NCBI GenBank assembly: GCA_947626155.1
Contig: CANQRC010000003.1
Location: forward strand, 1-47,092
Origin: an uncultured Clostridia bacterium
GTDB lineage: Bacteria > Bacillota > Clostridia > Christensenellales > UBA1242
Direction of reading: 5' to 3'
DNA: 47,092 bases
Shown: one piece after another, positions 1 to 47,092 of the stretch
How the letters are laid out: every line of letters begins with the position of its first letter
How positions within the stretch are numbered: position 1 is the first letter of the stretch
Translations under genes and position numbers: made by a program
Notes under the pieces: generated by a model
Told to the model about the DNA's origin: nothing
Databases searched by the model: none
Seen by the model: the letters and a program-made list of their open reading frames with translations, nothing else

Positions 1-837
1 CCGGGCACTTTTGATGGAAACATAGATGGAAACGGACACACAATAACCTACCATTCAAACAATGTTGTGGACCTTAAAGATACAATTGTTGTTTCAAGAG
101 AAGATACACTTTTTCACCTTTCAACAGAGAACGACAGCACATTTTCAAAAGGTAGCGCTTTGTTTGAAACCTTGTCAAGTGCCAGCACAATCTCTTCATT
201 AAAACTTAAAGTTTCATTCAAAGTGAAAGGGGATAACAACTATCAAAATTGGTTTAGAACAAACTTGCTTCTTGCTGGGCTTGCCATTGAAAACAGAGGA
301 CACATTGACGGAGTTGAACTGGTTGAGTTGTCCACTGGCTTCTATGCGCAAGGCCACCAAAGCCAAACAGTTATAACTGCCTATGGTGGAATTGTTGGAA
401 GAAATTATGGCGAATCTGCCGAAATTAAAAATTGCAAAATATCTGCACCAATTCAGTTCTTTGATTTGGGCTACAAAATGGCAATTTTCTACGGCGGAGT
501 TGCTGCGTTTAATTATTCAAAGATAAGCACCTGCGACGCCAATAACAAAATCACACTTTCCTTTACAAGTCCTGACAGCAGCATTGCTCAAATTGGGGGC
601 ATTGCTTGCTCTAGCACAAGCGCTTCAACCTCAGTTATTGATAAATGCACCTCTTCATTTAATGTCAATATATCCTGCAGCGCCGGGCTGTGCAAGGGAA
701 ATATTGCCGGCGTTGTTGTGTGCGGAAGAGGAAAAGTTGAAGTGGACGAGACAAAAATAACAGCCACAATGAGCCCAGACACTTTTGATGGCGTTAAATT
801 TAGCAAAGTTAACTGTTACAACGGCGGAAGAGGTTAA
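1..837 (+). CDS. C-terminal part of a GLUG-like beta-helix repeat surface protein (5' end outside window)
   Basis: Frame 1 is open from nt 1 (PGTFDGNIDGNGHTITY...) to TAA at 835-837. The FDGN-x-DGNGHTI motif and the following glycine rungs (YGGIVGRNY, YGGVAAFNY, IGGIACSS, IAGVVVCG) match the head+rung pattern at the N-terminus of the giant ORF. Confidence 0.6.
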   Translation, partial: PGTFDGNIDGNGHTITYHSNNVVDLKDTIVVSREDTLFHLSTENDSTFSKGSALFETLSSASTISSLKLKVSFKVKGDNNYQNWFRTNLLLAGLAIENRGHIDGVELVELSTGFYAQGHQSQTVITAYGGIVGRNYGESAEIKNCKISAPIQFFDLGYKMAIFYGGVAAFNYSKISTCDANNKITLSFTSPDSSIAQIGGIACSSTSASTSVIDKCTSSFNVNISCSAGLCKGNIAGVVVCGRGKVEVDETKITATMSPDTFDGVKFSKVNCYNGGRG

Positions 838-876
838 TTTGGAATAGATAACAATAAAAAAGAGTATAAATAGAAT

Positions 877-1719
877 GTGAAAAAATATGTTTATGCTCTT
901 TTTTTATGCCTTGTTTGCTGCGTCTTTTGCCTTTCGGGATGCGGTCAGGCAAGCGTGCCAGGTGAGATTTTTGAGAAAAACGCTTTTAGAATTTTGAGGC
1001 AAGTTGACGGGGAGGGGAAGATAACGCTCTCATACATTTTCCCCGTGAATAGTGAGAAACTTGAAAAGTTAGATTTTGACGAGACGGATGTTAAAATTTA
1101 CAAATTTTATCTCTCAAACTTTGTCTCTACTTTGGCGGAGAAATATAAAGAAAATGCAAATGACGGCACAAAAATTTCAAGATGCGTCTACTACACCGAT
1201 GTTGACGGCGTGGGCTTTTCTATTGAGTTTGCCTCTTTGCAGGCACAAAAGGATTTTTTCAAAGTTGACGAGAATGAGCAGACCGATTTAAACACAAAAA
1301 CTTCAGGATTTTTCATTAAAAAAGTGAAAATAAACACCGCTTTTCCAATTTCCAGCAAACAGTCCGCAGAGAACATCAAGGATGTATGCAAATTGGCAAT
1401 TCAAACTTGGACAGGGCAAAATCAGATTGAAAAAGAAAAGAGCGCCGCTTTTGCAGCCATTCTTGACGAGAGCCTTTTCATTTATGACACGGCTTCCGCA
1501 AACAACACCCTAAAATCCGAGGTTATGTATGAGGGAAAGGGGCTGAAACACAATGTTTTTATCAAGTCCCAAGACCAGATGGGTGACAACTGCGAAATTG
1601 AATATTTTGTCACCTATCCAAACACGCCAATTTGGTATTTGGCGGCACTTTTGCTTGTTCCAATTGGTATGGCGGCGGCGTATTTTTATCTTAAAAACAA
1701 AAAATTGAAGAAAAATTAA
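877..1719 (+). CDS. putative lipoprotein with C-terminal TM helix, unknown function
   Basis: GTG start. N-terminus MKKYVYALFLCLVCCVFCLSGCGQ has a signal peptide with an L-S-G-C lipobox. C-terminus WYLAALLLVPIGMAAAYFYL is hydrophobic and followed by KNKKLKK. Confidence 0.6.
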   Translation: MKKYVYALFLCLVCCVFCLSGCGQASVPGEIFEKNAFRILRQVDGEGKITLSYIFPVNSEKLEKLDFDETDVKIYKFYLSNFVSTLAEKYKENANDGTKISRCVYYTDVDGVGFSIEFASLQAQKDFFKVDENEQTDLNTKTSGFFIKKVKINTAFPISSKQSAENIKDVCKLAIQTWTGQNQIEKEKSAAFAAILDESLFIYDTASANNTLKSEVMYEGKGLKHNVFIKSQDQMGDNCEIEYFVTYPNTPIWYLAALLLVPIGMAAAYFYLKNKKLKKN

Positions 1720-1760
1720 CAAATTTTGGCGGCTAAATAGCCCATTTTTGCCCAAAAGTC

Positions 1761-1789
1761 TTGTGTTTTTTCTTTTTTAGTGCTATACT
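1761..1789 (+). promoter_or_regulatory. candidate sigma-A-type promoter for typA
   Basis: TTGTGT (1761-1766), 17-nt spacer, TGcTATACT (extended -10, hexamer 1784-1789). It is followed by a ~20-nt leader with an AGGAAG SD before ATG 1816. Confidence 0.4.
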
Positions 1790-1815
1790 ATATAAGTTGT
1801 AAAAAAGGAAGAATT

Positions 1816-3648
1816 ATGAAAAACGAAAACATAAGAAATGTGGCAATCATTGCCCACGTAGACCACGGCAAGACTTCTCTTGTTAACGAAATGCTTAAAC
1901 AAGGAAATGTTTTTAGAGAAAATCAGGTTGTTGAAGATAGAGTTATGGACAGCAACGCGCTTGAAAGAGAAAGAGGAATCACCATTCTCTCAAAAAACAC
2001 TTCTTGCTTTTATAATGGCATAAAAATCAACGTTGTTGACACCCCAGGCCACGCCGACTTTGGCGGAGAGGTTGAAAGGGTGCTGAAAATGGTTGACGGT
2101 GTTTTGCTTGTTGTTGACGCCTTCGAGGGCCCTATGCCACAAACAAGATTTGTGCTTGAAAAGGCGCTTGCGCTTAAACTTAAAGTTGTTGTGGTGATAA
2201 ACAAAATTGACCGCCCAGACGCAAGAATAAAAGAGGTGATTGACGAGGTTTTGGAACTGTTTTTGGAGCTTGACGCCGATGACGACCAACTTAACTCTCC
2301 ATTTGTTTTTGCCTCTGCAAGAATGGGCGTCGCATCCACTGACCCCGACCAAAAAGGCACAGACATGAAGCCTCTTTTTGAGACACTTATCAAACACATT
2401 CCTGCTCCAGAGGGCGAGGCGGACAAGCCATTAAAACTTTTGATTTCCTCCGCCGAACACAACGATTATGTTGGAAAACTTGCCGTTGGAAAGGTTGAAA
2501 GAGGAAGCATTAAAGTTGGGCAAAATGTTGTTGTTTGCAACTATCACGACCCTGCAAAAAAAGTCAGGTCAAAAATTGTCAGCCTGTTTGTTTATGAGGG
2601 CTTGAAGCGTGTGCCTGTGGAAAGCGCAACTGTGGGCGAAATTGTCTGTGTTGCCGGGCTTGAAGATGTTACAATTGGCGACACAATCTGCGAGGAAGAG
2701 GCAATTGAGCCTATTGAATTTGTGAAAATTGCCGAGCCAAGCGTTGAGATGACCTTCATGGTCAACGACAGCCCATTCGCGGGAAAAGAGGGCAAGTTTG
2801 TCACGTCCCGTCACCTTCGCGATAGGCTTTACAAAGAGGCGGTCAAAGATTTGTCACTTCGCGTCACTGACGGCGACACTGCGGAAAAGTTTAAAGTTTG
2901 CGGAAGGGGCGAAATGCACCTTTCAATCCTTATTGAAAACATGAGAAGAGACGGCTACGAATTTCAGGTCAGCCAGCCAAAAGTTTTGATTAAAGAAATT
3001 GATGGCGTTAAGTGTGAGCCAATTGACAGGCTTTTCTTGGATGTCCCTGAGGACTGCGTGGGCGTGGTCATGAACAAAATGGGCGTGAGAAAAGGCGAAC
3101 TTCAAGGCATGACGCCTCATGGAAGCCGCATGAGAATGGAATTTTTAATTCCTTCAAGAGGACTTTTTGGCTTCAAGTCAGAATTTCTCACCGACACAAG
3201 GGGCGAGGGGATAATCAACTCTATCTTTTACGACTATGAACCTTACAAGGGCGAAATCAACCGCCGCGAATTTGGCGCACTGATTGCTCACGAGACGGGA
3301 AAGGCAATTGTCTATGGCCTTTACAACGCTCAGGAGCGCGGCGAACTCTTCATTGGCGCGGGCGTGGACGTCTATGGCGGAATGGTTGTGGGCGCGAACC
3401 CAAAAGGCGGAGATATTGTTGTGAATGTCTGCAAGACAAAACACCTTTCAAACTGCCGTGCGTCTGGCTCTGACGACGCTTTGAGGCTGACCCCTCCAAG
3501 GCTTATGAGTTTGGAAGATTGCATAGAATTTTTGGGCGACGACGAATATTTGGAAGTCACGCCAAAAAATATTAGAATAAGAAAAATTATTCTCGACCAC
3601 AATATGCGTTTGCGTGAGCGCGGAAAGATGCTTAGGGGCGAAATTTAA
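1816..3648 (+). CDS. typA: translational GTPase TypA/BipA
   Basis: [22 protein letters not shown] (G1), [14 protein letters not shown] (G3), NKIDR (G4), 610 aa, colinear with the EF-G-like TypA layout. ATG at 1816 with an AGGAAG SD is preferred over the track's GTG at 1780. Confidence 0.95.
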
Positions 3649-3660
3649 CAAATGAGATAA

Positions 3661-3695
3661 AATAGCGTAAAAAATTGACTTTTATGCTATTTTTT
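3661..3695 (+). terminator. candidate intrinsic terminator after typA
   Basis: AATAGCGTAAAA (3661-3672) pairs with TTTTATGCTATT (3680-3691), with one G-U wobble. The loop is AATTGAC and a T-run follows. The stem is AT-rich, so the hairpin is only moderately strong. Confidence 0.4.
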
Positions 3696-3703
3696 GTTAT
3701 AAT
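3675..3703 (+). promoter_or_regulatory. near-consensus promoter, leaderless layout (C45 hydrolase gene)
   Basis: TTGACT (3675-3680), 17 nt, TGtTATAAT (hexamer 3698-3703), then 6 nt (aaaagc), then ATG 3710. No SD. Confidence 0.6.
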
Positions 3704-3709
3704 AAAAGC

Positions 3710-4753
3710 ATGAAAAGGTGGAATGTAAAATATAAGTTTGACACAATTCCAACAATCAAGGGCAACGACTATGAAATTGGCTTCGCCCTTGGTGAACTTT
3801 TTCGTGGCGAATATAAAAAACTGAAAAAATTTGAAAAACAACTCAGGGACCCAAGGGTGGAGGAATATATTTCTTGGCTTTTGCCAACCTTGCGAAGAAA
3901 TTGCCGCCCAGCCTATGACGAAATGTGCGGAAGGGCAGACGGGGCAAAGATTGACATCAAAATTGTTGCTCTCAGCCTCTGCCAAACAGAATTAAGAGGA
4001 ATAATTTCTGAGGATTGCACAACAATCATGGTTTCCGCTCCAAAAAACAGCCTGCTGGCGCATAATGAAGACGGCGCTTATGAAAAATACAACATGAGAG
4101 TTGTTAAAATTGAAAGACAAAAAAGTTGCGCCCATTATGAAATTGCCTGCGCGCGCTTTCTTTCCACTTCCACATTTTTTGTTTCAAAAAATTTGGTTTA
4201 TTCAATGAATTCTCTTGCAACAAACAAAGTTGACATAAAAAGTATGCCAACATACTGTTTTAGAAAACTGCTTGCGTGCTGCAAAACCTTTGAAGAACTT
4301 TTGGAAGTTGTAAAAAACACGCCAATAACAACCGCGGTTGGAATAAATGTGTGCGACGTCAAGAGCAAAAAGTTTTATTACATAGAAAAAGTGCTTGACG
4401 GATTTGACATAAAGCCAATTGAGGGAATAAACCTGCACACAAATCACATTTTGGCAAAGAAATTTTTGAAGTTCAGGCCAGACCGCTTACGCAAGGTTTC
4501 CACTTCGCTTTCAAGGTACACCATTGCAAAAAGCATAATAGGTGACAAAACAGACATGGGCGTGGACGAGGCTTTTAAGACCTTAACCTATTACAATACT
4601 TGTGACTTCAATTCGGTTATGGTGAAGGGCAATACGGGCTGCCACAGCAAAACTTTTGGCACATATATTTTGGATTTAAACAACAAATTAAGTTGTTTGT
4701 ATGTTCACAATAAGAAGAAAACAGTCTTCGACTTTGATTTGCCTAAATTTTAA
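3710..4753 (+). CDS. C45-family (acyl-CoA:6-aminopenicillanic-acid acyltransferase-like) Ntn hydrolase
   Basis: N-terminal G-x-x-YEIGFALGE motif, a candidate nucleophile Cys103 in SED-CTTIMV, and a downstream LLAHNEDG motif. The size of 347 aa is typical for the family. Confidence 0.55.
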   Translation: MKRWNVKYKFDTIPTIKGNDYEIGFALGELFRGEYKKLKKFEKQLRDPRVEEYISWLLPTLRRNCRPAYDEMCGRADGAKIDIKIVALSLCQTELRGIISEDCTTIMVSAPKNSLLAHNEDGAYEKYNMRVVKIERQKSCAHYEIACARFLSTSTFFVSKNLVYSMNSLATNKVDIKSMPTYCFRKLLACCKTFEELLEVVKNTPITTAVGINVCDVKSKKFYYIEKVLDGFDIKPIEGINLHTNHILAKKFLKFRPDRLRKVSTSLSRYTIAKSIIGDKTDMGVDEAFKTLTYYNTCDFNSVMVKGNTGCHSKTFGTYILDLNNKLSCLYVHNKKKTVFDFDLPKF

Positions 4754-4765
4754 TTAAAATATAAA

Positions 4766-4794
4766 TTGACAAAATTCAATTTTGTTGTTATACT
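4766..4794 (+). promoter_or_regulatory. near-consensus promoter, leaderless layout (head of dnaB unit)
   Basis: TTGACA (4766-4771), 17 nt, TGtTATACT (hexamer 4789-4794), then 6 nt (tgtgat), then ATG 4801. No SD. Confidence 0.55.
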
Positions 4795-4800
4795 TGTGAT

Positions 4801-5052
4801 ATGATTAACTCTGAAAAGCAACTTCTAAAAAAAAGGATTAAAAGATTGGGGCTCTTTCTTTTAGTTGTTTTTTTGCCGATGGTTGTCATTTCCACTCTTA
4901 TGGCGCTTTATGTTAAAGAGGAGTGGCTAAACATTTTTGTGTGCGTTTTAATCCTTTTCATTTTGTTTGGAATTTATCTTTTTCTTTTAGAAAAATTGGA
5001 CAAGAAAAAAGAAGCGCGCTTGAAGGGCAAGAAAGACCCTTTTTCGGACTGA
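4801..5052 (+). CDS. small two-TM membrane protein, unknown function
   Basis: 83 aa with two hydrophobic stretches (LGLFLLVVFLPMVVISTLMALYV and IFVCVLILFILFGIYLFLL) flanked by basic residues. It sits directly after the promoter and 12 nt before dnaB. Confidence 0.5.
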   Translation: MINSEKQLLKKRIKRLGLFLLVVFLPMVVISTLMALYVKEEWLNIFVCVLILFILFGIYLFLLEKLDKKKEARLKGKKDPFSD

Positions 5053-5064
5053 CGGAGGAAAAAT

Positions 5065-6423
5065 ATGGCAGATTACAGAATTTTACCAAATAGTTTGGAG
5101 ACAGAGCAGACCATTCTTGGGTGCGTGCTTTTGGACGCCGACGCTCAGGTTCAAATTTTGTCAAAGTGCTCGGTGGACGATTTTTATTCCGAGGCCCACA
5201 GAAACATCTTTGACAGCATGACAAAAATTTACAATAAGTCAATTCCTGTTGACTTTGTTACGCTTTCAAACCAACTTGAAGTTGACAAAAAGTTGGAAGC
5301 GGTTGGCGGAATTGATTATTTGACCTTTTTGACAAACTTTGTGCCATCTGCCGCGAACTACAACCACTATTTGACAATTTTAAAAAACAACTCACTTAGA
5401 AGACACCTTATTTCTCAGGCGAATGAAATCATCACAAACACCTTTGATAGCGAATCCGCTGAGGACGCAATGCAGTTTGCCGAGAAGAAAATTTTTGACC
5501 TTTCGCAAAAAGAAACCTCTTCCGAACTTGAACTTATTGGAAAGCAGGGCGGCACGCTTACAAATGTTTTGAAAAAGATGTCTGAACTTGCCGAGAACAA
5601 GGGAAAATACAGGGGAATTCCAACCGGCTATAAAGATTTTGATGAAATCACAAGCGGGCTTCAAAACAGCGACCTGATTTTGCTTGCGGCAAGGCCGGGC
5701 GTGGGAAAAACCTCTTTTGCAATGAACATTGCGGTGAACAGCGCAATAAACGAGGGCAAAAAAGTGGCAATTTTCTCTTTGGAAATGTCAAGGGAACAAC
5801 TTGTGCAAAGGTCGCTTTCGTCACTTGCGAAAGTCAACTTAAAACACGTCCTCTCTGGCGACATGGATGCTGACGAGTGGAAGCGCGTTTGGACGGCGGA
5901 GAAAAAACTTGCCGAGGCGTCAATTTTTGTTGACGACAGCTCACTCATCACGCCATTTTCAATTATAAGCAAGTGTCGAAAACTGAAAATGACCGAGGGG
6001 CTTGACCTTATTGTTATTGACTATCTTCAACTTATGACCATGGGCAAACAGAACCGCGAAAGCAGAACTCAAGAGGTCAGCGACCTTACAAGAACGCTTA
6101 AAATTGCGGCAAAAGAGTTGAATGTTCCTGTTGTGGTGTTGTCACAACTTTCGCGTGCAGTGGAAATGCGTGAAGACCACAGACCTGTGCTTTCAGACCT
6201 TAGAGAAAGCGGCTCAATAGAGCAGGATGCGGACATCGTGCTTTTCTTATACAACCCAGAAAAGTATTCAGACACCGCAGTTGAGGAAGAGCCTGGCACG
6301 GTTTATCTTCTCATCTCAAAGCACAGAAGTGGAAGCACGGGCGAAGTTAAGTTGAAGTGGGTTGGCGAATATACAACATTCTTAAACTTTGGCGACAAAG
6401 TTAAGGTTGAAGAGCAGCAATAA
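5065..6423 (+). CDS. dnaB: replicative DNA helicase DnaB
   Basis: N-terminal PNSLETEQTILGCVLLD motif, Walker A ARPGVGKTSFAMNIA, SLEMS, and DYLQLM/SRELK-like motifs (VIDYLQLM, EVSDLTRTLKIAAKELNVPVVVLSQLSR). GGAGGA SD upstream. Confidence 0.95.
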   Translation: MADYRILPNSLETEQTILGCVLLDADAQVQILSKCSVDDFYSEAHRNIFDSMTKIYNKSIPVDFVTLSNQLEVDKKLEAVGGIDYLTFLTNFVPSAANYNHYLTILKNNSLRRHLISQANEIITNTFDSESAEDAMQFAEKKIFDLSQKETSSELELIGKQGGTLTNVLKKMSELAENKGKYRGIPTGYKDFDEITSGLQNSDLILLAARPGVGKTSFAMNIAVNSAINEGKKVAIFSLEMSREQLVQRSLSSLAKVNLKHVLSGDMDADEWKRVWTAEKKLAEASIFVDDSSLITPFSIISKCRKLKMTEGLDLIVIDYLQLMTMGKQNRESRTQEVSDLTRTLKIAAKELNVPVVVLSQLSRAVEMREDHRPVLSDLRESGSIEQDADIVLFLYNPEKYSDTAVEEEPGTVYLLISKHRSGSTGEVKLKWVGEYTTFLNFGDKVKVEEQQ

Positions 6424-6434
6424 ATGGAGGAAAA

Positions 6435-7301
6435 ATGAAAAAAGGAAAGTGGTTTATAATACTTGCAATCATTGTGGTTTTGGCAGTTGTGCTTACAATT
6501 GTGTTTATAAATTTGTTCACTCCAAAATACACAACCGAACTTGCAAATCAAATAACCTCAATGGCGCAGACGGGCTATTTGGATGAAAAAAACGCAAATT
6601 ATTTGGAAATCAAGGCGTTTTTGGAGCAACAAAAAGACAACCCAGACATAAATGACGAGAAAGACAAGGAAAGAATGGAAAACTATTTGAATTCTTACAA
6701 TGCATTTGTGGTGATGGCAGAATTCTACAGCCGAGAGATGCTTTTCACAAGGCACACAAGTGTGTATGAAAGCAATAAGGATTCCATTATAAAATCATTG
6801 AGCAGCGCAAACAAGTCTGCCGCAGAACTTGCCACTTACTTTAGCAAGAATAAGGATGAGCATCAGCAATATAGGGCGGAGGCTTGGAACACGAAAAAAG
6901 CGCAACTCAAATCTTGGTTCGACAACACTTGCAACGCCTTTGTAAGGCTTTCAAGCATTTACACTTCGTGCGTAACATCGGCAATGATGAACAACGAGAT
7001 GTCCAGGGCGGTTTTCAAAGTTACAAACTATTGGCTAGCACAAACAAAGGCAGAAATTGAAACAGACGAAAGGTCATCCACAATCTCAGGCGTGTTTTTG
7101 AAAAATATTGCCAACGCATATTACACAAAAGAAAACGCTTGGCGAATTTATAATGTGGAGTATGACCAGGCCGCTCTTGCCACAGCAAAGGAAATAAACG
7201 AGGCCGAGGATTTGTCAACTATCAAGACGAAACTTCAAAACTTTACGCAAGGGAATGTTTATTCGGCGAGTGCTGGCGTGTCTGTGGAGGTGATGGCATG
7301 A
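6435..7301 (+). CDS. N-terminally membrane-anchored protein, unknown function
   Basis: MKKGKWFIILAIIVVLAVVLTIVFINLF is a signal-anchor. GGAGGA SD. The remainder is helical and polar. Confidence 0.6.
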   Translation: MKKGKWFIILAIIVVLAVVLTIVFINLFTPKYTTELANQITSMAQTGYLDEKNANYLEIKAFLEQQKDNPDINDEKDKERMENYLNSYNAFVVMAEFYSREMLFTRHTSVYESNKDSIIKSLSSANKSAAELATYFSKNKDEHQQYRAEAWNTKKAQLKSWFDNTCNAFVRLSSIYTSCVTSAMMNNEMSRAVFKVTNYWLAQTKAEIETDERSSTISGVFLKNIANAYYTKENAWRIYNVEYDQAALATAKEINEAEDLSTIKTKLQNFTQGNVYSASAGVSVEVMA

Positions 7302-8446
7302 AAAAGAAGAGTATTTTGCTTTGTTTAGTTTTGTGTCTTGCGACGGTGTTTGGTGTTTTGGGGTTGACCGGATGTGGCGAAACATCCATTGTGGCCGTGC
7401 AGGCGTCGTTTAAAAACTTAGAGAAGAGATATGAAGACTTTAAAGACGTTTTTGTCACAGAAAAACATGAGGGGGTTGTTGACGGAGGGCTTCAATATGG
7501 CTTGACTGTAAAACTTGGAGAAAACATATTGGCTCAAGAGGAAGACGGATACGCGGTTTTGTCAAGCACCTATAAAGAAATCTTGGAGATTTCCAACGAC
7601 TATGTTTTGTCAAACAAAGAATATTTTGACGGTCTTACCGACAAACAACTTTCTAAAAATTCACAGAACGCCTTAAAAAATGTGAATGATGCGCTTGGCT
7701 CTTATATCTCAGAAATTCCAACCTTTGTTTCAAAAATGAAAGATTTTGATAAAAAACTTGGAATTCTTGAAGATGAAAACGGAACAATATTGCCTGAGAA
7801 CAAGGAAAGCGAGAGGCTTTTGCTGTTGACTTTTAAGAAAGAATATGGAATTCTTGTTTCCAAAAACATAAATTTGGCATCTGCAATTGCAAACTTTGTT
7901 GAAAGCACCGGAGTCTTCAATGTTATAAAAGAAAATGCGCCAGGAAAGAACAATTTTATCACGCTTAAAAATTATATTAGAATAAAACTTCTTCCTATTT
8001 TCAGCGTGTATCGCCTGGACAGAATTGAAAATGTATATAATTTTTCTTCAACCATGGCCGACCAAGGAGATGCCTACGAAAAAGTTAATAATCAACTTAA
8101 AAAACTTGATGATTTGTTTGGAACGTTTAAAGCCAAACTTTTAAATTCTAAAGTTAAAGATATAGGTGAAGATGTTGAAGCCAACACAAAGCTTTTCAAT
8201 CAAATTTTTGAAAAAGCAAACAAATTTTTCACAGCAGAGGCAAATTATCTTTCTGCTTTGCACGACATAGATTTTCACGCGCTTTCCGAAATGGATTACA
8301 GCACCGAAAAATACAGCGCTAAAAATGGCAAGTTTAAAAGAGAAATGGAAATAATTGACATTTTTCTTGGAAGCAATGAAGCGCAAAATAGCGGAATGCT
8401 TATGAGTTTTACCAGCTCAGTTTGCGCGGACTTTGGAATAAATTAA
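7298..8446 (+). CDS. putative lipoprotein, unknown function
   Basis: MKKKSILLCLVLCLATVFGVLGLTGCGE has a signal peptide with an L-T-G-C lipobox. There is a 4-nt ATGA overlap with the preceding ORF. Confidence 0.65.
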   Translation: MKKKSILLCLVLCLATVFGVLGLTGCGETSIVAVQASFKNLEKRYEDFKDVFVTEKHEGVVDGGLQYGLTVKLGENILAQEEDGYAVLSSTYKEILEISNDYVLSNKEYFDGLTDKQLSKNSQNALKNVNDALGSYISEIPTFVSKMKDFDKKLGILEDENGTILPENKESERLLLLTFKKEYGILVSKNINLASAIANFVESTGVFNVIKENAPGKNNFITLKNYIRIKLLPIFSVYRLDRIENVYNFSSTMADQGDAYEKVNNQLKKLDDLFGTFKAKLLNSKVKDIGEDVEANTKLFNQIFEKANKFFTAEANYLSALHDIDFHALSEMDYSTEKYSAKNGKFKREMEIIDIFLGSNEAQNSGMLMSFTSSVCADFGIN

Positions 8447-8456
8447 AAGAGGAATT

Positions 8457-10085
8457 ATGAATAACAAAGATTTAGCAGAACTTCTTTTCCCGGGCGGAAT
8501 GACGACGGAAGAGATTGAAAAAAAATATCCTAAAAGAGGACTGAAAAGTGGCGCTGAGGTCACTCGTTTTGCACCAAGCCCAACCGGCTTTATGCACCTG
8601 GGAGGGTTTTATCAGGCGCTTATTGATTACAACATTGCAAAGCGCAGTGGCGGCGTCTTTTATCTTCGAATTGAGGACACCGACCAAAAAAGAGAGATTT
8701 CTGGCGCAAGCGAAGTTATAATGGATGTTTTGACGGGATATGATTTTATGCCTGACGAATATCAACTTAAAGGCGGCGTGACAATTGGAAATTATGGGCC
8801 TTATTATCAGTCTGAAAGAAAGGAAATTTACCGCGCTTACGCAAAAAAACTTGTCTCTGAGGGCAAGGCTTTTCCATGTTTTTGCAAGAAAACTGAAGGG
8901 CTTGAAGATGTAAAAAAGATGAGGGAAAAGAAATTTGCCGTTGGGCTTTTAGAGGAAAAAGACCCTTGCCGAAACCTCACTTTTGAGCAAATTCAAGAGA
9001 ATATCAAAGCGGGCAAAAAGTTTGCAATAAGATTAAAATCAAACGGCGACGGAAAGGAAAAAATCAAATTCACTGACTGCATCAGGGGCGAAATTGAAAT
9101 TTTGGCAAACAGCAAGGATGCAATTTTGCTGAAAAATGACGGCTTGCCAACTTATCACTTTGCCCACGCCATAGACGACACGCTCATGGGCACAACCACT
9201 GTTGTCAGGGGAGAAGAGTGGCTGCCATCTTATCCGCTTCATCATGAGATTTTTGATGCTTTGGGCTTTAAGAGACCAAAATATATTCATTCGCCAGTCA
9301 TTTACAAACTGAACGAAAAAGGAAACAAGAGAAAACTTTCCAAGCGCAAAGACCCAGAGGCGGATATGCGTTTCTATGACCAAGAGGGCTATCCAAAGCA
9401 GGCGGTTGTGGAATATTTGATAAATCTCATAAATTCCAACTTTGAAATTTGGAGAAAGAACAATCCAAATGCCGACTACCGCGAATTTCCTTTTGACGGC
9501 TTTAAAAACACGGCAAACACTCCACTTTTTGACCTTGTAAAACTCAACGACATTGCAAAAGACGTCATTTCAAAACTGACGGCAGAGCAGTGTTATGAAT
9601 ATTTGCTTTACTGGGCAAAGGAAAATTGTCAAGAAAAAGTTGAATTTTTAACAAAAAATCGCGAATATGTCACAAAAATTTTGAATATTGACCGCGAAAA
9701 GCCAAAACCAAGAAAAGATTTGTATAAGTGGAGTATGTTCTTCGACCTGTTTGACTATATGTTTGGCGAGCCAAAAACTTATGAGGAAGTTGACAGCAAG
9801 GATGACTTTGAAATGGTTCTTAGGGCATATCAACACTACCTTGACCTGTCTACAAAAGATGTTTGGTTTGCCAAGGTGAAAGAAATGGCTGCGCAACTTG
9901 GCTACGCGACCGACAACAGCGAATACAAGAAAAATCCAAATGCTTTTAAGGGCAATGTTGCAAAAGTTTGTGAATACATTAGAATTGCCATAACGGGCAG
10001 AAAAAATTCTCCAGATTTGTTTGAGATTATGACGCTGCTTGGCGAAGAAAAAGTTAAGGAAATTCTTAAAAAGTTTACAAAATAA
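8457..10085 (+). CDS. gltX: glutamate--tRNA ligase
   Basis: RFAPSPTGFMHLGG (HIGH-type motif), KLSKRK (KMSKS-type motif) and DGLPTYHFAHAIDD. 542 aa. Confidence 0.9.
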   Translation: MNNKDLAELLFPGGMTTEEIEKKYPKRGLKSGAEVTRFAPSPTGFMHLGGFYQALIDYNIAKRSGGVFYLRIEDTDQKREISGASEVIMDVLTGYDFMPDEYQLKGGVTIGNYGPYYQSERKEIYRAYAKKLVSEGKAFPCFCKKTEGLEDVKKMREKKFAVGLLEEKDPCRNLTFEQIQENIKAGKKFAIRLKSNGDGKEKIKFTDCIRGEIEILANSKDAILLKNDGLPTYHFAHAIDDTLMGTTTVVRGEEWLPSYPLHHEIFDALGFKRPKYIHSPVIYKLNEKGNKRKLSKRKDPEADMRFYDQEGYPKQAVVEYLINLINSNFEIWRKNNPNADYREFPFDGFKNTANTPLFDLVKLNDIAKDVISKLTAEQCYEYLLYWAKENCQEKVEFLTKNREYVTKILNIDREKPKPRKDLYKWSMFFDLFDYMFGEPKTYEEVDSKDDFEMVLRAYQHYLDLSTKDVWFAKVKEMAAQLGYATDNSEYKKNPNAFKGNVAKVCEYIRIAITGRKNSPDLFEIMTLLGEEKVKEILKKFTK

Positions 10086-10145
10086 TCAAAAAAACGCAAA
10101 AAAATCAAAAAAAACAGTGATTTTTAACAAAAATTTGAGGTTTTT

Positions 10146-11204
10146 ATGAAAAAAGATGTCATTTTGACGGGAGATAGGCCAACGGGAAACTTGCATATTG
10201 GACACTACGTTGGCTCAATTTCAAACCGCTTGAAACTTCAAGAGAAGGGTGACTTTGAGAAGTTTTACATCATGATAGCAGACACTCAGGCGCTGACGGA
10301 CAACAGTGATAATGTTGACAAAGTGAAAAATAACATTATTCAAGTGGCGCTTGACTATCTTTCTGCGGGTATTGACCCCAAAAAAGTGAACATTTTCATA
10401 CAATCTCAAGTGCCAGAACTTGCGGAAATTACAATGTATTTTATGAATTTGGTCACCGTTTCAAGGCTGACGCGAAACCCAACTGTTAAGGAAGAGACCA
10501 AACAAAGGGGTTTTTCTTCCTCCATGCCTGTGGGGTTTATGTGTTATCCAATCAGTCAGGCGGCGGACATCTTGGCGTTTGGCACAACTTGCGTGCCTGT
10601 GGGCGAAGACCAACTTCCAATGATTGAACAGACAAGAGAAATTGCAAAATCTTTCAACAGCTCCTACGGCGAAACTTTCATTTTGCCAAAAGCGTTTTTG
10701 CCAGACAGCAAAGTGTGCCAAAGGCTTGTGGGAACTGACGGCGACTTAAAAATGAGCAAGTCTGCAGGAAACTGCATCTATCTTAAAGATGAACCGGATG
10801 TGATAAAAAGCAAAATTATGAGCGCTTACACCGACCCAAATCACATCAAAATTTCTGACCCGGGAAAAGTTGAGGGTAATGTCGTGTTTTCTTATCTTGA
10901 TGCGTTTTGCACTGACGAAAGTTTTAAAGAATTTTTGCCTGAATACAAAAATTTGGAAGAACTCAAAAGCCACTACCGAAAGGGCGGCCTTGGGGATGTT
11001 AAAATTAAGTTGTTTTTAAATAATATTCTTCAAAAACTGCTTGAGCCAATGAGAAAAAGAAGAAAAGAATATGAAAAAGACCTTGACCAAATTTATAAAA
11101 TGCTTTTTGAAAATGGCGTCAAGGCAAGAGAAGTTGCTGCTCAAACACTTGAAAAAATGAAGTCTGCAATGGGAATTGATTATAATAAATTTTTAAAAAA
11201 ATAA
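10146..11204 (+). CDS. trpS: tryptophan--tRNA ligase
   Basis: TGDRPTGNLHIGHYVGS (HIGH), GEDQLPMIEQTREIAKSFN, KMSKSAGN (KMSKS). 352 aa. Confidence 0.9.
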   Translation: MKKDVILTGDRPTGNLHIGHYVGSISNRLKLQEKGDFEKFYIMIADTQALTDNSDNVDKVKNNIIQVALDYLSAGIDPKKVNIFIQSQVPELAEITMYFMNLVTVSRLTRNPTVKEETKQRGFSSSMPVGFMCYPISQAADILAFGTTCVPVGEDQLPMIEQTREIAKSFNSSYGETFILPKAFLPDSKVCQRLVGTDGDLKMSKSAGNCIYLKDEPDVIKSKIMSAYTDPNHIKISDPGKVEGNVVFSYLDAFCTDESFKEFLPEYKNLEELKSHYRKGGLGDVKIKLFLNNILQKLLEPMRKRRKEYEKDLDQIYKMLFENGVKAREVAAQTLEKMKSAMGIDYNKFLKK

Positions 11205-11234
11205 CGCAAAAATTCAAAAAATGCGTTATTTTTT
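11202..11234 (+). terminator. intrinsic terminator after trpS
   Basis: TAACGCA (11202-11208) pairs with TGCGTTA (11222-11228). The loop is 13 nt and TTTTTT follows. Confidence 0.55.
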
Positions 11235-11293
11235 AATTTTTTTGCAATTTTTTGCCCATTTTTTTTGCATTTTTTTATTTTTCTAAATTTTTT
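11229..11293. repeat. helically phased T-tracts (predicted intrinsic DNA bend)
   Basis: T-runs of 5-8 nt lie at 11229-34, 11237-43, 11248-53, 11259-66, 11270-76, 11278-82 and 11288-93. Three of them occur as T(6-8)GC. Centre-to-centre spacing is mostly about 10-12 bp. Confidence 0.5.
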
Positions 11294-11416
11294 GTCTATT
11301 TATTTTAATTTTAAAAAATCTTGAAAATAATTTTTGGTTTGTTTTTTAGGCGTCAAGCGTGTTTTTTTTGATTTTGTGTATATATTAAATAATAAACTCA
11401 AAATTTGTGTTTTTGC

Positions 11417-11446
11417 TTGCTTTTTGAAGACTCAATTTTGTATAAT
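11417..11446 (+). promoter_or_regulatory. candidate promoter for the giant gene
   Basis: TTGCTT (11417-11422), 18 nt, TATAAT (11441-11446) preceded by TG. This leaves a ~48-nt leader to ATG 11495. Several alternative AT-rich hexamers are nearby, so the assignment is tentative. Confidence 0.3.
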
Positions 11447-11494
11447 TAAAATATAAATTTGGGTCGATCTTGCCTGCCAATTTCGAGGGGTGCA

Positions 11495-11587
11495 ATGAAA
11501 AAAAATTTCTTTTTTCTTTTGATTATGATTTTCAGCATTTGCGGAGCGCTTAGTTATTTTGAAACGCCTGCGCAACTCTCTTATGCT
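11495..11587 (+). other. signal peptide of giant protein
   Basis: MKK, then a hydrophobic core FFFLLIMIFSICGAL, then ...LSYA before a polar mature sequence. Confidence 0.6.
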
Positions 11588-14500
11588 GTCAGCACAAATG
11601 TCAGCACTTGGGATCTTAACGGTAAAGATTCCTATGAAGATTTGGGAGGAAGTGATTTTCAGGGGGTGACTGAATCGGAATATTTTGCCACAAGCAATGC
11701 GGCTTACATAAATTCGGCTAGGGGCTTTGCTTACTTTGCTTATCTTGTAAACAACAATAAAGACACAATGAGCACGAAAACCGTTTACCTGAATGTGGAT
11801 GTTGATTTGGGAGATTATGAGTGGAAACCTATCTTCAACTTCCAGGGCGATTTTAACGGGCAAGGGCATTATGTTTACAATTTGAAAATAACAAAAGTTA
11901 CACAATCCAGCGGACAATATTATGCGGGCTTATTTGGAAGTTATTCGGCCAGCAGTAAAAAGAGCATTTCAAATCTGCATTTAAGAAATGCTGATATAAA
12001 CATCCAAAATGGGGTTTCCGGCACTGCTTATGTCGGCGGCATTTTGGGAGGCCTTGGTGTGAACGCATTAAGTTCTTCAAACTCGGCTTCCGTTTCAAAC
12101 TGCTCAGTAAAAGGAAACATTTCGGTAAAATCTTCAAGCGGCAGCGTTGATGTCGGGGGTGTTATAGGTGGCGTTTGGAATAATGACGGCGTCAGCAAAA
12201 TTATGTCTTCCGGCAAGATAACTGTTGATGCGGCAAACATAAATGTTGGCGGTCTTGTGGGCAGTTTTGTTAGCGGTGCGCTTAAAAACAGTTACTCTGA
12301 AGCGGACATAACTCTTAACTCCTCAAATGAAACTTCTGTGAAAAATGTCGGCGGTCTTGTGGGCTATTTAAAAGATAGTGCCTCCAATTCTTCCTCTTGG
12401 TACACAAGGGTTGCAAATGTTTCGGATTCATATTTTAAGGGCGTGGTCAATACTCCTCAGTCCTATGTAAGGGTTGGTGGAATTGTTGGCAGAATGGATG
12501 TTTTGGGCGCCGAGGAGAACAACACAATCTCAAATGTGTTTAATGTGGGGCAAATTACCGCCGGCAATGTCTCAACCAACGCGTCCAAAGCCGGTCTTGT
12601 TGGCTGGGCAACTTGGCAAACTGGAAAGACGGGCTCGGGACTGCTTAAAAATTCGTTCGCAAAAGATTTTTCAACGGAGCAACTTTTTAAAACAAATTCT
12701 TCTTCATCTGGCTCGCAAAGTTTCTCTGGCAAAGGGCTTGTTGGCAGCGAACTTGCAAATTTGGACGAGTTTTCAAAGACAAAAGGCTTTTATGAGAACG
12801 AAAAGTTTTGGGAAACAGAAAATGCTTGGGACTTTGAGAATACTTGGGAAATCCAAAGTGGGCTGAACGAAGGTCTGCCATACCTTCGCGGAGTTTATCA
12901 AATGGGCGCAGCCAACAATGACCAAGACTTGTCACAACAGGCTCAGTTGAGGGGCGCAGGAACGGCGCAAAACCCATATCTTATTGAAACGGCTGGAGAT
13001 TTTGCTTATCTTACAAGCACATCTACAATTTGGAACGGCAATTATTTTTCGCTTCAAAACAACATTGATATGAGCAATAAAACTTGGGTGCCAATTGGAA
13101 ATGAAAACAACCCATTTTCTGGCGTTTTTGACGGAAATGGCTTCACAATAAGCAATTTGACAAGTTCTTATTTAAATGCTTTTTCAAGCATAGGCTTGTT
13201 TGGACAAACGCAAAATGCAGTTATCAAAAATTTGACCATTGAAAACTGTGATTTTTACTCAACGGCAAGCGCAAAAATTGGGGCCTTTGTTGGAACTGCA
13301 GGCAGCGAAACTTATTTGATAAATGTAAAAAATTCCACTTCTTATAACGCTGTTGGCGACGGAAACGTCACAAAAATCAAGGGAAAGTTGAATGCAGAGG
13401 GAAGAGAAAACTTTGACGGCTACGACATTACAATAGACCCTAACGGCGGAACATTTTATAGCCCTAACAAACAGGCTTATAGAGGCGAATATCACATCAT
13501 TTTGAGAGAAGACGGCTCGGTGCTTTCGCAAGAAATAGATACAACTTTTGGACGAAGCATTCCTGACATTTCCACTCAATATGGAAAGGCCGACACAATT
13601 ATAAGAAGAGGCTACAAGAGGCTTGGTTTTTCTGCATCAAAAGAGGACAATGTTGTATCTGACGCCGGCGCAGAAGTGTTGACTGATGCTGAGCAAATAT
13701 TGGCTGCTGCAAAAGAAAATTTGCAACTTTACACAGTTTGGCTTTCTGGTGCTGACGGCGCGCTGCTGACGCAAGAGTTGTATGTTGTTTACAACCAATA
13801 TGAAGTGGCAAACTTTGATGCGGAATTAAACTCAGGTGCATCATACTTAACCAGCAAATTTTATAGCCAAAACAGAGAGTTCAATTTAGACGGCTTTGGC
13901 GCAACCTATGGGCATGGTGAGACAATAGATGGAATAAATGAAGATAACGTCTATGCCAAATTCCAACTTATTTATGACGCCCAAACTGAGGAATATGAAA
14001 ATGTTTTGTGGGGCGAGCCAGAGTATTCTGACGGCACAGTAAAAAAACTTCGAGACGGATTTGTTGTTGCTGGTCTTCACACTGGCTTTGATGGAACTGA
14101 TTTTGAGGACGATGTAATTAGTCCTTCTTTTGGCTTCATAAATGAGCAATTTAGCCCTGTTTTGTATGCAGAATGGAAGGGCCTGCCATCTTCCGGCGGA
14201 AGCGAAGGAAATTATTCTCAAAAACTGAAGATAACTTTCAAAAAATCTATTGACAGCACTCAAAAGTGGACAGGCTTTGACAACTTTACCTGGGAAGAAG
14301 TTTTTGGGATTAGTAAAGAGAAGAATGTTCACTTGGAGGGAATTTCAACAGATGAGCAGGTTCATACGTATTCTCAAAATTCTATAGGCTCTCAGACAGA
14401 AGATTTGGTGGTTGAGTTTACATTTGGCACAAATTACAGCGACAGGGCCAACAACTATCTTCATCTTTACACCGACAACATTCAAGCCGGCTTTAACATG

Positions 14501-17500
14501 GGCAGGGCAAGTTTGAAAAATAGCCCAGAAGACACAAATTTTGGAAAACTTAAAACCACTCTTGACGTGGACGACGAAACGGGACTGCATAATTTTGATA
14601 TAAGCGGCACCAAGATTTACAACCTTGTTGGAGACAATGAACTTGAAATTTATATTGAAAGACAAGAAATCTTTTCTGATGTCACAATCAGCGACAATGT
14701 TCAATTTGCTTTGTCGCCATTTGTTGAGGTTGAGGGCGCGTCTTCCTATGAAATCTCAATAACAAAGGGAGAAGAAAGCAAGGCAATTTCCGCTGAGGAG
14801 CAAATTTTTGGCTATGATTTTAAAAACAATCAAGTTTTGCTTATGTCTAAGGACGGGGCAATTAAAGAGGAAAGTTTAACTGACGAGTTTAAACTTGACA
14901 CGGCGGATGAGAAACTTTTGTTTACCGTGACCTATCATTTGAATGATGCAGATACTCAAAAATTCTACTATGTTTATAAATATGAACAAAAAGGCGATAA
15001 TAACTGGCTAGCGCTGTATTCAGCTGACGAAGACGGAAACGAAAAATTGCTTATAATGGCCTTGAAAGATGTTGAGGCGACAAACAAAGAAATTCAAAGC
15101 CAACTTGTTACATTTTCAAATTCCAAACAAAATTTTGCCCTGATTTATAAGACGGAAGAGGGCTTTAGCGTAAGCACAAGAGAGCCAAACTTCTTGGAGG
15201 CGGTAAAGGTTGAGGGCAAAGAGGGGGATGCCGTTGTAAGAGGATATTTTGGATATAAAGACGTCAATGAGTTTGCTGGCAGAGGCATTGCACTTTTAAC
15301 TTCATATAACTCAATTTTCCTAAACTATAATTTTGAGTATGATGGAAACAGAAATCAGGAGTTGTTTGACACTTTCAAACAAGCCAGCACGCTTGTTTCA
15401 CAAGCAAATTATCAGACAACAACTGACGGCCCTACAAGTGAGCTTAGCATGGCGGCGAATGCTCAAAAATATTTCCGCCTTAACACAAGCGCAAAAGTAA
15501 CCCTTGTTTCTGTTGAGCTTCAAAAGGATGCCCAAGGGCAAACGCCTGCGGCAGTTAATAATGAATACACAATTTCTGAGCCATTTTCATTTAATATTGA
15601 CCTTGACGAGGGCAAAGAAAAACTTGTTGCTGGGCAATACACTGTGACTGTGCACTTTGAAGATGTTACATACAGCGTAAACTATGGCGCAAAATTTGTG
15701 TCGCACTCAAATATGAAAAACTTTGAAAGCCTTGTAGGAAAGGGCGAAAATTATACAACACTCTTGAAAGACTATGACGGAGATTATTTGACAGTAAGTG
15801 AAAATTTGCAAGATGCTCAAGAAAAGTCTTCAAAACTTGAAAACGCCGACGCAGAAGTTAAACTTCTTCAAAAAACGGACCTTCTTTATAACGACGAGAT
15901 TTCGCTTAAACAAAACGAGGAAAATGTTGGCAAAATTGGCGTAAACTACTATGGCTTTTATTTGAGAACCAACACGGGCAGAGAACTCAACAAAAGAGTT
16001 GAGTATTCAAACACGTTGGGCGCTATTTATGACGGCGTTTCAAGAACAACAGGGGAAGATTCTGCTGTTGGAAAATATATTCTGAATGTCATTGTCATCT
16101 TTGAAGTTAGAGAGATGACGCTTGAAGTCAGCAACACTATTATTGTTGAGAATTTTGACAACACGGGTGTTGAAAGCCATGCAACCTTGAACAAAGACTT
16201 AAAAATAGAATTTTCATCTACGCCAAAAAAGTATGAATATAAAAACATTTCGGGCGATGGGCAAAGTACCACCTTAAACTTTGCATTTCCAATAAGTAGC
16301 CAAGGAAATGAAGTGGGCTATGATATTGTTGGAGTAAGAATCTTGCACGGCGGCGAAAAAGTTGACCTTGACGACGGACAATGGGAAAGTGAAAACAGCG
16401 GAACGCCTAATGCGTTTGAAAAAGATTTTAAAGAAACTTTTGACAAACTTCTAGAAAACCAAACTGAAACAACGCAAAATTATTCTTTCCAAATTGTTGT
16501 TAAGCAAAAAGTGGCAGAAATTATTTTGCATTCTGGCGCAGGGGAGACTTATAGGCAAGAAAATTCAAGGGCAGGAAAAGTTACAAATTCAAATGGCGAA
16601 GATGTTACAAACAACGCTTACACCACAACCGCTTACTTTGGCGGCTCAACAGTTTCTTTGACTGATGGAACGGTTATGATTGGCGAAAAAGCAGAGTTTA
16701 TTAGAAATCTCTTTGTGACCAGATATGGCTACACTCCAAATGGCTGGAATATCCATTATGGCGGAGACGGAGAACTTGAAGATTTGTATATTGGCTACTC
16801 ATTTACTTTCAACTTAAGCACCCAACAATATTCAACTTATGAAGATGGCAGTTACAAATTCCATATTTATATGTGCTGGGACGCTTTAGGCTTTAAAATT
16901 TCCTTTGACAGCAACGGCGGAGAGGAAAGAGTGGCGGACCTTAGCATTGATTTCGATGAAAAAATTGACTTTAACTCCCTTAAAACCGTTTCAAGAGCCG
17001 GCTATTCTTTCAAGGGATGGGCGCTTCAAAACAACTTGCTCTTTGAATATAGCGGCACGCAATTTTCGATTGCAAATGCCGTTATTTCTGGCGACAGTGT
17101 AATCATTTCGGACACAAAATACTTTGCAAAAGACGGCGACGAGTGGCTTTACGCTTACAGCGGAAATATTCAACTTTTGGCGCAATGGGAGGCAAACTCT
17201 TATAAGGTGACTGTTGATTTCAACAGAAAAAGCGCTGGCGGCGAGACCAAGACATTTGATATTATTTATGAAAAGCAAGACGAATTTAAAAAGATTCTCA
17301 GCGATGAAGAATTGCTAAATTTAACAAGAAGCAAATTTACTTTTGCTGGCATTTATTATATTTTAAATGACAATCTTGTGCAGCTTTTGGAAAGCAATTT
17401 GCTTGTCAATGGAGAAATGGGGGTTGACATTACATCTCACACGGCGGCAGGAACAAATGTTCTGACCTTGTATGTTGGCTGGACTTTCGACTATGAAAAC

Positions 17501-20500
17501 GGCTACAGTTTGGAGTTGACAGACAAAGATTTTGAGCAGCAGGTCTATGACGGAAGCGCAAAAACAATTGACCTTTCCAAAAAATTTACCGCAGACAACA
17601 TTGCATCAAAGTCTGGGTTCGTAATTCCTGGCAAGGACGGAAAATTTATTGGCGTTGAAGAGGACAACAATGTTTCTCTTTCCTTTGAAGTTGACGGACA
17701 GGCTCGCGACCAATTCACTGTTTCTCAAACAAACGCTGGGCAATATATATTCTACTTGACCTTAGTTTTGACTGATAATTCCAAAAATGTGAGCGGGCAA
17801 GACATTGTTGGACAGGTTGCCATTTCCTTTACTTTCACAATCACGCCTGCGTCTGTTGACGCTCAAACTGATGACGAGCAATATAGATTTGTGTTTGCCA
17901 AGATGATTATTGAGCCATATTATATTAAGTCTGAAATTGACGAATTAGAAAATTTTGAAGCAATTGTTTCTTATCTTTCAGAAAAAGAAAGCGCAAGAGC
18001 GGGCGATGCGGACACGCTTTTGACCACTGCAGAGCCACAAGATGCCTTTAACTATATTATATTTAAGCATTACAACTTGGGGATAACAACCGGGACGCAA
18101 TATGTTGATTACAAAAATTGGACCTATCAAGATTATTTAGATTATAAAGAAGAAAACGGAGAAGAAGTTGAAAATGTCCGCAATTTGCTTACATATTTTG
18201 ACTATTTTACATATGGCTCGCAAGAGAAAAACTTTGAGGCTTCTTTCTCTTCACAGGGGATATTCTCTCTTGGCGAACTCGCAACAAAAGACGAGCTTTC
18301 AATTACTTCCATCAAAATTTACACTGATGTTGCAAGTTTTATGCCAAATCTCAGTTACACTTTGCGCGTGTTTGTGGATGCAAAAGACAAACAGAAGCTA
18401 AACAACTTCTATCTTTCAACTGACGGCGAAGATTATTATTTTGACTTTGGAAATGCAACGCTGCTTAAAGAAGTGTTGGAGGTGAACAATCACTCGGATT
18501 ATGACTTTGCATATTATATGATGACATCCTCAAGCAGAGTTGAGGCTGGATTTGATGCCGACATTGAAAATGAGCAATTGCAAGACAAAATTAAACTTGC
18601 AAAAGATGCGTTAAAGACAAAATATGGAAGAGATTTCTATTTGGTTGATGCCGAAAGATTGATATTTGCATCAGCAAATGTTTTCACGTCAACAACGGGC
18701 TCTGCGGAAAAAGATACAACATATACTTTCAAGCAAGAGGGGGATTTCCTTCATTTTGACAACGTATTAGCATATGCGCTGAAAGATATAGAGGTTGAGC
18801 CAAACTTGTTTGAATTTGAAAACGTTTCAAGCATATTTAACCTCACCATGAACGAAAGTTATGAGTTTAAAATTCTTGGCTTGCAGGATGTTTATCACAT
18901 AGTGCTTCAAGCAAACTATTTCACCCAACAAGACGGCGAGTTTGTAACTAGTGTTCTAGACGCAACAACATTGCAAGAGTTGAAAGTCTCAACAGACTTC
19001 TTGAAAGACTTTTTGTATATTTCTGATGTGAGATACACCTCAAATGAAAGTGTGGGAATGTTAAGTTTGGATGACACAAAATCTTTAAGCGAAAGAAAGA
19101 GAGTTTACGCTGATGAAAGGGTGTTTATTGCGGATATCATGACTATGAACGGCTACCAAATTGACATTTATGTAAGCAGAGCGGTTACTCAAATCACATT
19201 TAACACAAAACAATTTATAAACAACAATGTTGGAATTTTTGCTTGGAAAAACTCCGACATGGTTTCAGAGTCAGAACTCAAAGCGCAGTGGACACTCCCA
19301 ATCAGTTACACTTGGGAGGCAGAAACTGTTGCAGACCAAGAGTTCTCCGCTCAGACAATAAGCCTGTATGCCATCTACACCGACCTTATATATGTTAGTT
19401 ATAACAACATTCCTGGCGAAGATGAAATTCCTGCTGAGCGCAGGTCTCACGCGCTAATCAAACTTGGCGTTTCAACTTACGACGATGTCTATAAGCCAGA
19501 AGTAAGCGGCTTTACACTTGACAGCCTTATTTACAGCGGGGATATCACATTTAAGGGCTTGTTTGCCAACGGCGGAGAAGGGATTTATCATCCAACATTC
19601 TATGACGCAAACAGCCCAGCCTCAATCTTTAAGTGCGTGGACATAACTTGCTATTGGACAATGGATGTTGATATTCTCTACGAGGCGTTTAATGGCGACA
19701 ATTATGTCTACACAACAGATATTTATGACTTTACAGACACTTGGAATGTAAACACTTTGCTTCATATAAGAAATGAAAACAATGTTTTGTTTGATTATTC
19801 CTATAAATGGGTGAAAGTTTTGGACGGCGAGGAAAAAGTTATTTCTCAAACAGAAGAGTTCGCCTTGGAGGGAAAGGGAAGTTATGCAGAAAGTGGGAAA
19901 TACAAACTTTACATCACTTCCAACTTAAAGGAGAAATATTCAAAATATGTTGCCGAAGACGGTGTAAGGGGCGGAAAAACAGATTACACATTCACATTGA
20001 ATTTTGTTAGAAGAAAACTGACGTCAATTACGCCAAGCAACACCACAGCGGATTATAATGGAAGAGAGCAAATTTCTGATTGGAGCATAACCTTTACTTA
20101 CACAAATTCAAGGGGGCGAGAGGCTAGCTACAGCTCAACATATTCGCCAGACTCGGCGTTCCTTATCAAATATGAAGACGCTGAAACGAAGAGCATGAAA
20201 GACGCAGGCGTTTACACTATAAGATACACAATCAGCAGCGACGACTATGATATTTCCGAATTGGACCAAGATTCCTATAATGTGTTTGATGAAAACGGGA
20301 CTTACTATTATCAATTTGAATATACAATAAATGCAATTGTTGTTGAAATTGACACTTTTGAGGTTGAAAAAACCTTTAACACACTTGTTGGGCAGACCGT
20401 CTTCATACAAAATGTAACTGTTTCTCAAACAAATGAAACAATAGCCGTTGAGCTTACAAGAGACGAGAGCCACAAATCAGATGAGCATGTTGGGGAATAT

Positions 20501-23500
20501 AGCCTTTATCTTGACGGAAGCGGCGAATACACCAAAAACTACATCTTGAAGAAGGGCGAAACAACTCTTGTGGACAAAGGTGAAATTTTGGACACAAAAA
20601 CAGTTCTTGGCACGCTTAAAATCAAGCAGAGCGGCGGCTTAACCGTGACTTTTGAGGACCTTACAACCAGTACCTACACCACCTCATTCAAAAAAGAGGG
20701 CTTTAGTTTTGAAATAACCACGCAAGACGGAAAAATTGTTTTAAAAATTGTTTCAGGCGGCAACGCGGAGCAGACCTACAACCTGCAACTCCTTGACAAA
20801 TCTGCAGGCAGCGTTATAACAGAAAAGGTGATTCTTGATATTTTGATTGAAAACCTTTCAGATATCACAGAGTCGTTTAGAAGTGAGGCAAACGGAGAGA
20901 CCGCCACGACAGTTAAAAACAGCGGAACATATTATTATGAAACACAAATTGGAGAAAATTTCTTAAAATATTATCAAACATTTGAGATTTCAAATGCATT
21001 TAAGTTTGTTATTGAAAAGGCAAAAATCAACTCCGACACTTGGAAAATTTCAAAGACTTATGACGGCACAAACACACTTAATTTGAACCTTCAGGGCGAG
21101 GCTCTTGAGGACGAAACGGAAATGTATGTTGTTGCAACATTCACTTCGGGCTTCCACGCCGGCACAAATTTGAGGGTTACGCTTGCGCTTGCAGGGGAAA
21201 GTGAAGACCTTTCAAACTATACGCTTACAAAAACAGAGTTTGAAGACGGAGAAATAAAACAAAGAAACGCAACAATAACATTTGGCACAACAAAAACACA
21301 ATATGAATATGGCGAAGTTTCGGCTTCCAACTTCAAAACAATTCTTCAGCGTGAAAGCGTAAAAGACGGCGGAACTGACGTTTCCAACATACTTTATGAC
21401 AACACATATGAACTTTCATATGAACTTACAGCAAAAGAGGACAACTTAACGCAGTCAGACAGAGGATTCTATTATGTTGGGACTTACACTTTCAAAATTC
21501 AAACAATTTCTTCACAAGATTTTGTCTTTACAATTGAAGTTCCAACATTCAGCATTGTGGCAAAGAATGTAACACACGTTGTTACTCCTGTCTCACGCAC
21601 AATTTTGGACAGTGTAGAAACGGACATAACAGACACTTACACCGACCCTGTCACGGGCGACGTCATCACTCTTCACTACACCATAAAGGAAACCGATTAT
21701 AACAACAACGGCAGATACAAACAAGGAACTTACAATTTTGTGCTGAGCTCTTGCACAAGCGATCCTGAAAAGTTGAAAGACAACTTTAACATCTCAATTG
21801 ACGAAAACAACAATGGGCTCACAGTCACTGTGGCTGCCACAACCCTTTATGTTGAAATTTCGGACGAGCAGATTTTGTCTCAAACATACAACGCAAAAAC
21901 CTATGAGTTTCAAGTTTCTGGCTCGGCACTCAGCCTGAAAAACAGCACTCAGGAACAAACCAGCGTTAACCTCACTTTTTATATTAAAACTGATGAAAAT
22001 GGCGGACGAGAAACTATAACAAGCGTTGACGCCTCCGGGCTGACTATTTACAGCGGAAGAGAGACAGACACCACCTTCAAGGATGCGGGGACTTACACTC
22101 TTCTTCTCAAGGGAACGGTTGATGGCTATACCGCCGTTTCATTTGCAAAGAAATATGATTTTGTGATTGGAAAAGTTACATTGACAGTCAGCGATGAAAC
22201 AGTCACAAAGACTTATGATAAAACCACCAAAATCTCAAGCATCTCCGTTACGGGCGCTATTTCCGGAGACGATGTTGTGGTTAGCGGCGAGTTTGAGGAT
22301 TCAAATGTAAACAAAGTTGTGGACGGCGAAGTGCAACTTTGGAACGTTCAACTCTCCTTGAGCGGAACGGCTGCAAGCAACTATGCTCTTTCAAAGGATA
22401 CAATCAAGGGCGAAATCCAAAAAGCAGACGCCGAGATAGAATACTCTGGGCAAACTACGGCAATTTTTGGCGAGATTGACAAGAACTTCTCTTTTGACAG
22501 CAAGGTTACAGTCAAAGCCACCGATAAGTCAGAAGTTGCACGCTCTCAATATGAACTTAGCGTTTCAATTTCAAGGACGGCCGATGGTGATTTATACAGC
22601 GAGGCAAATTATTTGCACGCCGGCTCTTACACAATCACATTTTCGGCGGTTGAATCAGCCACGAGAAACTATAACATTACCCAAAAATCAATCACGCTCA
22701 CAGTTACAGCAAGGCAAATCCAAATTGTGTTTGTGACTTCAGGTCAAATTAAGGCATTCTTTGGGGACAAGTCAACACAAACCAACCAAATTGACTATGT
22801 TTACACAGTTCCAAGATACAACGAAACAATTTCGCTTGTTTTGACAAGAGAAAAGGCTGAAACAAATGCAATTGGCTATTATAAAATCACCGGCGCAACT
22901 GTTAAGACGGGCGAAACATATTCTGACGACTACAGCATAAGCTCCGTTTCTGACAACACGCCAGAAGGCGAGGGCGCTTATCAAATTGTTGCGCCAGATG
23001 TTCCACTTTATGTCCTCTTGGGCGAAGCGGATACGATCAACAAAAACAGTTATTCTGACCTGCTTAAAATTGAATATGACGGAAAAGTTTACAGTTCAAT
23101 AAGCATTGGCGGAGACGCTGAGACGGGCTATGAACTTGTTGTGACAAGCAGTGACGGCGAAACATCTCACCGATTCAAAATAAGTTTCTACACCGTTGAT
23201 GAGGCTGGACAGGTTTACACTAAGCATGACGCCGTTGCGGGGCTTTCTTCCCAATTTTCTTACGTTGGCGCTTTGTCAAAGGATGTTGGCACCTATGCCA
23301 TGAGGGCATATTCCACAGTTGCAGGCGACTATTCTCAAAATGTCAAACTTGGGCTTTATGGCGAGCAAAACTGCTTTAAACTTTCAATCACTCAAAGGAA
23401 AGTCACTTTGAAAGTTGCGGACAACATTTTCAGCAGAGAGTTTACAAATGCTCAGGCGGTTTATCACTTCACAAGCGCCGAGTCACAAGATATGCTTTCA

Positions 23501-26500
23501 AATCTTGTTTCGGGCGAGGGTTTGGGCTTCACACTTACAATGTATGAAAACACCGCCGAGGCTGGGCAAGCTCCAGTTAAGGGCGGCATTGCAAAATATG
23601 TGAATGCTTCAAGCGACTATATTTTGGGCGGCGAAATTGATCCAACTGACGCAAACAGAAAAAACTATATTTTAAGCGTTGAAAATGTTGTGGGAAAAAT
23701 CACAAAGGCCACTCTTTATATTGTGATTGACAATTCAAAACTCATATTTGACTACGGCACACTTAAAAACGATGAAAATTTGCCTTTCACGTACGATGCG
23801 CCAGCAAGTGTAATTAACTTTAGTTCTTATCTTGAAGATGAAACAAGCAAGCAAAGGCTGGATTTTGACATTAAAGTGGATGCGGAAAATGCTTCAATCT
23901 CAACCTCGGGCTTCCTTGATGTTGGGTTCTATGATGTGAGAGTTTACACAAAAAGCGTTTTGGACTTTGATTTGCAATACATGGTCAATGGCACAATTTA
24001 CAATGCCGACGAAGGACGCATAAGGGCGGCAAGAGTTGAGATTGAGCAAATTCCTCTTACAATAACTGAAAAAGACGGACTTGCGCTTTCAACACTTTTC
24101 ACAAAGCGTTATGACGGCACAAAGACAATTGACTTCAAAGATGGTGACCAACTTAAATTTAATCTTGTTGGAGTTTTGGAGAAGGATTTGGTCACCCTTG
24201 AGAATGTTGAATATGAAAACAGCCTTGACGGCGAAAGAATTCCAATCATTTTCACATTTAATGGGGACGATGTTGGAAACTACAATTTGTCAGCAATTGT
24301 AGGAAGTTATTTTGGAACAATTACTGCTGTTCAAGTGAACATTGCCTTTGACACCAAGGCGGAAGCGGGAGATGAGATTGTAAATCAAGACGGCAAGGGT
24401 GTTTCAGAAATTATTGTAAAATATCCATTTGCAAGCGGAAACATCATGGCAAGTTCAGTGACTCCAGGTGCAATTTTCCCAACCGATATCAGAGGAAAAG
24501 CGGGGCACGCGTTCCTTGGCTGGTATATGCTCTTTGAAGATATTGAAGAAAACTCAAAGGAATATAATCTTTTGGTTAATTATTCTCAAAATATGCAGTT
24601 TACTTATTCCGAGAGAATTTTTAAGGTTAAAATTGAAAACAACACACTTGCTGTTGACTTCTTCAAAGCGCTTCTTGAGGACCAAACCTTGGGCTTCTAT
24701 TATCAAGATGAGAAGTTTACAACAAATGGACAGCCAATTACTTTCACACTTGAAGCAGATTGGTCGGTGAACTCTTATGAGGTTACAATCAATATTGTAG
24801 ATGAAAACGGGGACAAGTTTGCCGAGGAATATGATTTAGCAACAGTTAAATATGGCACAGCACAAACTTTAACACAAGAAACCGAAATGTTTGATATAAA
24901 GGGGCACACTTTCAGTCACATGGTTGTGTTCGACTACGGCTTTAAAGTTGGATTTATTCTTCCAGAGGATGCAAAATGCACCTTTATTGGCTTCTATTTG
25001 GGCACAACACCAATAAATGAGTTGGCCGACGATAATTTCAGGGCGGATTCTACACTTCTTTCCATAACAAACGTTAAAGAAGCTTATGAAATAAATTTGA
25101 GATTTAAAATCAGGACTGTGGAGGTCTCCCTTGACTTCTCTGATTGCAGGACTGCAACAGTGGCAAATACCGACGACTTTACTTCTCAGGGCGATAGGAT
25201 TTGGGCTTGGCAAACAAATTATTATGCTCTAAAAGAAAACAGCACATCAATAAAAGACTTGCTTGACCTTGCTCAGGTTCAGTTTGCGGGCTACAACCTT
25301 ACAAGCCTTGGCACCCACTCGGCAGAGCAGTTTGAACAGACGCATCTATTTGAAATTTTGCCAAGCGAACTGATAGATGACAGATATGTTTTGACGCTCC
25401 TGGGCAGTTTTGAGGCAAAACAAATAAGCGTGACCTTGCACTTTGGCTATGACAAAGATGAGGGCGAGGGTGAAAAGGTTGAAACGCACGAAATTACTTT
25501 TGACACAACATTTGGCGAGGCAGAATGGTGGCAAGAAACCCCAACAAGAGCGGGCTATGACTTTGTTGAATGGAGCACATCAAATTCGGGTGACGGACAC
25601 AAAGTTGACGGACAAACCCAAGTTACGCAAGAGGAAGCATATGTTCTCTATGCAATTTGGGAGAAGCAAAAAATCACAATTCACTTTGAAGTTGAAAACG
25701 CCACACTTGAATTCCAAGCTGTTGAGGGGCTTACAGTAATTCAATATGCTTGGGGATATGAAATAAAAGATATTGAGTATGCTGCGTCTATCATTTTCAC
25801 CATTACGCCAAGACTTGGCTATGGGCTTGGAGAACTTCCAAAAGAATTCTCAGTTGTGGAGGGCAACCGCTATCAATTTACCGTTCCGGCAAATCCAGAC
25901 AGAGAACAATTCTTGGTCTTCAAACTTCCTGTTAACAAAAACAACAACCAAGTTACACTTTCGGGCGACGAGCACGTTTCAACCGTTGCCGCTTTTGAGG
26001 GCGAAACTTCAAAAGATGTTGAGGCAGACCAATTTGAAGTGCTTACAGACACTGCGTTTAGAATTGAGGTTACCGCAGAAAAGGGCTATGAGATGACGGA
26101 GGAATTTTCTGTCACAGGAAACCCAGACGAAAACACAGACTTTAACATTTCTTCAAGAGTTAACACAATAATGCTTGAAAATGAGGAAAGGTCAGTTTTG
26201 ACCGTGAGCGTTACGGGGATAAAGAGCGGGCTAAACTTTGTGTTCTCAACTGCACCAAGAAGAAACACAATTTTGGTTGCATTTAAAGACCCAGAGGACA
26301 ACAACAGTTTGGAGGCAATTGACGATGTTTATTATAACGGCGCTTCACATACTGTCACCGAGAATCCACTTGCTCTCACCGTTTTAACGGGCACATCATA
26401 TGATTTCCATGTTAAGTTTGCTTATGGCTTCGACTATCAAAAAGGCGACTTTGAGGCGGACAAAATATCAGTAAGCGATGACGCAGTAAGCGAATATGAG

Positions 26501-29500
26501 GGATATGTTAAATTCACCATTTCTGGCGCGGAAACTGACGGAACAATTACAATTTCAACGCTGAGAAAGCAGTTTACTTTGACACTGAAAGTTGTTTCAT
26601 ATGACACCGAGGGCCAGTTGGTTGAAGATGTTTCAAATAATGTTGCTTTTGTAAATAACGAAAATGGAGCAGATGGCGTTTTGGTTGATTACAACACCGA
26701 GGCCATATTGACCGTTCAAAAAGCCACGGCATTTGATTTCGAGGGGTGGCTTGAAGATTACAACTCTCAGCCAATAAGTGGCGCTGAGCAATTCAGATAT
26801 AAAGTTGTGGCTGACAAGACGCTTTACGCGGTGTTCTACGAGGGTGAGTCATACAGAATTTGGTTTGGCACAGTGCTTCTTGAAGAAACCTTTGTTGAGC
26901 AAGAGCAAAACTTAGTTAAATATGAAGACTATAGAATTTATGACGATGGCGGGCTGTTCTTCGATAAAGATGAAGTTCAATTGCAGAGCGACTCTTCGGC
27001 ACAATTCTCATTCATTAAAAACATTTCATCAACAGAATTTATGTATGAACTGCCTTTGGGCTTTGACTTTGTTGGAGTTGGATATTATCTTAATGGCGAT
27101 TTTAAGGTGGCATTTAGAGGCGAGTTTGACACGCTTAATGGAAAGGCAATCTTCACACTTGCAGGAAGCCAACTTGCGTCAGATGTGACAAAGGTTTACG
27201 CTATTTTGCAAGCAAAAGATGTTGTGCTTAACTTTAGCTCCGAAATTGAAATTGAGGGCGCCATCTCAGAAGATGATGTTGATGACCCTGTTGGAGATGT
27301 GAGCATTAGAAGTGGCTCAAATGTTGTCAACAGTTTTGGATACATAAACTACACAAGAATTCACTATTCGGGTGAGGACTTTGTTGGCGGAAAACTGCTT
27401 TCCACCTCACAATTCTCTGTTATGGCATATTCAAATTGCAACTTTGAGTTCTTGGTGAAGATAAGAAAGAAAGGATATATGCTCAGCAGAATTGACTACA
27501 GCGGAGACATTTCAATTTACAATAAAGAAGAACAAACTGAGGACGGGCTTCTTTACACAATTTACATCCTTTCAACCAACACGGGAAGTTTTGACATAAA
27601 ACTTGTTTACACCTCACAACTAAACTTTGTTGACTTGTCTTTTGTAAGCGAGAGAACGGGCAATGATTATGAGGTTGATGGCGGCGTGTTTGACGTTCAA
27701 ATTGACGAAAACAGCGTTGGCAGAGCATGGACAACAAACAATCAAACCGCAATGGCCACTGTTTCTGGCTACACCAATGTTGGCTTTAAAGTCACGGCAT
27801 ACATAAGGGCAGGCTTTACTTACAAGGGGTTGTTTGTGCTTGCGGCTGATGATATGGACATCATCACGGCCGAGGCTTTGTATGAGACACTTGTGATTGA
27901 AGACACAGGCTTCACAGGAAAAGTAACATTCAGCGTTGCTAACTTCTTGGATTTAAACAAAGTTAAAATCATCTTGACGCCAACAGTTTACACGGTTTTG
28001 TTCAAAGACGACAACACAACGCTTTTGACAAAAGAAGTTTACTTCTATGAAAACTTCGAGTTTGACAATGTTGAGATGTCTAAATTGCAGGCCAAAAAGA
28101 CAAATTATGTTTATCAAGGCTACTTCACAAGACAAAACGGCGCAGGAAAACTTTATGTCAACTCCGACATTATGTTTGTTGGGCCTTGGCTTGAGAATGG
28201 ATATGTTCTAAACTCAATCACGCCAACAAAATTTGTGCTTGAAGACAACGCACAAAAGTTGCCTGATGGAACAATTGAGATTTCGCTTTACCTTTATATG
28301 TCTTACTTAAAGACAAGAATAACATTCTCGTTCAACACTCCTCTTGACTTTGGCTTGACTGCAAAAGATTTGATTTCTGGAATAGATGATTATAATTCTT
28401 GGTATTACTTCACAGAACCTATGAGCATAGAGGTGGCTTACGGAACGGATATAAGATTTGTTGGGCCAAAGATTTCGGGCTATGAATTTTATAAGATGAT
28501 CATCTCTCAGCGCAGACCAGGCGAGAGCGATTGGACCGAAATTGACACCTCAAACTACGGAAGCTCAAACAACATTCCTTGGCTTTCAGATGAGGCAGAC
28601 CCATATGCAGAATGCAGAGTTGAACTTTGGTATTTCAGAGAAATAAGCGTTCAAATAAGGGGTGGGCTTGGTAAGTTTACACTTTCCCAGGATGGCTATG
28701 ATGCTTCAAGCAGGGGAAATGCTTATGCGCTCAACCAAAAAGGCTACTATGACCCTAACAAAGAGGTGACAGTCACCGCTGAAGCAGATTATGGTTATGA
28801 GTTTGTGTCTTGGAGTTCTTATCCACTTATTGGCAGACCTACAACAAACCCTGTTTACACCGTTACTCCTGCCGCAACCAGACAATTGTCGCTAAGGCTT
28901 GTCTTCGCTGGAAAGGGCGTGCTCTTAAGGTTTGAATATGACAACACAAACGGGAAAATTACCGAAGCTTCAAGAAAGGGATTTGATGGGGAAAGCCTTG
29001 GCGCAATCCAAAATCCAACAGATTTCAGTGTATTGGTTGGTGACACGCTGACGCTTTGCGTGTATAACTCTCCAAACTACGGCCTGTCTTGGACAATTAG
29101 ATATTCTCTTGGCGAAACTCAGGCATTTACAGATATCAAATTTGTGAAATATCAAAGTGGTCACCAATATTTTGAGTTTAAAGTTTTGCCAGAATTTATT
29201 CCGGTTGACTGGACGGAGGGCTACTTCCCAGAAGTTGTCATCACTCCAATTTTTGAAAGTGAGAGGCTCTCTGTGTTTATCACAACTTCCTTATCAGAGG
29301 ATTTGGAAAACGCCGTGGATGAAAACAATGTTAAAAACATAGGTTATTTGACTTATCTTGGCAACGCCGTTGAATCCTTCACCGCAGATATATCCTCAGA
29401 TATCCAAATTGAAGTTGTGGCTATGGACAGATATTCAATTTCTCAAATAACAATCACAAACAAAGGGAATGTTCTTGACGATTTGACCCTCTTTGACGGC

Positions 29501-30064
29501 AAAACAATCACGCTTTCAAGTCAGTTTATTGCCGACAATCAAATTGAAGGCTCTGTTGGAATTGATGTTGTGTTTGCGCGCGAAGAATGGGAAGATTTGA
29601 CACTTGAAATAGAGGAGTTGTCGGGGCTTGGCACAAACGAAAATCCATTTTCAATTTCAAGCATAGAAGATTTAATCTTGATGATGAGGCTTGTAAATGG
29701 CGGAGAGGTATCAAGGCGAGGAATTAAATATGCTGATGCTTCATATGTTTTGCTTGCAGATTTAAACCTCAACGATAAATTCTGGACGCCAATTGGCACA
29801 GAGGAAAATCCATTTAACGGCAAGTTCAACTTCAACGGGCATAGGATTGACGGCGTCAACAACGCAATCTTCTATGAACAAGTTTATTACTTTGGCCTGT
29901 TTGGAGTGCTTGGCCCTCGCGCCACACTTCTCATGCGCGCCGAGACATACTGGTATATTTACCTCATTGTGTTTGGCGCAATTGTTCTCTTGGTTGTCCT
30001 GTTTATAGCATTCTTCTACGCGAGAAAGAGAAAGAAAACAATAGATGAACTTTCAAAAAAATGA
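11495..30064 (+). CDS. giant (about 6,189 aa) cell-surface repeat protein / putative adhesin with signal peptide and C-terminal TM anchor
   Basis: Uninterrupted ORF. ATG 11495 is preceded by GAGGGG (11485-11490). The N-terminus MKKNFFFLLIMIFSICGALSYFETPAQLSYA is a signal peptide. The body is modular (see sub-features). The C-terminus has a hydrophobic helix plus RKRKK. No LPXTG-like motif was seen near the C-terminus. Confidence 0.9.
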   Translation: MKKNFFFLLIMIFSICGALSYFETPAQLSYAVSTNVSTWDLNGKDSYEDLGGSDFQGVTESEYFATSNAAYINSARGFAYFAYLVNNNKDTMSTKTVYLNVDVDLGDYEWKPIFNFQGDFNGQGHYVYNLKITKVTQSSGQYYAGLFGSYSASSKKSISNLHLRNADINIQNGVSGTAYVGGILGGLGVNALSSSNSASVSNCSVKGNISVKSSSGSVDVGGVIGGVWNNDGVSKIMSSGKITVDAANINVGGLVGSFVSGALKNSYSEADITLNSSNETSVKNVGGLVGYLKDSASNSSSWYTRVANVSDSYFKGVVNTPQSYVRVGGIVGRMDVLGAEENNTISNVFNVGQITAGNVSTNASKAGLVGWATWQTGKTGSGLLKNSFAKDFSTEQLFKTNSSSSGSQSFSGKGLVGSELANLDEFSKTKGFYENEKFWETENAWDFENTWEIQSGLNEGLPYLRGVYQMGAANNDQDLSQQAQLRGAGTAQNPYLIETAGDFAYLTSTSTIWNGNYFSLQNNIDMSNKTWVPIGNENNPFSGVFDGNGFTISNLTSSYLNAFSSIGLFGQTQNAVIKNLTIENCDFYSTASAKIGAFVGTAGSETYLINVKNSTSYNAVGDGNVTKIKGKLNAEGRENFDGYDITIDPNGGTFYSPNKQAYRGEYHIILREDGSVLSQEIDTTFGRSIPDISTQYGKADTIIRRGYKRLGFSASKEDNVVSDAGAEVLTDAEQILAAAKENLQLYTVWLSGADGALLTQELYVVYNQYEVANFDAELNSGASYLTSKFYSQNREFNLDGFGATYGHGETIDGINEDNVYAKFQLIYDAQTEEYENVLWGEPEYSDGTVKKLRDGFVVAGLHTGFDGTDFEDDVISPSFGFINEQFSPVLYAEWKGLPSSGGSEGNYSQKLKITFKKSIDSTQKWTGFDNFTWEEVFGISKEKNVHLEGISTDEQVHTYSQNSIGSQTEDLVVEFTFGTNYSDRANNYLHLYTDNIQAGFNMGRASLKNSPEDTNFGKLKTTLDVDDETGLHNFDISGTKIYNLVGDNELEIYIERQEIFSDVTISDNVQFALSPFVEVEGASSYEISITKGEESKAISAEEQIFGYDFKNNQVLLMSKDGAIKEESLTDEFKLDTADEKLLFTVTYHLNDADTQKFYYVYKYEQKGDNNWLALYSADEDGNEKLLIMALKDVEATNKEIQSQLVTFSNSKQNFALIYKTEEGFSVSTREPNFLEAVKVEGKEGDAVVRGYFGYKDVNEFAGRGIALLTSYNSIFLNYNFEYDGNRNQELFDTFKQASTLVSQANYQTTTDGPTSELSMAANAQKYFRLNTSAKVTLVSVELQKDAQGQTPAAVNNEYTISEPFSFNIDLDEGKEKLVAGQYTVTVHFEDVTYSVNYGAKFVSHSNMKNFESLVGKGENYTTLLKDYDGDYLTVSENLQDAQEKSSKLENADAEVKLLQKTDLLYNDEISLKQNEENVGKIGVNYYGFYLRTNTGRELNKRVEYSNTLGAIYDGVSRTTGEDSAVGKYILNVIVIFEVREMTLEVSNTIIVENFDNTGVESHATLNKDLKIEFSSTPKKYEYKNISGDGQSTTLNFAFPISSQGNEVGYDIVGVRILHGGEKVDLDDGQWESENSGTPNAFEKDFKETFDKLLENQTETTQNYSFQIVVKQKVAEIILHSGAGETYRQENSRAGKVTNSNGEDVTNNAYTTTAYFGGSTVSLTDGTVMIGEKAEFIRNLFVTRYGYTPNGWNIHYGGDGELEDLYIGYSFTFNLSTQQYSTYEDGSYKFHIYMCWDALGFKISFDSNGGEERVADLSIDFDEKIDFNSLKTVSRAGYSFKGWALQNNLLFEYSGTQFSIANAVISGDSVIISDTKYFAKDGDEWLYAYSGNIQLLAQWEANSYKVTVDFNRKSAGGETKTFDIIYEKQDEFKKILSDEELLNLTRSKFTFAGIYYILNDNLVQLLESNLLVNGEMGVDITSHTAAGTNVLTLYVGWTFDYENGYSLELTDKDFEQQVYDGSAKTIDLSKKFTADNIASKSGFVIPGKDGKFIGVEEDNNVSLSFEVDGQARDQFTVSQTNAGQYIFYLTLVLTDNSKNVSGQDIVGQVAISFTFTITPASVDAQTDDEQYRFVFAKMIIEPYYIKSEIDELENFEAIVSYLSEKESARAGDADTLLTTAEPQDAFNYIIFKHYNLGITTGTQYVDYKNWTYQDYLDYKEENGEEVENVRNLLTYFDYFTYGSQEKNFEASFSSQGIFSLGELATKDELSITSIKIYTDVASFMPNLSYTLRVFVDAKDKQKLNNFYLSTDGEDYYFDFGNATLLKEVLEVNNHSDYDFAYYMMTSSSRVEAGFDADIENEQLQDKIKLAKDALKTKYGRDFYLVDAERLIFASANVFTSTTGSAEKDTTYTFKQEGDFLHFDNVLAYALKDIEVEPNLFEFENVSSIFNLTMNESYEFKILGLQDVYHIVLQANYFTQQDGEFVTSVLDATTLQELKVSTDFLKDFLYISDVRYTSNESVGMLSLDDTKSLSERKRVYADERVFIADIMTMNGYQIDIYVSRAVTQITFNTKQFINNNVGIFAWKNSDMVSESELKAQWTLPISYTWEAETVADQEFSAQTISLYAIYTDLIYVSYNNIPGEDEIPAERRSHALIKLGVSTYDDVYKPEVSGFTLDSLIYSGDITFKGLFANGGEGIYHPTFYDANSPASIFKCVDITCYWTMDVDILYEAFNGDNYVYTTDIYDFTDTWNVNTLLHIRNENNVLFDYSYKWVKVLDGEEKVISQTEEFALEGKGSYAESGKYKLYITSNLKEKYSKYVAEDGVRGGKTDYTFTLNFVRRKLTSITPSNTTADYNGREQISDWSITFTYTNSRGREASYSSTYSPDSAFLIKYEDAETKSMKDAGVYTIRYTISSDDYDISELDQDSYNVFDENGTYYYQFEYTINAIVVEIDTFEVEKTFNTLVGQTVFIQNVTVSQTNETIAVELTRDESHKSDEHVGEYSLYLDGSGEYTKNYILKKGETTLVDKGEILDTKTVLGTLKIKQSGGLTVTFEDLTTSTYTTSFKKEGFSFEITTQDGKIVLKIVSGGNAEQTYNLQLLDKSAGSVITEKVILDILIENLSDITESFRSEANGETATTVKNSGTYYYETQIGENFLKYYQTFEISNAFKFVIEKAKINSDTWKISKTYDGTNTLNLNLQGEALEDETEMYVVATFTSGFHAGTNLRVTLALAGESEDLSNYTLTKTEFEDGEIKQRNATITFGTTKTQYEYGEVSASNFKTILQRESVKDGGTDVSNILYDNTYELSYELTAKEDNLTQSDRGFYYVGTYTFKIQTISSQDFVFTIEVPTFSIVAKNVTHVVTPVSRTILDSVETDITDTYTDPVTGDVITLHYTIKETDYNNNGRYKQGTYNFVLSSCTSDPEKLKDNFNISIDENNNGLTVTVAATTLYVEISDEQILSQTYNAKTYEFQVSGSALSLKNSTQEQTSVNLTFYIKTDENGGRETITSVDASGLTIYSGRETDTTFKDAGTYTLLLKGTVDGYTAVSFAKKYDFVIGKVTLTVSDETVTKTYDKTTKISSISVTGAISGDDVVVSGEFEDSNVNKVVDGEVQLWNVQLSLSGTAASNYALSKDTIKGEIQKADAEIEYSGQTTAIFGEIDKNFSFDSKVTVKATDKSEVARSQYELSVSISRTADGDLYSEANYLHAGSYTITFSAVESATRNYNITQKSITLTVTARQIQIVFVTSGQIKAFFGDKSTQTNQIDYVYTVPRYNETISLVLTREKAETNAIGYYKITGATVKTGETYSDDYSISSVSDNTPEGEGAYQIVAPDVPLYVLLGEADTINKNSYSDLLKIEYDGKVYSSISIGGDAETGYELVVTSSDGETSHRFKISFYTVDEAGQVYTKHDAVAGLSSQFSYVGALSKDVGTYAMRAYSTVAGDYSQNVKLGLYGEQNCFKLSITQRKVTLKVADNIFSREFTNAQAVYHFTSAESQDMLSNLVSGEGLGFTLTMYENTAEAGQAPVKGGIAKYVNASSDYILGGEIDPTDANRKNYILSVENVVGKITKATLYIVIDNSKLIFDYGTLKNDENLPFTYDAPASVINFSSYLEDETSKQRLDFDIKVDAENASISTSGFLDVGFYDVRVYTKSVLDFDLQYMVNGTIYNADEGRIRAARVEIEQIPLTITEKDGLALSTLFTKRYDGTKTIDFKDGDQLKFNLVGVLEKDLVTLENVEYENSLDGERIPIIFTFNGDDVGNYNLSAIVGSYFGTITAVQVNIAFDTKAEAGDEIVNQDGKGVSEIIVKYPFASGNIMASSVTPGAIFPTDIRGKAGHAFLGWYMLFEDIEENSKEYNLLVNYSQNMQFTYSERIFKVKIENNTLAVDFFKALLEDQTLGFYYQDEKFTTNGQPITFTLEADWSVNSYEVTINIVDENGDKFAEEYDLATVKYGTAQTLTQETEMFDIKGHTFSHMVVFDYGFKVGFILPEDAKCTFIGFYLGTTPINELADDNFRADSTLLSITNVKEAYEINLRFKIRTVEVSLDFSDCRTATVANTDDFTSQGDRIWAWQTNYYALKENSTSIKDLLDLAQVQFAGYNLTSLGTHSAEQFEQTHLFEILPSELIDDRYVLTLLGSFEAKQISVTLHFGYDKDEGEGEKVETHEITFDTTFGEAEWWQETPTRAGYDFVEWSTSNSGDGHKVDGQTQVTQEEAYVLYAIWEKQKITIHFEVENATLEFQAVEGLTVIQYAWGYEIKDIEYAASIIFTITPRLGYGLGELPKEFSVVEGNRYQFTVPANPDREQFLVFKLPVNKNNNQVTLSGDEHVSTVAAFEGETSKDVEADQFEVLTDTAFRIEVTAEKGYEMTEEFSVTGNPDENTDFNISSRVNTIMLENEERSVLTVSVTGIKSGLNFVFSTAPRRNTILVAFKDPEDNNSLEAIDDVYYNGASHTVTENPLALTVLTGTSYDFHVKFAYGFDYQKGDFEADKISVSDDAVSEYEGYVKFTISGAETDGTITISTLRKQFTLTLKVVSYDTEGQLVEDVSNNVAFVNNENGADGVLVDYNTEAILTVQKATAFDFEGWLEDYNSQPISGAEQFRYKVVADKTLYAVFYEGESYRIWFGTVLLEETFVEQEQNLVKYEDYRIYDDGGLFFDKDEVQLQSDSSAQFSFIKNISSTEFMYELPLGFDFVGVGYYLNGDFKVAFRGEFDTLNGKAIFTLAGSQLASDVTKVYAILQAKDVVLNFSSEIEIEGAISEDDVDDPVGDVSIRSGSNVVNSFGYINYTRIHYSGEDFVGGKLLSTSQFSVMAYSNCNFEFLVKIRKKGYMLSRIDYSGDISIYNKEEQTEDGLLYTIYILSTNTGSFDIKLVYTSQLNFVDLSFVSERTGNDYEVDGGVFDVQIDENSVGRAWTTNNQTAMATVSGYTNVGFKVTAYIRAGFTYKGLFVLAADDMDIITAEALYETLVIEDTGFTGKVTFSVANFLDLNKVKIILTPTVYTVLFKDDNTTLLTKEVYFYENFEFDNVEMSKLQAKKTNYVYQGYFTRQNGAGKLYVNSDIMFVGPWLENGYVLNSITPTKFVLEDNAQKLPDGTIEISLYLYMSYLKTRITFSFNTPLDFGLTAKDLISGIDDYNSWYYFTEPMSIEVAYGTDIRFVGPKISGYEFYKMIISQRRPGESDWTEIDTSNYGSSNNIPWLSDEADPYAECRVELWYFREISVQIRGGLGKFTLSQDGYDASSRGNAYALNQKGYYDPNKEVTVTAEADYGYEFVSWSSYPLIGRPTTNPVYTVTPAATRQLSLRLVFAGKGVLLRFEYDNTNGKITEASRKGFDGESLGAIQNPTDFSVLVGDTLTLCVYNSPNYGLSWTIRYSLGETQAFTDIKFVKYQSGHQYFEFKVLPEFIPVDWTEGYFPEVVITPIFESERLSVFITTSLSEDLENAVDENNVKNIGYLTYLGNAVESFTADISSDIQIEVVAMDRYSISQITITNKGNVLDDLTLFDGKTITLSSQFIADNQIEGSVGIDVVFAREEWEDLTLEIEELSGLGTNENPFSISSIEDLILMMRLVNGGEVSRRGIKYADASYVLLADLNLNDKFWTPIGTEENPFNGKFNFNGHRIDGVNNAIFYEQVYYFGLFGVLGPRATLLMRAETYWYIYLIVFGAIVLLVVLFIAFFYARKRKKTIDELSKK
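11783..11890 (+). other. head motif 1 (W-x-P-I ... F-x-G-x-F-N/D-G-x-G-H/F)
   Basis: VYLNVDVDLGDYEWKPIFNFQGDFNGQGHYVYNLKI. Confidence 0.5.
11921..12660 (+). repeat. GLUG-like glycine-rung beta-helix repeats
   Basis: About 25-35-aa periodic rungs: YAGLFGSY, VGGILGGLG, VGGVIGGVW, VGGLVGSFV, VGGLVGYLK, VGGIVGRMD, KAGLVGWAT. Confidence 0.55.
12953..13255 (+). other. head motif 2
   Basis: GAGTAQNPYLIETAGDFAYL...YFSLQNNIDMSNKTWVPIGNENNPFSGVFDGNGFTISNL...IGLFGQT...IKNLTIENCDF. Confidence 0.55.
16520..17490 (+). repeat. Listeria-Bacteroides-type (InlB B-repeat-like) repeats, cluster 1
   Basis: FKISFDSNGGEE...SRAGYSFKGWAL...LLAQWEANSYKVTVDFN...SKFTFAGIYY...LTLYVGW, and upstream RYGYTPNGWNIHYGG. Confidence 0.55.
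17510..24350 (+). repeat. array of diverged MBG-like (Y-D/N-G / Y-G) Ig-like repeats
   Basis: Recurrent module boundaries include QQVYDGSAKTIDL, TADYNGREQISDW, ISKTYDGTNTLNL, KTQYEYGEVSAS, VTKTYDKTTKIS, GEIQKADAEIEYSGQTTAIFGEI, GKITKATLYIVIDNSKLIFDYGT, FTKRYDGTKTIDF and VGNYNLSAIVGSYFGTITAVQV. Confidence 0.5.
24475..25690 (+). repeat. Listeria-Bacteroides-type repeats, cluster 2
   Basis: GKAGHAFLGWYM, NSYEVTINIVDENGDKF...IKGHTFSHM, ISVTLHFGYD...PTRAGYDFVEWSTSNSGDG...YVLYAIWEK. Confidence 0.5.
25700..29600 (+). repeat. chain of degenerate ~90-110-aa beta-sandwich modules ending in [AVT]-x4-G-Y/F-x-h (divergent B-repeat-like)
   Basis: FTITPRLGYGLGEL, IEVTAEKGYEMTEEF, HVKFAYGFDYQKG, VQKATAFDFEGWLED, LVKIRKKGYMLSRI, VTAYIRAGFTYKGL, KKTNYVYQGYFT, VGPKISGYEFYKM, VTAEADYGYEFVSWSS, VYNSPNYGLSW. 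Confidence 0.4.
29630..29915 (+). other. head motif 3 (membrane-proximal, followed by a single rung)
   Basis: GTNENPFSISSIEDLILMMRLVNGG...YVLLADLNLNDKFWTPIGTEENPFNGKFNFNGHRIDGVNN...YYFGLFGVLG. Confidence 0.55.
29948..30022 (+). other. C-terminal transmembrane anchor of giant protein
   Basis: YWYIYLIVFGAIVLLVVLFIAFFYA, followed by a RKRKKTIDELSKK stop-transfer tail. Confidence 0.7.
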
Positions 30065-30106
30065 TAATTGCCCTTTAAGGCAAATAAAATAAAGCAAGGA
30101 GTTTTT

Positions 30107-30856
30107 ATGCTGCTTGCTTTATTTGTTTTGGGGCTTGTTCAGGGCTTAACCGAATTTTTGCCCGTCTCGTCGTCGGGACATATTGTGCTTTTGTCCAAAA
30201 TCTTTGGCATTGAGGAAAGCCTTTTTTTAAGCATTTTGCTTCATATTGCCACGCTTCTTTCAATTGTCGTAATTTTTTACAAGGACATCTGGAAGATGAT
30301 AAGGCACCCTTTTTCAAAAGACACAATTATGCTTGCCGTGGCAACAATTCCAACTTGCCTGATTGTGCTTGTGCTTATGCCAATTGTAAAACTTTCTTTT
30401 ATGGGCGGCTTTTTGCCAATCTGTTTTGCCATCACGGCAATTTTGCTGCTTTTTGGAGGAAGCAAAAAGTCGGGCGGCGCGCCAATGAATATGAAAACTG
30501 CATTTTTCATGGGCGTAGCGCAGGGCTTTGCAGTTTTTCCGGGGATTTCGCGCTCCGGCTCAACAATTGCCGCAGGCTTTTCTTGTGGGGGCGAGGGCGC
30601 AAGTGTCACAAAATTTTCTTTTTTGATGTCAATTCCAATCATCTTGCTTTCGCTTGCTATGGAGGTGTTTGAGATTTTAACACAAAATGTGCAAGTTACT
30701 TTGGAGGTTTTTCCAACAATTGTCGCGTTTCTGACGGCTTTTCTGGTGGGGATTTTTGCCATTAAGTTTATGCTTAAATTCAGCGAAAAGTCAAAAATGA
30801 AGTATTTTTCAATTTATCTTGTCTTTATTTCAATCTTGTCACTTTTTATTGTTTAA
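30107..30856 (+). CDS. uppP: undecaprenyl-diphosphate phosphatase (BacA/UppP)
   Basis: LVQGLTEFLPVSSSGH and PGISRSGSTIAAG motifs in a multi-TM protein. ATG 30107 with an AAGGAG SD is preferred over the track's TTG 30068. Confidence 0.9.
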   Translation: MLLALFVLGLVQGLTEFLPVSSSGHIVLLSKIFGIEESLFLSILLHIATLLSIVVIFYKDIWKMIRHPFSKDTIMLAVATIPTCLIVLVLMPIVKLSFMGGFLPICFAITAILLLFGGSKKSGGAPMNMKTAFFMGVAQGFAVFPGISRSGSTIAAGFSCGGEGASVTKFSFLMSIPIILLSLAMEVFEILTQNVQVTLEVFPTIVAFLTAFLVGIFAIKFMLKFSEKSKMKYFSIYLVFISILSLFIV

Positions 30857-30896
30857 TTATCATATTTTGGTGGGGCTGTCCAATAAAATATTTTCT

Positions 30897-33509
30897 ATGA
30901 AAGAATACAATAAATCTGTTGAAGAGGTTTTGGCGACATTTGGCACAACGCGTGAAGGCCTTTCGGAAGAGGTGGCAAGTGAGAGGGCGGCGGACACCCA
31001 AAAACTTTTGATTAAAAAAGAAAAGAAACAAAGTTTCCTCTCCAAATTTTTTGCACAAATAAAAGACCTTATGGTTTTGGTTTTGCTTGTTTCTGGCGTT
31101 GTTTCAATAATTATTGGAATAACCCAAAAGTCAAGCGGCGAAATTATTGACGGGGCAATCATCCTTGGAATTGTGATTATGAACGCGCTTTTTGGCGTCT
31201 ATCAGGAGCGCAAGAGCGAGAGGGCAATTGAAAGCTTAAAAAACATGACCGAGCCGGAAACGCTTGTCATGCGCGAGGGCAAAGTTTCAAAAATAAAGAC
31301 AACCTCTCTTGTTCATGGCGACATTGTGCTTTTAAGTTCGGGTGCAATTGTGCCTGCGGATTTGAGACTTATTGAAAGCGCCAATTTGAAAATAAGCGAA
31401 GCCTCCCTCACCGGCGAGAGCGAACCCGTCACAAAGGCGGCAGGCGAGGTCTATGCGGGCGAGGTCAACCTTGCGGAGCGAAAAAACATGGCATTCGCTT
31501 CAAGTATTGTTGAAAATGGCCACGGCAGGGGCGTGGTTGTGGGCATTGGGAAAGAGACCGAAATTGGAAAAATTGCCGAGAGCCTCAAAGACACAAAAAA
31601 AGAACTCACGCCGCTTCAAAAAAGCATTCAGGGCGTGGGCAAAGTCTTAACCTATTTAATTTTGCTTGTGGCAAGCATAACTTTCATTTTGGAAGTGGTG
31701 TGTGACCCAAGCCACATTTTGCGCGCATTTTTAACGGCCGTGGCAATTTCTGTGGCGGCAATTCCAGAAAGTTTGCCGGCGGTGATAACAATTATTATGA
31801 GCCTTGGGATTTCAAAACTTTCCAAGCAAAAGGCAATTGTCAAGAGGATGCACGCGGTTGAAACGCTTGGCGCGTGCGATGTCATTTGCTCAGACAAAAC
31901 AGGCACAATTACACAAAATAAGATGAAAACAACCGATTTTTTCACTTTTTTTGACAAAATAAGCCCTGATTTTGACATTTTTTTAAATTGCATGACACTT
32001 TGCAACGACGCCCAAATGGGAAAAGTTGGCTTTCAGGGCGGCTCAACAGAGGTGGCGCTTGCCGAGTTTGCCCGCTCTTGCGGCGTGAACAAAATTGATG
32101 CCGAAAAGAAATATCCGCGCCTTGACGATGTTGCTTTCAGTTCGGAAAGAAAATATATGATAACCCTAAATTCCGTGAACGGCAAGAATGTTTGTTTCAT
32201 GAAAGGCGCGCTCGACCGAGTGCTGAAAAAATGTGACTTTTATTTAAAGGACGGCCAAGTTTTCCCTCTTGACGAAAAGGCAAAAAACAAAATTTTGTCG
32301 GCAAACGAAAAGATGTGCGAAAAGGCGCTGAGGGTGATAAGTTTTGCCTTTAAAGAGCAGACAAACCGACAAATTGACGAGGAAAGCTATGTGTTTTTGG
32401 GGCTTTGTGGGCTTCAAGACCCGCCACGCCCAGAAATTGAGGATGCGGTCAAAAAGTGTCGCCGCGCAGGAATGAGGCCGGTGATGATAACCGGCGACTA
32501 CAAAGACACGGCTTATGCCATTGCAAAAAAAGTTGGAATTGTCAAAAGCGCCGACGAAGTGATTTCCGGCGACGAACTTGACAGACTTTCAAAGGAAGAG
32601 TTTGAACAAATTGTAGAAAAGAAAAATGTGTTTGCGCGGGTCAGCCCTCAGCACAAAGTCATGATTGTTGAGGCATTAAAAAAGCGCGGGCACATTGTGG
32701 CAATGACGGGTGACGGCGTGAACGACGCCCCAAGTTTGAAGAAAGCGGACATTGGAATTGGAATGGGCAAAACGGGCACGGACGTCACAAAGGATGTTGC
32801 AGACATTTTGATTACCGACGACAACTTTGCAAGCATAATTGTTGCGGTTGAGGAGGGAAGAAAAATTTACAGCAACATTCAAAAGACAATCAAATATCTC
32901 TTTTCGGCGAATATGGCGGAAATTTTGGCGCTGTTTTTAATCACAATTATCCTGCCCGGCTACACTTTTTTGCTTCCCGTTCAAATTTTGTTTGTAAACC
33001 TTATCACCGACAGCCTGCCGGCAATTGCGCTGGGCGTAGAGCCTGTTGAAAGCGAGGTGATGACGCTCAAGCCTCGAAACCCAAAAGAGGGACTTTTTGG
33101 CGGCGGAGTTGGAACAAGCATTTTTGTTTTGGGCGCAATTCAAACACTTCTCACCATGGGTGCTTATCTTTTTGGGCTGAGTTTTTACAGCGAAACGGCG
33201 GCAATCACAATGGCTTTTTACACTTTAAACTTCATTCAACTTTTCTATATGTTCACCGCGCGAACGAACGATTTTTGCTTCAAATCAAATCCTTTCAAAA
33301 ACAAGTTTTTCAACCTCTCGCTGCTTCTCGGCTTTGGACTTTTAATTTTGATAGCCACAACAAACCTTACCTCAATTTTAAAACTTCAAAAACTTGACGC
33401 CCTGTGCTGGCTTGTTGTTGCGGCCCTGTCGCTTTCAATAATTTTGATTGGCGAACTTTACAAATTTTTTGAAAGGCTTATCAAAAGACGAAAAAAGAAC
33501 TCTTTTTAA
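30897..33509 (+). CDS. P-type ATPase, Ca2+-transporting type (P2A-like)
   Basis: LTGESEP, ICSDKTGTITQNKM (phospho-Asp), IPESLPAV, MITGDYKDTA, MTGDGVNDAPSLKKADIGIGMG. 870 aa from ATG 30897 (MKEYNKSVEEVL...). The upstream part of the track ORF overlaps uppP and looks non-coding. Confidence 0.9.
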   Translation: MKEYNKSVEEVLATFGTTREGLSEEVASERAADTQKLLIKKEKKQSFLSKFFAQIKDLMVLVLLVSGVVSIIIGITQKSSGEIIDGAIILGIVIMNALFGVYQERKSERAIESLKNMTEPETLVMREGKVSKIKTTSLVHGDIVLLSSGAIVPADLRLIESANLKISEASLTGESEPVTKAAGEVYAGEVNLAERKNMAFASSIVENGHGRGVVVGIGKETEIGKIAESLKDTKKELTPLQKSIQGVGKVLTYLILLVASITFILEVVCDPSHILRAFLTAVAISVAAIPESLPAVITIIMSLGISKLSKQKAIVKRMHAVETLGACDVICSDKTGTITQNKMKTTDFFTFFDKISPDFDIFLNCMTLCNDAQMGKVGFQGGSTEVALAEFARSCGVNKIDAEKKYPRLDDVAFSSERKYMITLNSVNGKNVCFMKGALDRVLKKCDFYLKDGQVFPLDEKAKNKILSANEKMCEKALRVISFAFKEQTNRQIDEESYVFLGLCGLQDPPRPEIEDAVKKCRRAGMRPVMITGDYKDTAYAIAKKVGIVKSADEVISGDELDRLSKEEFEQIVEKKNVFARVSPQHKVMIVEALKKRGHIVAMTGDGVNDAPSLKKADIGIGMGKTGTDVTKDVADILITDDNFASIIVAVEEGRKIYSNIQKTIKYLFSANMAEILALFLITIILPGYTFLLPVQILFVNLITDSLPAIALGVEPVESEVMTLKPRNPKEGLFGGGVGTSIFVLGAIQTLLTMGAYLFGLSFYSETAAITMAFYTLNFIQLFYMFTARTNDFCFKSNPFKNKFFNLSLLLGFGLLILIATTNLTSILKLQKLDALCWLVVAALSLSIILIGELYKFFERLIKRRKKNSF

Positions 33510-33521
33510 AAGAGTTTTTTT
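33498..33521 (+). terminator. candidate intrinsic terminator after the ATPase gene
   Basis: AACTCTT (33498-33504) pairs with AAGAGTT (33510-33516). The loop contains the TAA stop and TTTTT follows. Confidence 0.45.
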
Positions 33522-33538
33522 ATTGTAAAAACAAATAT

Positions 33539-33567
33539 TTGCTTTTTCAAGTGTTTTGTGTTAAAAT
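33539..33567 (+). promoter_or_regulatory. promoter, leaderless layout (holB)
   Basis: TTGCTT (33539-33544), 17 nt, TGtTAAAAT (hexamer 33562-33567), then 6 nt (ttaaac), then ATG 33574. No SD. Confidence 0.55.
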
Positions 33568-33573
33568 TTAAAC

Positions 33574-34530
33574 ATGAAATTGGTTGAGACAATAAAACAA
33601 CAAGCATTTTTCAAAGATTTTGTGGCGAAGAAAGAAAGCGGAAACCTGTTAAATTCCACTTTGTTTTTCTGCGAGGACGATTGCACATCCTCAAAGGTGC
33701 TTGTTTTGGCGGCGCTTCTTCTTGAGTATGACACTTTTGATATGTTTGACGAGACAAGCGCGGAATTTTTGAGAATTGAAGAGGGGATTGACCTTGATGT
33801 CAAAGTTTTTCCCAAAAACGGGCAAAAACTTTTGGTGTCGGATGCAAACGAAATTGTCTCTGAGTGCTTCGTCAAGCCTGTCAATTTGCCAAAGAAAATT
33901 TTTATCATAAACAACATTGACGTCTCCACCGACGAGGCACAAAACAAACTTCTAAAAGTTTTGGAAGAGCCTCCAAAGGGCGTTTACTTTTTGATTAGTG
34001 CAAAGAGTGAGGAGCGCGTTTTGCCAACAATAAAATCTAGGTGCGACAAAATAAAAATAAATCCGCTTTCAAAAGAGGAGATTGAAAAAGTTTGCCTAGA
34101 CGAACTTGCGTGTGTTTTGGGAGGCGGCTATATTGGTCAAACGCTGGCACTTGCGCGAAACGAGAGCCTTGCGCAGGTGGCAAAATTTGCCGTCAGCCTG
34201 CTCACGGAGTTAAAATCAAGCAAGCAAGTGATAAAATTTTCAAAAACCTTTTTGGACTTGCAGGGATTTGTTGATATAATACTAAAAGTTTTGTGTATGG
34301 GAATTGAGGACATCATCAAATTGAAGTGCGAAAGCGAAGATTTGGTCAGCCTTGAAATGTATAAAAAAGATTTAAAAGAGGTTGAGCCAGAATTTTCGGT
34401 TGAGGCGCTTTGCGAGATTTCAAAACTGATTTCAAAATTTATTGAGAAAAAGGAATTCAACGCAAACCTGACGGTGGCGGTTGACAATTTGCTTTTGAAG
34501 ATGTTGGAGGTAAAATATTTATGCAAATAG
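33574..34530 (+). CDS. holB: DNA polymerase III delta-prime subunit
   Basis: IFIINNIDVSTDEAQNKLLKVLEEPPKGVYFLIS...VLPTIKSRCDKIKINPLSKEEI. The P-loop region is degenerate. Synteny with ricT supports the call. Confidence 0.8.
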   Translation: MKLVETIKQQAFFKDFVAKKESGNLLNSTLFFCEDDCTSSKVLVLAALLLEYDTFDMFDETSAEFLRIEEGIDLDVKVFPKNGQKLLVSDANEIVSECFVKPVNLPKKIFIINNIDVSTDEAQNKLLKVLEEPPKGVYFLISAKSEERVLPTIKSRCDKIKINPLSKEEIEKVCLDELACVLGGGYIGQTLALARNESLAQVAKFAVSLLTELKSSKQVIKFSKTFLDLQGFVDIILKVLCMGIEDIIKLKCESEDLVSLEMYKKDLKEVEPEFSVEALCEISKLISKFIEKKEFNANLTVAVDNLLLKMLEVKYLCK

Positions 34531-35333
34531 AAGTTGTTGGGGTGAAGTTTAAAAATAGCAATCATGTTTACTCTTTTTCTCCAAACAGGAACGAACTGAA
34601 ACAGGGCGACTATGTTGTTGTTGAAACTGAGAAAGGAAATGACCTTGGCGTTGTTGTGAAGGAGAAGGAAAAAATCTCTGCCGAGGAGCTTGTTTCTTCG
34701 CTTAAAAATGTTGTAAGAAAGGCGTCTGACAAAGAGGTTAAGGATGCGGAAACTTTTGACCGTGAGGCAGAAAAACTTGCGCCAACCGTCAAAAAAATTG
34801 TCAAAGATTTTAATTTGGAGATGAAAATTGTAAAGGTGGAGGCAAGTTTTGACAATTCGCGTTACATCATAAACTTCACCGCCGAAAACAGGGTGGATTT
34901 TCGCGAACTTGTAAAAAAACTTGCCGAGACGCTGAAGAAAAGAGTTGAACTTAGGCAGATTGGAAGTCGCGACGAAGTGAGAATGCTTGGCGGCTTTGGC
35001 CCATGCGGAAAAATTTGCTGCTGCGTTCAAAACTTTGGCGAGTTTGACCACGTTTCAATGAAAATGGCAAAGAACCAAAACCTCTCCCTGAACCCTCAAA
35101 GCATAAGCGGGCTTTGCGGAAAACTGATGTGCTGCATAGCATATGAAAATCCTACTTATCAAGAGGCGCTTAAAGTTATGCCAAAAGTTGGAACGGAAGT
35201 TTCAACAAAAGACGGCAAGGGGAAAGTTGTTTTCAACGACCTTTTAAAGCGTGAAGTTGATGTTAAATTCATAAGCGGCGATGACAGCGAAATTAAAACT
35301 TATCCGCTTGAAGAGATAAAATTTAGGGGCTAA
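34521..35333 (+). CDS. ricT: PSP1-domain protein RicT/YaaT (stage 0 sporulation protein)
   Basis: VVGVKFKNSNHVYSFSP N-terminus and C-terminal Cys cluster GPCGKICCCVQNF...GLCGKLMCCIAYE. 10-nt overlap with holB. GGAGGT SD. Confidence 0.85.
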   Translation: MQIEVVGVKFKNSNHVYSFSPNRNELKQGDYVVVETEKGNDLGVVVKEKEKISAEELVSSLKNVVRKASDKEVKDAETFDREAEKLAPTVKKIVKDFNLEMKIVKVEASFDNSRYIINFTAENRVDFRELVKKLAETLKKRVELRQIGSRDEVRMLGGFGPCGKICCCVQNFGEFDHVSMKMAKNQNLSLNPQSISGLCGKLMCCIAYENPTYQEALKVMPKVGTEVSTKDGKGKVVFNDLLKREVDVKFISGDDSEIKTYPLEEIKFRG

Positions 35334-35349
35334 AATAAAGCCCTTTTTT
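35326..35349 (+). terminator. weak candidate terminator/attenuating hairpin after ricT
   Basis: GGGCT (35327-35331) pairs with AGCCC (35339-35343), 7-nt loop, then TTTTTT. Confidence 0.35.
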
Positions 35350-35363
35350 AAAAAGGAAAAATT

Positions 35364-36143
35364 ATGGAAAAAGCAAAAAATGCAGAAAAAATTCAAAAAA
35401 ATAGCAAAAAATTGCAAAAAAATGCTGTTTTTTTAGAAAAAAATGAAAAAATTGAAGATTTGCAATGCAAAAATTTAAAAATAATTCAAAACAAAGAACT
35501 TTACACTTTCACTTCAGACAGCGTTATTTTGGCAAATTTTATAAAATCAAAAAAAGAGAATGTGGCAGTTGAGATTGGCTGTGGCAGCGGCGTAATTTCA
35601 ATTTTGCTGACCGCAAAAACTGACATAAAAAAGATTTTTGCATTTGAAATTCAAAAGCCAATGGCGGACCTTGCAAGCAAAAATGTTTGTTTAAACCGCC
35701 TTGAAGAGAAGATTGAAATTGTTGGTGATGACATCTTAAATTTTTCAAAATATGTGAAAGAGGCGGATGTTGTTTTTTCCAATCCTCCATATTTTAAGGT
35801 TACAAATTTTCAGCAAAACGAAGTAAAAAAAATTGCCAAGGAAGAGGTTTGTTTAAACTGCGAAAAACTCATTTATGTTGCTGAAAAAATTTTGAAAAAT
35901 GGCGGCGCATTTTATTGTTGTTATCTTGCAAGCCGTGCGGCAGAACTTATTCAAACTTGCCAAAATCACAATTTGGCGGTCAAAGAGATGTTTTTCACTG
36001 AGAACGGAAAGGGCGAAGTTAAACTTGTGGTGATTAAATGCGTGAAGGGCGGCAAAAACGAGGTTAAGGTTTTTCCAAATCTCGTCACAAATGAGCAGGA
36101 CGGAACTTATTTGGAAAAGTTGCATACAAAATATTTTGGGTAA
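35364..36143 (+). CDS. SAM-dependent N6-adenine-type methyltransferase (YabB/TrmN6-like)
   Basis: Motif I VEIGCGSGVISILL and motif IV SNPPYF. Its position after holB-ricT matches yabB in Bacillus. Confidence 0.75.
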   Translation: MEKAKNAEKIQKNSKKLQKNAVFLEKNEKIEDLQCKNLKIIQNKELYTFTSDSVILANFIKSKKENVAVEIGCGSGVISILLTAKTDIKKIFAFEIQKPMADLASKNVCLNRLEEKIEIVGDDILNFSKYVKEADVVFSNPPYFKVTNFQQNEVKKIAKEEVCLNCEKLIYVAEKILKNGGAFYCCYLASRAAELIQTCQNHNLAVKEMFFTENGKGEVKLVVIKCVKGGKNEVKVFPNLVTNEQDGTYLEKLHTKYFG

Positions 36144-36150
36144 AAGGGTA

Positions 36151-36179
36151 TTGACAAGTGGACGCAAGAGTGATATAAT
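36151..36179 (+). promoter_or_regulatory. full-consensus sigma-A-type promoter
   Basis: TTGACA (36151-36156), 17 nt, TGaTATAAT (hexamer 36174-36179), followed by a leader with an AAGGAGAGG SD and ATG 36204. Confidence 0.65.
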
Positions 36180-36203
36180 TTTAGGCGAAAAAGGAGAGGA
36201 AAA

Positions 36204-36818
36204 ATGAAAGAACTTGATTTTATGTTGGCTCTTGATCAACTTGAAAAAGTTAGGGAAGAGATTTCCCAAAAAAAGCAAGAATTGAGCGAATATGAAAAAA
36301 GAATAAATCAAGAAGAGAAAAGATTATTTCGAAAAGCGGCTCAAAGCGGAGTGTTTAGAATTAGCCTTGGCGAATTTGTTAAGGAATATAAAAAAATCAC
36401 AAATAAAAAGCGAGCCAAAATTGGCAAGCAAGAAATTGAGGAAATTTTGCTTGTTGACACAATAATTTGCCGCGACGCAAACGGCGAGAGAATAACAAAC
36501 AAAGCTGATCTTAATAAGATTGAGAAGGTTTCTTTAAATGTTGACATTATCGTTGACGGCTATAGCGCCTTGTCATTGGAGGACATTGAATTGAACCCTG
36601 ATGACAGACTTGCAGATGGAACGTGGCTTAAAGATGCATTAAAAGACAACGGCTGCGCCGATATGCTTATGTTTAAAAATGAGGCTCTGCTTAGGGACGT
36701 GATTGTTGACTTTTCTCCAGAGTCAAGCGCAATGAAAAGTTGCGTGGAAGTGCGTGATACAGTTTTAGAGGTTGTTGCTCAAAAGGCAGTTCATGTGCAC
36801 GAGCATTTTAAAGACTGA
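36204..36818 (+). CDS. hypothetical protein with N-terminal coiled coil
   Basis: Strong SD. N-terminus LDQLEKVREEISQKKQELSEYEKRINQEEKRL is heptad-like. The C-terminus carries VHVHEHF. No family recognised. Confidence 0.6.
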   Translation: MKELDFMLALDQLEKVREEISQKKQELSEYEKRINQEEKRLFRKAAQSGVFRISLGEFVKEYKKITNKKRAKIGKQEIEEILLVDTIICRDANGERITNKADLNKIEKVSLNVDIIVDGYSALSLEDIELNPDDRLADGTWLKDALKDNGCADMLMFKNEALLRDVIVDFSPESSAMKSCVEVRDTVLEVVAQKAVHVHEHFKD

Positions 36819-36835
36819 GTTTTCAGTCTTTTTTT
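36811..36835. terminator. bidirectional intrinsic terminator between convergent genes
   Basis: AAGACTGA (36811-36818) pairs with TCAGTCTT (36823-36830), 4-nt loop, T-run 36831-36835. It lies between the stop of the 204-aa ORF and the stop of spmB. Confidence 0.7.
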
Positions 36836-37340
36836 ACATTATTTTGCAGATTAAACACGCCACAATTGTGCCAACAAGCGAGCAGATAAGGGCGACCGGA
36901 ATGGCATAGAGAAGCTTTTTGACTTTGGTCTGCGAAATATAAACGGTTGCCACATAAAAAATTGTTTCGCTGCAGCCCATAATCACGCAGGCGCAGCGGC
37001 TAATATAACTGTCCGGCCCATAAGAAGAGAAGATATTCTCCAAAATCCCATAACTTCCACTTCCCGTAAATGGGCGAAGCAGGACAAGCTCCACAAGTTC
37101 TTTTGGAATTCCCAAAAAGTTGAAAACGGGCGAAAGAATCTCGGCAAGAAAATTTGTTATTCCGCTCACTCTCAAAAGCGCCACAGCAATCAAAATGCTT
37201 GCAATATAAGGAAAAATTTCCACAACCAATTTAATTGCGCCTTTCGCACCGTTGACAAAACCGTCATAGGTGTTTATTTTTTTAACAAGGCAATATACAA
37301 AAAGCCCAATAAACAAAATTGGCAGAATGAAGACGCTCAT
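36834..37340 (-). CDS. spmB: spore maturation protein B (nucleoside-recognition/Gate-domain membrane protein)
   Basis: 168-aa multi-TM protein with a 4-nt overlap with spmA upstream, as in the Bacillus spmA-spmB pair. Confidence 0.75.
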   Translation of the reverse strand: MSVFILPILFIGLFVYCLVKKINTYDGFVNGAKGAIKLVVEIFPYIASILIAVALLRVSGITNFLAEILSPVFNFLGIPKELVELVLLRPFTGSGSYGILENIFSSYGPDSYISRCACVIMGCSETIFYVATVYISQTKVKKLLYAIPVALICSLVGTIVACLICKIM

Positions 37341-37906
37341 TTTTTTGTTTTCCTTTTAATTTTGTCAATCAAATGCACAAGCAAAATTCCAAGCGCAGTT
37401 GTGATGAATGTGGCAATAATTGTTGGCAAAATTATGTCGGAAGGATTGGCAGAGCCGGCGTTTGCGCGCAGCCCAATCACCGTTGTGGGCAAAAGTTGAA
37501 TTGAAGTTGCGTTTACAACAATAAGCATTATCATTGCAAAACTTGCTTTTCCACTTCCGTCGTCGAGGGCGCGCATAGATTTTATTCCAAGCGGCGTTGC
37601 GGCGTTTCCAATTCCAAGCATATTTGCTGAAACATTAAGCGCAATAAGTTTTTGTGTGTCGGGGTTGTCCACCCTAAAAATTTTTTTGATTAGGGGGCGC
37701 AAAAGGTGGGCAAGTTTTTCGCTTAGCCCACTCAAATTTACAAGTTCAATAATTCCAAGCCACACGGCATAAACGGCGCAGAGTTCTATGCAAAGATTAA
37801 GTGCCTCGGTGGAGGCGGAAATCATCTCAGAGAGAACCGCGCCCGGATTTGTGACCAGCAAAACCAACATACTTGCAAGCATCATGATTATCCAAAAGGT
37901 GTTCAT
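37337..37906 (-). CDS. spmA: spore maturation protein A (nucleoside-recognition/Gate-domain membrane protein)
   Basis: MNTFWIIMMLASMLVLLVTNPGAVLSEMISASTEALNLCIELCAVYAVWLGIIEL... is a typical SpmA N-terminus. 189 aa. Confidence 0.75.
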   Translation of the reverse strand: MNTFWIIMMLASMLVLLVTNPGAVLSEMISASTEALNLCIELCAVYAVWLGIIELVNLSGLSEKLAHLLRPLIKKIFRVDNPDTQKLIALNVSANMLGIGNAATPLGIKSMRALDDGSGKASFAMIMLIVVNATSIQLLPTTVIGLRANAGSANPSDIILPTIIATFITTALGILLVHLIDKIKRKTKK

Positions 37907-37958
37907 ACAAAATTTTATGCGTCAAAAACGCAATTTTTCACTATTTTGCAGCCACTGA

Positions 37959-37987
37959 TTGACTTAAACGGCCTTTTTTGATAAAAT
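37959..37987 (+). promoter_or_regulatory. near-consensus promoter, leaderless layout (tatD)
   Basis: TTGACT (37959-37964), 17 nt, TGaTAAAAT (hexamer 37982-37987), then 6 nt (gtgaac), then ATG 37994. No SD. Confidence 0.55.
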
Positions 37988-37993
37988 GTGAAC

Positions 37994-38770
37994 ATGAAAC
38001 TTGTTGACAGCCACGCCCATCTTAATGATGAGGCATATAAAGAGGATTTAAAAGAGGTTATTGAGAGGGTGAACGAAGAACTTGCCGCGTGCATTTGCAG
38101 CAGCAGTGATATTTCGTCTTCCCAAGAGGCAATCAGGCTTGCCAAAGAAAACCCAAAGATTTTTGCCAATGTTGGCGTTCATCCAGAGAACGTGGAGGAC
38201 TTTGACGAAGAAAAAGTGTCAGCACTTTTAAGGTGTGACAAAGTTGTGGCGGTTGGCGAAATTGGGCTGGATTATCACTATCTTAAAGACCTTTCGCCGG
38301 AGGAAATTGATGCGCAAAAACTACGCCAAAAGGAAGTTTTTATCAGGCAAATCAACCTTGCAAACAAATTTAATCTTCCAATTGTTGTTCACAGCCGCGA
38401 CGCAATGGGCGACACAATTGAAATTTTGAAGAAAAATCCGCCAAAGCGCGCCAGTCTTTTGCACTGTTACAGCGGAAGCGTGGAGAGTGCAAAAATTCTT
38501 ATGGACATGGGCTTTTCTTTCTCTTTTGGCGGCGTGACCACTTTCAAGAATGCAAAAAGCGTTCAGGAAGTGGTGAAAAGTTTGCCGCTTGAGAGAATTT
38601 TGCTTGAAACAGACTGCCCTTATCTTGCCCCAGAGCCATTTAGGGGCACGCGGAACGAACCAAAAAATGTGAAATATGTTGCCGACAAAATAGCCACGCT
38701 TAAAGGGCTTTCAATTGAAGAAGTTGCAGAAGCAACCACAAAAAACGCAAAAAGGTTGTTTTCAATATGA
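37994..38770 (+). CDS. tatD: TatD-family metal-dependent hydrolase/DNase (YabD-like)
   Basis: MKLVDSHAHLND, VGEIGLDYHY, PIVVHSRDA, LHCYSG, LLETDCPYLAP. Confidence 0.9.
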   Translation: MKLVDSHAHLNDEAYKEDLKEVIERVNEELAACICSSSDISSSQEAIRLAKENPKIFANVGVHPENVEDFDEEKVSALLRCDKVVAVGEIGLDYHYLKDLSPEEIDAQKLRQKEVFIRQINLANKFNLPIVVHSRDAMGDTIEILKKNPPKRASLLHCYSGSVESAKILMDMGFSFSFGGVTTFKNAKSVQEVVKSLPLERILLETDCPYLAPEPFRGTRNEPKNVKYVADKIATLKGLSIEEVAEATTKNAKRLFSI

Positions 38771-39543
38771 TTGATTTTGAGTTTAAAAAGAAGTTTGGAC
38801 AAAATTTCATCTCTGACAAAAACCTCTTGTCGGCAATTGTCTCCGACGCCGGCGTGACGGGGCAAGACGAAGTTTTGGAGGTTGGCGCTGGCGCTGGTGC
38901 ACTGACGGAAATTTTGAGTGAGAGGGCAAAAAAAGTTGTGTCTTTTGAGATTGATAAAGACCTTGAAAGCCACCTTTTGGCGCTTAAACTGAAAAATGTG
39001 AAGTTTGTTTTTGAAGACTTTATGAAAGCAAACTTGGCGCAAGTTGAAAAAGAGTTTTCGGCCAAATATAAGGTTGTGGCAAACCTTCCTTATTACATTA
39101 CCACGCCAATTATTTTCAAATTTTTGGAAGAGGCGACAAGGCTTGAAAGTTTGACAATAATGGTTCAAAAAGAGGTGGCCGAGCGCATATGTGCTAACTT
39201 TGGCGGAAAGGAATATGGCGTTTTGACCGTGATGATAAACTTTTATGGCGAGCCAAAAATTGTGAGAAACATTAGCAGAAATATGTTTTATCCTGCACCA
39301 AATGTTGACAGCGCGCTTGTGAGGATTGACCTGCGCGAAAAATTTCCAAACATTGACAAAAAGGCCTTTTTCAGGTTTGTTCAAACGTGTTTTTCCATGA
39401 GAAGAAAGACGCTTTTAAACAACCTTTCTCAAAATTTTTCCAAAGAGGAGTTAAAAGAAAAACTTGGCGAACAGACCCTAAAAAAGAGGGCGGAGACGCT
39501 TTCGCCAGAGGAATTTGTTGAGCTTTTTAAAAAACTAAACTGA
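38767..39543 (+). CDS. rsmA: 16S rRNA (adenine1518/1519-N6)-dimethyltransferase
   Basis: KKFGQNFISDKNLL, EVGAGAGALTE, ANLPYYITTPI. 4-nt overlap with tatD. Confidence 0.9.
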   Translation: MIDFEFKKKFGQNFISDKNLLSAIVSDAGVTGQDEVLEVGAGAGALTEILSERAKKVVSFEIDKDLESHLLALKLKNVKFVFEDFMKANLAQVEKEFSAKYKVVANLPYYITTPIIFKFLEEATRLESLTIMVQKEVAERICANFGGKEYGVLTVMINFYGEPKIVRNISRNMFYPAPNVDSALVRIDLREKFPNIDKKAFFRFVQTCFSMRRKTLLNNLSQNFSKEELKEKLGEQTLKKRAETLSPEEFVELFKKLN

Positions 39544-39855
39544 CTATTTATGCAAAAAAGTCACGCAAAGGGGCTTTTCTTTCAGGTCGTTCACAGTTAT
39601 TCCGTTTGCCACACATTTGCCGTCACTATTAAAAAGGCAAACCGCGTTGCAGTTTATGTCCAGCGTGGCGGAATCCCTCTGCGGTGCATACTTGGGTGGT
39701 GTGTCAGTGAAAAGCCACTTTGTCTTGTCCACCGCGGGCTTGTCACCGGGTTCGAATTTGTCGCACTCGGTGTTTTTTCTTATCAAAATTTCTTTTGCCT
39801 TGCAAGTGTATCTGTCGTTGTAGGCACACTTTGTTTTTCTGCATCTTATATCCAT
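39544..39855 (-). CDS. Cys-rich DUF1540-like protein
   Basis: Two copies of a C-x(2,3)-C-x-(Y/F)-N-x(3,4)-C-x-A motif (CRKTKCAYNDRYTCKA and CNAVCLFNSDGKCVA). GAGG SD upstream on the minus strand. Confidence 0.55.
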   Translation of the reverse strand: MDIRCRKTKCAYNDRYTCKAKEILIRKNTECDKFEPGDKPAVDKTKWLFTDTPPKYAPQRDSATLDINCNAVCLFNSDGKCVANGITVNDLKEKPLCVTFLHK

Positions 39856-39886
39856 TTTTTACCTCACAATTATTGTTGTCCAATTC

Positions 39887-39915
39887 TTGACAAAAAAAAC
39901 GCAATGTTGTAAACT
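39887..39915 (+). promoter_or_regulatory. candidate promoter for rplI
   Basis: TTGACA (39887-39892), 17 nt, TAAACT (39910-39915), then a leader with an AGAGGTG SD before ATG 39933. Confidence 0.4.
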
Positions 39916-39932
39916 TATTTTAGAGGTGAAAA

Positions 39933-40379
39933 ATGAAAGTTGTTTTGTTGGAAAATGTAAAAGGCACGGGCAAAAAAGGGGAAATCAAAGAGGTTGCTGA
40001 CGGCTTTGCAAACAATTTTTTGCTTAAAAAGGGGCTTGCAAGGGTGGCAAACGCCAGCGCGCTGAGTGAAAACAGAATTCAAAAGGACGCATCAAAATTT
40101 CATAAGGAACAAGAAATTTTGCGGGCAAAAGAACTTGCAAAACAAATTGAGGGCAAAACTGTCATGCTGAAAATTAAGTGCGGCGAAAACGGAAAGACTT
40201 TTGGCTCGGTGACCAGCAAAGAAATTTCCGAGGCGTTGCTTGGCATGAAAATTGAACTTGACAAGAAAAAGATTGACCTCAAAGAGCCAATCAAAGCGGC
40301 AGGAATTTACACAGTTGTAGCAAGAGTCTATCCTGAAATTTCGGCAAAATTCACAGTTGAGGTGCTTGCGCAAAAATAG
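39933..40379 (+). CDS. rplI: 50S ribosomal protein L9
   Basis: [36 protein letters not shown]. 148 aa. Confidence 0.95.
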
Positions 40380-40381
40380 GA

Positions 40382-40405
40382 AAGATGAGAAAATCATCTT
40401 TTTTT
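40382..40405. terminator. intrinsic terminator after rplI
   Basis: AAGATGA (40382-40388) pairs with TCATCTT (40394-40400), 5-nt loop, then TTTTT. Confidence 0.6.
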
Positions 40406-40555
40406 AAACTTGCAGCCAATCAGGGTGGTGAGCGAGTAGGAAATTTGATTTATAAAATTTCTAAGCTCTTCAATTTCTTCTGTTGTCATGTCTTTTGCAA
40501 GTTCCATGGCAATTGACGTGGCAAGAAGCACCATCTCTTCGTCCGTGCGTTTCAT
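40394..40555 (-). CDS. possible 53-aa helical small protein (below the ORF-track size cutoff)
   Basis: My own translation of the minus strand gives ATG 40555 ... TGA 40396-40394: MKRTDEEMVLLATSIAMELAKDMTTEEIEELRNFINQISYSLTTLIGCKFKKR. It fills an otherwise empty 265-nt gap. No clear SD. Confidence 0.35.
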   Translation of the reverse strand: MKRTDEEMVLLATSIAMELAKDMTTEEIEELRNFINQISYSLTTLIGCKFKKR

Positions 40556-40610
40556 AGTTATATTTATTTGTTTTGAAGGGAAATTGTTATAAACAAATTT
40601 TTAAAAAATA

Positions 40611-40639
40611 TTGCAAATGCAAAAAAAGTATTGTATAAT
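40611..40639 (+). promoter_or_regulatory. promoter, leaderless layout (417-aa orphan)
   Basis: TTGCAA (40611-40616), 17 nt, TATAAT (40634-40639, preceded by TG), then 6 nt (aatcac), then ATG 40646. No SD. Confidence 0.55.
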
Positions 40640-40645
40640 AATCAC

Positions 40646-41899
40646 ATGAAAACAAAAAAGAGGAAAAAATCTTTTGGGGTTGTTGAAGGGGAATTCAAAA
40701 CTCCCCAGCCAAGCGCCGAGGACAAACTTATAAAAGATTTTACGCAACTTTTATATTATCAGCGAAAGCAAAAAAACAATTTGCTTGGAGATTTTGCGGA
40801 CGGGAAATATGACATCAGGGACGAAAACATTTTAAAAGCCCTAATAAAACTGCCAAAGAAGTTTGAAAATCAAGAGGGAGATTCAATATATGTTTCTTCG
40901 AGGCTGGACGACTTTGTTTTAAATTTTAGAATTGACATGGATGTTTCCTACTCATATTGTGACGCTCGAATTTGGCTTATAGAAATTGAAAATGGCGCGG
41001 AAGAAGACATAAAACACCTCACTCAACTGGACCGAATTGTGGAAATTTATTCCCAGGAATTTAGGCAGAAAACCCTTGATGGCTGGAATGTTTATTATGA
41101 TGACCAACAAATTGAAATTGACCAATATTTAAAAAACTTTTTGAGGATGCAACGCGAAGAATATTTGTTCAGCCAAGAACTTGTTGCCATTTTGTCTCAG
41201 CTATATCTGGTTAGGATGCTAAAACTTTTTGACACACTTGGGGAGGACGGCGAAAAACTTAAAATGGAATACAGAAAGTTGATGGAAGAGAAGCTCAGCG
41301 CCGACCCATCACTTTCCCAAGACTTTGCTTTTCAAAAAGAGGTTTTGGACTATGTGATCATGAAAAACAACGCCTTGCCAGAAATTTTGAAGACGGCAGA
41401 GGGCAAGGCGGTGCTTGAGGGCTACATCAAGCCCATCACAAACATCAAAGAGAAGAGGTTTGAGACAATCACCGAGGACGCCAAGGCAGAGAAAAAGCAG
41501 GAAAAGAAAACCGTTGCCGCTGCCAAGCCAAAGGTTAAATCTGGCGGCTCAAAGACGGTCACAAAGCCAACGCCAAAAATTGATTATGGAAAAATATTTG
41601 GAAAAGATGCTCCAAAATTTTCAGCTCCAAGCCCAGTTGTTACGGTTGTCATTCCAGAAATTACTCCAAAGAAGGGAGCGCCAACTGTTGCGCCACCTAC
41701 AAAAGAGCCACCTCTCCGCGGAATTCCCACGCCATCAGCAAAAACTCCACCAGCCGAAAGAAAGCCTTTGCCTGGCGTAGGTGGTGGTCTTGGTGCGGAA
41801 CCTGAAGCCGAGTTGGGTGGCGAGGAGAAAGAATTGGGCACCGAAGAAAAAGGCAAACCACCAAAGACATTAGATGGTGGATTAGGAAAGCCTCTTTAA
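40646..41899 (+). CDS. hypothetical protein with Pro/Lys/Gly-rich disordered C-terminal tail
   Basis: The ORF runs from ATG 40646 (the track's TTG 40631 lies inside the -10 box). There is no signal peptide. The last ~130 aa are low-complexity (KPKVKSGGSKTVTKPTPK...APPTKEPPLRGIPTPSAKTPPAERKPLPGVGGGLG...). Confidence 0.6.
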   Translation: MKTKKRKKSFGVVEGEFKTPQPSAEDKLIKDFTQLLYYQRKQKNNLLGDFADGKYDIRDENILKALIKLPKKFENQEGDSIYVSSRLDDFVLNFRIDMDVSYSYCDARIWLIEIENGAEEDIKHLTQLDRIVEIYSQEFRQKTLDGWNVYYDDQQIEIDQYLKNFLRMQREEYLFSQELVAILSQLYLVRMLKLFDTLGEDGEKLKMEYRKLMEEKLSADPSLSQDFAFQKEVLDYVIMKNNALPEILKTAEGKAVLEGYIKPITNIKEKRFETITEDAKAEKKQEKKTVAAAKPKVKSGGSKTVTKPTPKIDYGKIFGKDAPKFSAPSPVVTVVIPEITPKKGAPTVAPPTKEPPLRGIPTPSAKTPPAERKPLPGVGGGLGAEPEAELGGEEKELGTEEKGKPPKTLDGGLGKPL

Positions 41900-41918
41900 T
41901 TTGAATTTCACAAAAAAA

Positions 41919-41946
41919 ACAAGTGTTTTGACACTTGTCTTTTTTT
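41919..41946. terminator. bidirectional intrinsic terminator
   Basis: ACAAGTGT (41919-41926) pairs with ACACTTGT (31-38 of 419xx, i.e. 41931-41938), 4-nt loop. It is flanked by an A-run upstream and a T-run downstream, between convergent genes. Confidence 0.65.
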
Positions 41947-41952
41947 ATAATT

Positions 41953-42426
41953 TTACCAACGCCTTTTTGCTTCGCCTGTGTAGTTTGTGATTGGATTTGG
42001 AGAATTTTTTTGAACATATCCGCATTCCCTAGCCGTTTCATAGTTCTTGGCAATGCAATCTCTTAATGTGTCTTCCCATTCTTTTTCCAATGTTTCGATT
42101 TTGTAATTTGAATTTAAAGAACGGTTGTAAAGTTTAAGGAGTTCGTCTCTATCTGGAACATACATAGGCTTTCCTTGTCTTGCAAATCCCGAGAAATATT
42201 GGTTTATCTGAGAATTGAAAAGTTCTGACAAATTGCCAAGAACCTTTTTTTGATCTGAGGTTAATGGACCTCTGACAAAAATAGCGAAAGTTGAGTCATA
42301 ACGCAACAAATCATTTCTTAAAGCTCTAGCAATAAAAGCAAGTTTTGCAACCTCTTCTCCATCCTCATCCAATACTAATTCAGCAAGAGGTTTTGTGTCT
42401 GTAATTTTTTTTGTATATATTGACAT
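41953..42426 (-). CDS. hypothetical 157-aa protein
   Basis: ATG 42426 is preceded on the minus strand by an AAGGAG SD (MSIYTKKITDTKPLAELVLDEDGEE...). The track's longer start at 42540 lacks an SD. No family recognised. Confidence 0.6.
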   Translation of the reverse strand: MSIYTKKITDTKPLAELVLDEDGEEVAKLAFIARALRNDLLRYDSTFAIFVRGPLTSDQKKVLGNLSELFNSQINQYFSGFARQGKPMYVPDRDELLKLYNRSLNSNYKIETLEKEWEDTLRDCIAKNYETARECGYVQKNSPNPITNYTGEAKRRW

Positions 42427-42545
42427 TTTTCTTCTCCTTAATTTTTTAGTTGTCCTTATTATAACATGAAATTTTTTATTTGTAAATACCCTTTTTAAAA
42501 ATTTTTGCATATTTTTGGCTCTATTTTGCAAGATATTCATAAGTT

Positions 42546-44063
42546 ATGGGCAAATTTAGGTCAAATTTGGGGGTTAGCACCCTCGTTTTGCTTGTAAGTG
42601 GCTTTGTTTGCAAAATTCTTGGGGCGCTTTTTCGCCTGCCGCTTACAAATCTTATTGGTGTGGAGGGGATTGGCGTCTTTCAACTTGTCATGTCGCTTTA
42701 CTCTTTTGCCCTCGTTTTGACCTGCGGAGGGGTGAGCGCAACCCTCTCAAAACTTATTGGCTCGGCGCGCGCAAAAGGGGATTATCAAAAAATTGACTCT
42801 TATCTTCTTCGCGCAATTTTTGTCTGCTGCGGAATTGGGCTTGTTTTGGGCGGAATTTTTTTGATTTTTGGAAGACTTATTTCCTCAATCCAAGGCATTG
42901 ACGCGGGCGGAAGTTATCTGTTTTTTATCTTGCTTCTTCCCCTCGGGGCGCTTTTGGCTTGTTTTAGGGGCTTCTTTCAGGGCTTTGAAAATATGTTTCC
43001 AACCGCCATAAGCCAGGTTTTGGAACAGGTTTTCAAGTTTGCGCTTGGGCTTTTGTTTGCCGTTTTGTTTGGGCGTTTTGGCGTTTCCGGCGGCGTTTTT
43101 GGCGCATTTTTGGGAATTGTGCTGAGCGAAGTGGTGGCTTTTGCCTACATCTTTTTTGTTTATCTCAGGAAGAAAAGTGGCAAGATGCATTATATTAAAG
43201 AGGTGAGAAGGGAATTTGACGGCGCAAATTTTTTGCTGACCGCCTCGGCGTCTGTTGTGCCGCTTACAAACGCCCTTGACGGACTTTTTATTGTCAGCAG
43301 GCTGACTCGCGCAGGGATTTTTAGCGAAATGGCAACAAAGCTTTATGGCCTGCAAACGGGAATTGTTGGCACAATCCTAAATTTTCCGCTCATCATCTCC
43401 ATGGCGCTTACAACCGCTTTTTTGCCCAATGTTTCTTATGCGATTTCACGCGGCGTGGGCGGAAAGTTTGAGCGCGGGCTGAAAATTTTGTTGTTTCTCA
43501 TCCTTCCAACAACTTTTGGAATGCTTGCCATCTCACGGCCGCTGATTTCTTTGCTTTACACAAATCTTTCGCCCGAACTTTTGAATAAGGCGTTTGATTT
43601 GATGGTCTTTGGCGCATTTTCAGTGATTTTCACGGCGCTTATGCAGTATTTTATCATGCTTTTGCAGGCAAACGGGCAGTTTAAATTCATTTTGCTCAGC
43701 ACCGCCGTTGGAGGGGCGCTGAAAGTGGCTTTAACATTCTTCCTTTCCGCCGTTCCGTCAATAAACATCTTTGCTCTTCCGCTTGGGAATCTGATTTTGG
43801 CGGGAGTTGTCAGCGTTTTGTCCGTTTGGAAAATCAAAAAACTTGCAAACTTTTCCCTTCCTTTTGGCGAGGCGTTTGCCCTTATTTTTGGCACGCTTTT
43901 GATGTTCCTCGCCGTTTACACGTTCATAAAGTGCGAATATTTCAGCCCCGCGCTAAACATTTTGTTTGGCATTGCCCTTGGCGGGCTCGTTTATGGCTTT
44001 TTCACGCTGCCGTTCACAATAAAGCTTGGCGTTTTCAAAAAACGCGAAAAAAAAGAGGTTTAA
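42546..44063 (+). CDS. MOP-superfamily flippase (MurJ / SpoVB-like polysaccharide biosynthesis protein)
   Basis: 505 aa, roughly 14 hydrophobic segments. The N-terminus LLVSGFVCKILGALFRLPLTNLIGVEGIGVFQLVMSLYSF is typical of SpoVB/YtgP-type proteins. Confidence 0.75.
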   Translation: MGKFRSNLGVSTLVLLVSGFVCKILGALFRLPLTNLIGVEGIGVFQLVMSLYSFALVLTCGGVSATLSKLIGSARAKGDYQKIDSYLLRAIFVCCGIGLVLGGIFLIFGRLISSIQGIDAGGSYLFFILLLPLGALLACFRGFFQGFENMFPTAISQVLEQVFKFALGLLFAVLFGRFGVSGGVFGAFLGIVLSEVVAFAYIFFVYLRKKSGKMHYIKEVRREFDGANFLLTASASVVPLTNALDGLFIVSRLTRAGIFSEMATKLYGLQTGIVGTILNFPLIISMALTTAFLPNVSYAISRGVGGKFERGLKILLFLILPTTFGMLAISRPLISLLYTNLSPELLNKAFDLMVFGAFSVIFTALMQYFIMLLQANGQFKFILLSTAVGGALKVALTFFLSAVPSINIFALPLGNLILAGVVSVLSVWKIKKLANFSLPFGEAFALIFGTLLMFLAVYTFIKCEYFSPALNILFGIALGGLVYGFFTLPFTIKLGVFKKREKKEV

Positions 44064-44101
44064 AAAGTTTTCAAATGTTCAACATCTTTTTGGAGGAGAA
44101 T

Positions 44102-44374
44102 ATGAATAGAACAGAATTTGTGGAGATTTTAGCCAAGAAAACAAAACTTTCAAAAAGCAAGTGCGACCAATTTTTAAACACCTTCAAAGATAGCATTTTG
44201 GATGTTTGCTCCAAGGGCGAGGAGGTGACAATAAGAAATTTTGGAAAGTTTTGTCTGCAAGAGAAGGGCGAGAGGAAATATAGAAATCCCCAAACAAAAA
44301 GGATTTATGTTTCAAAGCCAAAAAAGTTTATTGCCTTCAAGGGCTTCAAAAGTTTCAAATATGGCGTAAAATAA
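44102..44374 (+). CDS. hup: HU-family DNA-binding protein
   Basis: MNRTEFVEILAKKTKLSKSKCDQFLNTFKDSI...VTIRNFGKFCLQEKGERKYRNPQTKRIYVSKPKKFIAFKG. GGAGGAG SD. 90 aa. The track ORF from 43826 is an out-of-frame read-through of the flippase 3' end. Confidence 0.9.
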   Translation: MNRTEFVEILAKKTKLSKSKCDQFLNTFKDSILDVCSKGEEVTIRNFGKFCLQEKGERKYRNPQTKRIYVSKPKKFIAFKGFKSFKYGVK

Positions 44375-44399
44375 AAACATTGAAAACACACAGGCGGAA

Positions 44400-44435
44400 A
44401 AATCTAAATCTCAAAGGTTTAGATTTTTATTTTTA
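44400..44435 (+). terminator. intrinsic terminator after hup
   Basis: AAATCTAAA (44400-44408) pairs with TTTAGATTT (44418-44426), followed by TTATTTTT. Confidence 0.6.
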
Positions 44436-44442
44436 ATATGGG

Positions 44443-44472
44443 TTGATTTTGTCCCATGTGCTTTGTTATAAT
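44443..44472 (+). promoter_or_regulatory. promoter of the four-gene wHTH/Cys-rich/GIY-YIG-like/mini-FtsZ unit
   Basis: TTGATT (44443-44448), 18 nt, TGtTATAAT (hexamer 44467-44472), then an AAGGAGGGG SD and ATG 44490. Confidence 0.55.
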
Positions 44473-44489
44473 GTTTATAAGGAGGGGAA

Positions 44490-44762
44490 ATGAAGAAATC
44501 CAAAAAACTTATTATTTTGTATGTCTATGACGCGTTAAGATATGGAAGTGCTGAAGACTGTTTGTTGCATCAAACAAAAATGGCAGAGCAAATAAGCAAA
44601 TTTTGTGGCGTGCCATGTGACAGAAAAACAATTGCGCGCAACATCAACTATCTTCGTGAATATGGCTGTGACATAGTGACAATTAAGGGCAAGGGCTGTT
44701 ATATGAGGTCGTATCCGTGCCTTGGACAAACTATATTTATAAAAAAGAAAAACAATGTTTAA
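44490..44762 (+). CDS. small winged-helix-turn-helix DNA-binding protein
   Basis: 90 aa. KKLIILYVYDALRYGSAEDCLLHQTKMAEQISKFCGVPCDRKTIARNINYLREYGCDIVTIKGKGCYM resembles the N-terminal wHTH of DeoR/WYL-type regulators (R-K-T-I-x-x-x-I-x-x-L-x-x-x-G-x-x-I). Confidence 0.55.
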   Translation: MKKSKKLIILYVYDALRYGSAEDCLLHQTKMAEQISKFCGVPCDRKTIARNINYLREYGCDIVTIKGKGCYMRSYPCLGQTIFIKKKNNV

Positions 44763-44773
44763 GGAGGAAAGCT

Positions 44774-45067
44774 TTGGAGCCAATTCGACCATTTATAATG
44801 CCACTCTATAAATGCAAAAAATGCGGCAAAATTATTTGTGAGCCGCAGTTGAAATCATTTTGTTTTACTTATGGAGATTATAAGTGTTGCGGGCGCTGGT
44901 GTTTGTGTGAAGATTGCATTTTGCAAGGGGCAACAAAGCCCAAAAGCGCATATTTTACAAAAACGGTTTTGAGCAAAAATTTTGCTGTGTTTTTGAAGGA
45001 ATTGGCGGAAATAATTTCTCAATTTAAAGTGAATGTAGAAGACGTTTTTTATGAGGAGGAAAAATGA
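44774..45067 (+). CDS. Cys-rich (zinc-ribbon-like) small protein
   Basis: TTG 44774 lies 6 nt after AAGGAGG (44761-44767). The alternative ATG 44798 lacks an SD. There are nine Cys in 36 residues: CKKCGKIICEPQLKSFCFTYGDYKCCGRWCLCEDC. The stop overlaps the next ATG (ATGA). Confidence 0.5.
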   Translation: MEPIRPFIMPLYKCKKCGKIICEPQLKSFCFTYGDYKCCGRWCLCEDCILQGATKPKSAYFTKTVLSKNFAVFLKELAEIISQFKVNVEDVFYEEEK

Positions 45068-45531
45068 AAAAAGAATTTTTTAACCAGTGTTTTGAGTTTG
45101 GAGGAACAGTAGGAAATTTGCACGAAGATAAGGGCAACTATAATGGAATTTATATGATTGTTCTTCCAGACAATTTTGGCAAAATTGGCTTTGAAAAACA
45201 AAGCAAATTGAAAATTTGGAGAGGCGAAGAGGTTTCAGTTCCAGTGGAAACGCTTCAGGAAAAATGGGTTGAAAATGCAGAAGTTTTGTATATAGGAAAA
45301 TGTTCTTCAAAAACAAAAACCGCAAAAAAACTTGTTTTAAAGCATATTGCTTTTTGGAACGGGAAAAATGTTTCGGCTTATGGCGGCAAAGTTATTGGGC
45401 AAATACAAAATTTTGACAATTTGCAGGTGTGGTATTTGGAGTGTGACAATCCTTCACAAATGAAGGACAGGCTGTTAAATGCGTTTGAAGAGCAATATGG
45501 AAATTTGCCTTTTGCCAATTGGCAACATTAA
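45064..45531 (+). CDS. GIY-YIG-like nuclease-superfamily protein (tentative)
   Basis: NGIYMIVL ... VLYIGKCSS ... KKLVLKHIAFWNG ... YGGKVIGQI ... LQVWYLE ... MKDRLLNAFEEQYGNLPFANWQ. GAGGAGG SD. The GIY-to-YIG spacing (~45 aa) is unusually long. Confidence 0.45.
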   Translation: MKKEFFNQCFEFGGTVGNLHEDKGNYNGIYMIVLPDNFGKIGFEKQSKLKIWRGEEVSVPVETLQEKWVENAEVLYIGKCSSKTKTAKKLVLKHIAFWNGKNVSAYGGKVIGQIQNFDNLQVWYLECDNPSQMKDRLLNAFEEQYGNLPFANWQH

Positions 45532-45540
45532 GGTGGCGCT

Positions 45541-46170
45541 GTGGAAAACCCTGTTGGCAACAAAAAAATCAGTCTTGTTGGCATTGGCGACTATGGAATC
45601 AGCGTGATAAGAGATTTTGGCGGAAACCTTTTAAATGTTGAGTGCCTAGAAATGAACACGGATTGGGCTTTTATGAACATAGGCGGCAATACTTTTATAA
45701 AAATTGGCACAAAAACAACGCTTGGAATGGGCGCAGGCGCGCTTGCAGCTGTCGGCGAAAAGGCGACAGAAGAAGACAAGCAAACAATAACTGACAGTTT
45801 AAGCGGCTCTCAACTCTTGCTTATTGTCTCGGGGCTTGGCGGCGGAACGGGTTCTGGTGCGTCGCCTGTGGTTGCAAGCATAGCAAAAAAATTAAATATT
45901 CCCACCATTGCTTTTGTCACAACGCCACCCAAATTTGAGGGCGAAATTAGGCGTCACAATGCACAGTCGTCCATTGATAAACTAAAAAAGATTGTGGATG
46001 TTTTATTTTCATTTCCAAGCGAAAGTTTGGAGGCTGGCATTGTGTTTAATGAGACGGACAAAGCTATCAAAAAAAGCATTCTTGAGGTGTTAAATTTGAT
46101 TGATTTGGAGGCGACAAAAAACAAAACAATCCAAGAAATTTTGGAAGAGATTGAATTTAAAAATTTTTAA
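45541..46170 (+). CDS. FtsZ/tubulin-superfamily paralog consisting of the N-terminal GTPase domain only (209 aa)
   Basis: GTG start 4 nt after AGGTGG. It is colinear with the FtsZ N-domain: ISLVGIGDYGISVI (degenerate T1), NTD, IKIGTKTTLGMGAGA, LLLIVSGLGGGTGSGASPVVASIAKK (tubulin signature), IAFVTTPPKFEGE, DVLFSFPSESL. It ends after the H7-like helix, so there is no T7 loop or C-terminal domain. Confidence 0.75.
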   Translation: MENPVGNKKISLVGIGDYGISVIRDFGGNLLNVECLEMNTDWAFMNIGGNTFIKIGTKTTLGMGAGALAAVGEKATEEDKQTITDSLSGSQLLLIVSGLGGGTGSGASPVVASIAKKLNIPTIAFVTTPPKFEGEIRRHNAQSSIDKLKKIVDVLFSFPSESLEAGIVFNETDKAIKKSILEVLNLIDLEATKNKTIQEILEEIEFKNF

Positions 46171-46180
46171 TGTGAGCGTT

Positions 46181-46213
46181 AAAAAAAATTGGGAGAAATT
46201 GCCCAATTTTTTT
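46181..46213. terminator. bidirectional intrinsic terminator
   Basis: AAAAAAAATTGGG (46181-46193) pairs with CCCAATTTTTTT (46202-46213), 8-nt loop. It lies between the mini-FtsZ stop and the convergent asnS stop. Confidence 0.7.
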
Positions 46214-46221
46214 ATAAGATA

Positions 46222-47092
46222 TTAATATTTGCAGTTGTTTGGGGTTCTTGGGAATGGAATGACGTCGCGGATGTTTTTCATGCCTGTTACATACATGATA
46301 AATCTGTCAAAGCCCATGCCAAAGCCGCTATGTTTGACGCTTCCAAACTTTCTCAAATTCAAGAACCACCAATAGTCCTCCTCTTTAAGCCCAAGTTCGT
46401 GAATTCGGTTGATTAAAACGTCATAGCGTTCTTCCCTTTCGCTTGCGCCGCAAAGTTCGCCAATGCCCGGAACAAGCAAGTCAGTTGCCTTAACCGTTTT
46501 GTTGTCGTCGTTAAGGCGCATATAAAATGCCTTGATTTCTTTTGGATAGTTGTAAACAAACACAGGGCGCTTATAAACCATTTCGGTCAAATATTTTTCA
46601 TGTTCAGTTTGAATGTCGCAGCCCCACTTAACCTTAAACTCAAAGTTTTTGTTGTTTTTTGAAAGCTCTTCAATGGCGGTGTCGTAAGTTATTCTTGCAA
46701 ATTCGCTATCAGCCACATTGTGCAGTTTTTTAAGCAAGCCCTCTTCAACAAATCCGTCAAAAAGTTCAAGTTCGTCTTTGCACTTGTCAAAAAGGTAGTT
46801 TATAACAAATTTCACCATTGCTTCCATGATGTCCATGTCGTCAAAAAGTTCAGCAAACGCCATTTCTGGCTCTATGTGCCAAAATTCGTTTAAGTGCTTG
46901 ACGGTGTTGCTGTTTTCAGCCCTAAAAGATGGGCCAAAAGTGTAGATGTTTCCAAAAGCCAGCGCAAACGCCTCGCCTTCAAGTTGGCAGGAAGGGGACA
47001 GGAACACTTTTCCGCCCAAAAGTTCGTCCTCTGGCTTTAACTTTTTGCCAGAATAGATGTCCTGCGTGCTGACCTTAAAAAGTTCGCCAGCG
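46222..47092 (-). CDS. asnS: asparagine--tRNA ligase, C-terminal part (5' end outside window)
   Basis: Class II motifs: AGELFKVST..., FRAENSNTVKHLNEFWHIEPE, GFGMGFDRFIMYVTGMKNIRDVIPFPRTP. The minus-strand frame stays open to nt 47092. Confidence 0.9.
   Translation of the reverse strand, partial: AGELFKVSTQDIYSGKKLKPEDELLGGKVFLSPSCQLEGEAFALAFGNIYTFGPSFRAENSNTVKHLNEFWHIEPEMAFAELFDDMDIMEAMVKFVINYLFDKCKDELELFDGFVEEGLLKKLHNVADSEFARITYDTAIEELSKNNKNFEFKVKWGCDIQTEHEKYLTEMVYKRPVFVYNYPKEIKAFYMRLNDDNKTVKATDLLVPGIGELCGASEREERYDVLINRIHELGLKEEDYWWFLNLRKFGSVKHSGFGMGFDRFIMYVTGMKNIRDVIPFPRTPNNCKY

Follow-up and report, generated by a model that had tools for sequence, protein, structure and literature searches.

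What kind of protein occupies an uninterrupted reading frame of more than six thousand codons, and is the gene that encodes it genuine? These questions are raised by a 47,092-nt stretch of DNA from an uncultured Clostridia bacterium (the whole stretch analysed here, hereafter the window), in which one open reading frame extends from an ATG at 11495 to a stop codon at 30062–30064 and takes up 39.4% of the sequence. The original prediction had described a single frame over 39% of the window without stop or frame break, and the NCBI gene call yields exactly the same 6,189-aa product from the same ATG. That product had also been read as a giant, exported, anchored and modular surface protein; this broad reading is consistent with all of the evidence gathered here and is strengthened by two relatives of the protein. 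In our view its product is a giant fibrillar protein of the cell surface, exported by Sec and anchored at the C-terminus (type I), in a bacterium with Bacillota-like gene order, and we place the probability of this reading at about 0.68. UniProtKB holds more than 41,000 proteins of 5,000 aa or more, among which surface and attachment proteins form the second largest bacterial class (PMC11573180).

11495..30064, + strand: coding sequence of the giant protein, 6,189 codons plus stop; mature protein of about 688 kDa, pI 4.45

The gene is real and not an assembly artefact, because a protein of 6,143 aa from an independent Logan assembly (here P0129) is collinear with its product over the entire length, 34% identical, the largest indel being 19 aa. 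A second relative is the orthologue in GCA_947629895.1, which stands in the same place after trpS and whose known length of no less than 5,178 aa is limited by nothing but the end of the contig. The competing explanation holds that the long frame is an artefact and no native functional gene, whether through chimerism or collapse in metagenomic assembly, as a pseudogene, or as part of mobile or phage DNA; it draws on the metagenomic derivation of the contig, on the singleton cluster which the protein forms, and on the lack of further relatives in GTDB species genomes and JGI metagenomes with the patterns used. We regard it as extremely improbable. Collinear relatives of matching size and place occur in two independent assemblies, and the start of the locus recurs, almost unchanged, in a second sample. 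A stop-free run over 6,189 codons has a chance of about 1e-188 at this base composition, and the identities at the three codon positions (0.62/0.70/0.43) follow the pattern expected under coding constraint. Neither TRF nor repeat searches at the nucleotide level found repeated DNA inside the gene that could have misled an assembler, GC content and GC skew are uniform, and searches of viral contigs, and of plasmids by tblastn, returned no relatives. The absence of nucleotide-level tandem repeats and the unlikelihood of assembly collapse had both been anticipated, the latter now on the firmer ground of P0129 and the syntenic orthologue. The gene is also native to its genome, with a GC content of 0.405 against 0.402 in the rest of the window and with housekeeping surroundings.

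These surroundings are trpS upstream and uppP downstream, a core setting without an obvious island, as first described, and with the GC content of the gene equal to that of its flanks. Genes resembling spmA and spmB also lie nearby. Four short elements bear on the expression of the gene:

11203..11234, + strand: terminator-like hairpin of trpS (AACGCA...TGCGTT followed by a T-run), read from the sequence, which parts the giant gene from the upstream operon
11417..11446, + strand: candidate promoter with -35 TTGCTT, an 18-nt spacer and an extended -10 TGTATAAT, kept base for base in the relative with 76% identity
11485..11497, + strand: Shine-Dalgarno sequence GAGGGG (11485–11490, 4 nt before the ATG) and ATG; GAGGAG in the relative
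30065..30107, + strand: spacer of 43 nt before uppP, whose Shine-Dalgarno sequence AAGGAG lies at 30096–30101 and whose ATG lies at 30108

The trpS hairpin is identical in GCA_947629895.1 and ERZ27060228; a terminator scan missed it because its stem is poor in G-C pairs. Between trpS and the giant gene, the 76%-identical relative keeps only the promoter block base for base and has diverged over the remainder of the spacer, a pattern which makes the block a candidate promoter. The Shine-Dalgarno sequence and ATG noted initially are confirmed. We rejected a longer reading frame from a TTG at 11459, since this start has no Shine-Dalgarno sequence, the ATG and the signal peptide behind it are conserved, and NCBI calls the ATG. 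No terminator on the + strand was found in the 43-nt spacer, and transcriptional read-through from the giant gene into uppP is therefore possible.

Only two hydrophobic segments exist in the protein, one at each end:

11495..11587, + strand: predicted signal peptide, aa 1–31, with a hydropathy peak at aa 5–23 and putative cleavage after SYA
29945..30061, + strand: C-terminal transmembrane helix, aa 6151–6175 (Kyte-Doolittle maximum 3.17), and basic cytoplasmic tail ARKRKKTIDELSKK

Both ends are conserved. The pattern MKKNFFF...SYA/(V,I)S recurs in the orthologue, P0129 keeps AYAVSS, and the helix with its tail (WYIYLI...RKRKKT) is conserved in P0129, so that the signal peptide and the C-terminal helix with basic tail that had been proposed are borne out by hydropathy and by conservation alike. 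A lipoprotein N-terminus, suggested by a conserved FSIC-G, was considered and discarded, as the lipobox is non-canonical and the conserved SYA/VS signal-peptidase I site follows. Between the two ends lie some 6,100 predicted extracellular residues which are acidic and cysteine-poor. The hydrophobic segment and basic tail of a sortase-type anchor are present and the LPXTG-like motif is missing: three loose matches lie far from the C-terminus and none occurs after aa 2884, in agreement with the sortase signal having been reported absent. Motif searches for HExxH, RTX (GG.G.D) and YSIRK found none in the protein. It also differs from type I-secreted RTX adhesins of the LapA/SiiE type, which lack an N-terminal signal peptide and carry RTX GGxGxD repeats and a secretion signal at the C-terminus, in having a signal peptide, no GG.G.D motif and a transmembrane helix as its C-terminus.

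What the protein might present to the outside is indicated by its N-terminal region, where Pfam recognises GLUG motifs, and by a cap module that occurs three times:

11588..12904, + strand: GLUG-motif head (Pfam Glug), aa ~32–470, with cap copy 1 at aa ~60–200 and GLUG motifs at aa 176–210 and 248–273
12947..13414, + strand: cap copy 2 and a short GLUG-like unit, aa 485–640, self-similar to aa 68–210 and aa 6041–6137
29576..29905, + strand: cap copy 3, aa 6028–6137, beside the membrane, within the best-conserved stretch (47–54% identity to P0129)

Glug (PF07581) matches two stretches, aa 248–273 (29.3 bits against a cut-off of 20.5, E 9.6e-7) and aa 176–210 (18.0 bits), and in P0129 it scores 39.6 bits (E 4.9e-10) at the position that maps to aa 178–210. 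The first ~500 aa have 698 GLUG-type homologues that carry PF07581/PF05342. These belong to the GLUG proteins (PF07581, often with PF05342) that are widespread in Bacillota and Bacteroidota, and the homology amounts to 25–29% identity with E values down to 6e-93. The head is presumed to be a beta-helix by analogy with this family. GLUG relatives carry three to four copies per protein of the cap module NPY.IETAGDL...W.PIG...F.G.FDGNG..I..L...GLFG, and the module at aa 485–640, which has no Pfam match of its own, is 37–45% identical to the equivalent module in many of them. Of the two GLUG-like beta-helix heads originally described, the first stands on its 29.3-bit match and the second is only a cap with a few rungs. 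The third copy, at aa 6028–6137, had been overlooked; it is a truncated GLUG cap directly before the transmembrane anchor. Among 120 GLUG relatives examined none has the cap module fused to a C-terminal transmembrane anchor, P0129 excepted. The GLUG relatives retrieved are 1,000–2,600 aa long and share nothing with the giant protein beyond the head, their coverage being at most 38% of its first 1,500 aa.

Sequence comparison places only about 10–12 modules of the protein, covering about a quarter of its length, in known families. Between the head and the membrane, the recognisable modules of the putative stalk are:

16892..17050, + strand: Flg_new (Listeria-Bacteroides repeat), aa 1800–1852; Pfam E 4.1e-7, 30.5 bits, above 27
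17537..17764, + strand: possible MBG-type module, weak, aa 2015–2090; MBG (PF17883) E 0.16, 12.9 bits, below 23.3
21020..21235, + strand: YDG domain 1, aa 3176–3247; PF18657 E 4.5e-6, 27.3 bits, above 25
22175..22402, + strand: YDG domain 2, aa 3561–3636; Pfam E 2.1e-9, 37.9 bits, above 25
22505..22702, + strand: MBG_2-like module, sub-threshold, aa 3671–3736; PF18676 E 5.5e-4, 20.9 bits, below 25, model positions 1–72 of 72
24098..24295, + strand: YDG domain 3, borderline, aa 4202–4267; Pfam E 1e-4, 22.9 bits, below 25; P0129 equivalent E 1.3e-4
25451..25654, + strand: Flg_new (Listeria-Bacteroides repeat), aa 4653–4720; Pfam E 1e-7, 32.4 bits, above 27; TIGR02543 E 0.0016
26642..26833, + strand: weak module of Flg_new/Flg_new_2 type, aa 5050–5113; Flg_new E 0.0081; Flg_new_2 match in P0129 (E 0.0098) maps to aa 5058–5116
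28721..28822, + strand: divergent InlB B-repeat (Flg_new_2), aa 5743–5776; 31.1 bits, above 23.6, E 2.4e-7 / E 5e-6

The same families match the same aligned positions in P0129, where YDG reaches 52.7 bits (E 5.2e-14, mapping to aa 3564–3635) and the equivalent of the Flg_new_2 module at aa 5743–5776 has E 1.3e-6. Domain scans of this kind had been proposed at the outset, and they identified a GLUG head, two or three Listeria-Bacteroides repeats (Flg_new), between one and three B-repeat domains (Flg_new_2) and three YDG domains, and left MBG below threshold. Tiling the protein with Flg_new (PF09479) gave two windows in aa 620–2010 and four in aa 4390–6050, and TIGR02543 scored 18.8 bits against a threshold of 20.95. 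Of the two Listeria-Bacteroides clusters that had been postulated, the Flg_new modules at aa 1800–1852 and 4653–4720, together with Flg_new_2 at aa 5743–5776, are supported; the module map in its detail was an over-reading. Flg_new_2 (PF18998) gave three tiled windows at E<=0.01, with weak matches in P0129 that map to aa 4761–4806 and 5058–5116. A chain of B-repeats over ~1,300 aa was likewise claimed; the module at aa 5743–5776 stands, and Pfam tiling, HMM iteration and hhalign all fail to reveal a continuous chain. The supposed array of MBG-like modules over ~2,300 aa is not detectable in Pfam tiling or in profile-profile comparison, and those Y-D/N-G modules that do score correspond to YDG and a sub-threshold MBG_2. 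No MBG match reached the gathering score anywhere in the protein, tiles over aa 2000–3180 were empty, and those over aa 3170–4400 gave only two MBG_2 windows. The three YDG copies recognise one another (hhalign probability 89–94%; copy 3 to copy 2, 93%), and the module at aa 2015–2090 has a weak hhalign link to aa 4088–4197. HMM iteration from single modules or from Pfam-supported seeds recruited no further copies, and in profile-profile comparison, judged against controls with reversed sequences, links arose only among the three YDG copies, among the three cap copies and, weakly, with Flg_new. Long cryptic arrays were dropped as a candidate for this reason.

About 75% of the giant protein, some 4,700 residues, has no family match, and two long regions stand out:

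13412..16879, + strand: dark region 1, aa 640–1795; two relatives in 1.84e9 proteins, tiled Pfam empty, AF2 pLDDT 30
17792..21004, + strand: dark region 2, aa 2100–3170; Pfam tiles empty, AF2 pLDDT 30.6

The start of the first region (aa 640–760) is a weakly recognised Flg_new-like unit, with an hhalign probability to Flg_new of 64% at aa 630–725. The second is the segment least conserved with respect to P0129 (22–27% identity at aa 2400–2600). Segment-wise structure prediction, which had been suggested as a check, produced no confident model for either: AlphaFold2 with two-sequence alignments gave a pLDDT of 30.4 for aa 640–1780 and 30.6 for aa 2005–3200, and Foldseek with the former model found no match at E<=0.001, an outcome to which we give no weight. 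Sequence and profile searches of the PDB were empty. These ~4,700 residues are protein "dark matter": they fall into no family, none of their relatives has a solved structure, and billions of sequences contain almost nothing homologous to them.

Since three quarters of the protein lack a family assignment, a hidden enzymatic or other functional domain is conceivable, and such a domain could lie within this portion. The protein would then be a carrier of an enzymatic or toxic activity that escapes recognition, for example a beta-helix glycan-degrading or protease-associated module, or would be processed and shed. Streptococcal M26 (IgA1/Zmp) proteases have GLUG-bearing N-terminal regions. In many homologues of the head there is a Peptidase_M26_N domain (PF05342) or an enzyme domain, for instance PF00082, PF13472 or PF03629, and in other giant proteins carbohydrate-active domains were revealed only by structure prediction (bioRxiv 10.1101/2023.11.21.568195), which we count in favour of this alternative. 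However, the giant protein has no protease domain, unlike the GLUG relatives with Peptidase_M26_N; HExxH is absent from it and from P0129, no catalytic motif or enzyme family appeared in Pfam or NCBIfam scans at any tile size, as the lack of a recognisable catalytic motif had led one to expect, and the profile searches of the PDB argue in the same direction. We consider an enzymatic carrier improbable.

Relatives of the protein are very few. An exhaustive phmmer search with aa 640–1780 against 1.84 billion proteins returned only two, a word-indexed protein search with aa 2800–4300 found no homologue, a protein search with aa 4690–6189 gave one match that is confined to the cap module, and a literature search on the accession numbers found nothing. 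Judged by these searches, the protein belongs to a tiny, previously unnamed family. Its orthologue in GCA_947629895.1 shows a protein identity of 46% against a flanking DNA identity of 76%; the protein evolves faster than its neighbours, as is typical of exposed proteins. A comparison of lengths among relatives, also called for at the beginning, gave 6,189 versus 6,143 aa and hence a conserved length. Conservation with respect to P0129 is not restricted to the tip and is highest in the ~800 aa next to the membrane. In contrast to most giant adhesins, the stalk consists of modules that are all distinct, rather than near-identical repeats, with a total length that is conserved between relatives.

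This conservation gives weight to a structural function, in which the protein would be an envelope element, namely a spacer, coat or "ruler" of fixed length which keeps a set distance or surrounds the cell or spore with a protective brush, and in which the GLUG ends would serve assembly or cross-linking instead of ligand binding. Length and module order are kept at only 34% identity with no indel above 19 aa, variable tandem repeats are absent, the membrane-proximal ~800 aa are the most conserved, and a cap module lies at the membrane end. The core-gene surroundings, with uppP adjacent and possibly co-transcribed, and the spmA/spmB-like genes nearby point the same way. Yet a single copy per genome of a 688-kDa protein would be a costly coat, such modules as can be recognised are of fibrillar-adhesin type, the faster evolution suits an interaction surface, and no S-layer (SLH) or cell-wall-binding family was found in any scan. 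On balance a structural element is rather unlikely. Quite unlikely, too, is a further idea, that of a fixed-length, non-repetitive "molecular tether", which would comprise ~60 distinct and individually conserved modules, with new folds or an unrecognised activity in the ~4,700 residues and with the GLUG cap and transmembrane helix as a new membrane-proximal anchoring or assembly device. If it were true, an uncultured Bacillota lineage would possess in this protein an organelle dedicated to attachment, and more than another adhesin.

The reading as an anchored fibrillar surface protein can be compared with known systems. Monzon et al. (2022, PMC9210967) treat Flg_new and MBG as domains of fibrillar-adhesin stalks, and the giant protein shares the plan of these proteins: a signal peptide, a putative terminal binding domain, a stalk of Flg_new, Flg_new_2 and YDG-MBG type, and an anchor at the opposite end. 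It differs from them in its length (6,189 aa against a mean of ~1,200 aa in the training set of PMC9210967), in its stalk, which has about ten recognisable and mutually very divergent modules whereas theirs usually repeat one family, and in its anchor, a transmembrane helix instead of a sortase motif or any known anchor domain. The analysis found stalk-type domains and a transmembrane anchor, and no domain of demonstrated adhesive function. By analogy, the protein is probably an adhesin. Conserved length and non-repetitive modules are atypical of classical adhesins.

Other giant surface proteins resemble it in part. Ebh (EbhA) of Staphylococcus aureus is a surface protein of ~1.1 MDa with an N-terminal signal peptide, a very long extracellular rod, a single C-terminal transmembrane segment with positive tail and no LPXTG. 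It carries a YSIRK signal, and alpha-helical FIVAR-GA repeats, dozens in number, make up the protein. The likeness is one of topology only: the giant protein lacks YSIRK, shows no FIVAR or GA in Pfam scans and is non-repetitive, and we found no sequence homology between the two. Giant extracellular proteins of Lactobacillus (Apilactobacillus) kunkeei, a member of the Bacillota, are lineage-specific and resemble almost nothing in the databases; all that can be recognised is a signal peptide and, at the C-terminus, a short conserved segment, and their positional orthologues are closer to each other than neighbouring copies are (Tamarit et al., 2015, PMC4494060). Those genes, which number up to five or six paralogues and are atypical in composition, are clustered in tandem (PMC4494060), while the giant gene is single, of native composition and in a housekeeping setting, and no homology was detected between the proteins. 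Like the Periscope proteins (Whelan et al., 2022, PMC9704523), it would hold a distal functional domain away from the cell surface on a long stalk; Periscope stalks are made of near-identical tandem repeats and vary in length, in contrast to a gene without DNA repeats whose product measures 6,189 versus 6,143 aa at 34% identity. Beta-helix heads and stalks of Ig-like or B-repeat modules already characterise a known class of giant modular surface proteins, and no new mechanism is opened by this one.

For an anchored fibre, the following course of events may be proposed. The gene would be transcribed from a promoter of its own, the conserved extended -10 block, and the 31-aa signal peptide would direct export and be cleaved off. 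Some 6,100 residues would be threaded out until the C-terminal hydrophobic helix stops the transfer, the RKRKK tail staying in the cytoplasm. Outside, many different small modules, among which Listeria-Bacteroides/B-repeat and YDG/MBG types are recognisable, would form a long extended stalk that holds the N-terminal GLUG head at the far tip, where its most likely task would be to bind a ligand, be it on a host, on a particle or on another cell. With extended modules, such a fibre might measure roughly 150–250 nm. To our knowledge GLUG domains have no established ligand, and for that reason the adhesive tip is an analogy.

The protein is probably the main determinant of what this organism attaches to. 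A 688-kDa protein that stays intact, collinear and constant in length among relatives with only a third of their residues in common, and that lacks the tandem repeats by which bacterial giants are usually explained, is a clean example on which to ask what selects for length as such. It also holds a lesson for annotation, in that domain matches were hidden in long tiles and recovered by short slices; the Glug match of the head was missed in Pfam tiles of 680 aa and 2,200 aa.

The giant gene, 11495-30064 (+), is a single open reading frame of 6,189 codons running from ATG 11495 to the stop codon at 30062-30064, and it takes up 39.4% of the window. The probability of an equally long stop-free run at this base composition is approximately 1e-188, and the longest other ORF overlapping the gene in any frame is 161 aa. 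The uninterrupted frame and good start that had been claimed from the DNA are borne out by a Shine-Dalgarno sequence GAGGGG (11485-11490), a conserved ATG, and an NCBI gene call with exactly the same 6,189-aa product. TTG 11459, given as the start in an ORF listing, was rejected because it lacks a Shine-Dalgarno sequence, whereas the ATG with its MKKNFFF... signal peptide is kept in a relative and is used by NCBI. The expected lack of tandem repeats at the nucleotide level extends to dispersed ones, neither kind being found within the gene. The gene does not differ from its flanks in GC content (0.405 vs 0.402) or GC skew, and the neighbourhood is housekeeping as described: upstream lie dnaB, two unknowns, gltX and trpS, and downstream lie uppP, holB and genes for a P-type ATPase, a PSP1 protein and a methyltransferase.

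Three independent lines indicate that the gene is real. In the related genome GCA_947629895.1 (contig CANRFP010000008.1), typA, AAT, dnaB, two unknowns, gltX, trpS and a giant gene follow in the same order as in the window; this orthologue is called at 5,178 aa, a lower bound since it reaches past the contig end. Over its first 1,615 aa it shares 46% identity with the window protein, as against 76% for the flanking DNA, and the identities by codon position (0.62/0.70/0.43) read as the signature of constrained coding sequence. Second, P0129, a homologue from an independent Logan assembly, aligns end to end at 34% identity with the same C-terminus; the length comparison among relatives that had been proposed thus gives 6,189 vs 6,143 aa, the largest indel being 19 aa. 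Third, a 2,073 b contig in ENA (ERZ27060228, NODE_19040) is near-identical to the window at ~10.5-11.6 kb, covering trpS and the gene start with two spacer differences, and therefore the same species is present at low coverage in a second metagenome. The original prediction had argued against assembly collapse, and a collinear protein of the same size, a syntenic orthologue and a near-identical contig argue likewise; chimeric assembly, collapsed assembly or a pseudogene is a very unlikely source of the ORF, and that it is an artefact is scarcely credible.

With residues 640-1780 as the query, exhaustive phmmer over 1.84 billion representative proteins found two relatives only, P0129 and a 520-aa fragment. 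Plasmid tblastn gave nothing, and none were found in the viral contigs, GTDB genomes and JGI metagenomes scanned. With four sequences seen, the protein founds a very small, unnamed family.

Hydropathy reveals only two hydrophobic segments, aa 5-23 and aa 6151-6175, the latter directly followed by ARKRKKTIDELSKK, in agreement with the proposed N-terminal signal peptide and C-terminal TM helix with basic tail. Near the C-terminus no LPXTG-like motif occurs, and HExxH, RTX and YSIRK motifs are absent from the protein, so that neither a sortase signal nor a recognisable catalytic motif appears, as anticipated. The ORF, topology signals, motif absences, lack of repeats, neighbours and composition together confirm the physical observation.

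Domain content proved dependent on the length of the query, as long pieces gave very little in Pfam-type scans and slices of 105-141 aa were far more sensitive. For aa 3061-3740, hmmscan of the 680-aa tile reported no YDG even at E<=1, whereas slices of 107-130 aa gave E 2e-9 and 4.5e-6, and the GLUG motif likewise was visible in short slices only; real domain hits can thus be masked in long multi-domain tiles. The following modules were recognised:

aa 176-210, GLUG motif, weaker (short-slice scan)
aa 248-273, GLUG motif (29.3 bits, cut-off 20.5)
aa 1800-1852, Flg_new (profile match)
aa 2015-2090, MBG, faint signal (short-slice scan)
aa 3176-3247, YDG domain (above cut-off)
aa 3561-3636, YDG domain (above cut-off)
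aa 3671-3736, MBG_2-like module (20.9 bits, cut-off 25)
aa 4202-4267, YDG domain (just under cut-off)
aa 4653-4720, Flg_new (profile match)
aa 5050-5113, Flg_new, weak (short-slice scan)
aa 5743-5776, Flg_new_2 (profile match)

In P0129 the same families score, and the aligned positions of their hits coincide with those in the window protein; at family level this validates the assignments. In a systematic scan of 130-aa windows at a 45-aa step (E<=0.01), Flg_new was the only family at aa 620-2010 (2 windows), aa 2000-3180 had no credible family match, aa 3170-4400 had YDG (5 windows) and MBG_2 (2 windows), and aa 4390-6050 had Flg_new (4 windows) and Flg_new_2 (3 windows). When profiles were compared with one another against reversed-sequence controls, the three YDG copies recognised each other, signals resembling Flg_new appeared weakly at aa 630-760 and aa 5008-5187, and no long cryptic arrays emerged. 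The domain map therefore stands in part: GLUG, Flg_new and Flg_new_2 are matched, but neither a 2,300-aa MBG array nor a 1,300-aa B-repeat chain can be demonstrated, the Y-D/N-G modules being YDG domains, three in number, with MBG_2 below cut-off.

The first ~500 aa match 698 database proteins at 25-29% identity, most with PF07581 and often PF05342. A cap module of ~110-150 aa (consensus NPY.IETAGDL...W.PIG...F.G.FDGNG..I..L...GLFG), the unit with which the GLUG domains of many other proteins begin, usually three or four times per protein, occurs in three copies:

aa ~60-200, first cap
aa 485-640, second cap
aa 6028-6137, third cap

The third copy had been overlooked in the original prediction. 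It lies directly before the TM helix, where conservation of the protein is highest (47-54% identity to P0129). Among 120 GLUG proteins retrieved, only P0129, a family member, shares the cap-plus-TM ending; as the set was chosen by an N-terminal query, its absence from the others is no more than suggestive.

Approximately three quarters of the protein is without family assignment. Word-indexed search found no homologue for aa 2800-4300 and a single match, to the cap module, for aa 4690-6189, and PDB sequence and profile searches were empty. AlphaFold2 on aa 640-1780 and 2005-3200, with the P0129 segment as the only alignment, gave unusable models (mean pLDDT 30.4 and 30.6), and Foldseek with one model (mean pLDDT ~30) returned no significant match. 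The protein is acidic (pI 4.45), has 13 cysteines and is rich in Thr, Ser, Tyr and Phe; this composition and the recognisable modules suggest a chain of small beta-rich domains. Unassigned sequence of this extent could house a hidden enzymatic activity, a reading we consider improbable beside the lack of HExxH.

The best-supported model, from sequence features, describes a fibre exported by Sec and anchored in the membrane as a type I protein. Its signal peptide would be removed after a conserved SYA, and the C-terminal helix would act as a stop-transfer anchor with the RKRKK tail kept inside the cell, as the positive-inside rule implies. Some 6,100 residues would then extend outward, placing a GLUG head at the distal end. 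The topology resembles that of S. aureus Ebh, although there is no homology to it. Periscope-type adhesins are the opposite case, as the stalk here is non-repetitive and conserved in length; a fixed-length envelope spacer or coat is an alternative we regard as unlikely, though less so than a concealed enzyme. Flg_new and MBG-type domains are counted among the stalk domains of fibrillar adhesins (PMC9210967), and among bacterial proteins of at least 5,000 aa, surface/attachment is the second largest class, behind NRPS/PKS (PMC11573180). The fibre may plausibly serve as an adhesin. The protein is best filed with the giant modular surface proteins, a known class, within which its non-repetitive fixed-length stalk and cap-plus-TM ending are distinctive; it also recalls the lineage-specific, largely unannotatable giant proteins of L. 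kunkeei (PMC4494060).

Two expression signals stand out in the trpS-giant gene region:

11203-11234, hairpin and T-run at the end of trpS, conserved
11417-11446, extended -10 promoter candidate by consensus (TTGCTT, 18 nt, TGTATAAT)

The 11417-11446 block of the 290-nt spacer is identical base for base in two species amid diverged surroundings; a tool-called promoter (TTGAAG-17-TAAAAT, 11424-11452) overlaps it and is less well conserved. Upstream of the 11417-11446 block, and unlike it not shared with the related genome, are T-rich tandem repeats at 11228-11306, with units 11, 13 and 40 nt long. Downstream, the stop codon is followed by a 43-nt spacer in which no + strand terminator was found, so transcriptional read-through into uppP may be possible. 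The uppP start is most likely ATG 30108 behind AAGGAG (product MLLALFVLG...), which we prefer to TTG 30068 of a mechanical listing. The listed start of the P-type ATPase ORF, TTG 30819, makes it overlap the end of uppP, and thus its true start probably lies downstream.

The window contains no rRNA, tRNA or Rfam elements. Its other features include:

1-837 (+), second GLUG-motif protein, C-terminal 278 aa, truncated by the contig start (Pfam Glug, E 1e-7)
877-1719 (+), 280-aa protein with N-terminal lipobox-like LSGC, C-terminal TM helix and KNKKLKKN tail
6435-7301 and 7298-8446 (+), two overlapping genes of 288 and 382 aa in the dnaB-gltX interval, no Pfam match
36834-37906 (-), adjacent pair of genes with Gate (nucleoside recognition) domains, spmA/spmB-like
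40631-41899 (+), 422-aa protein with a Pro/Lys/Gly-rich low-complexity C-terminal third, no Pfam match
42546-44063 (+), 505-aa polytopic membrane protein, MurJ/SpoVB-flippase-like by eye only

The protein at 1-837 lacks a C-terminal TM helix and shows no similarity to the giant protein by BLAST. The genome therefore encodes two or more GLUG proteins in a 12-kb stretch. Its neighbour at 877-1719, a singleton cluster with no Pfam match, shares the anchoring style of the giant protein. Counterparts of the overlapping pair stand at the same place in GCA_947629895.1 (293 and 377 aa). The spmA/spmB-like pair is a hint of a Bacillota lineage that sporulates or once did so; together with a gene order (holB, PSP1/yaaT, then tatD, ksgA) resembling that of Bacillus subtilis and the MurJ/SpoVB-like protein, it suggests that the organism may be a member of Bacillota with a cell wall. 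The T-rich coding strand of the 505-aa protein also accounts for a sharp AT-skew dip at 42-44 kb.

Follow-up and report, generated by a model that had tools for sequence, protein, structure and literature searches.

Four genes lie in close succession on the forward strand of the window, which is a whole 47-kb contig (47,092 nt). In order, they encode a small winged-helix/HTH (wHTH) regulator, a Cys-rich protein, a possible GIY-YIG nuclease and, in last position, a short FtsZ-like protein that we call mini-FtsZ. They form a tight operon that possesses its own conserved promoter/operator and ends in a terminator-like hairpin. At the left edge of the conserved block, an inverted repeat (I7, 44398..44428) formed by AAAAATCTAAATCT / AGGTTTAGATTTTT and followed by a T-run resembles a terminator. 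Alignments by blastn with three other loci (L001, L009 and L052) run from window position 44398, and the stem of this hairpin is retained in L052 and L001 with changes on both arms.

A promoter with an overlapping palindromic operator-like motif was located at 44438..44472 on the + strand. The motif, ATGGGTTGATTTTGTCCCATG, occupies positions 44438-44458, and the promoter-like site (44443-44472) combines a -35 element, TTGATT, with an extended -10 element, TGTTATAAT (10/12 matches, with the TG). Motifs of this type precede the wHTH gene in nine independent versions of the cassette, found at 18 loci (the window, L001-4, L009, L051, L052, L059 and L061-69), and the pattern had no match at loci of the L072 type. 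No LexA/Cheo box (GAAC-N4-GTTC) was seen on inspection of the cassette promoter sequence.

The wHTH protein (44490..44762, + strand, 90 aa), which showed weak matches to HTH_11/HTH_36 and BirA-N, is the product of the conserved head gene of the cassette. It is 74-83% identical between loci whose mini-FtsZ proteins are only 43-58% identical, and is presumed to be an autoregulator. The second gene (44774..45067, + strand, with a TTG start inferred from homologues) encodes a zinc-ribbon-like protein of 97 aa with CxxC motifs, for which Pfam and PDB searches gave no match, but which is 47-60% identical to the proteins encoded at the same position in four other loci (L051, L059, L061 and L068). The start of the third gene (45064..45531, + strand) overlaps the stop of the second (ATGA). 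Its 155-aa product carries GIY...YIGK-like motifs and belongs to a family of seven clusters; the AF2 model (pLDDT 90.7) had as its best Foldseek match the GIY-YIG enzyme R.Eco29kI, a weak one (E 0.19, TM 0.37), so that the protein can only tentatively be regarded as a possible nuclease of the GIY-YIG superfamily.

The mini-FtsZ gene (45541..46170, + strand) starts with GTG and encodes 209 aa. As the preliminary description of this DNA had proposed, it has its own translation signals, with a Shine-Dalgarno sequence (AAGGTGG, 45530-45536) 4 nt upstream of the GTG, and the start position (M-E-...) is common to its homologues. The asnS gene is convergent with it, on the - strand from 46222, 52 nt downstream. 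Between both genes there is an A/T-flanked hairpin, AAAAAAATTGGG/CCCAATTTTTTT (I15, 46182..46213), a perfect inverted repeat of 12 nt with an MFE of -13.4 kcal/mol and a z of -3.06. A terminator had been announced immediately after the gene; a hairpin does exist there and is probably a bidirectional terminator, although a consensus terminator scan did not call it. Taken together, the tight operon, the conserved promoter/operator and the wHTH head gene suggest that expression of the cassette is conditional.

All the motifs quoted in the preliminary description were present in the translation of mini-FtsZ. The protein matched the Tubulin profile PF00091 with 94.9 bits (E 9.6e-27, cut-off 33 bits), and thus belongs to the superfamily, whereas its score against the ftsZ profile TIGR00065 (129.9 bits, restricted to profile positions 15-212 of 353) was below the equivalog cut-off of 295.2 bits. 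FtsZ chains of the PDB matched residues 11-164 (E about 1e-30). The AF2 model (pLDDT 87, pTM 0.88) matched FtsZ structures in Foldseek with E about 1e-19, and revealed the Rossmann-like fold of the N-domain followed by the core helix H7. The TM of the superposition was about 0.8 when normalised to the query but 0.54 when normalised to FtsZ, meaning that mini-FtsZ corresponds to half of an FtsZ molecule.

The other half is missing. The FtsZ_C profile (PF12327) had no Pfam match in the protein, in contrast to the GTPase-domain profile, and no frame of the window gave a tblastn match to full-length FtsZ beyond its residue ~205. The chain stops at residue 209 with ...EEIEFKNF, directly after a short H8-like helix (residues 197-207), so that the C-terminal linker and the tail peptide that binds FtsA, SepF or ZipA are also absent. 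The profile comparison that the preliminary description had called for was thus positive for the first domain and negative for the second, and its claims of a protein with the FtsZ GTPase domain only, lacking the C-terminal domain and tail and without a remnant of that domain downstream, all held. Therefore, mini-FtsZ is a stand-alone 'top half' of FtsZ, made up of the nucleotide-binding N-terminal domain plus H7. Compared to canonical FtsZ, these parts are homologous (34-40% identity) and have the same fold, with the tubulin signature intact and the T2, T3 and T5 elements conserved; in contrast, mini-FtsZ ends after a vestigial T7/H8 and has no C-terminal beta-sheet subdomain, and its gene lies in an accessory cassette instead of in the dcw cluster.

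To compare the motifs, 23 sequences of the family were aligned with 70 canonical FtsZ sequences. Both groups share GxGxxG, NTD, GxGxG in T3, GGGTGSG, PxxFEGxxR in T5 and the Asp of H7. The T4 tubulin signature, G100-G-G-T-G-S-G106 in the window's protein, is invariant across the family, as are the T3 and T5 residues. In T1, where canonical FtsZ has G-G-G-G, the window's protein has G16-D-Y-G19-I-S. This was the loop reported previously as degenerate, and the replacement is real, but the term may overstate the change because the G-x-x-G spacing is retained, a spacing also found in tubulins (GQCG/GQAG). Similarly, the T7 synergy loop, N-x-D-x-x-D, had been described as absent; its catalytic aspartates are indeed gone, but its position is kept as N194-K-T-I-Q-E199, which aligns without indels to the canonical N-x-D-F-x-D. 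The consensus in the family is (E/N)-K-S-(M/I)-K-(D/N/E), whereas the canonical residues N, D, F and D are found in 93%, 91%, 93% and 94% of canonical sequences, respectively.

Other residues invariant in canonical FtsZ are also lost, namely G21 (to D) and N25 in T1, Q48 in T2, N-P in T3 and N165/166 in T6 (numbered as in S. aureus/E. coli). Variation within the family also affects the T6/H6 segment, taken to contribute to the top face of FtsZ, and about 10 residues of this segment are missing from the window's protein. In a close relative (P0009, at L068) T1 is replaced by G-M-G-G and T2 by H-A-D, so GTP binding may not be universal in the family. The shared motifs make up the nucleotide pocket and a large part of the top face. 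Of the bottom-face elements, those that are not gone are vestigial.

Relatives of 200-248 aa form about 22 clusters with intact ORFs and the same end point, and some of these clusters are large (69-95 sequences). In an exhaustive search of 1.84 billion representatives, the family appeared as a tiny island clearly apart from canonical FtsZ, with scores of 240-352 bits for its members versus at most 196 bits for canonical FtsZ. In place of the missing domain, its members carry a conserved, family-specific C-terminal helix, EKSxKxILK. For diverged pairs, dN/dS was 0.24-0.47, indicating a functional protein, whereas in the closest pair it was about 1, a value derived from just 8 changes of the non-synonymous type and about 2 of the synonymous type. 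In every pair compared, mini-FtsZ was the fastest-evolving gene of the cassette. The absence of a C-domain in any frame, the convergent asnS gene and the family-wide end point rule out a broken ftsZ or a sequencing error, and with dN/dS below 1 in the diverged pairs they bear out the earlier proposal of a dedicated short gene. Mini-FtsZ is a real and conserved short gene.

Several candidates were removed from the family. Three apparent fusions of a UDG-like protein to mini-FtsZ (P0212, P0216 and P0221; 418-442 aa) have W exactly at the stops of the unfused genes, at the C-terminus as well as where the two parts join, and are read as gene calls in which TGA was translated as Trp and not as true fusions. 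Four high-scoring proteins of 731-840 aa (P0052 and P0054-56) are tandem canonical FtsZ proteins for which the scores of two domains were added, and a match from a Marinomonas plasmid (H19, 320 aa) is an FtsZ-like protein of the full-length type.

In the genomes of uncultured Clostridia in which the cassette was seen, among them the MAGs GCA_947584415.1 (CANPWN01) and CALVZK01, its flanks differ in every locus, and one block of 2.1 kb is 97.6% identical between two unrelated contexts. The partner genes are swapped between loci, encoding a GIY-like protein, a UDG-superfamily-like protein or a true UDG. At L051 and L059 mini-FtsZ is accompanied by the wHTH and Cys-rich proteins only, without GIY- or UDG-like partners, and L061 carries a wHTH-Cys-GIY unit without any mini-FtsZ. 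Cassettes led by the wHTH gene with other cargo adjoin serine recombinases, a rolling-circle Rep and SPbeta-like prophage genes, and related ones lie in islands with recombinases, DUF3990/HTH pairs and WYL proteins. No convincing att-like repeats were found flanking the window's cassette. A conserved non-coding block, with no convincing Rfam family, follows mini-FtsZ in other loci and is absent from the window.

No member of the mini-FtsZ family was detected in the INPHARED phages, IMG/VR or PLSDB, where matches were at the identity levels of canonical FtsZ, and an origin in phages or plasmids was rejected on this basis. The wHTH protein had no phage match and PHROGs gave nothing for the cassette proteins. 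Membership in known anti-phage defence systems was likewise discarded, as PADLOC-DB had no match for the mini-FtsZ, Cys-rich, GIY-like and UDG-like proteins and only noise (E about 0.003) for the wHTH protein. The cassette, self-contained, present at different chromosomal sites and with interchangeable partners, thus behaves as a mobile or accessory module. This context, which the preliminary description had overlooked, means that mini-FtsZ is to be framed as the cargo of such a module instead of as a division-machinery paralogue.

In the reading that we favour, with a probability of about 0.4, mini-FtsZ is a conditionally expressed mimic of FtsZ that docks on the plus end of FtsZ or on its monomers and blocks elongation. 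Filament capping and nucleotide sensing, the two roles suggested in the preliminary description, are both plausible. Once the repression exerted by the wHTH protein is relieved, mini-FtsZ would be made, would then bind GTP and meet the bottom face of host FtsZ with its own FtsZ-like top face, like an incoming subunit. As mini-FtsZ lacks a bottom face, no further subunit would add, in such a way that growing filament ends would be capped or monomers sequestered and cell division would be delayed. FtsZ inhibitors are often carried by mobile elements, as are Kil, DicB and CbtA. The C-terminal or bottom face of FtsZ, its plus end, is the common target of SulA, MciZ, MinC and MipZ, and capping at this end results in efficient disassembly of the filament (PMC11938149, PMC9897490). 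The action proposed for mini-FtsZ would resemble that of SulA, MciZ, MinC-N and MipZ, which occupy this face to cap or sequester and are conditionally expressed or spatially controlled. The likeness is a functional analogy that would rest only on the retained elements of the top face and nucleotide pocket, because these inhibitors have no relation in sequence or fold to mini-FtsZ, which is an FtsZ derivative and would act by self-mimicry.

Some data speak against the mimic. A protein that imitates a surface under strong conservation might be expected to evolve more slowly than mini-FtsZ does, and the loss of canonical residues, the variable T6/H6 and the T1/T2 changes of P0009 are further points against it. 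The only precedent studied, FtsZ3 of A. tumefaciens (Atu_4215), is a truncated paralogue with a partial GTPase domain that coexists with a full FtsZ and is reported to be non-essential, diffuse and without phenotype (bioRxiv 10.1101/412759), which by analogy may count against an inhibitor. Like mini-FtsZ, FtsZ3 is a natural homologue consisting of (part of) the GTPase domain only, with no CTL/CTP; in contrast, it is alphaproteobacterial with no cassette context described, and the comparison is one of descriptions and not of sequences.

A nucleotide-binding regulatory subunit without contact with FtsZ, acting as a monomeric sensor or switch for GTP/GDP or another nucleotide on behalf of DNA-acting partners or of the wHTH protein, is a less likely alternative. 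What the family conserves in common with FtsZ is essentially the nucleotide pocket, and mini-FtsZ is always co-transcribed with small proteins resembling enzymes of nucleic acids that are swapped between loci. However, these partners are interchangeable and both absent at L051 and L059, and the unit at L061 does without mini-FtsZ, so no obligate partner is evident; moreover, the Asn residues that contact the base are lost and T1/T2 are degenerate in P0009.

We regard as unlikely that mini-FtsZ is a decoy or bait of a conflict (defence) module, in which an inactive half-FtsZ would bind FtsZ-targeting factors of phages and soak them up or trigger nuclease-like effectors. An accessory, mobile cassette with variable effector-like partners, the company of its wHTH-led relatives in islands, and a mini-FtsZ that evolves fastest, as expected in an arms race, would fit such a role. 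However, the parts mostly hit by the known phage inhibitors of FtsZ, the bottom or C-terminal face and the tail, are those missing from mini-FtsZ, PADLOC had no match for the cassette proteins, and the collections of phages, IMG/VR and plasmids contained no member of the family that would hint at a phage counterpart. Among the effectors of conflict systems, Kaur et al. (2020; PMC7159879) describe homologues of cell-division proteins that lack catalytic activity, rare FtsZ/tubulin domains among them, and propose that such inactive versions could bind proteins of viruses. The tubulin-domain proteins of the GTPase-centric conflict systems and FtsZl1/FtsZl2 (Makarova and Koonin, 2010; PMC2875224) share with mini-FtsZ a divergent FtsZ superfamily domain, eroded polymerisation elements and accessory neighbourhoods. 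The former are linked to GAP1/DO-GTPases, vWA and HSP70 (PMC7159879), and in FtsZl1, whose operons also contain genes for membrane remodelling, the FtsZ-like domain is followed by a coiled coil and then by an alpha-helical C-domain (PMC2875224), whereas none of these partners or domains occurs at the mini-FtsZ cassette and only one short helix follows H7 in its 209 aa. The more elaborate version, a guard or decoy immune module in which a catalytically dead mimic detects or absorbs phage FtsZ-targeting proteins and is coupled to the interchangeable nuclease-like partners, seems quite improbable.

It is equally improbable that mini-FtsZ is a relic in decay, in which a duplicate of ftsZ was truncated and now travels in the cassette as a functionless passenger. 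The family is highly divergent and has lost several canonical residues, its closest pair has a dN/dS of about 1, some individual members show additional deletions or degenerate motifs, and FtsZ3 has no phenotype (10.1101/412759), all of which would agree with decay. Decay does not account for intact ORFs of similar length and end point in about 22 clusters, the invariant T4, T3 and T5 residues, dN/dS values of 0.24-0.47 over longer distances or the conserved C-terminal helix. Finally, the small wHTH gene upstream of a tubulin-superfamily gene recalls tubR-tubZ, but a self-assembling element is very unlikely, in which the wHTH protein would bind DNA repeats and the FtsZ-like protein would use a new interface to polymerise and so position or segregate DNA. 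TubZ, the type III partition protein, is a polymerising GTPase with both domains and a C-terminal tail, and its partner TubR recognises centromere repeats in iterated arrays. Here, the Tubulin_2 profile (PF13809) gave only 12 bits (E 0.11), the catalytic residues of T7 are missing together with the entire bottom face on which canonical protofilaments depend, a single operator palindrome without iterons is present, and other genes separate the wHTH and mini-FtsZ genes. Moreover, a chromosomal cassette of such small size would not need partition, and the wHTH gene also heads cassettes without an FtsZ-like gene.

To our knowledge, the inhibitors of FtsZ that have been investigated are proteins or peptides of other descent that evolved to hold on to its plus-end face. 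A half-FtsZ that occurs naturally and is conserved would solve the problem in another way, as a dominant-negative subunit derived from FtsZ itself, and would be nature's equivalent of the mutants engineered in the bottom-face interface with which the kinetic polarity of FtsZ was established. If capping is true, mini-FtsZ would provide a minimal genetically encoded probe of treadmilling and of the R/T conformational switch, useful because a protein without the C-domain cannot undergo R/T switching itself, as well as a model on which peptides or proteins that inhibit division in Firmicutes could be based. Also, the small wHTH protein and its conserved operator define a so far undescribed class of cargo cassettes, and the context of mini-FtsZ within them suggests that mobile or accessory modules of gut-type Clostridia manipulate or monitor the division of their hosts.

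The open reading frame at 45541-46170 (+), which the preliminary description had read as a short FtsZ, begins with GTG and encodes 209 amino acids, and every peptide motif quoted there was found in its translation. The product (mini-FtsZ) matched the Tubulin/FtsZ GTPase domain of Pfam (PF00091; 94.9 bits, E 9.6e-27), and the NCBIfam FtsZ profile TIGR00065 was matched at 129.9 bits, far under its equivalog cut-off of 295 bits and only over profile positions 15-212 of 353. FtsZ chains of solved structures matched residues 11-164 (E about 1e-30). An AlphaFold2 model computed from 21 family sequences was confident (pLDDT 87, pTM 0.88); in it, strands S1-S6 and the accompanying helices lead into a long H7 (165-191), after which only one short helix (197-207) remains. 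In Foldseek this model superposed on FtsZ structures of S. aureus, B. subtilis, M. tuberculosis and others with TM scores of about 0.8 when normalised to the query, but of about 0.54 when normalised to FtsZ; therefore, mini-FtsZ corresponds to half of an FtsZ molecule. By profile, signature and fold the protein is a member of the tubulin/FtsZ superfamily, but by the definition of TIGR00065 it does not count as a cell-division FtsZ, because its score lies below the cut-off and the T7 motif, the C-terminal subdomain and the tail are all missing, the last two as had been supposed from the sequence.

When full-length FtsZ proteins were used in tblastn, no second FtsZ gene was detected in any frame of the window, nor any remnant of a C-domain, the latter in agreement with the first reading. 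The proposal that the gene has its own ribosome-binding site and GTG start was also confirmed, with an SD-like AAGGTGG ending 4 nt before the GTG and homologues starting at the equivalent residue. The terminator claimed to follow the gene was only partly recovered: a hairpin (AAAAAAATTGGG/CCCAATTTTTTT) is present at 46182-46213 and looks like a bidirectional terminator, the convergent asnS gene beginning at 46222, but a simple terminator scan did not call it.

Column conservation was compared in an alignment of 23 family members and 70 canonical FtsZ proteins. Conserved in both groups were the T1 glycine scaffold (G14/G16/G19), T2 N39-T40-D41, T3 G62/G64/G66, T5 P129, F132, E133, G134 and R137, and D173 of H7, which we take to be the guanine-contacting Asp of FtsZ structures; the tubulin signature in T4 (G100-G-G-T-G-S-G106), described before as intact, was invariant. 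Other positions, near-invariant in canonical FtsZ, were altered in the family: the second T1 glycine is replaced by Asp (G-D-Y/F-G), the T2 Gln by Ala after a family-specific Trp (NTDW), and the T1 Asn, the T3 Asn-Pro and the T6 Asn are changed. The T1 loop had been called degenerate, and the second glycine is indeed replaced, but G-x-x-G is the pattern of tubulin (GQCG/GQAG), so that the loop is altered but not necessarily dead. Similarly, the T7 loop had been described as absent. Its catalytic aspartates are, but the canonical (I/V)-N-(L/V)-D-F-A-D aligns without indel with (E/N)-K-S-(M/I)-K-(D/N/E) of the family (N194-K-T-I-Q-E199 in the window), and the amphipathic H8-like helix after it carries the family motif EKSxKxILK. 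As the position is not deleted, mini-FtsZ is better described as having a vestigial T7/H8 that lacks the catalytic aspartates. Among the 23 aligned members, the window's protein alone is short of about 10 residues in the T6/H6 segment.

A search of 5.8 billion proteins revealed about 22 clusters with PF00091 only, 200-248 aa long and 41-55% identical to mini-FtsZ, all from ENA or Logan metagenome assemblies; below them, identity dropped clearly to the 34-42% of canonical two-domain FtsZ. The gene is thus a dedicated short one and not an accident, as first suggested. Some clusters hold 69-95 member sequences. When 1.84 billion representatives were searched exhaustively with an HMMER profile, only about 7 family representatives, counted at 50% clustering, emerged, with 240-352 bits, against 196 bits or less for canonical FtsZ. 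A more distant short protein, P0059, scored 194 bits, within the canonical range, but its T1 loop (G-D-F-G), length and gene context led us to include it in the family; long high-scoring matches were tandem canonical FtsZs and were rejected. Three proteins of 418-442 aa (P0212, P0216 and P0221) were likewise rejected as fusions of a UDG-like protein with mini-FtsZ, and share a C-terminal extension with the 248-aa P0017. Since a W stands exactly at the stop position of the other copies, these four are, judging by the proteins, probably public gene calls with TGA read as Trp.

Among the matches listed, GTDB species-representative genomes gave at least one family member, in an uncultured Clostridia MAG, and one homologue of the associated winged-helix protein is annotated as from a Clostridia bacterium. 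Neighbours typical of spore-forming Firmicutes (gpr, ytfJ, spoVA, mcsB and clpC) were found in the loci, and the window carries Gate-domain proteins of this type, possibly spmA/B.

In the window, mini-FtsZ is encoded by the last cistron in a compact unit, which the hairpin at 46182-46213 closes. Downstream of a hairpin (44398-44428), a strong promoter of sigma-A type (TTGATT-18-TGTTATAAT), with which a palindrome overlaps (ATGGGTTGATTTTGTCCCATG, 44438-44458), precedes genes for a winged-helix/HTH protein (wHTH; 44490-44762, 90 aa), a Cys-rich protein (44774-45067, 97 aa) and a protein with GIY...YIGK motifs (45064-45531, 155 aa), for which the GIY-YIG assignment is weak. This cassette lies between housekeeping genes (holB, PSP1/yaaT, tatD, ksgA, rplI, murJ and hup upstream, asnS downstream). 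The otherwise housekeeping region also contains ORFs of 288, 382, 204, 120, 422 and 195 aa without Pfam match (6435-8446, 36204-36818, 39550-39912 and 40631-42540). A single 6201-aa ORF (11459-30064, +) occupies 40% of the window; a giant ORF of at least 2988 aa lies directly upstream of the cassette in locus L068, and tblastx detected no significant similarity between the two.

Comparison with other loci shows that the cassette is modular. The window's order is repeated in L068, whereas L051 and L059 have wHTH, Cys-rich and mini-FtsZ genes, L001 and L009 wHTH, UDG-superfamily-like and mini-FtsZ genes, L053 the UDG-like and mini-FtsZ pair, L005 and L052 GIY-like and mini-FtsZ genes, and L056 UDG, GIY-like and mini-FtsZ genes; in L061 the wHTH, Cys-rich and GIY-like genes are followed by DUF1810 and others, without mini-FtsZ. 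The flanks were unlike one another in all cases compared: murJ/hup and asnS in the window, clpC/hpf and rpsT in L001, uvrC and hisS in L009, the giant ORF and rplA-rplK-nusG in L068, a glycosyltransferase and a radical-SAM gene in L005, and enolase and SCIFF maturase in L056. A block of 2,124 nt is 97.6% identical between L001 and L009, which have nothing similar outside it; therefore, the unit was recently moved or duplicated. The wHTH gene evolves slowest (74-83% identity) and mini-FtsZ fastest in every pair compared. The promoter/operator motif was found 5' of the wHTH gene in nine independent cassette versions, recovered by look-ups of mini-FtsZ, P0244, P0251 and P0274.

Directly 3' of the mini-FtsZ gene, L001 (8733-9095), L009 (6715-7081) and L005 (8637-8998) carry a non-coding block of about 370 nt, absent from the window, which is better conserved than mini-FtsZ itself (71% between L001 and L005). 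The block contains 34-mers conserved without a mismatch, for instance GTAAACGAATATTCTTTGTTGTCAAGGTTAAAAT, and several inverted repeats that form hairpins, but neither a conserved ORF nor a convincing match in Rfam was found.

The 80-97-aa wHTH also heads cassettes with unrelated cargo (DUF1810, DUF4268, and unknowns of 278 and 190 aa) in L061 (3615-8192), L065 (5001-8026) and L072-L077 (about 1475-6138). The promoter/operator motif precedes wHTH in L061- and L065-type copies, but no match was found in L072-type loci. Such cassettes adjoin mobile-element genes: large serine recombinases and cI/Cro-like HTH pairs in L065, and a rolling-circle Rep (PF23343) and a serine recombinase in L072-L077. 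Serine recombinases, Rep, a DUF3990/HTH_3 pair or WYL proteins are frequent neighbours. Accessory cassettes of this regulator-led kind seem to form an undescribed class in Clostridia. Downstream of the mini-FtsZ cassette, L059 (1641-5891) encodes an 864-aa two-barrel RNA polymerase (Rpb2_6 and Rpb1_1 matches), presumably YonO-like, then an IMS polymerase of the Y family and a protein that faintly matches YolD, all three of SPbeta-prophage type. Searches of phage, IMG/VR and plasmid collections revealed no family member, and PADLOC matched no cassette protein. In L053, the region 5' of the UDG-like/mini-FtsZ pair (3355-4709) encodes a fragment of cpYpsA (SLOG), a protein weakly matching RE_endonuc and a Zn-ribbon protein, and a YpsA gene (9760-10323) lies 3.6 kb downstream. 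In B. subtilis, YpsA is an SLOG protein that inhibits division; the proximity observed in L053 may be a coincidence.

Two surveys of the tubulin/FtsZ superfamily do not describe a stand-alone half-FtsZ family, and mini-FtsZ does not share the architecture of FtsZl1 (PMC2875224). None of the partners of tubulin-containing GTPase conflict systems occurs in the cassette (PMC7159879). Two other FtsZ-like proteins were encountered. In L060 (6842-9199; 2.14-Mb genome), the gene of the 204-aa P0042 (T1 = G-D-A-G) overlaps the end of a gene for a 389-aa protein that matches Mg_chelatase and AAA_lid_2 faintly and is possibly a MoxR-type AAA+ protein; a 197-aa unknown comes next. These genes may represent another short-FtsZ system, comparable to the MoxR-centred ones of PMC7159879. 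On the 149-kb Marinomonas algicola plasmid NZ_CP061942.1 (L071, 4947-5909), a 320-aa 'hypothetical protein', 31% identical to mini-FtsZ over 96% of length, is an unannotated divergent FtsZ-like protein, adjoining PcfJ-domain and type I restriction (HsdR) genes.

Functional statements on the cassette derive from sequence, predicted structure and context. FtsZ inhibitors are common on mobile elements (Kil, DicB, CbtA), and engineered bottom-face mutants of E. coli FtsZ were reportedly toxic cappers (Du et al., in PNAS in 2018). Mini-FtsZ retains the nucleotide pocket and hence much of the 'top' longitudinal face, but nothing of the 'bottom' face (T7 catalytic residues, H10/S9). The simplest reading, to which we give a probability of about 0.4, is that it mimics FtsZ: it would bind a monomer or a filament end of FtsZ at the bottom (C-terminal) face and, once added there, could not be extended. 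That face, the plus end, is the common target of SulA, MciZ, MinC-N and MipZ, and its capping is very effective at shortening treadmilling filaments (PMC11938149, PMC9897490). Against this mimicry, mini-FtsZ evolves quickly, has lost several canonical residues and has a variable or deleted T6/H6 segment, one relative has degenerate T1/T2, and the nearest described likeness, the truncated A. tumefaciens FtsZ3 ('partial GTPase domain'), a lineage-specific paralogue without cassette context and the only truncated one studied, is diffuse and without phenotype (bioRxiv 10.1101/412759).

A less probable role is that of a nucleotide-binding regulatory subunit for the DNA-enzyme-like proteins of the cassette. 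That mini-FtsZ serves a conflict system as decoy or bait is doubtful in our view, although it would fit the inactive division-protein homologues of Kaur et al. (PMC7159879). Slightly less credible still is a functionless relic; dN/dS (NG86) was 0.24-0.47 for family pairs at 57-62% identity, and about 1 in the closest pair, which differs by only 8 non-synonymous changes and about 2 synonymous ones. A TubZ/TubR-like self-assembling system is very improbable, the TubZ/Tubulin_2 profile not being matched. To judge from the wHTH gene and the conserved operator, the operon is presumably kept repressed under normal conditions, as would be necessary if mini-FtsZ is a division inhibitor.
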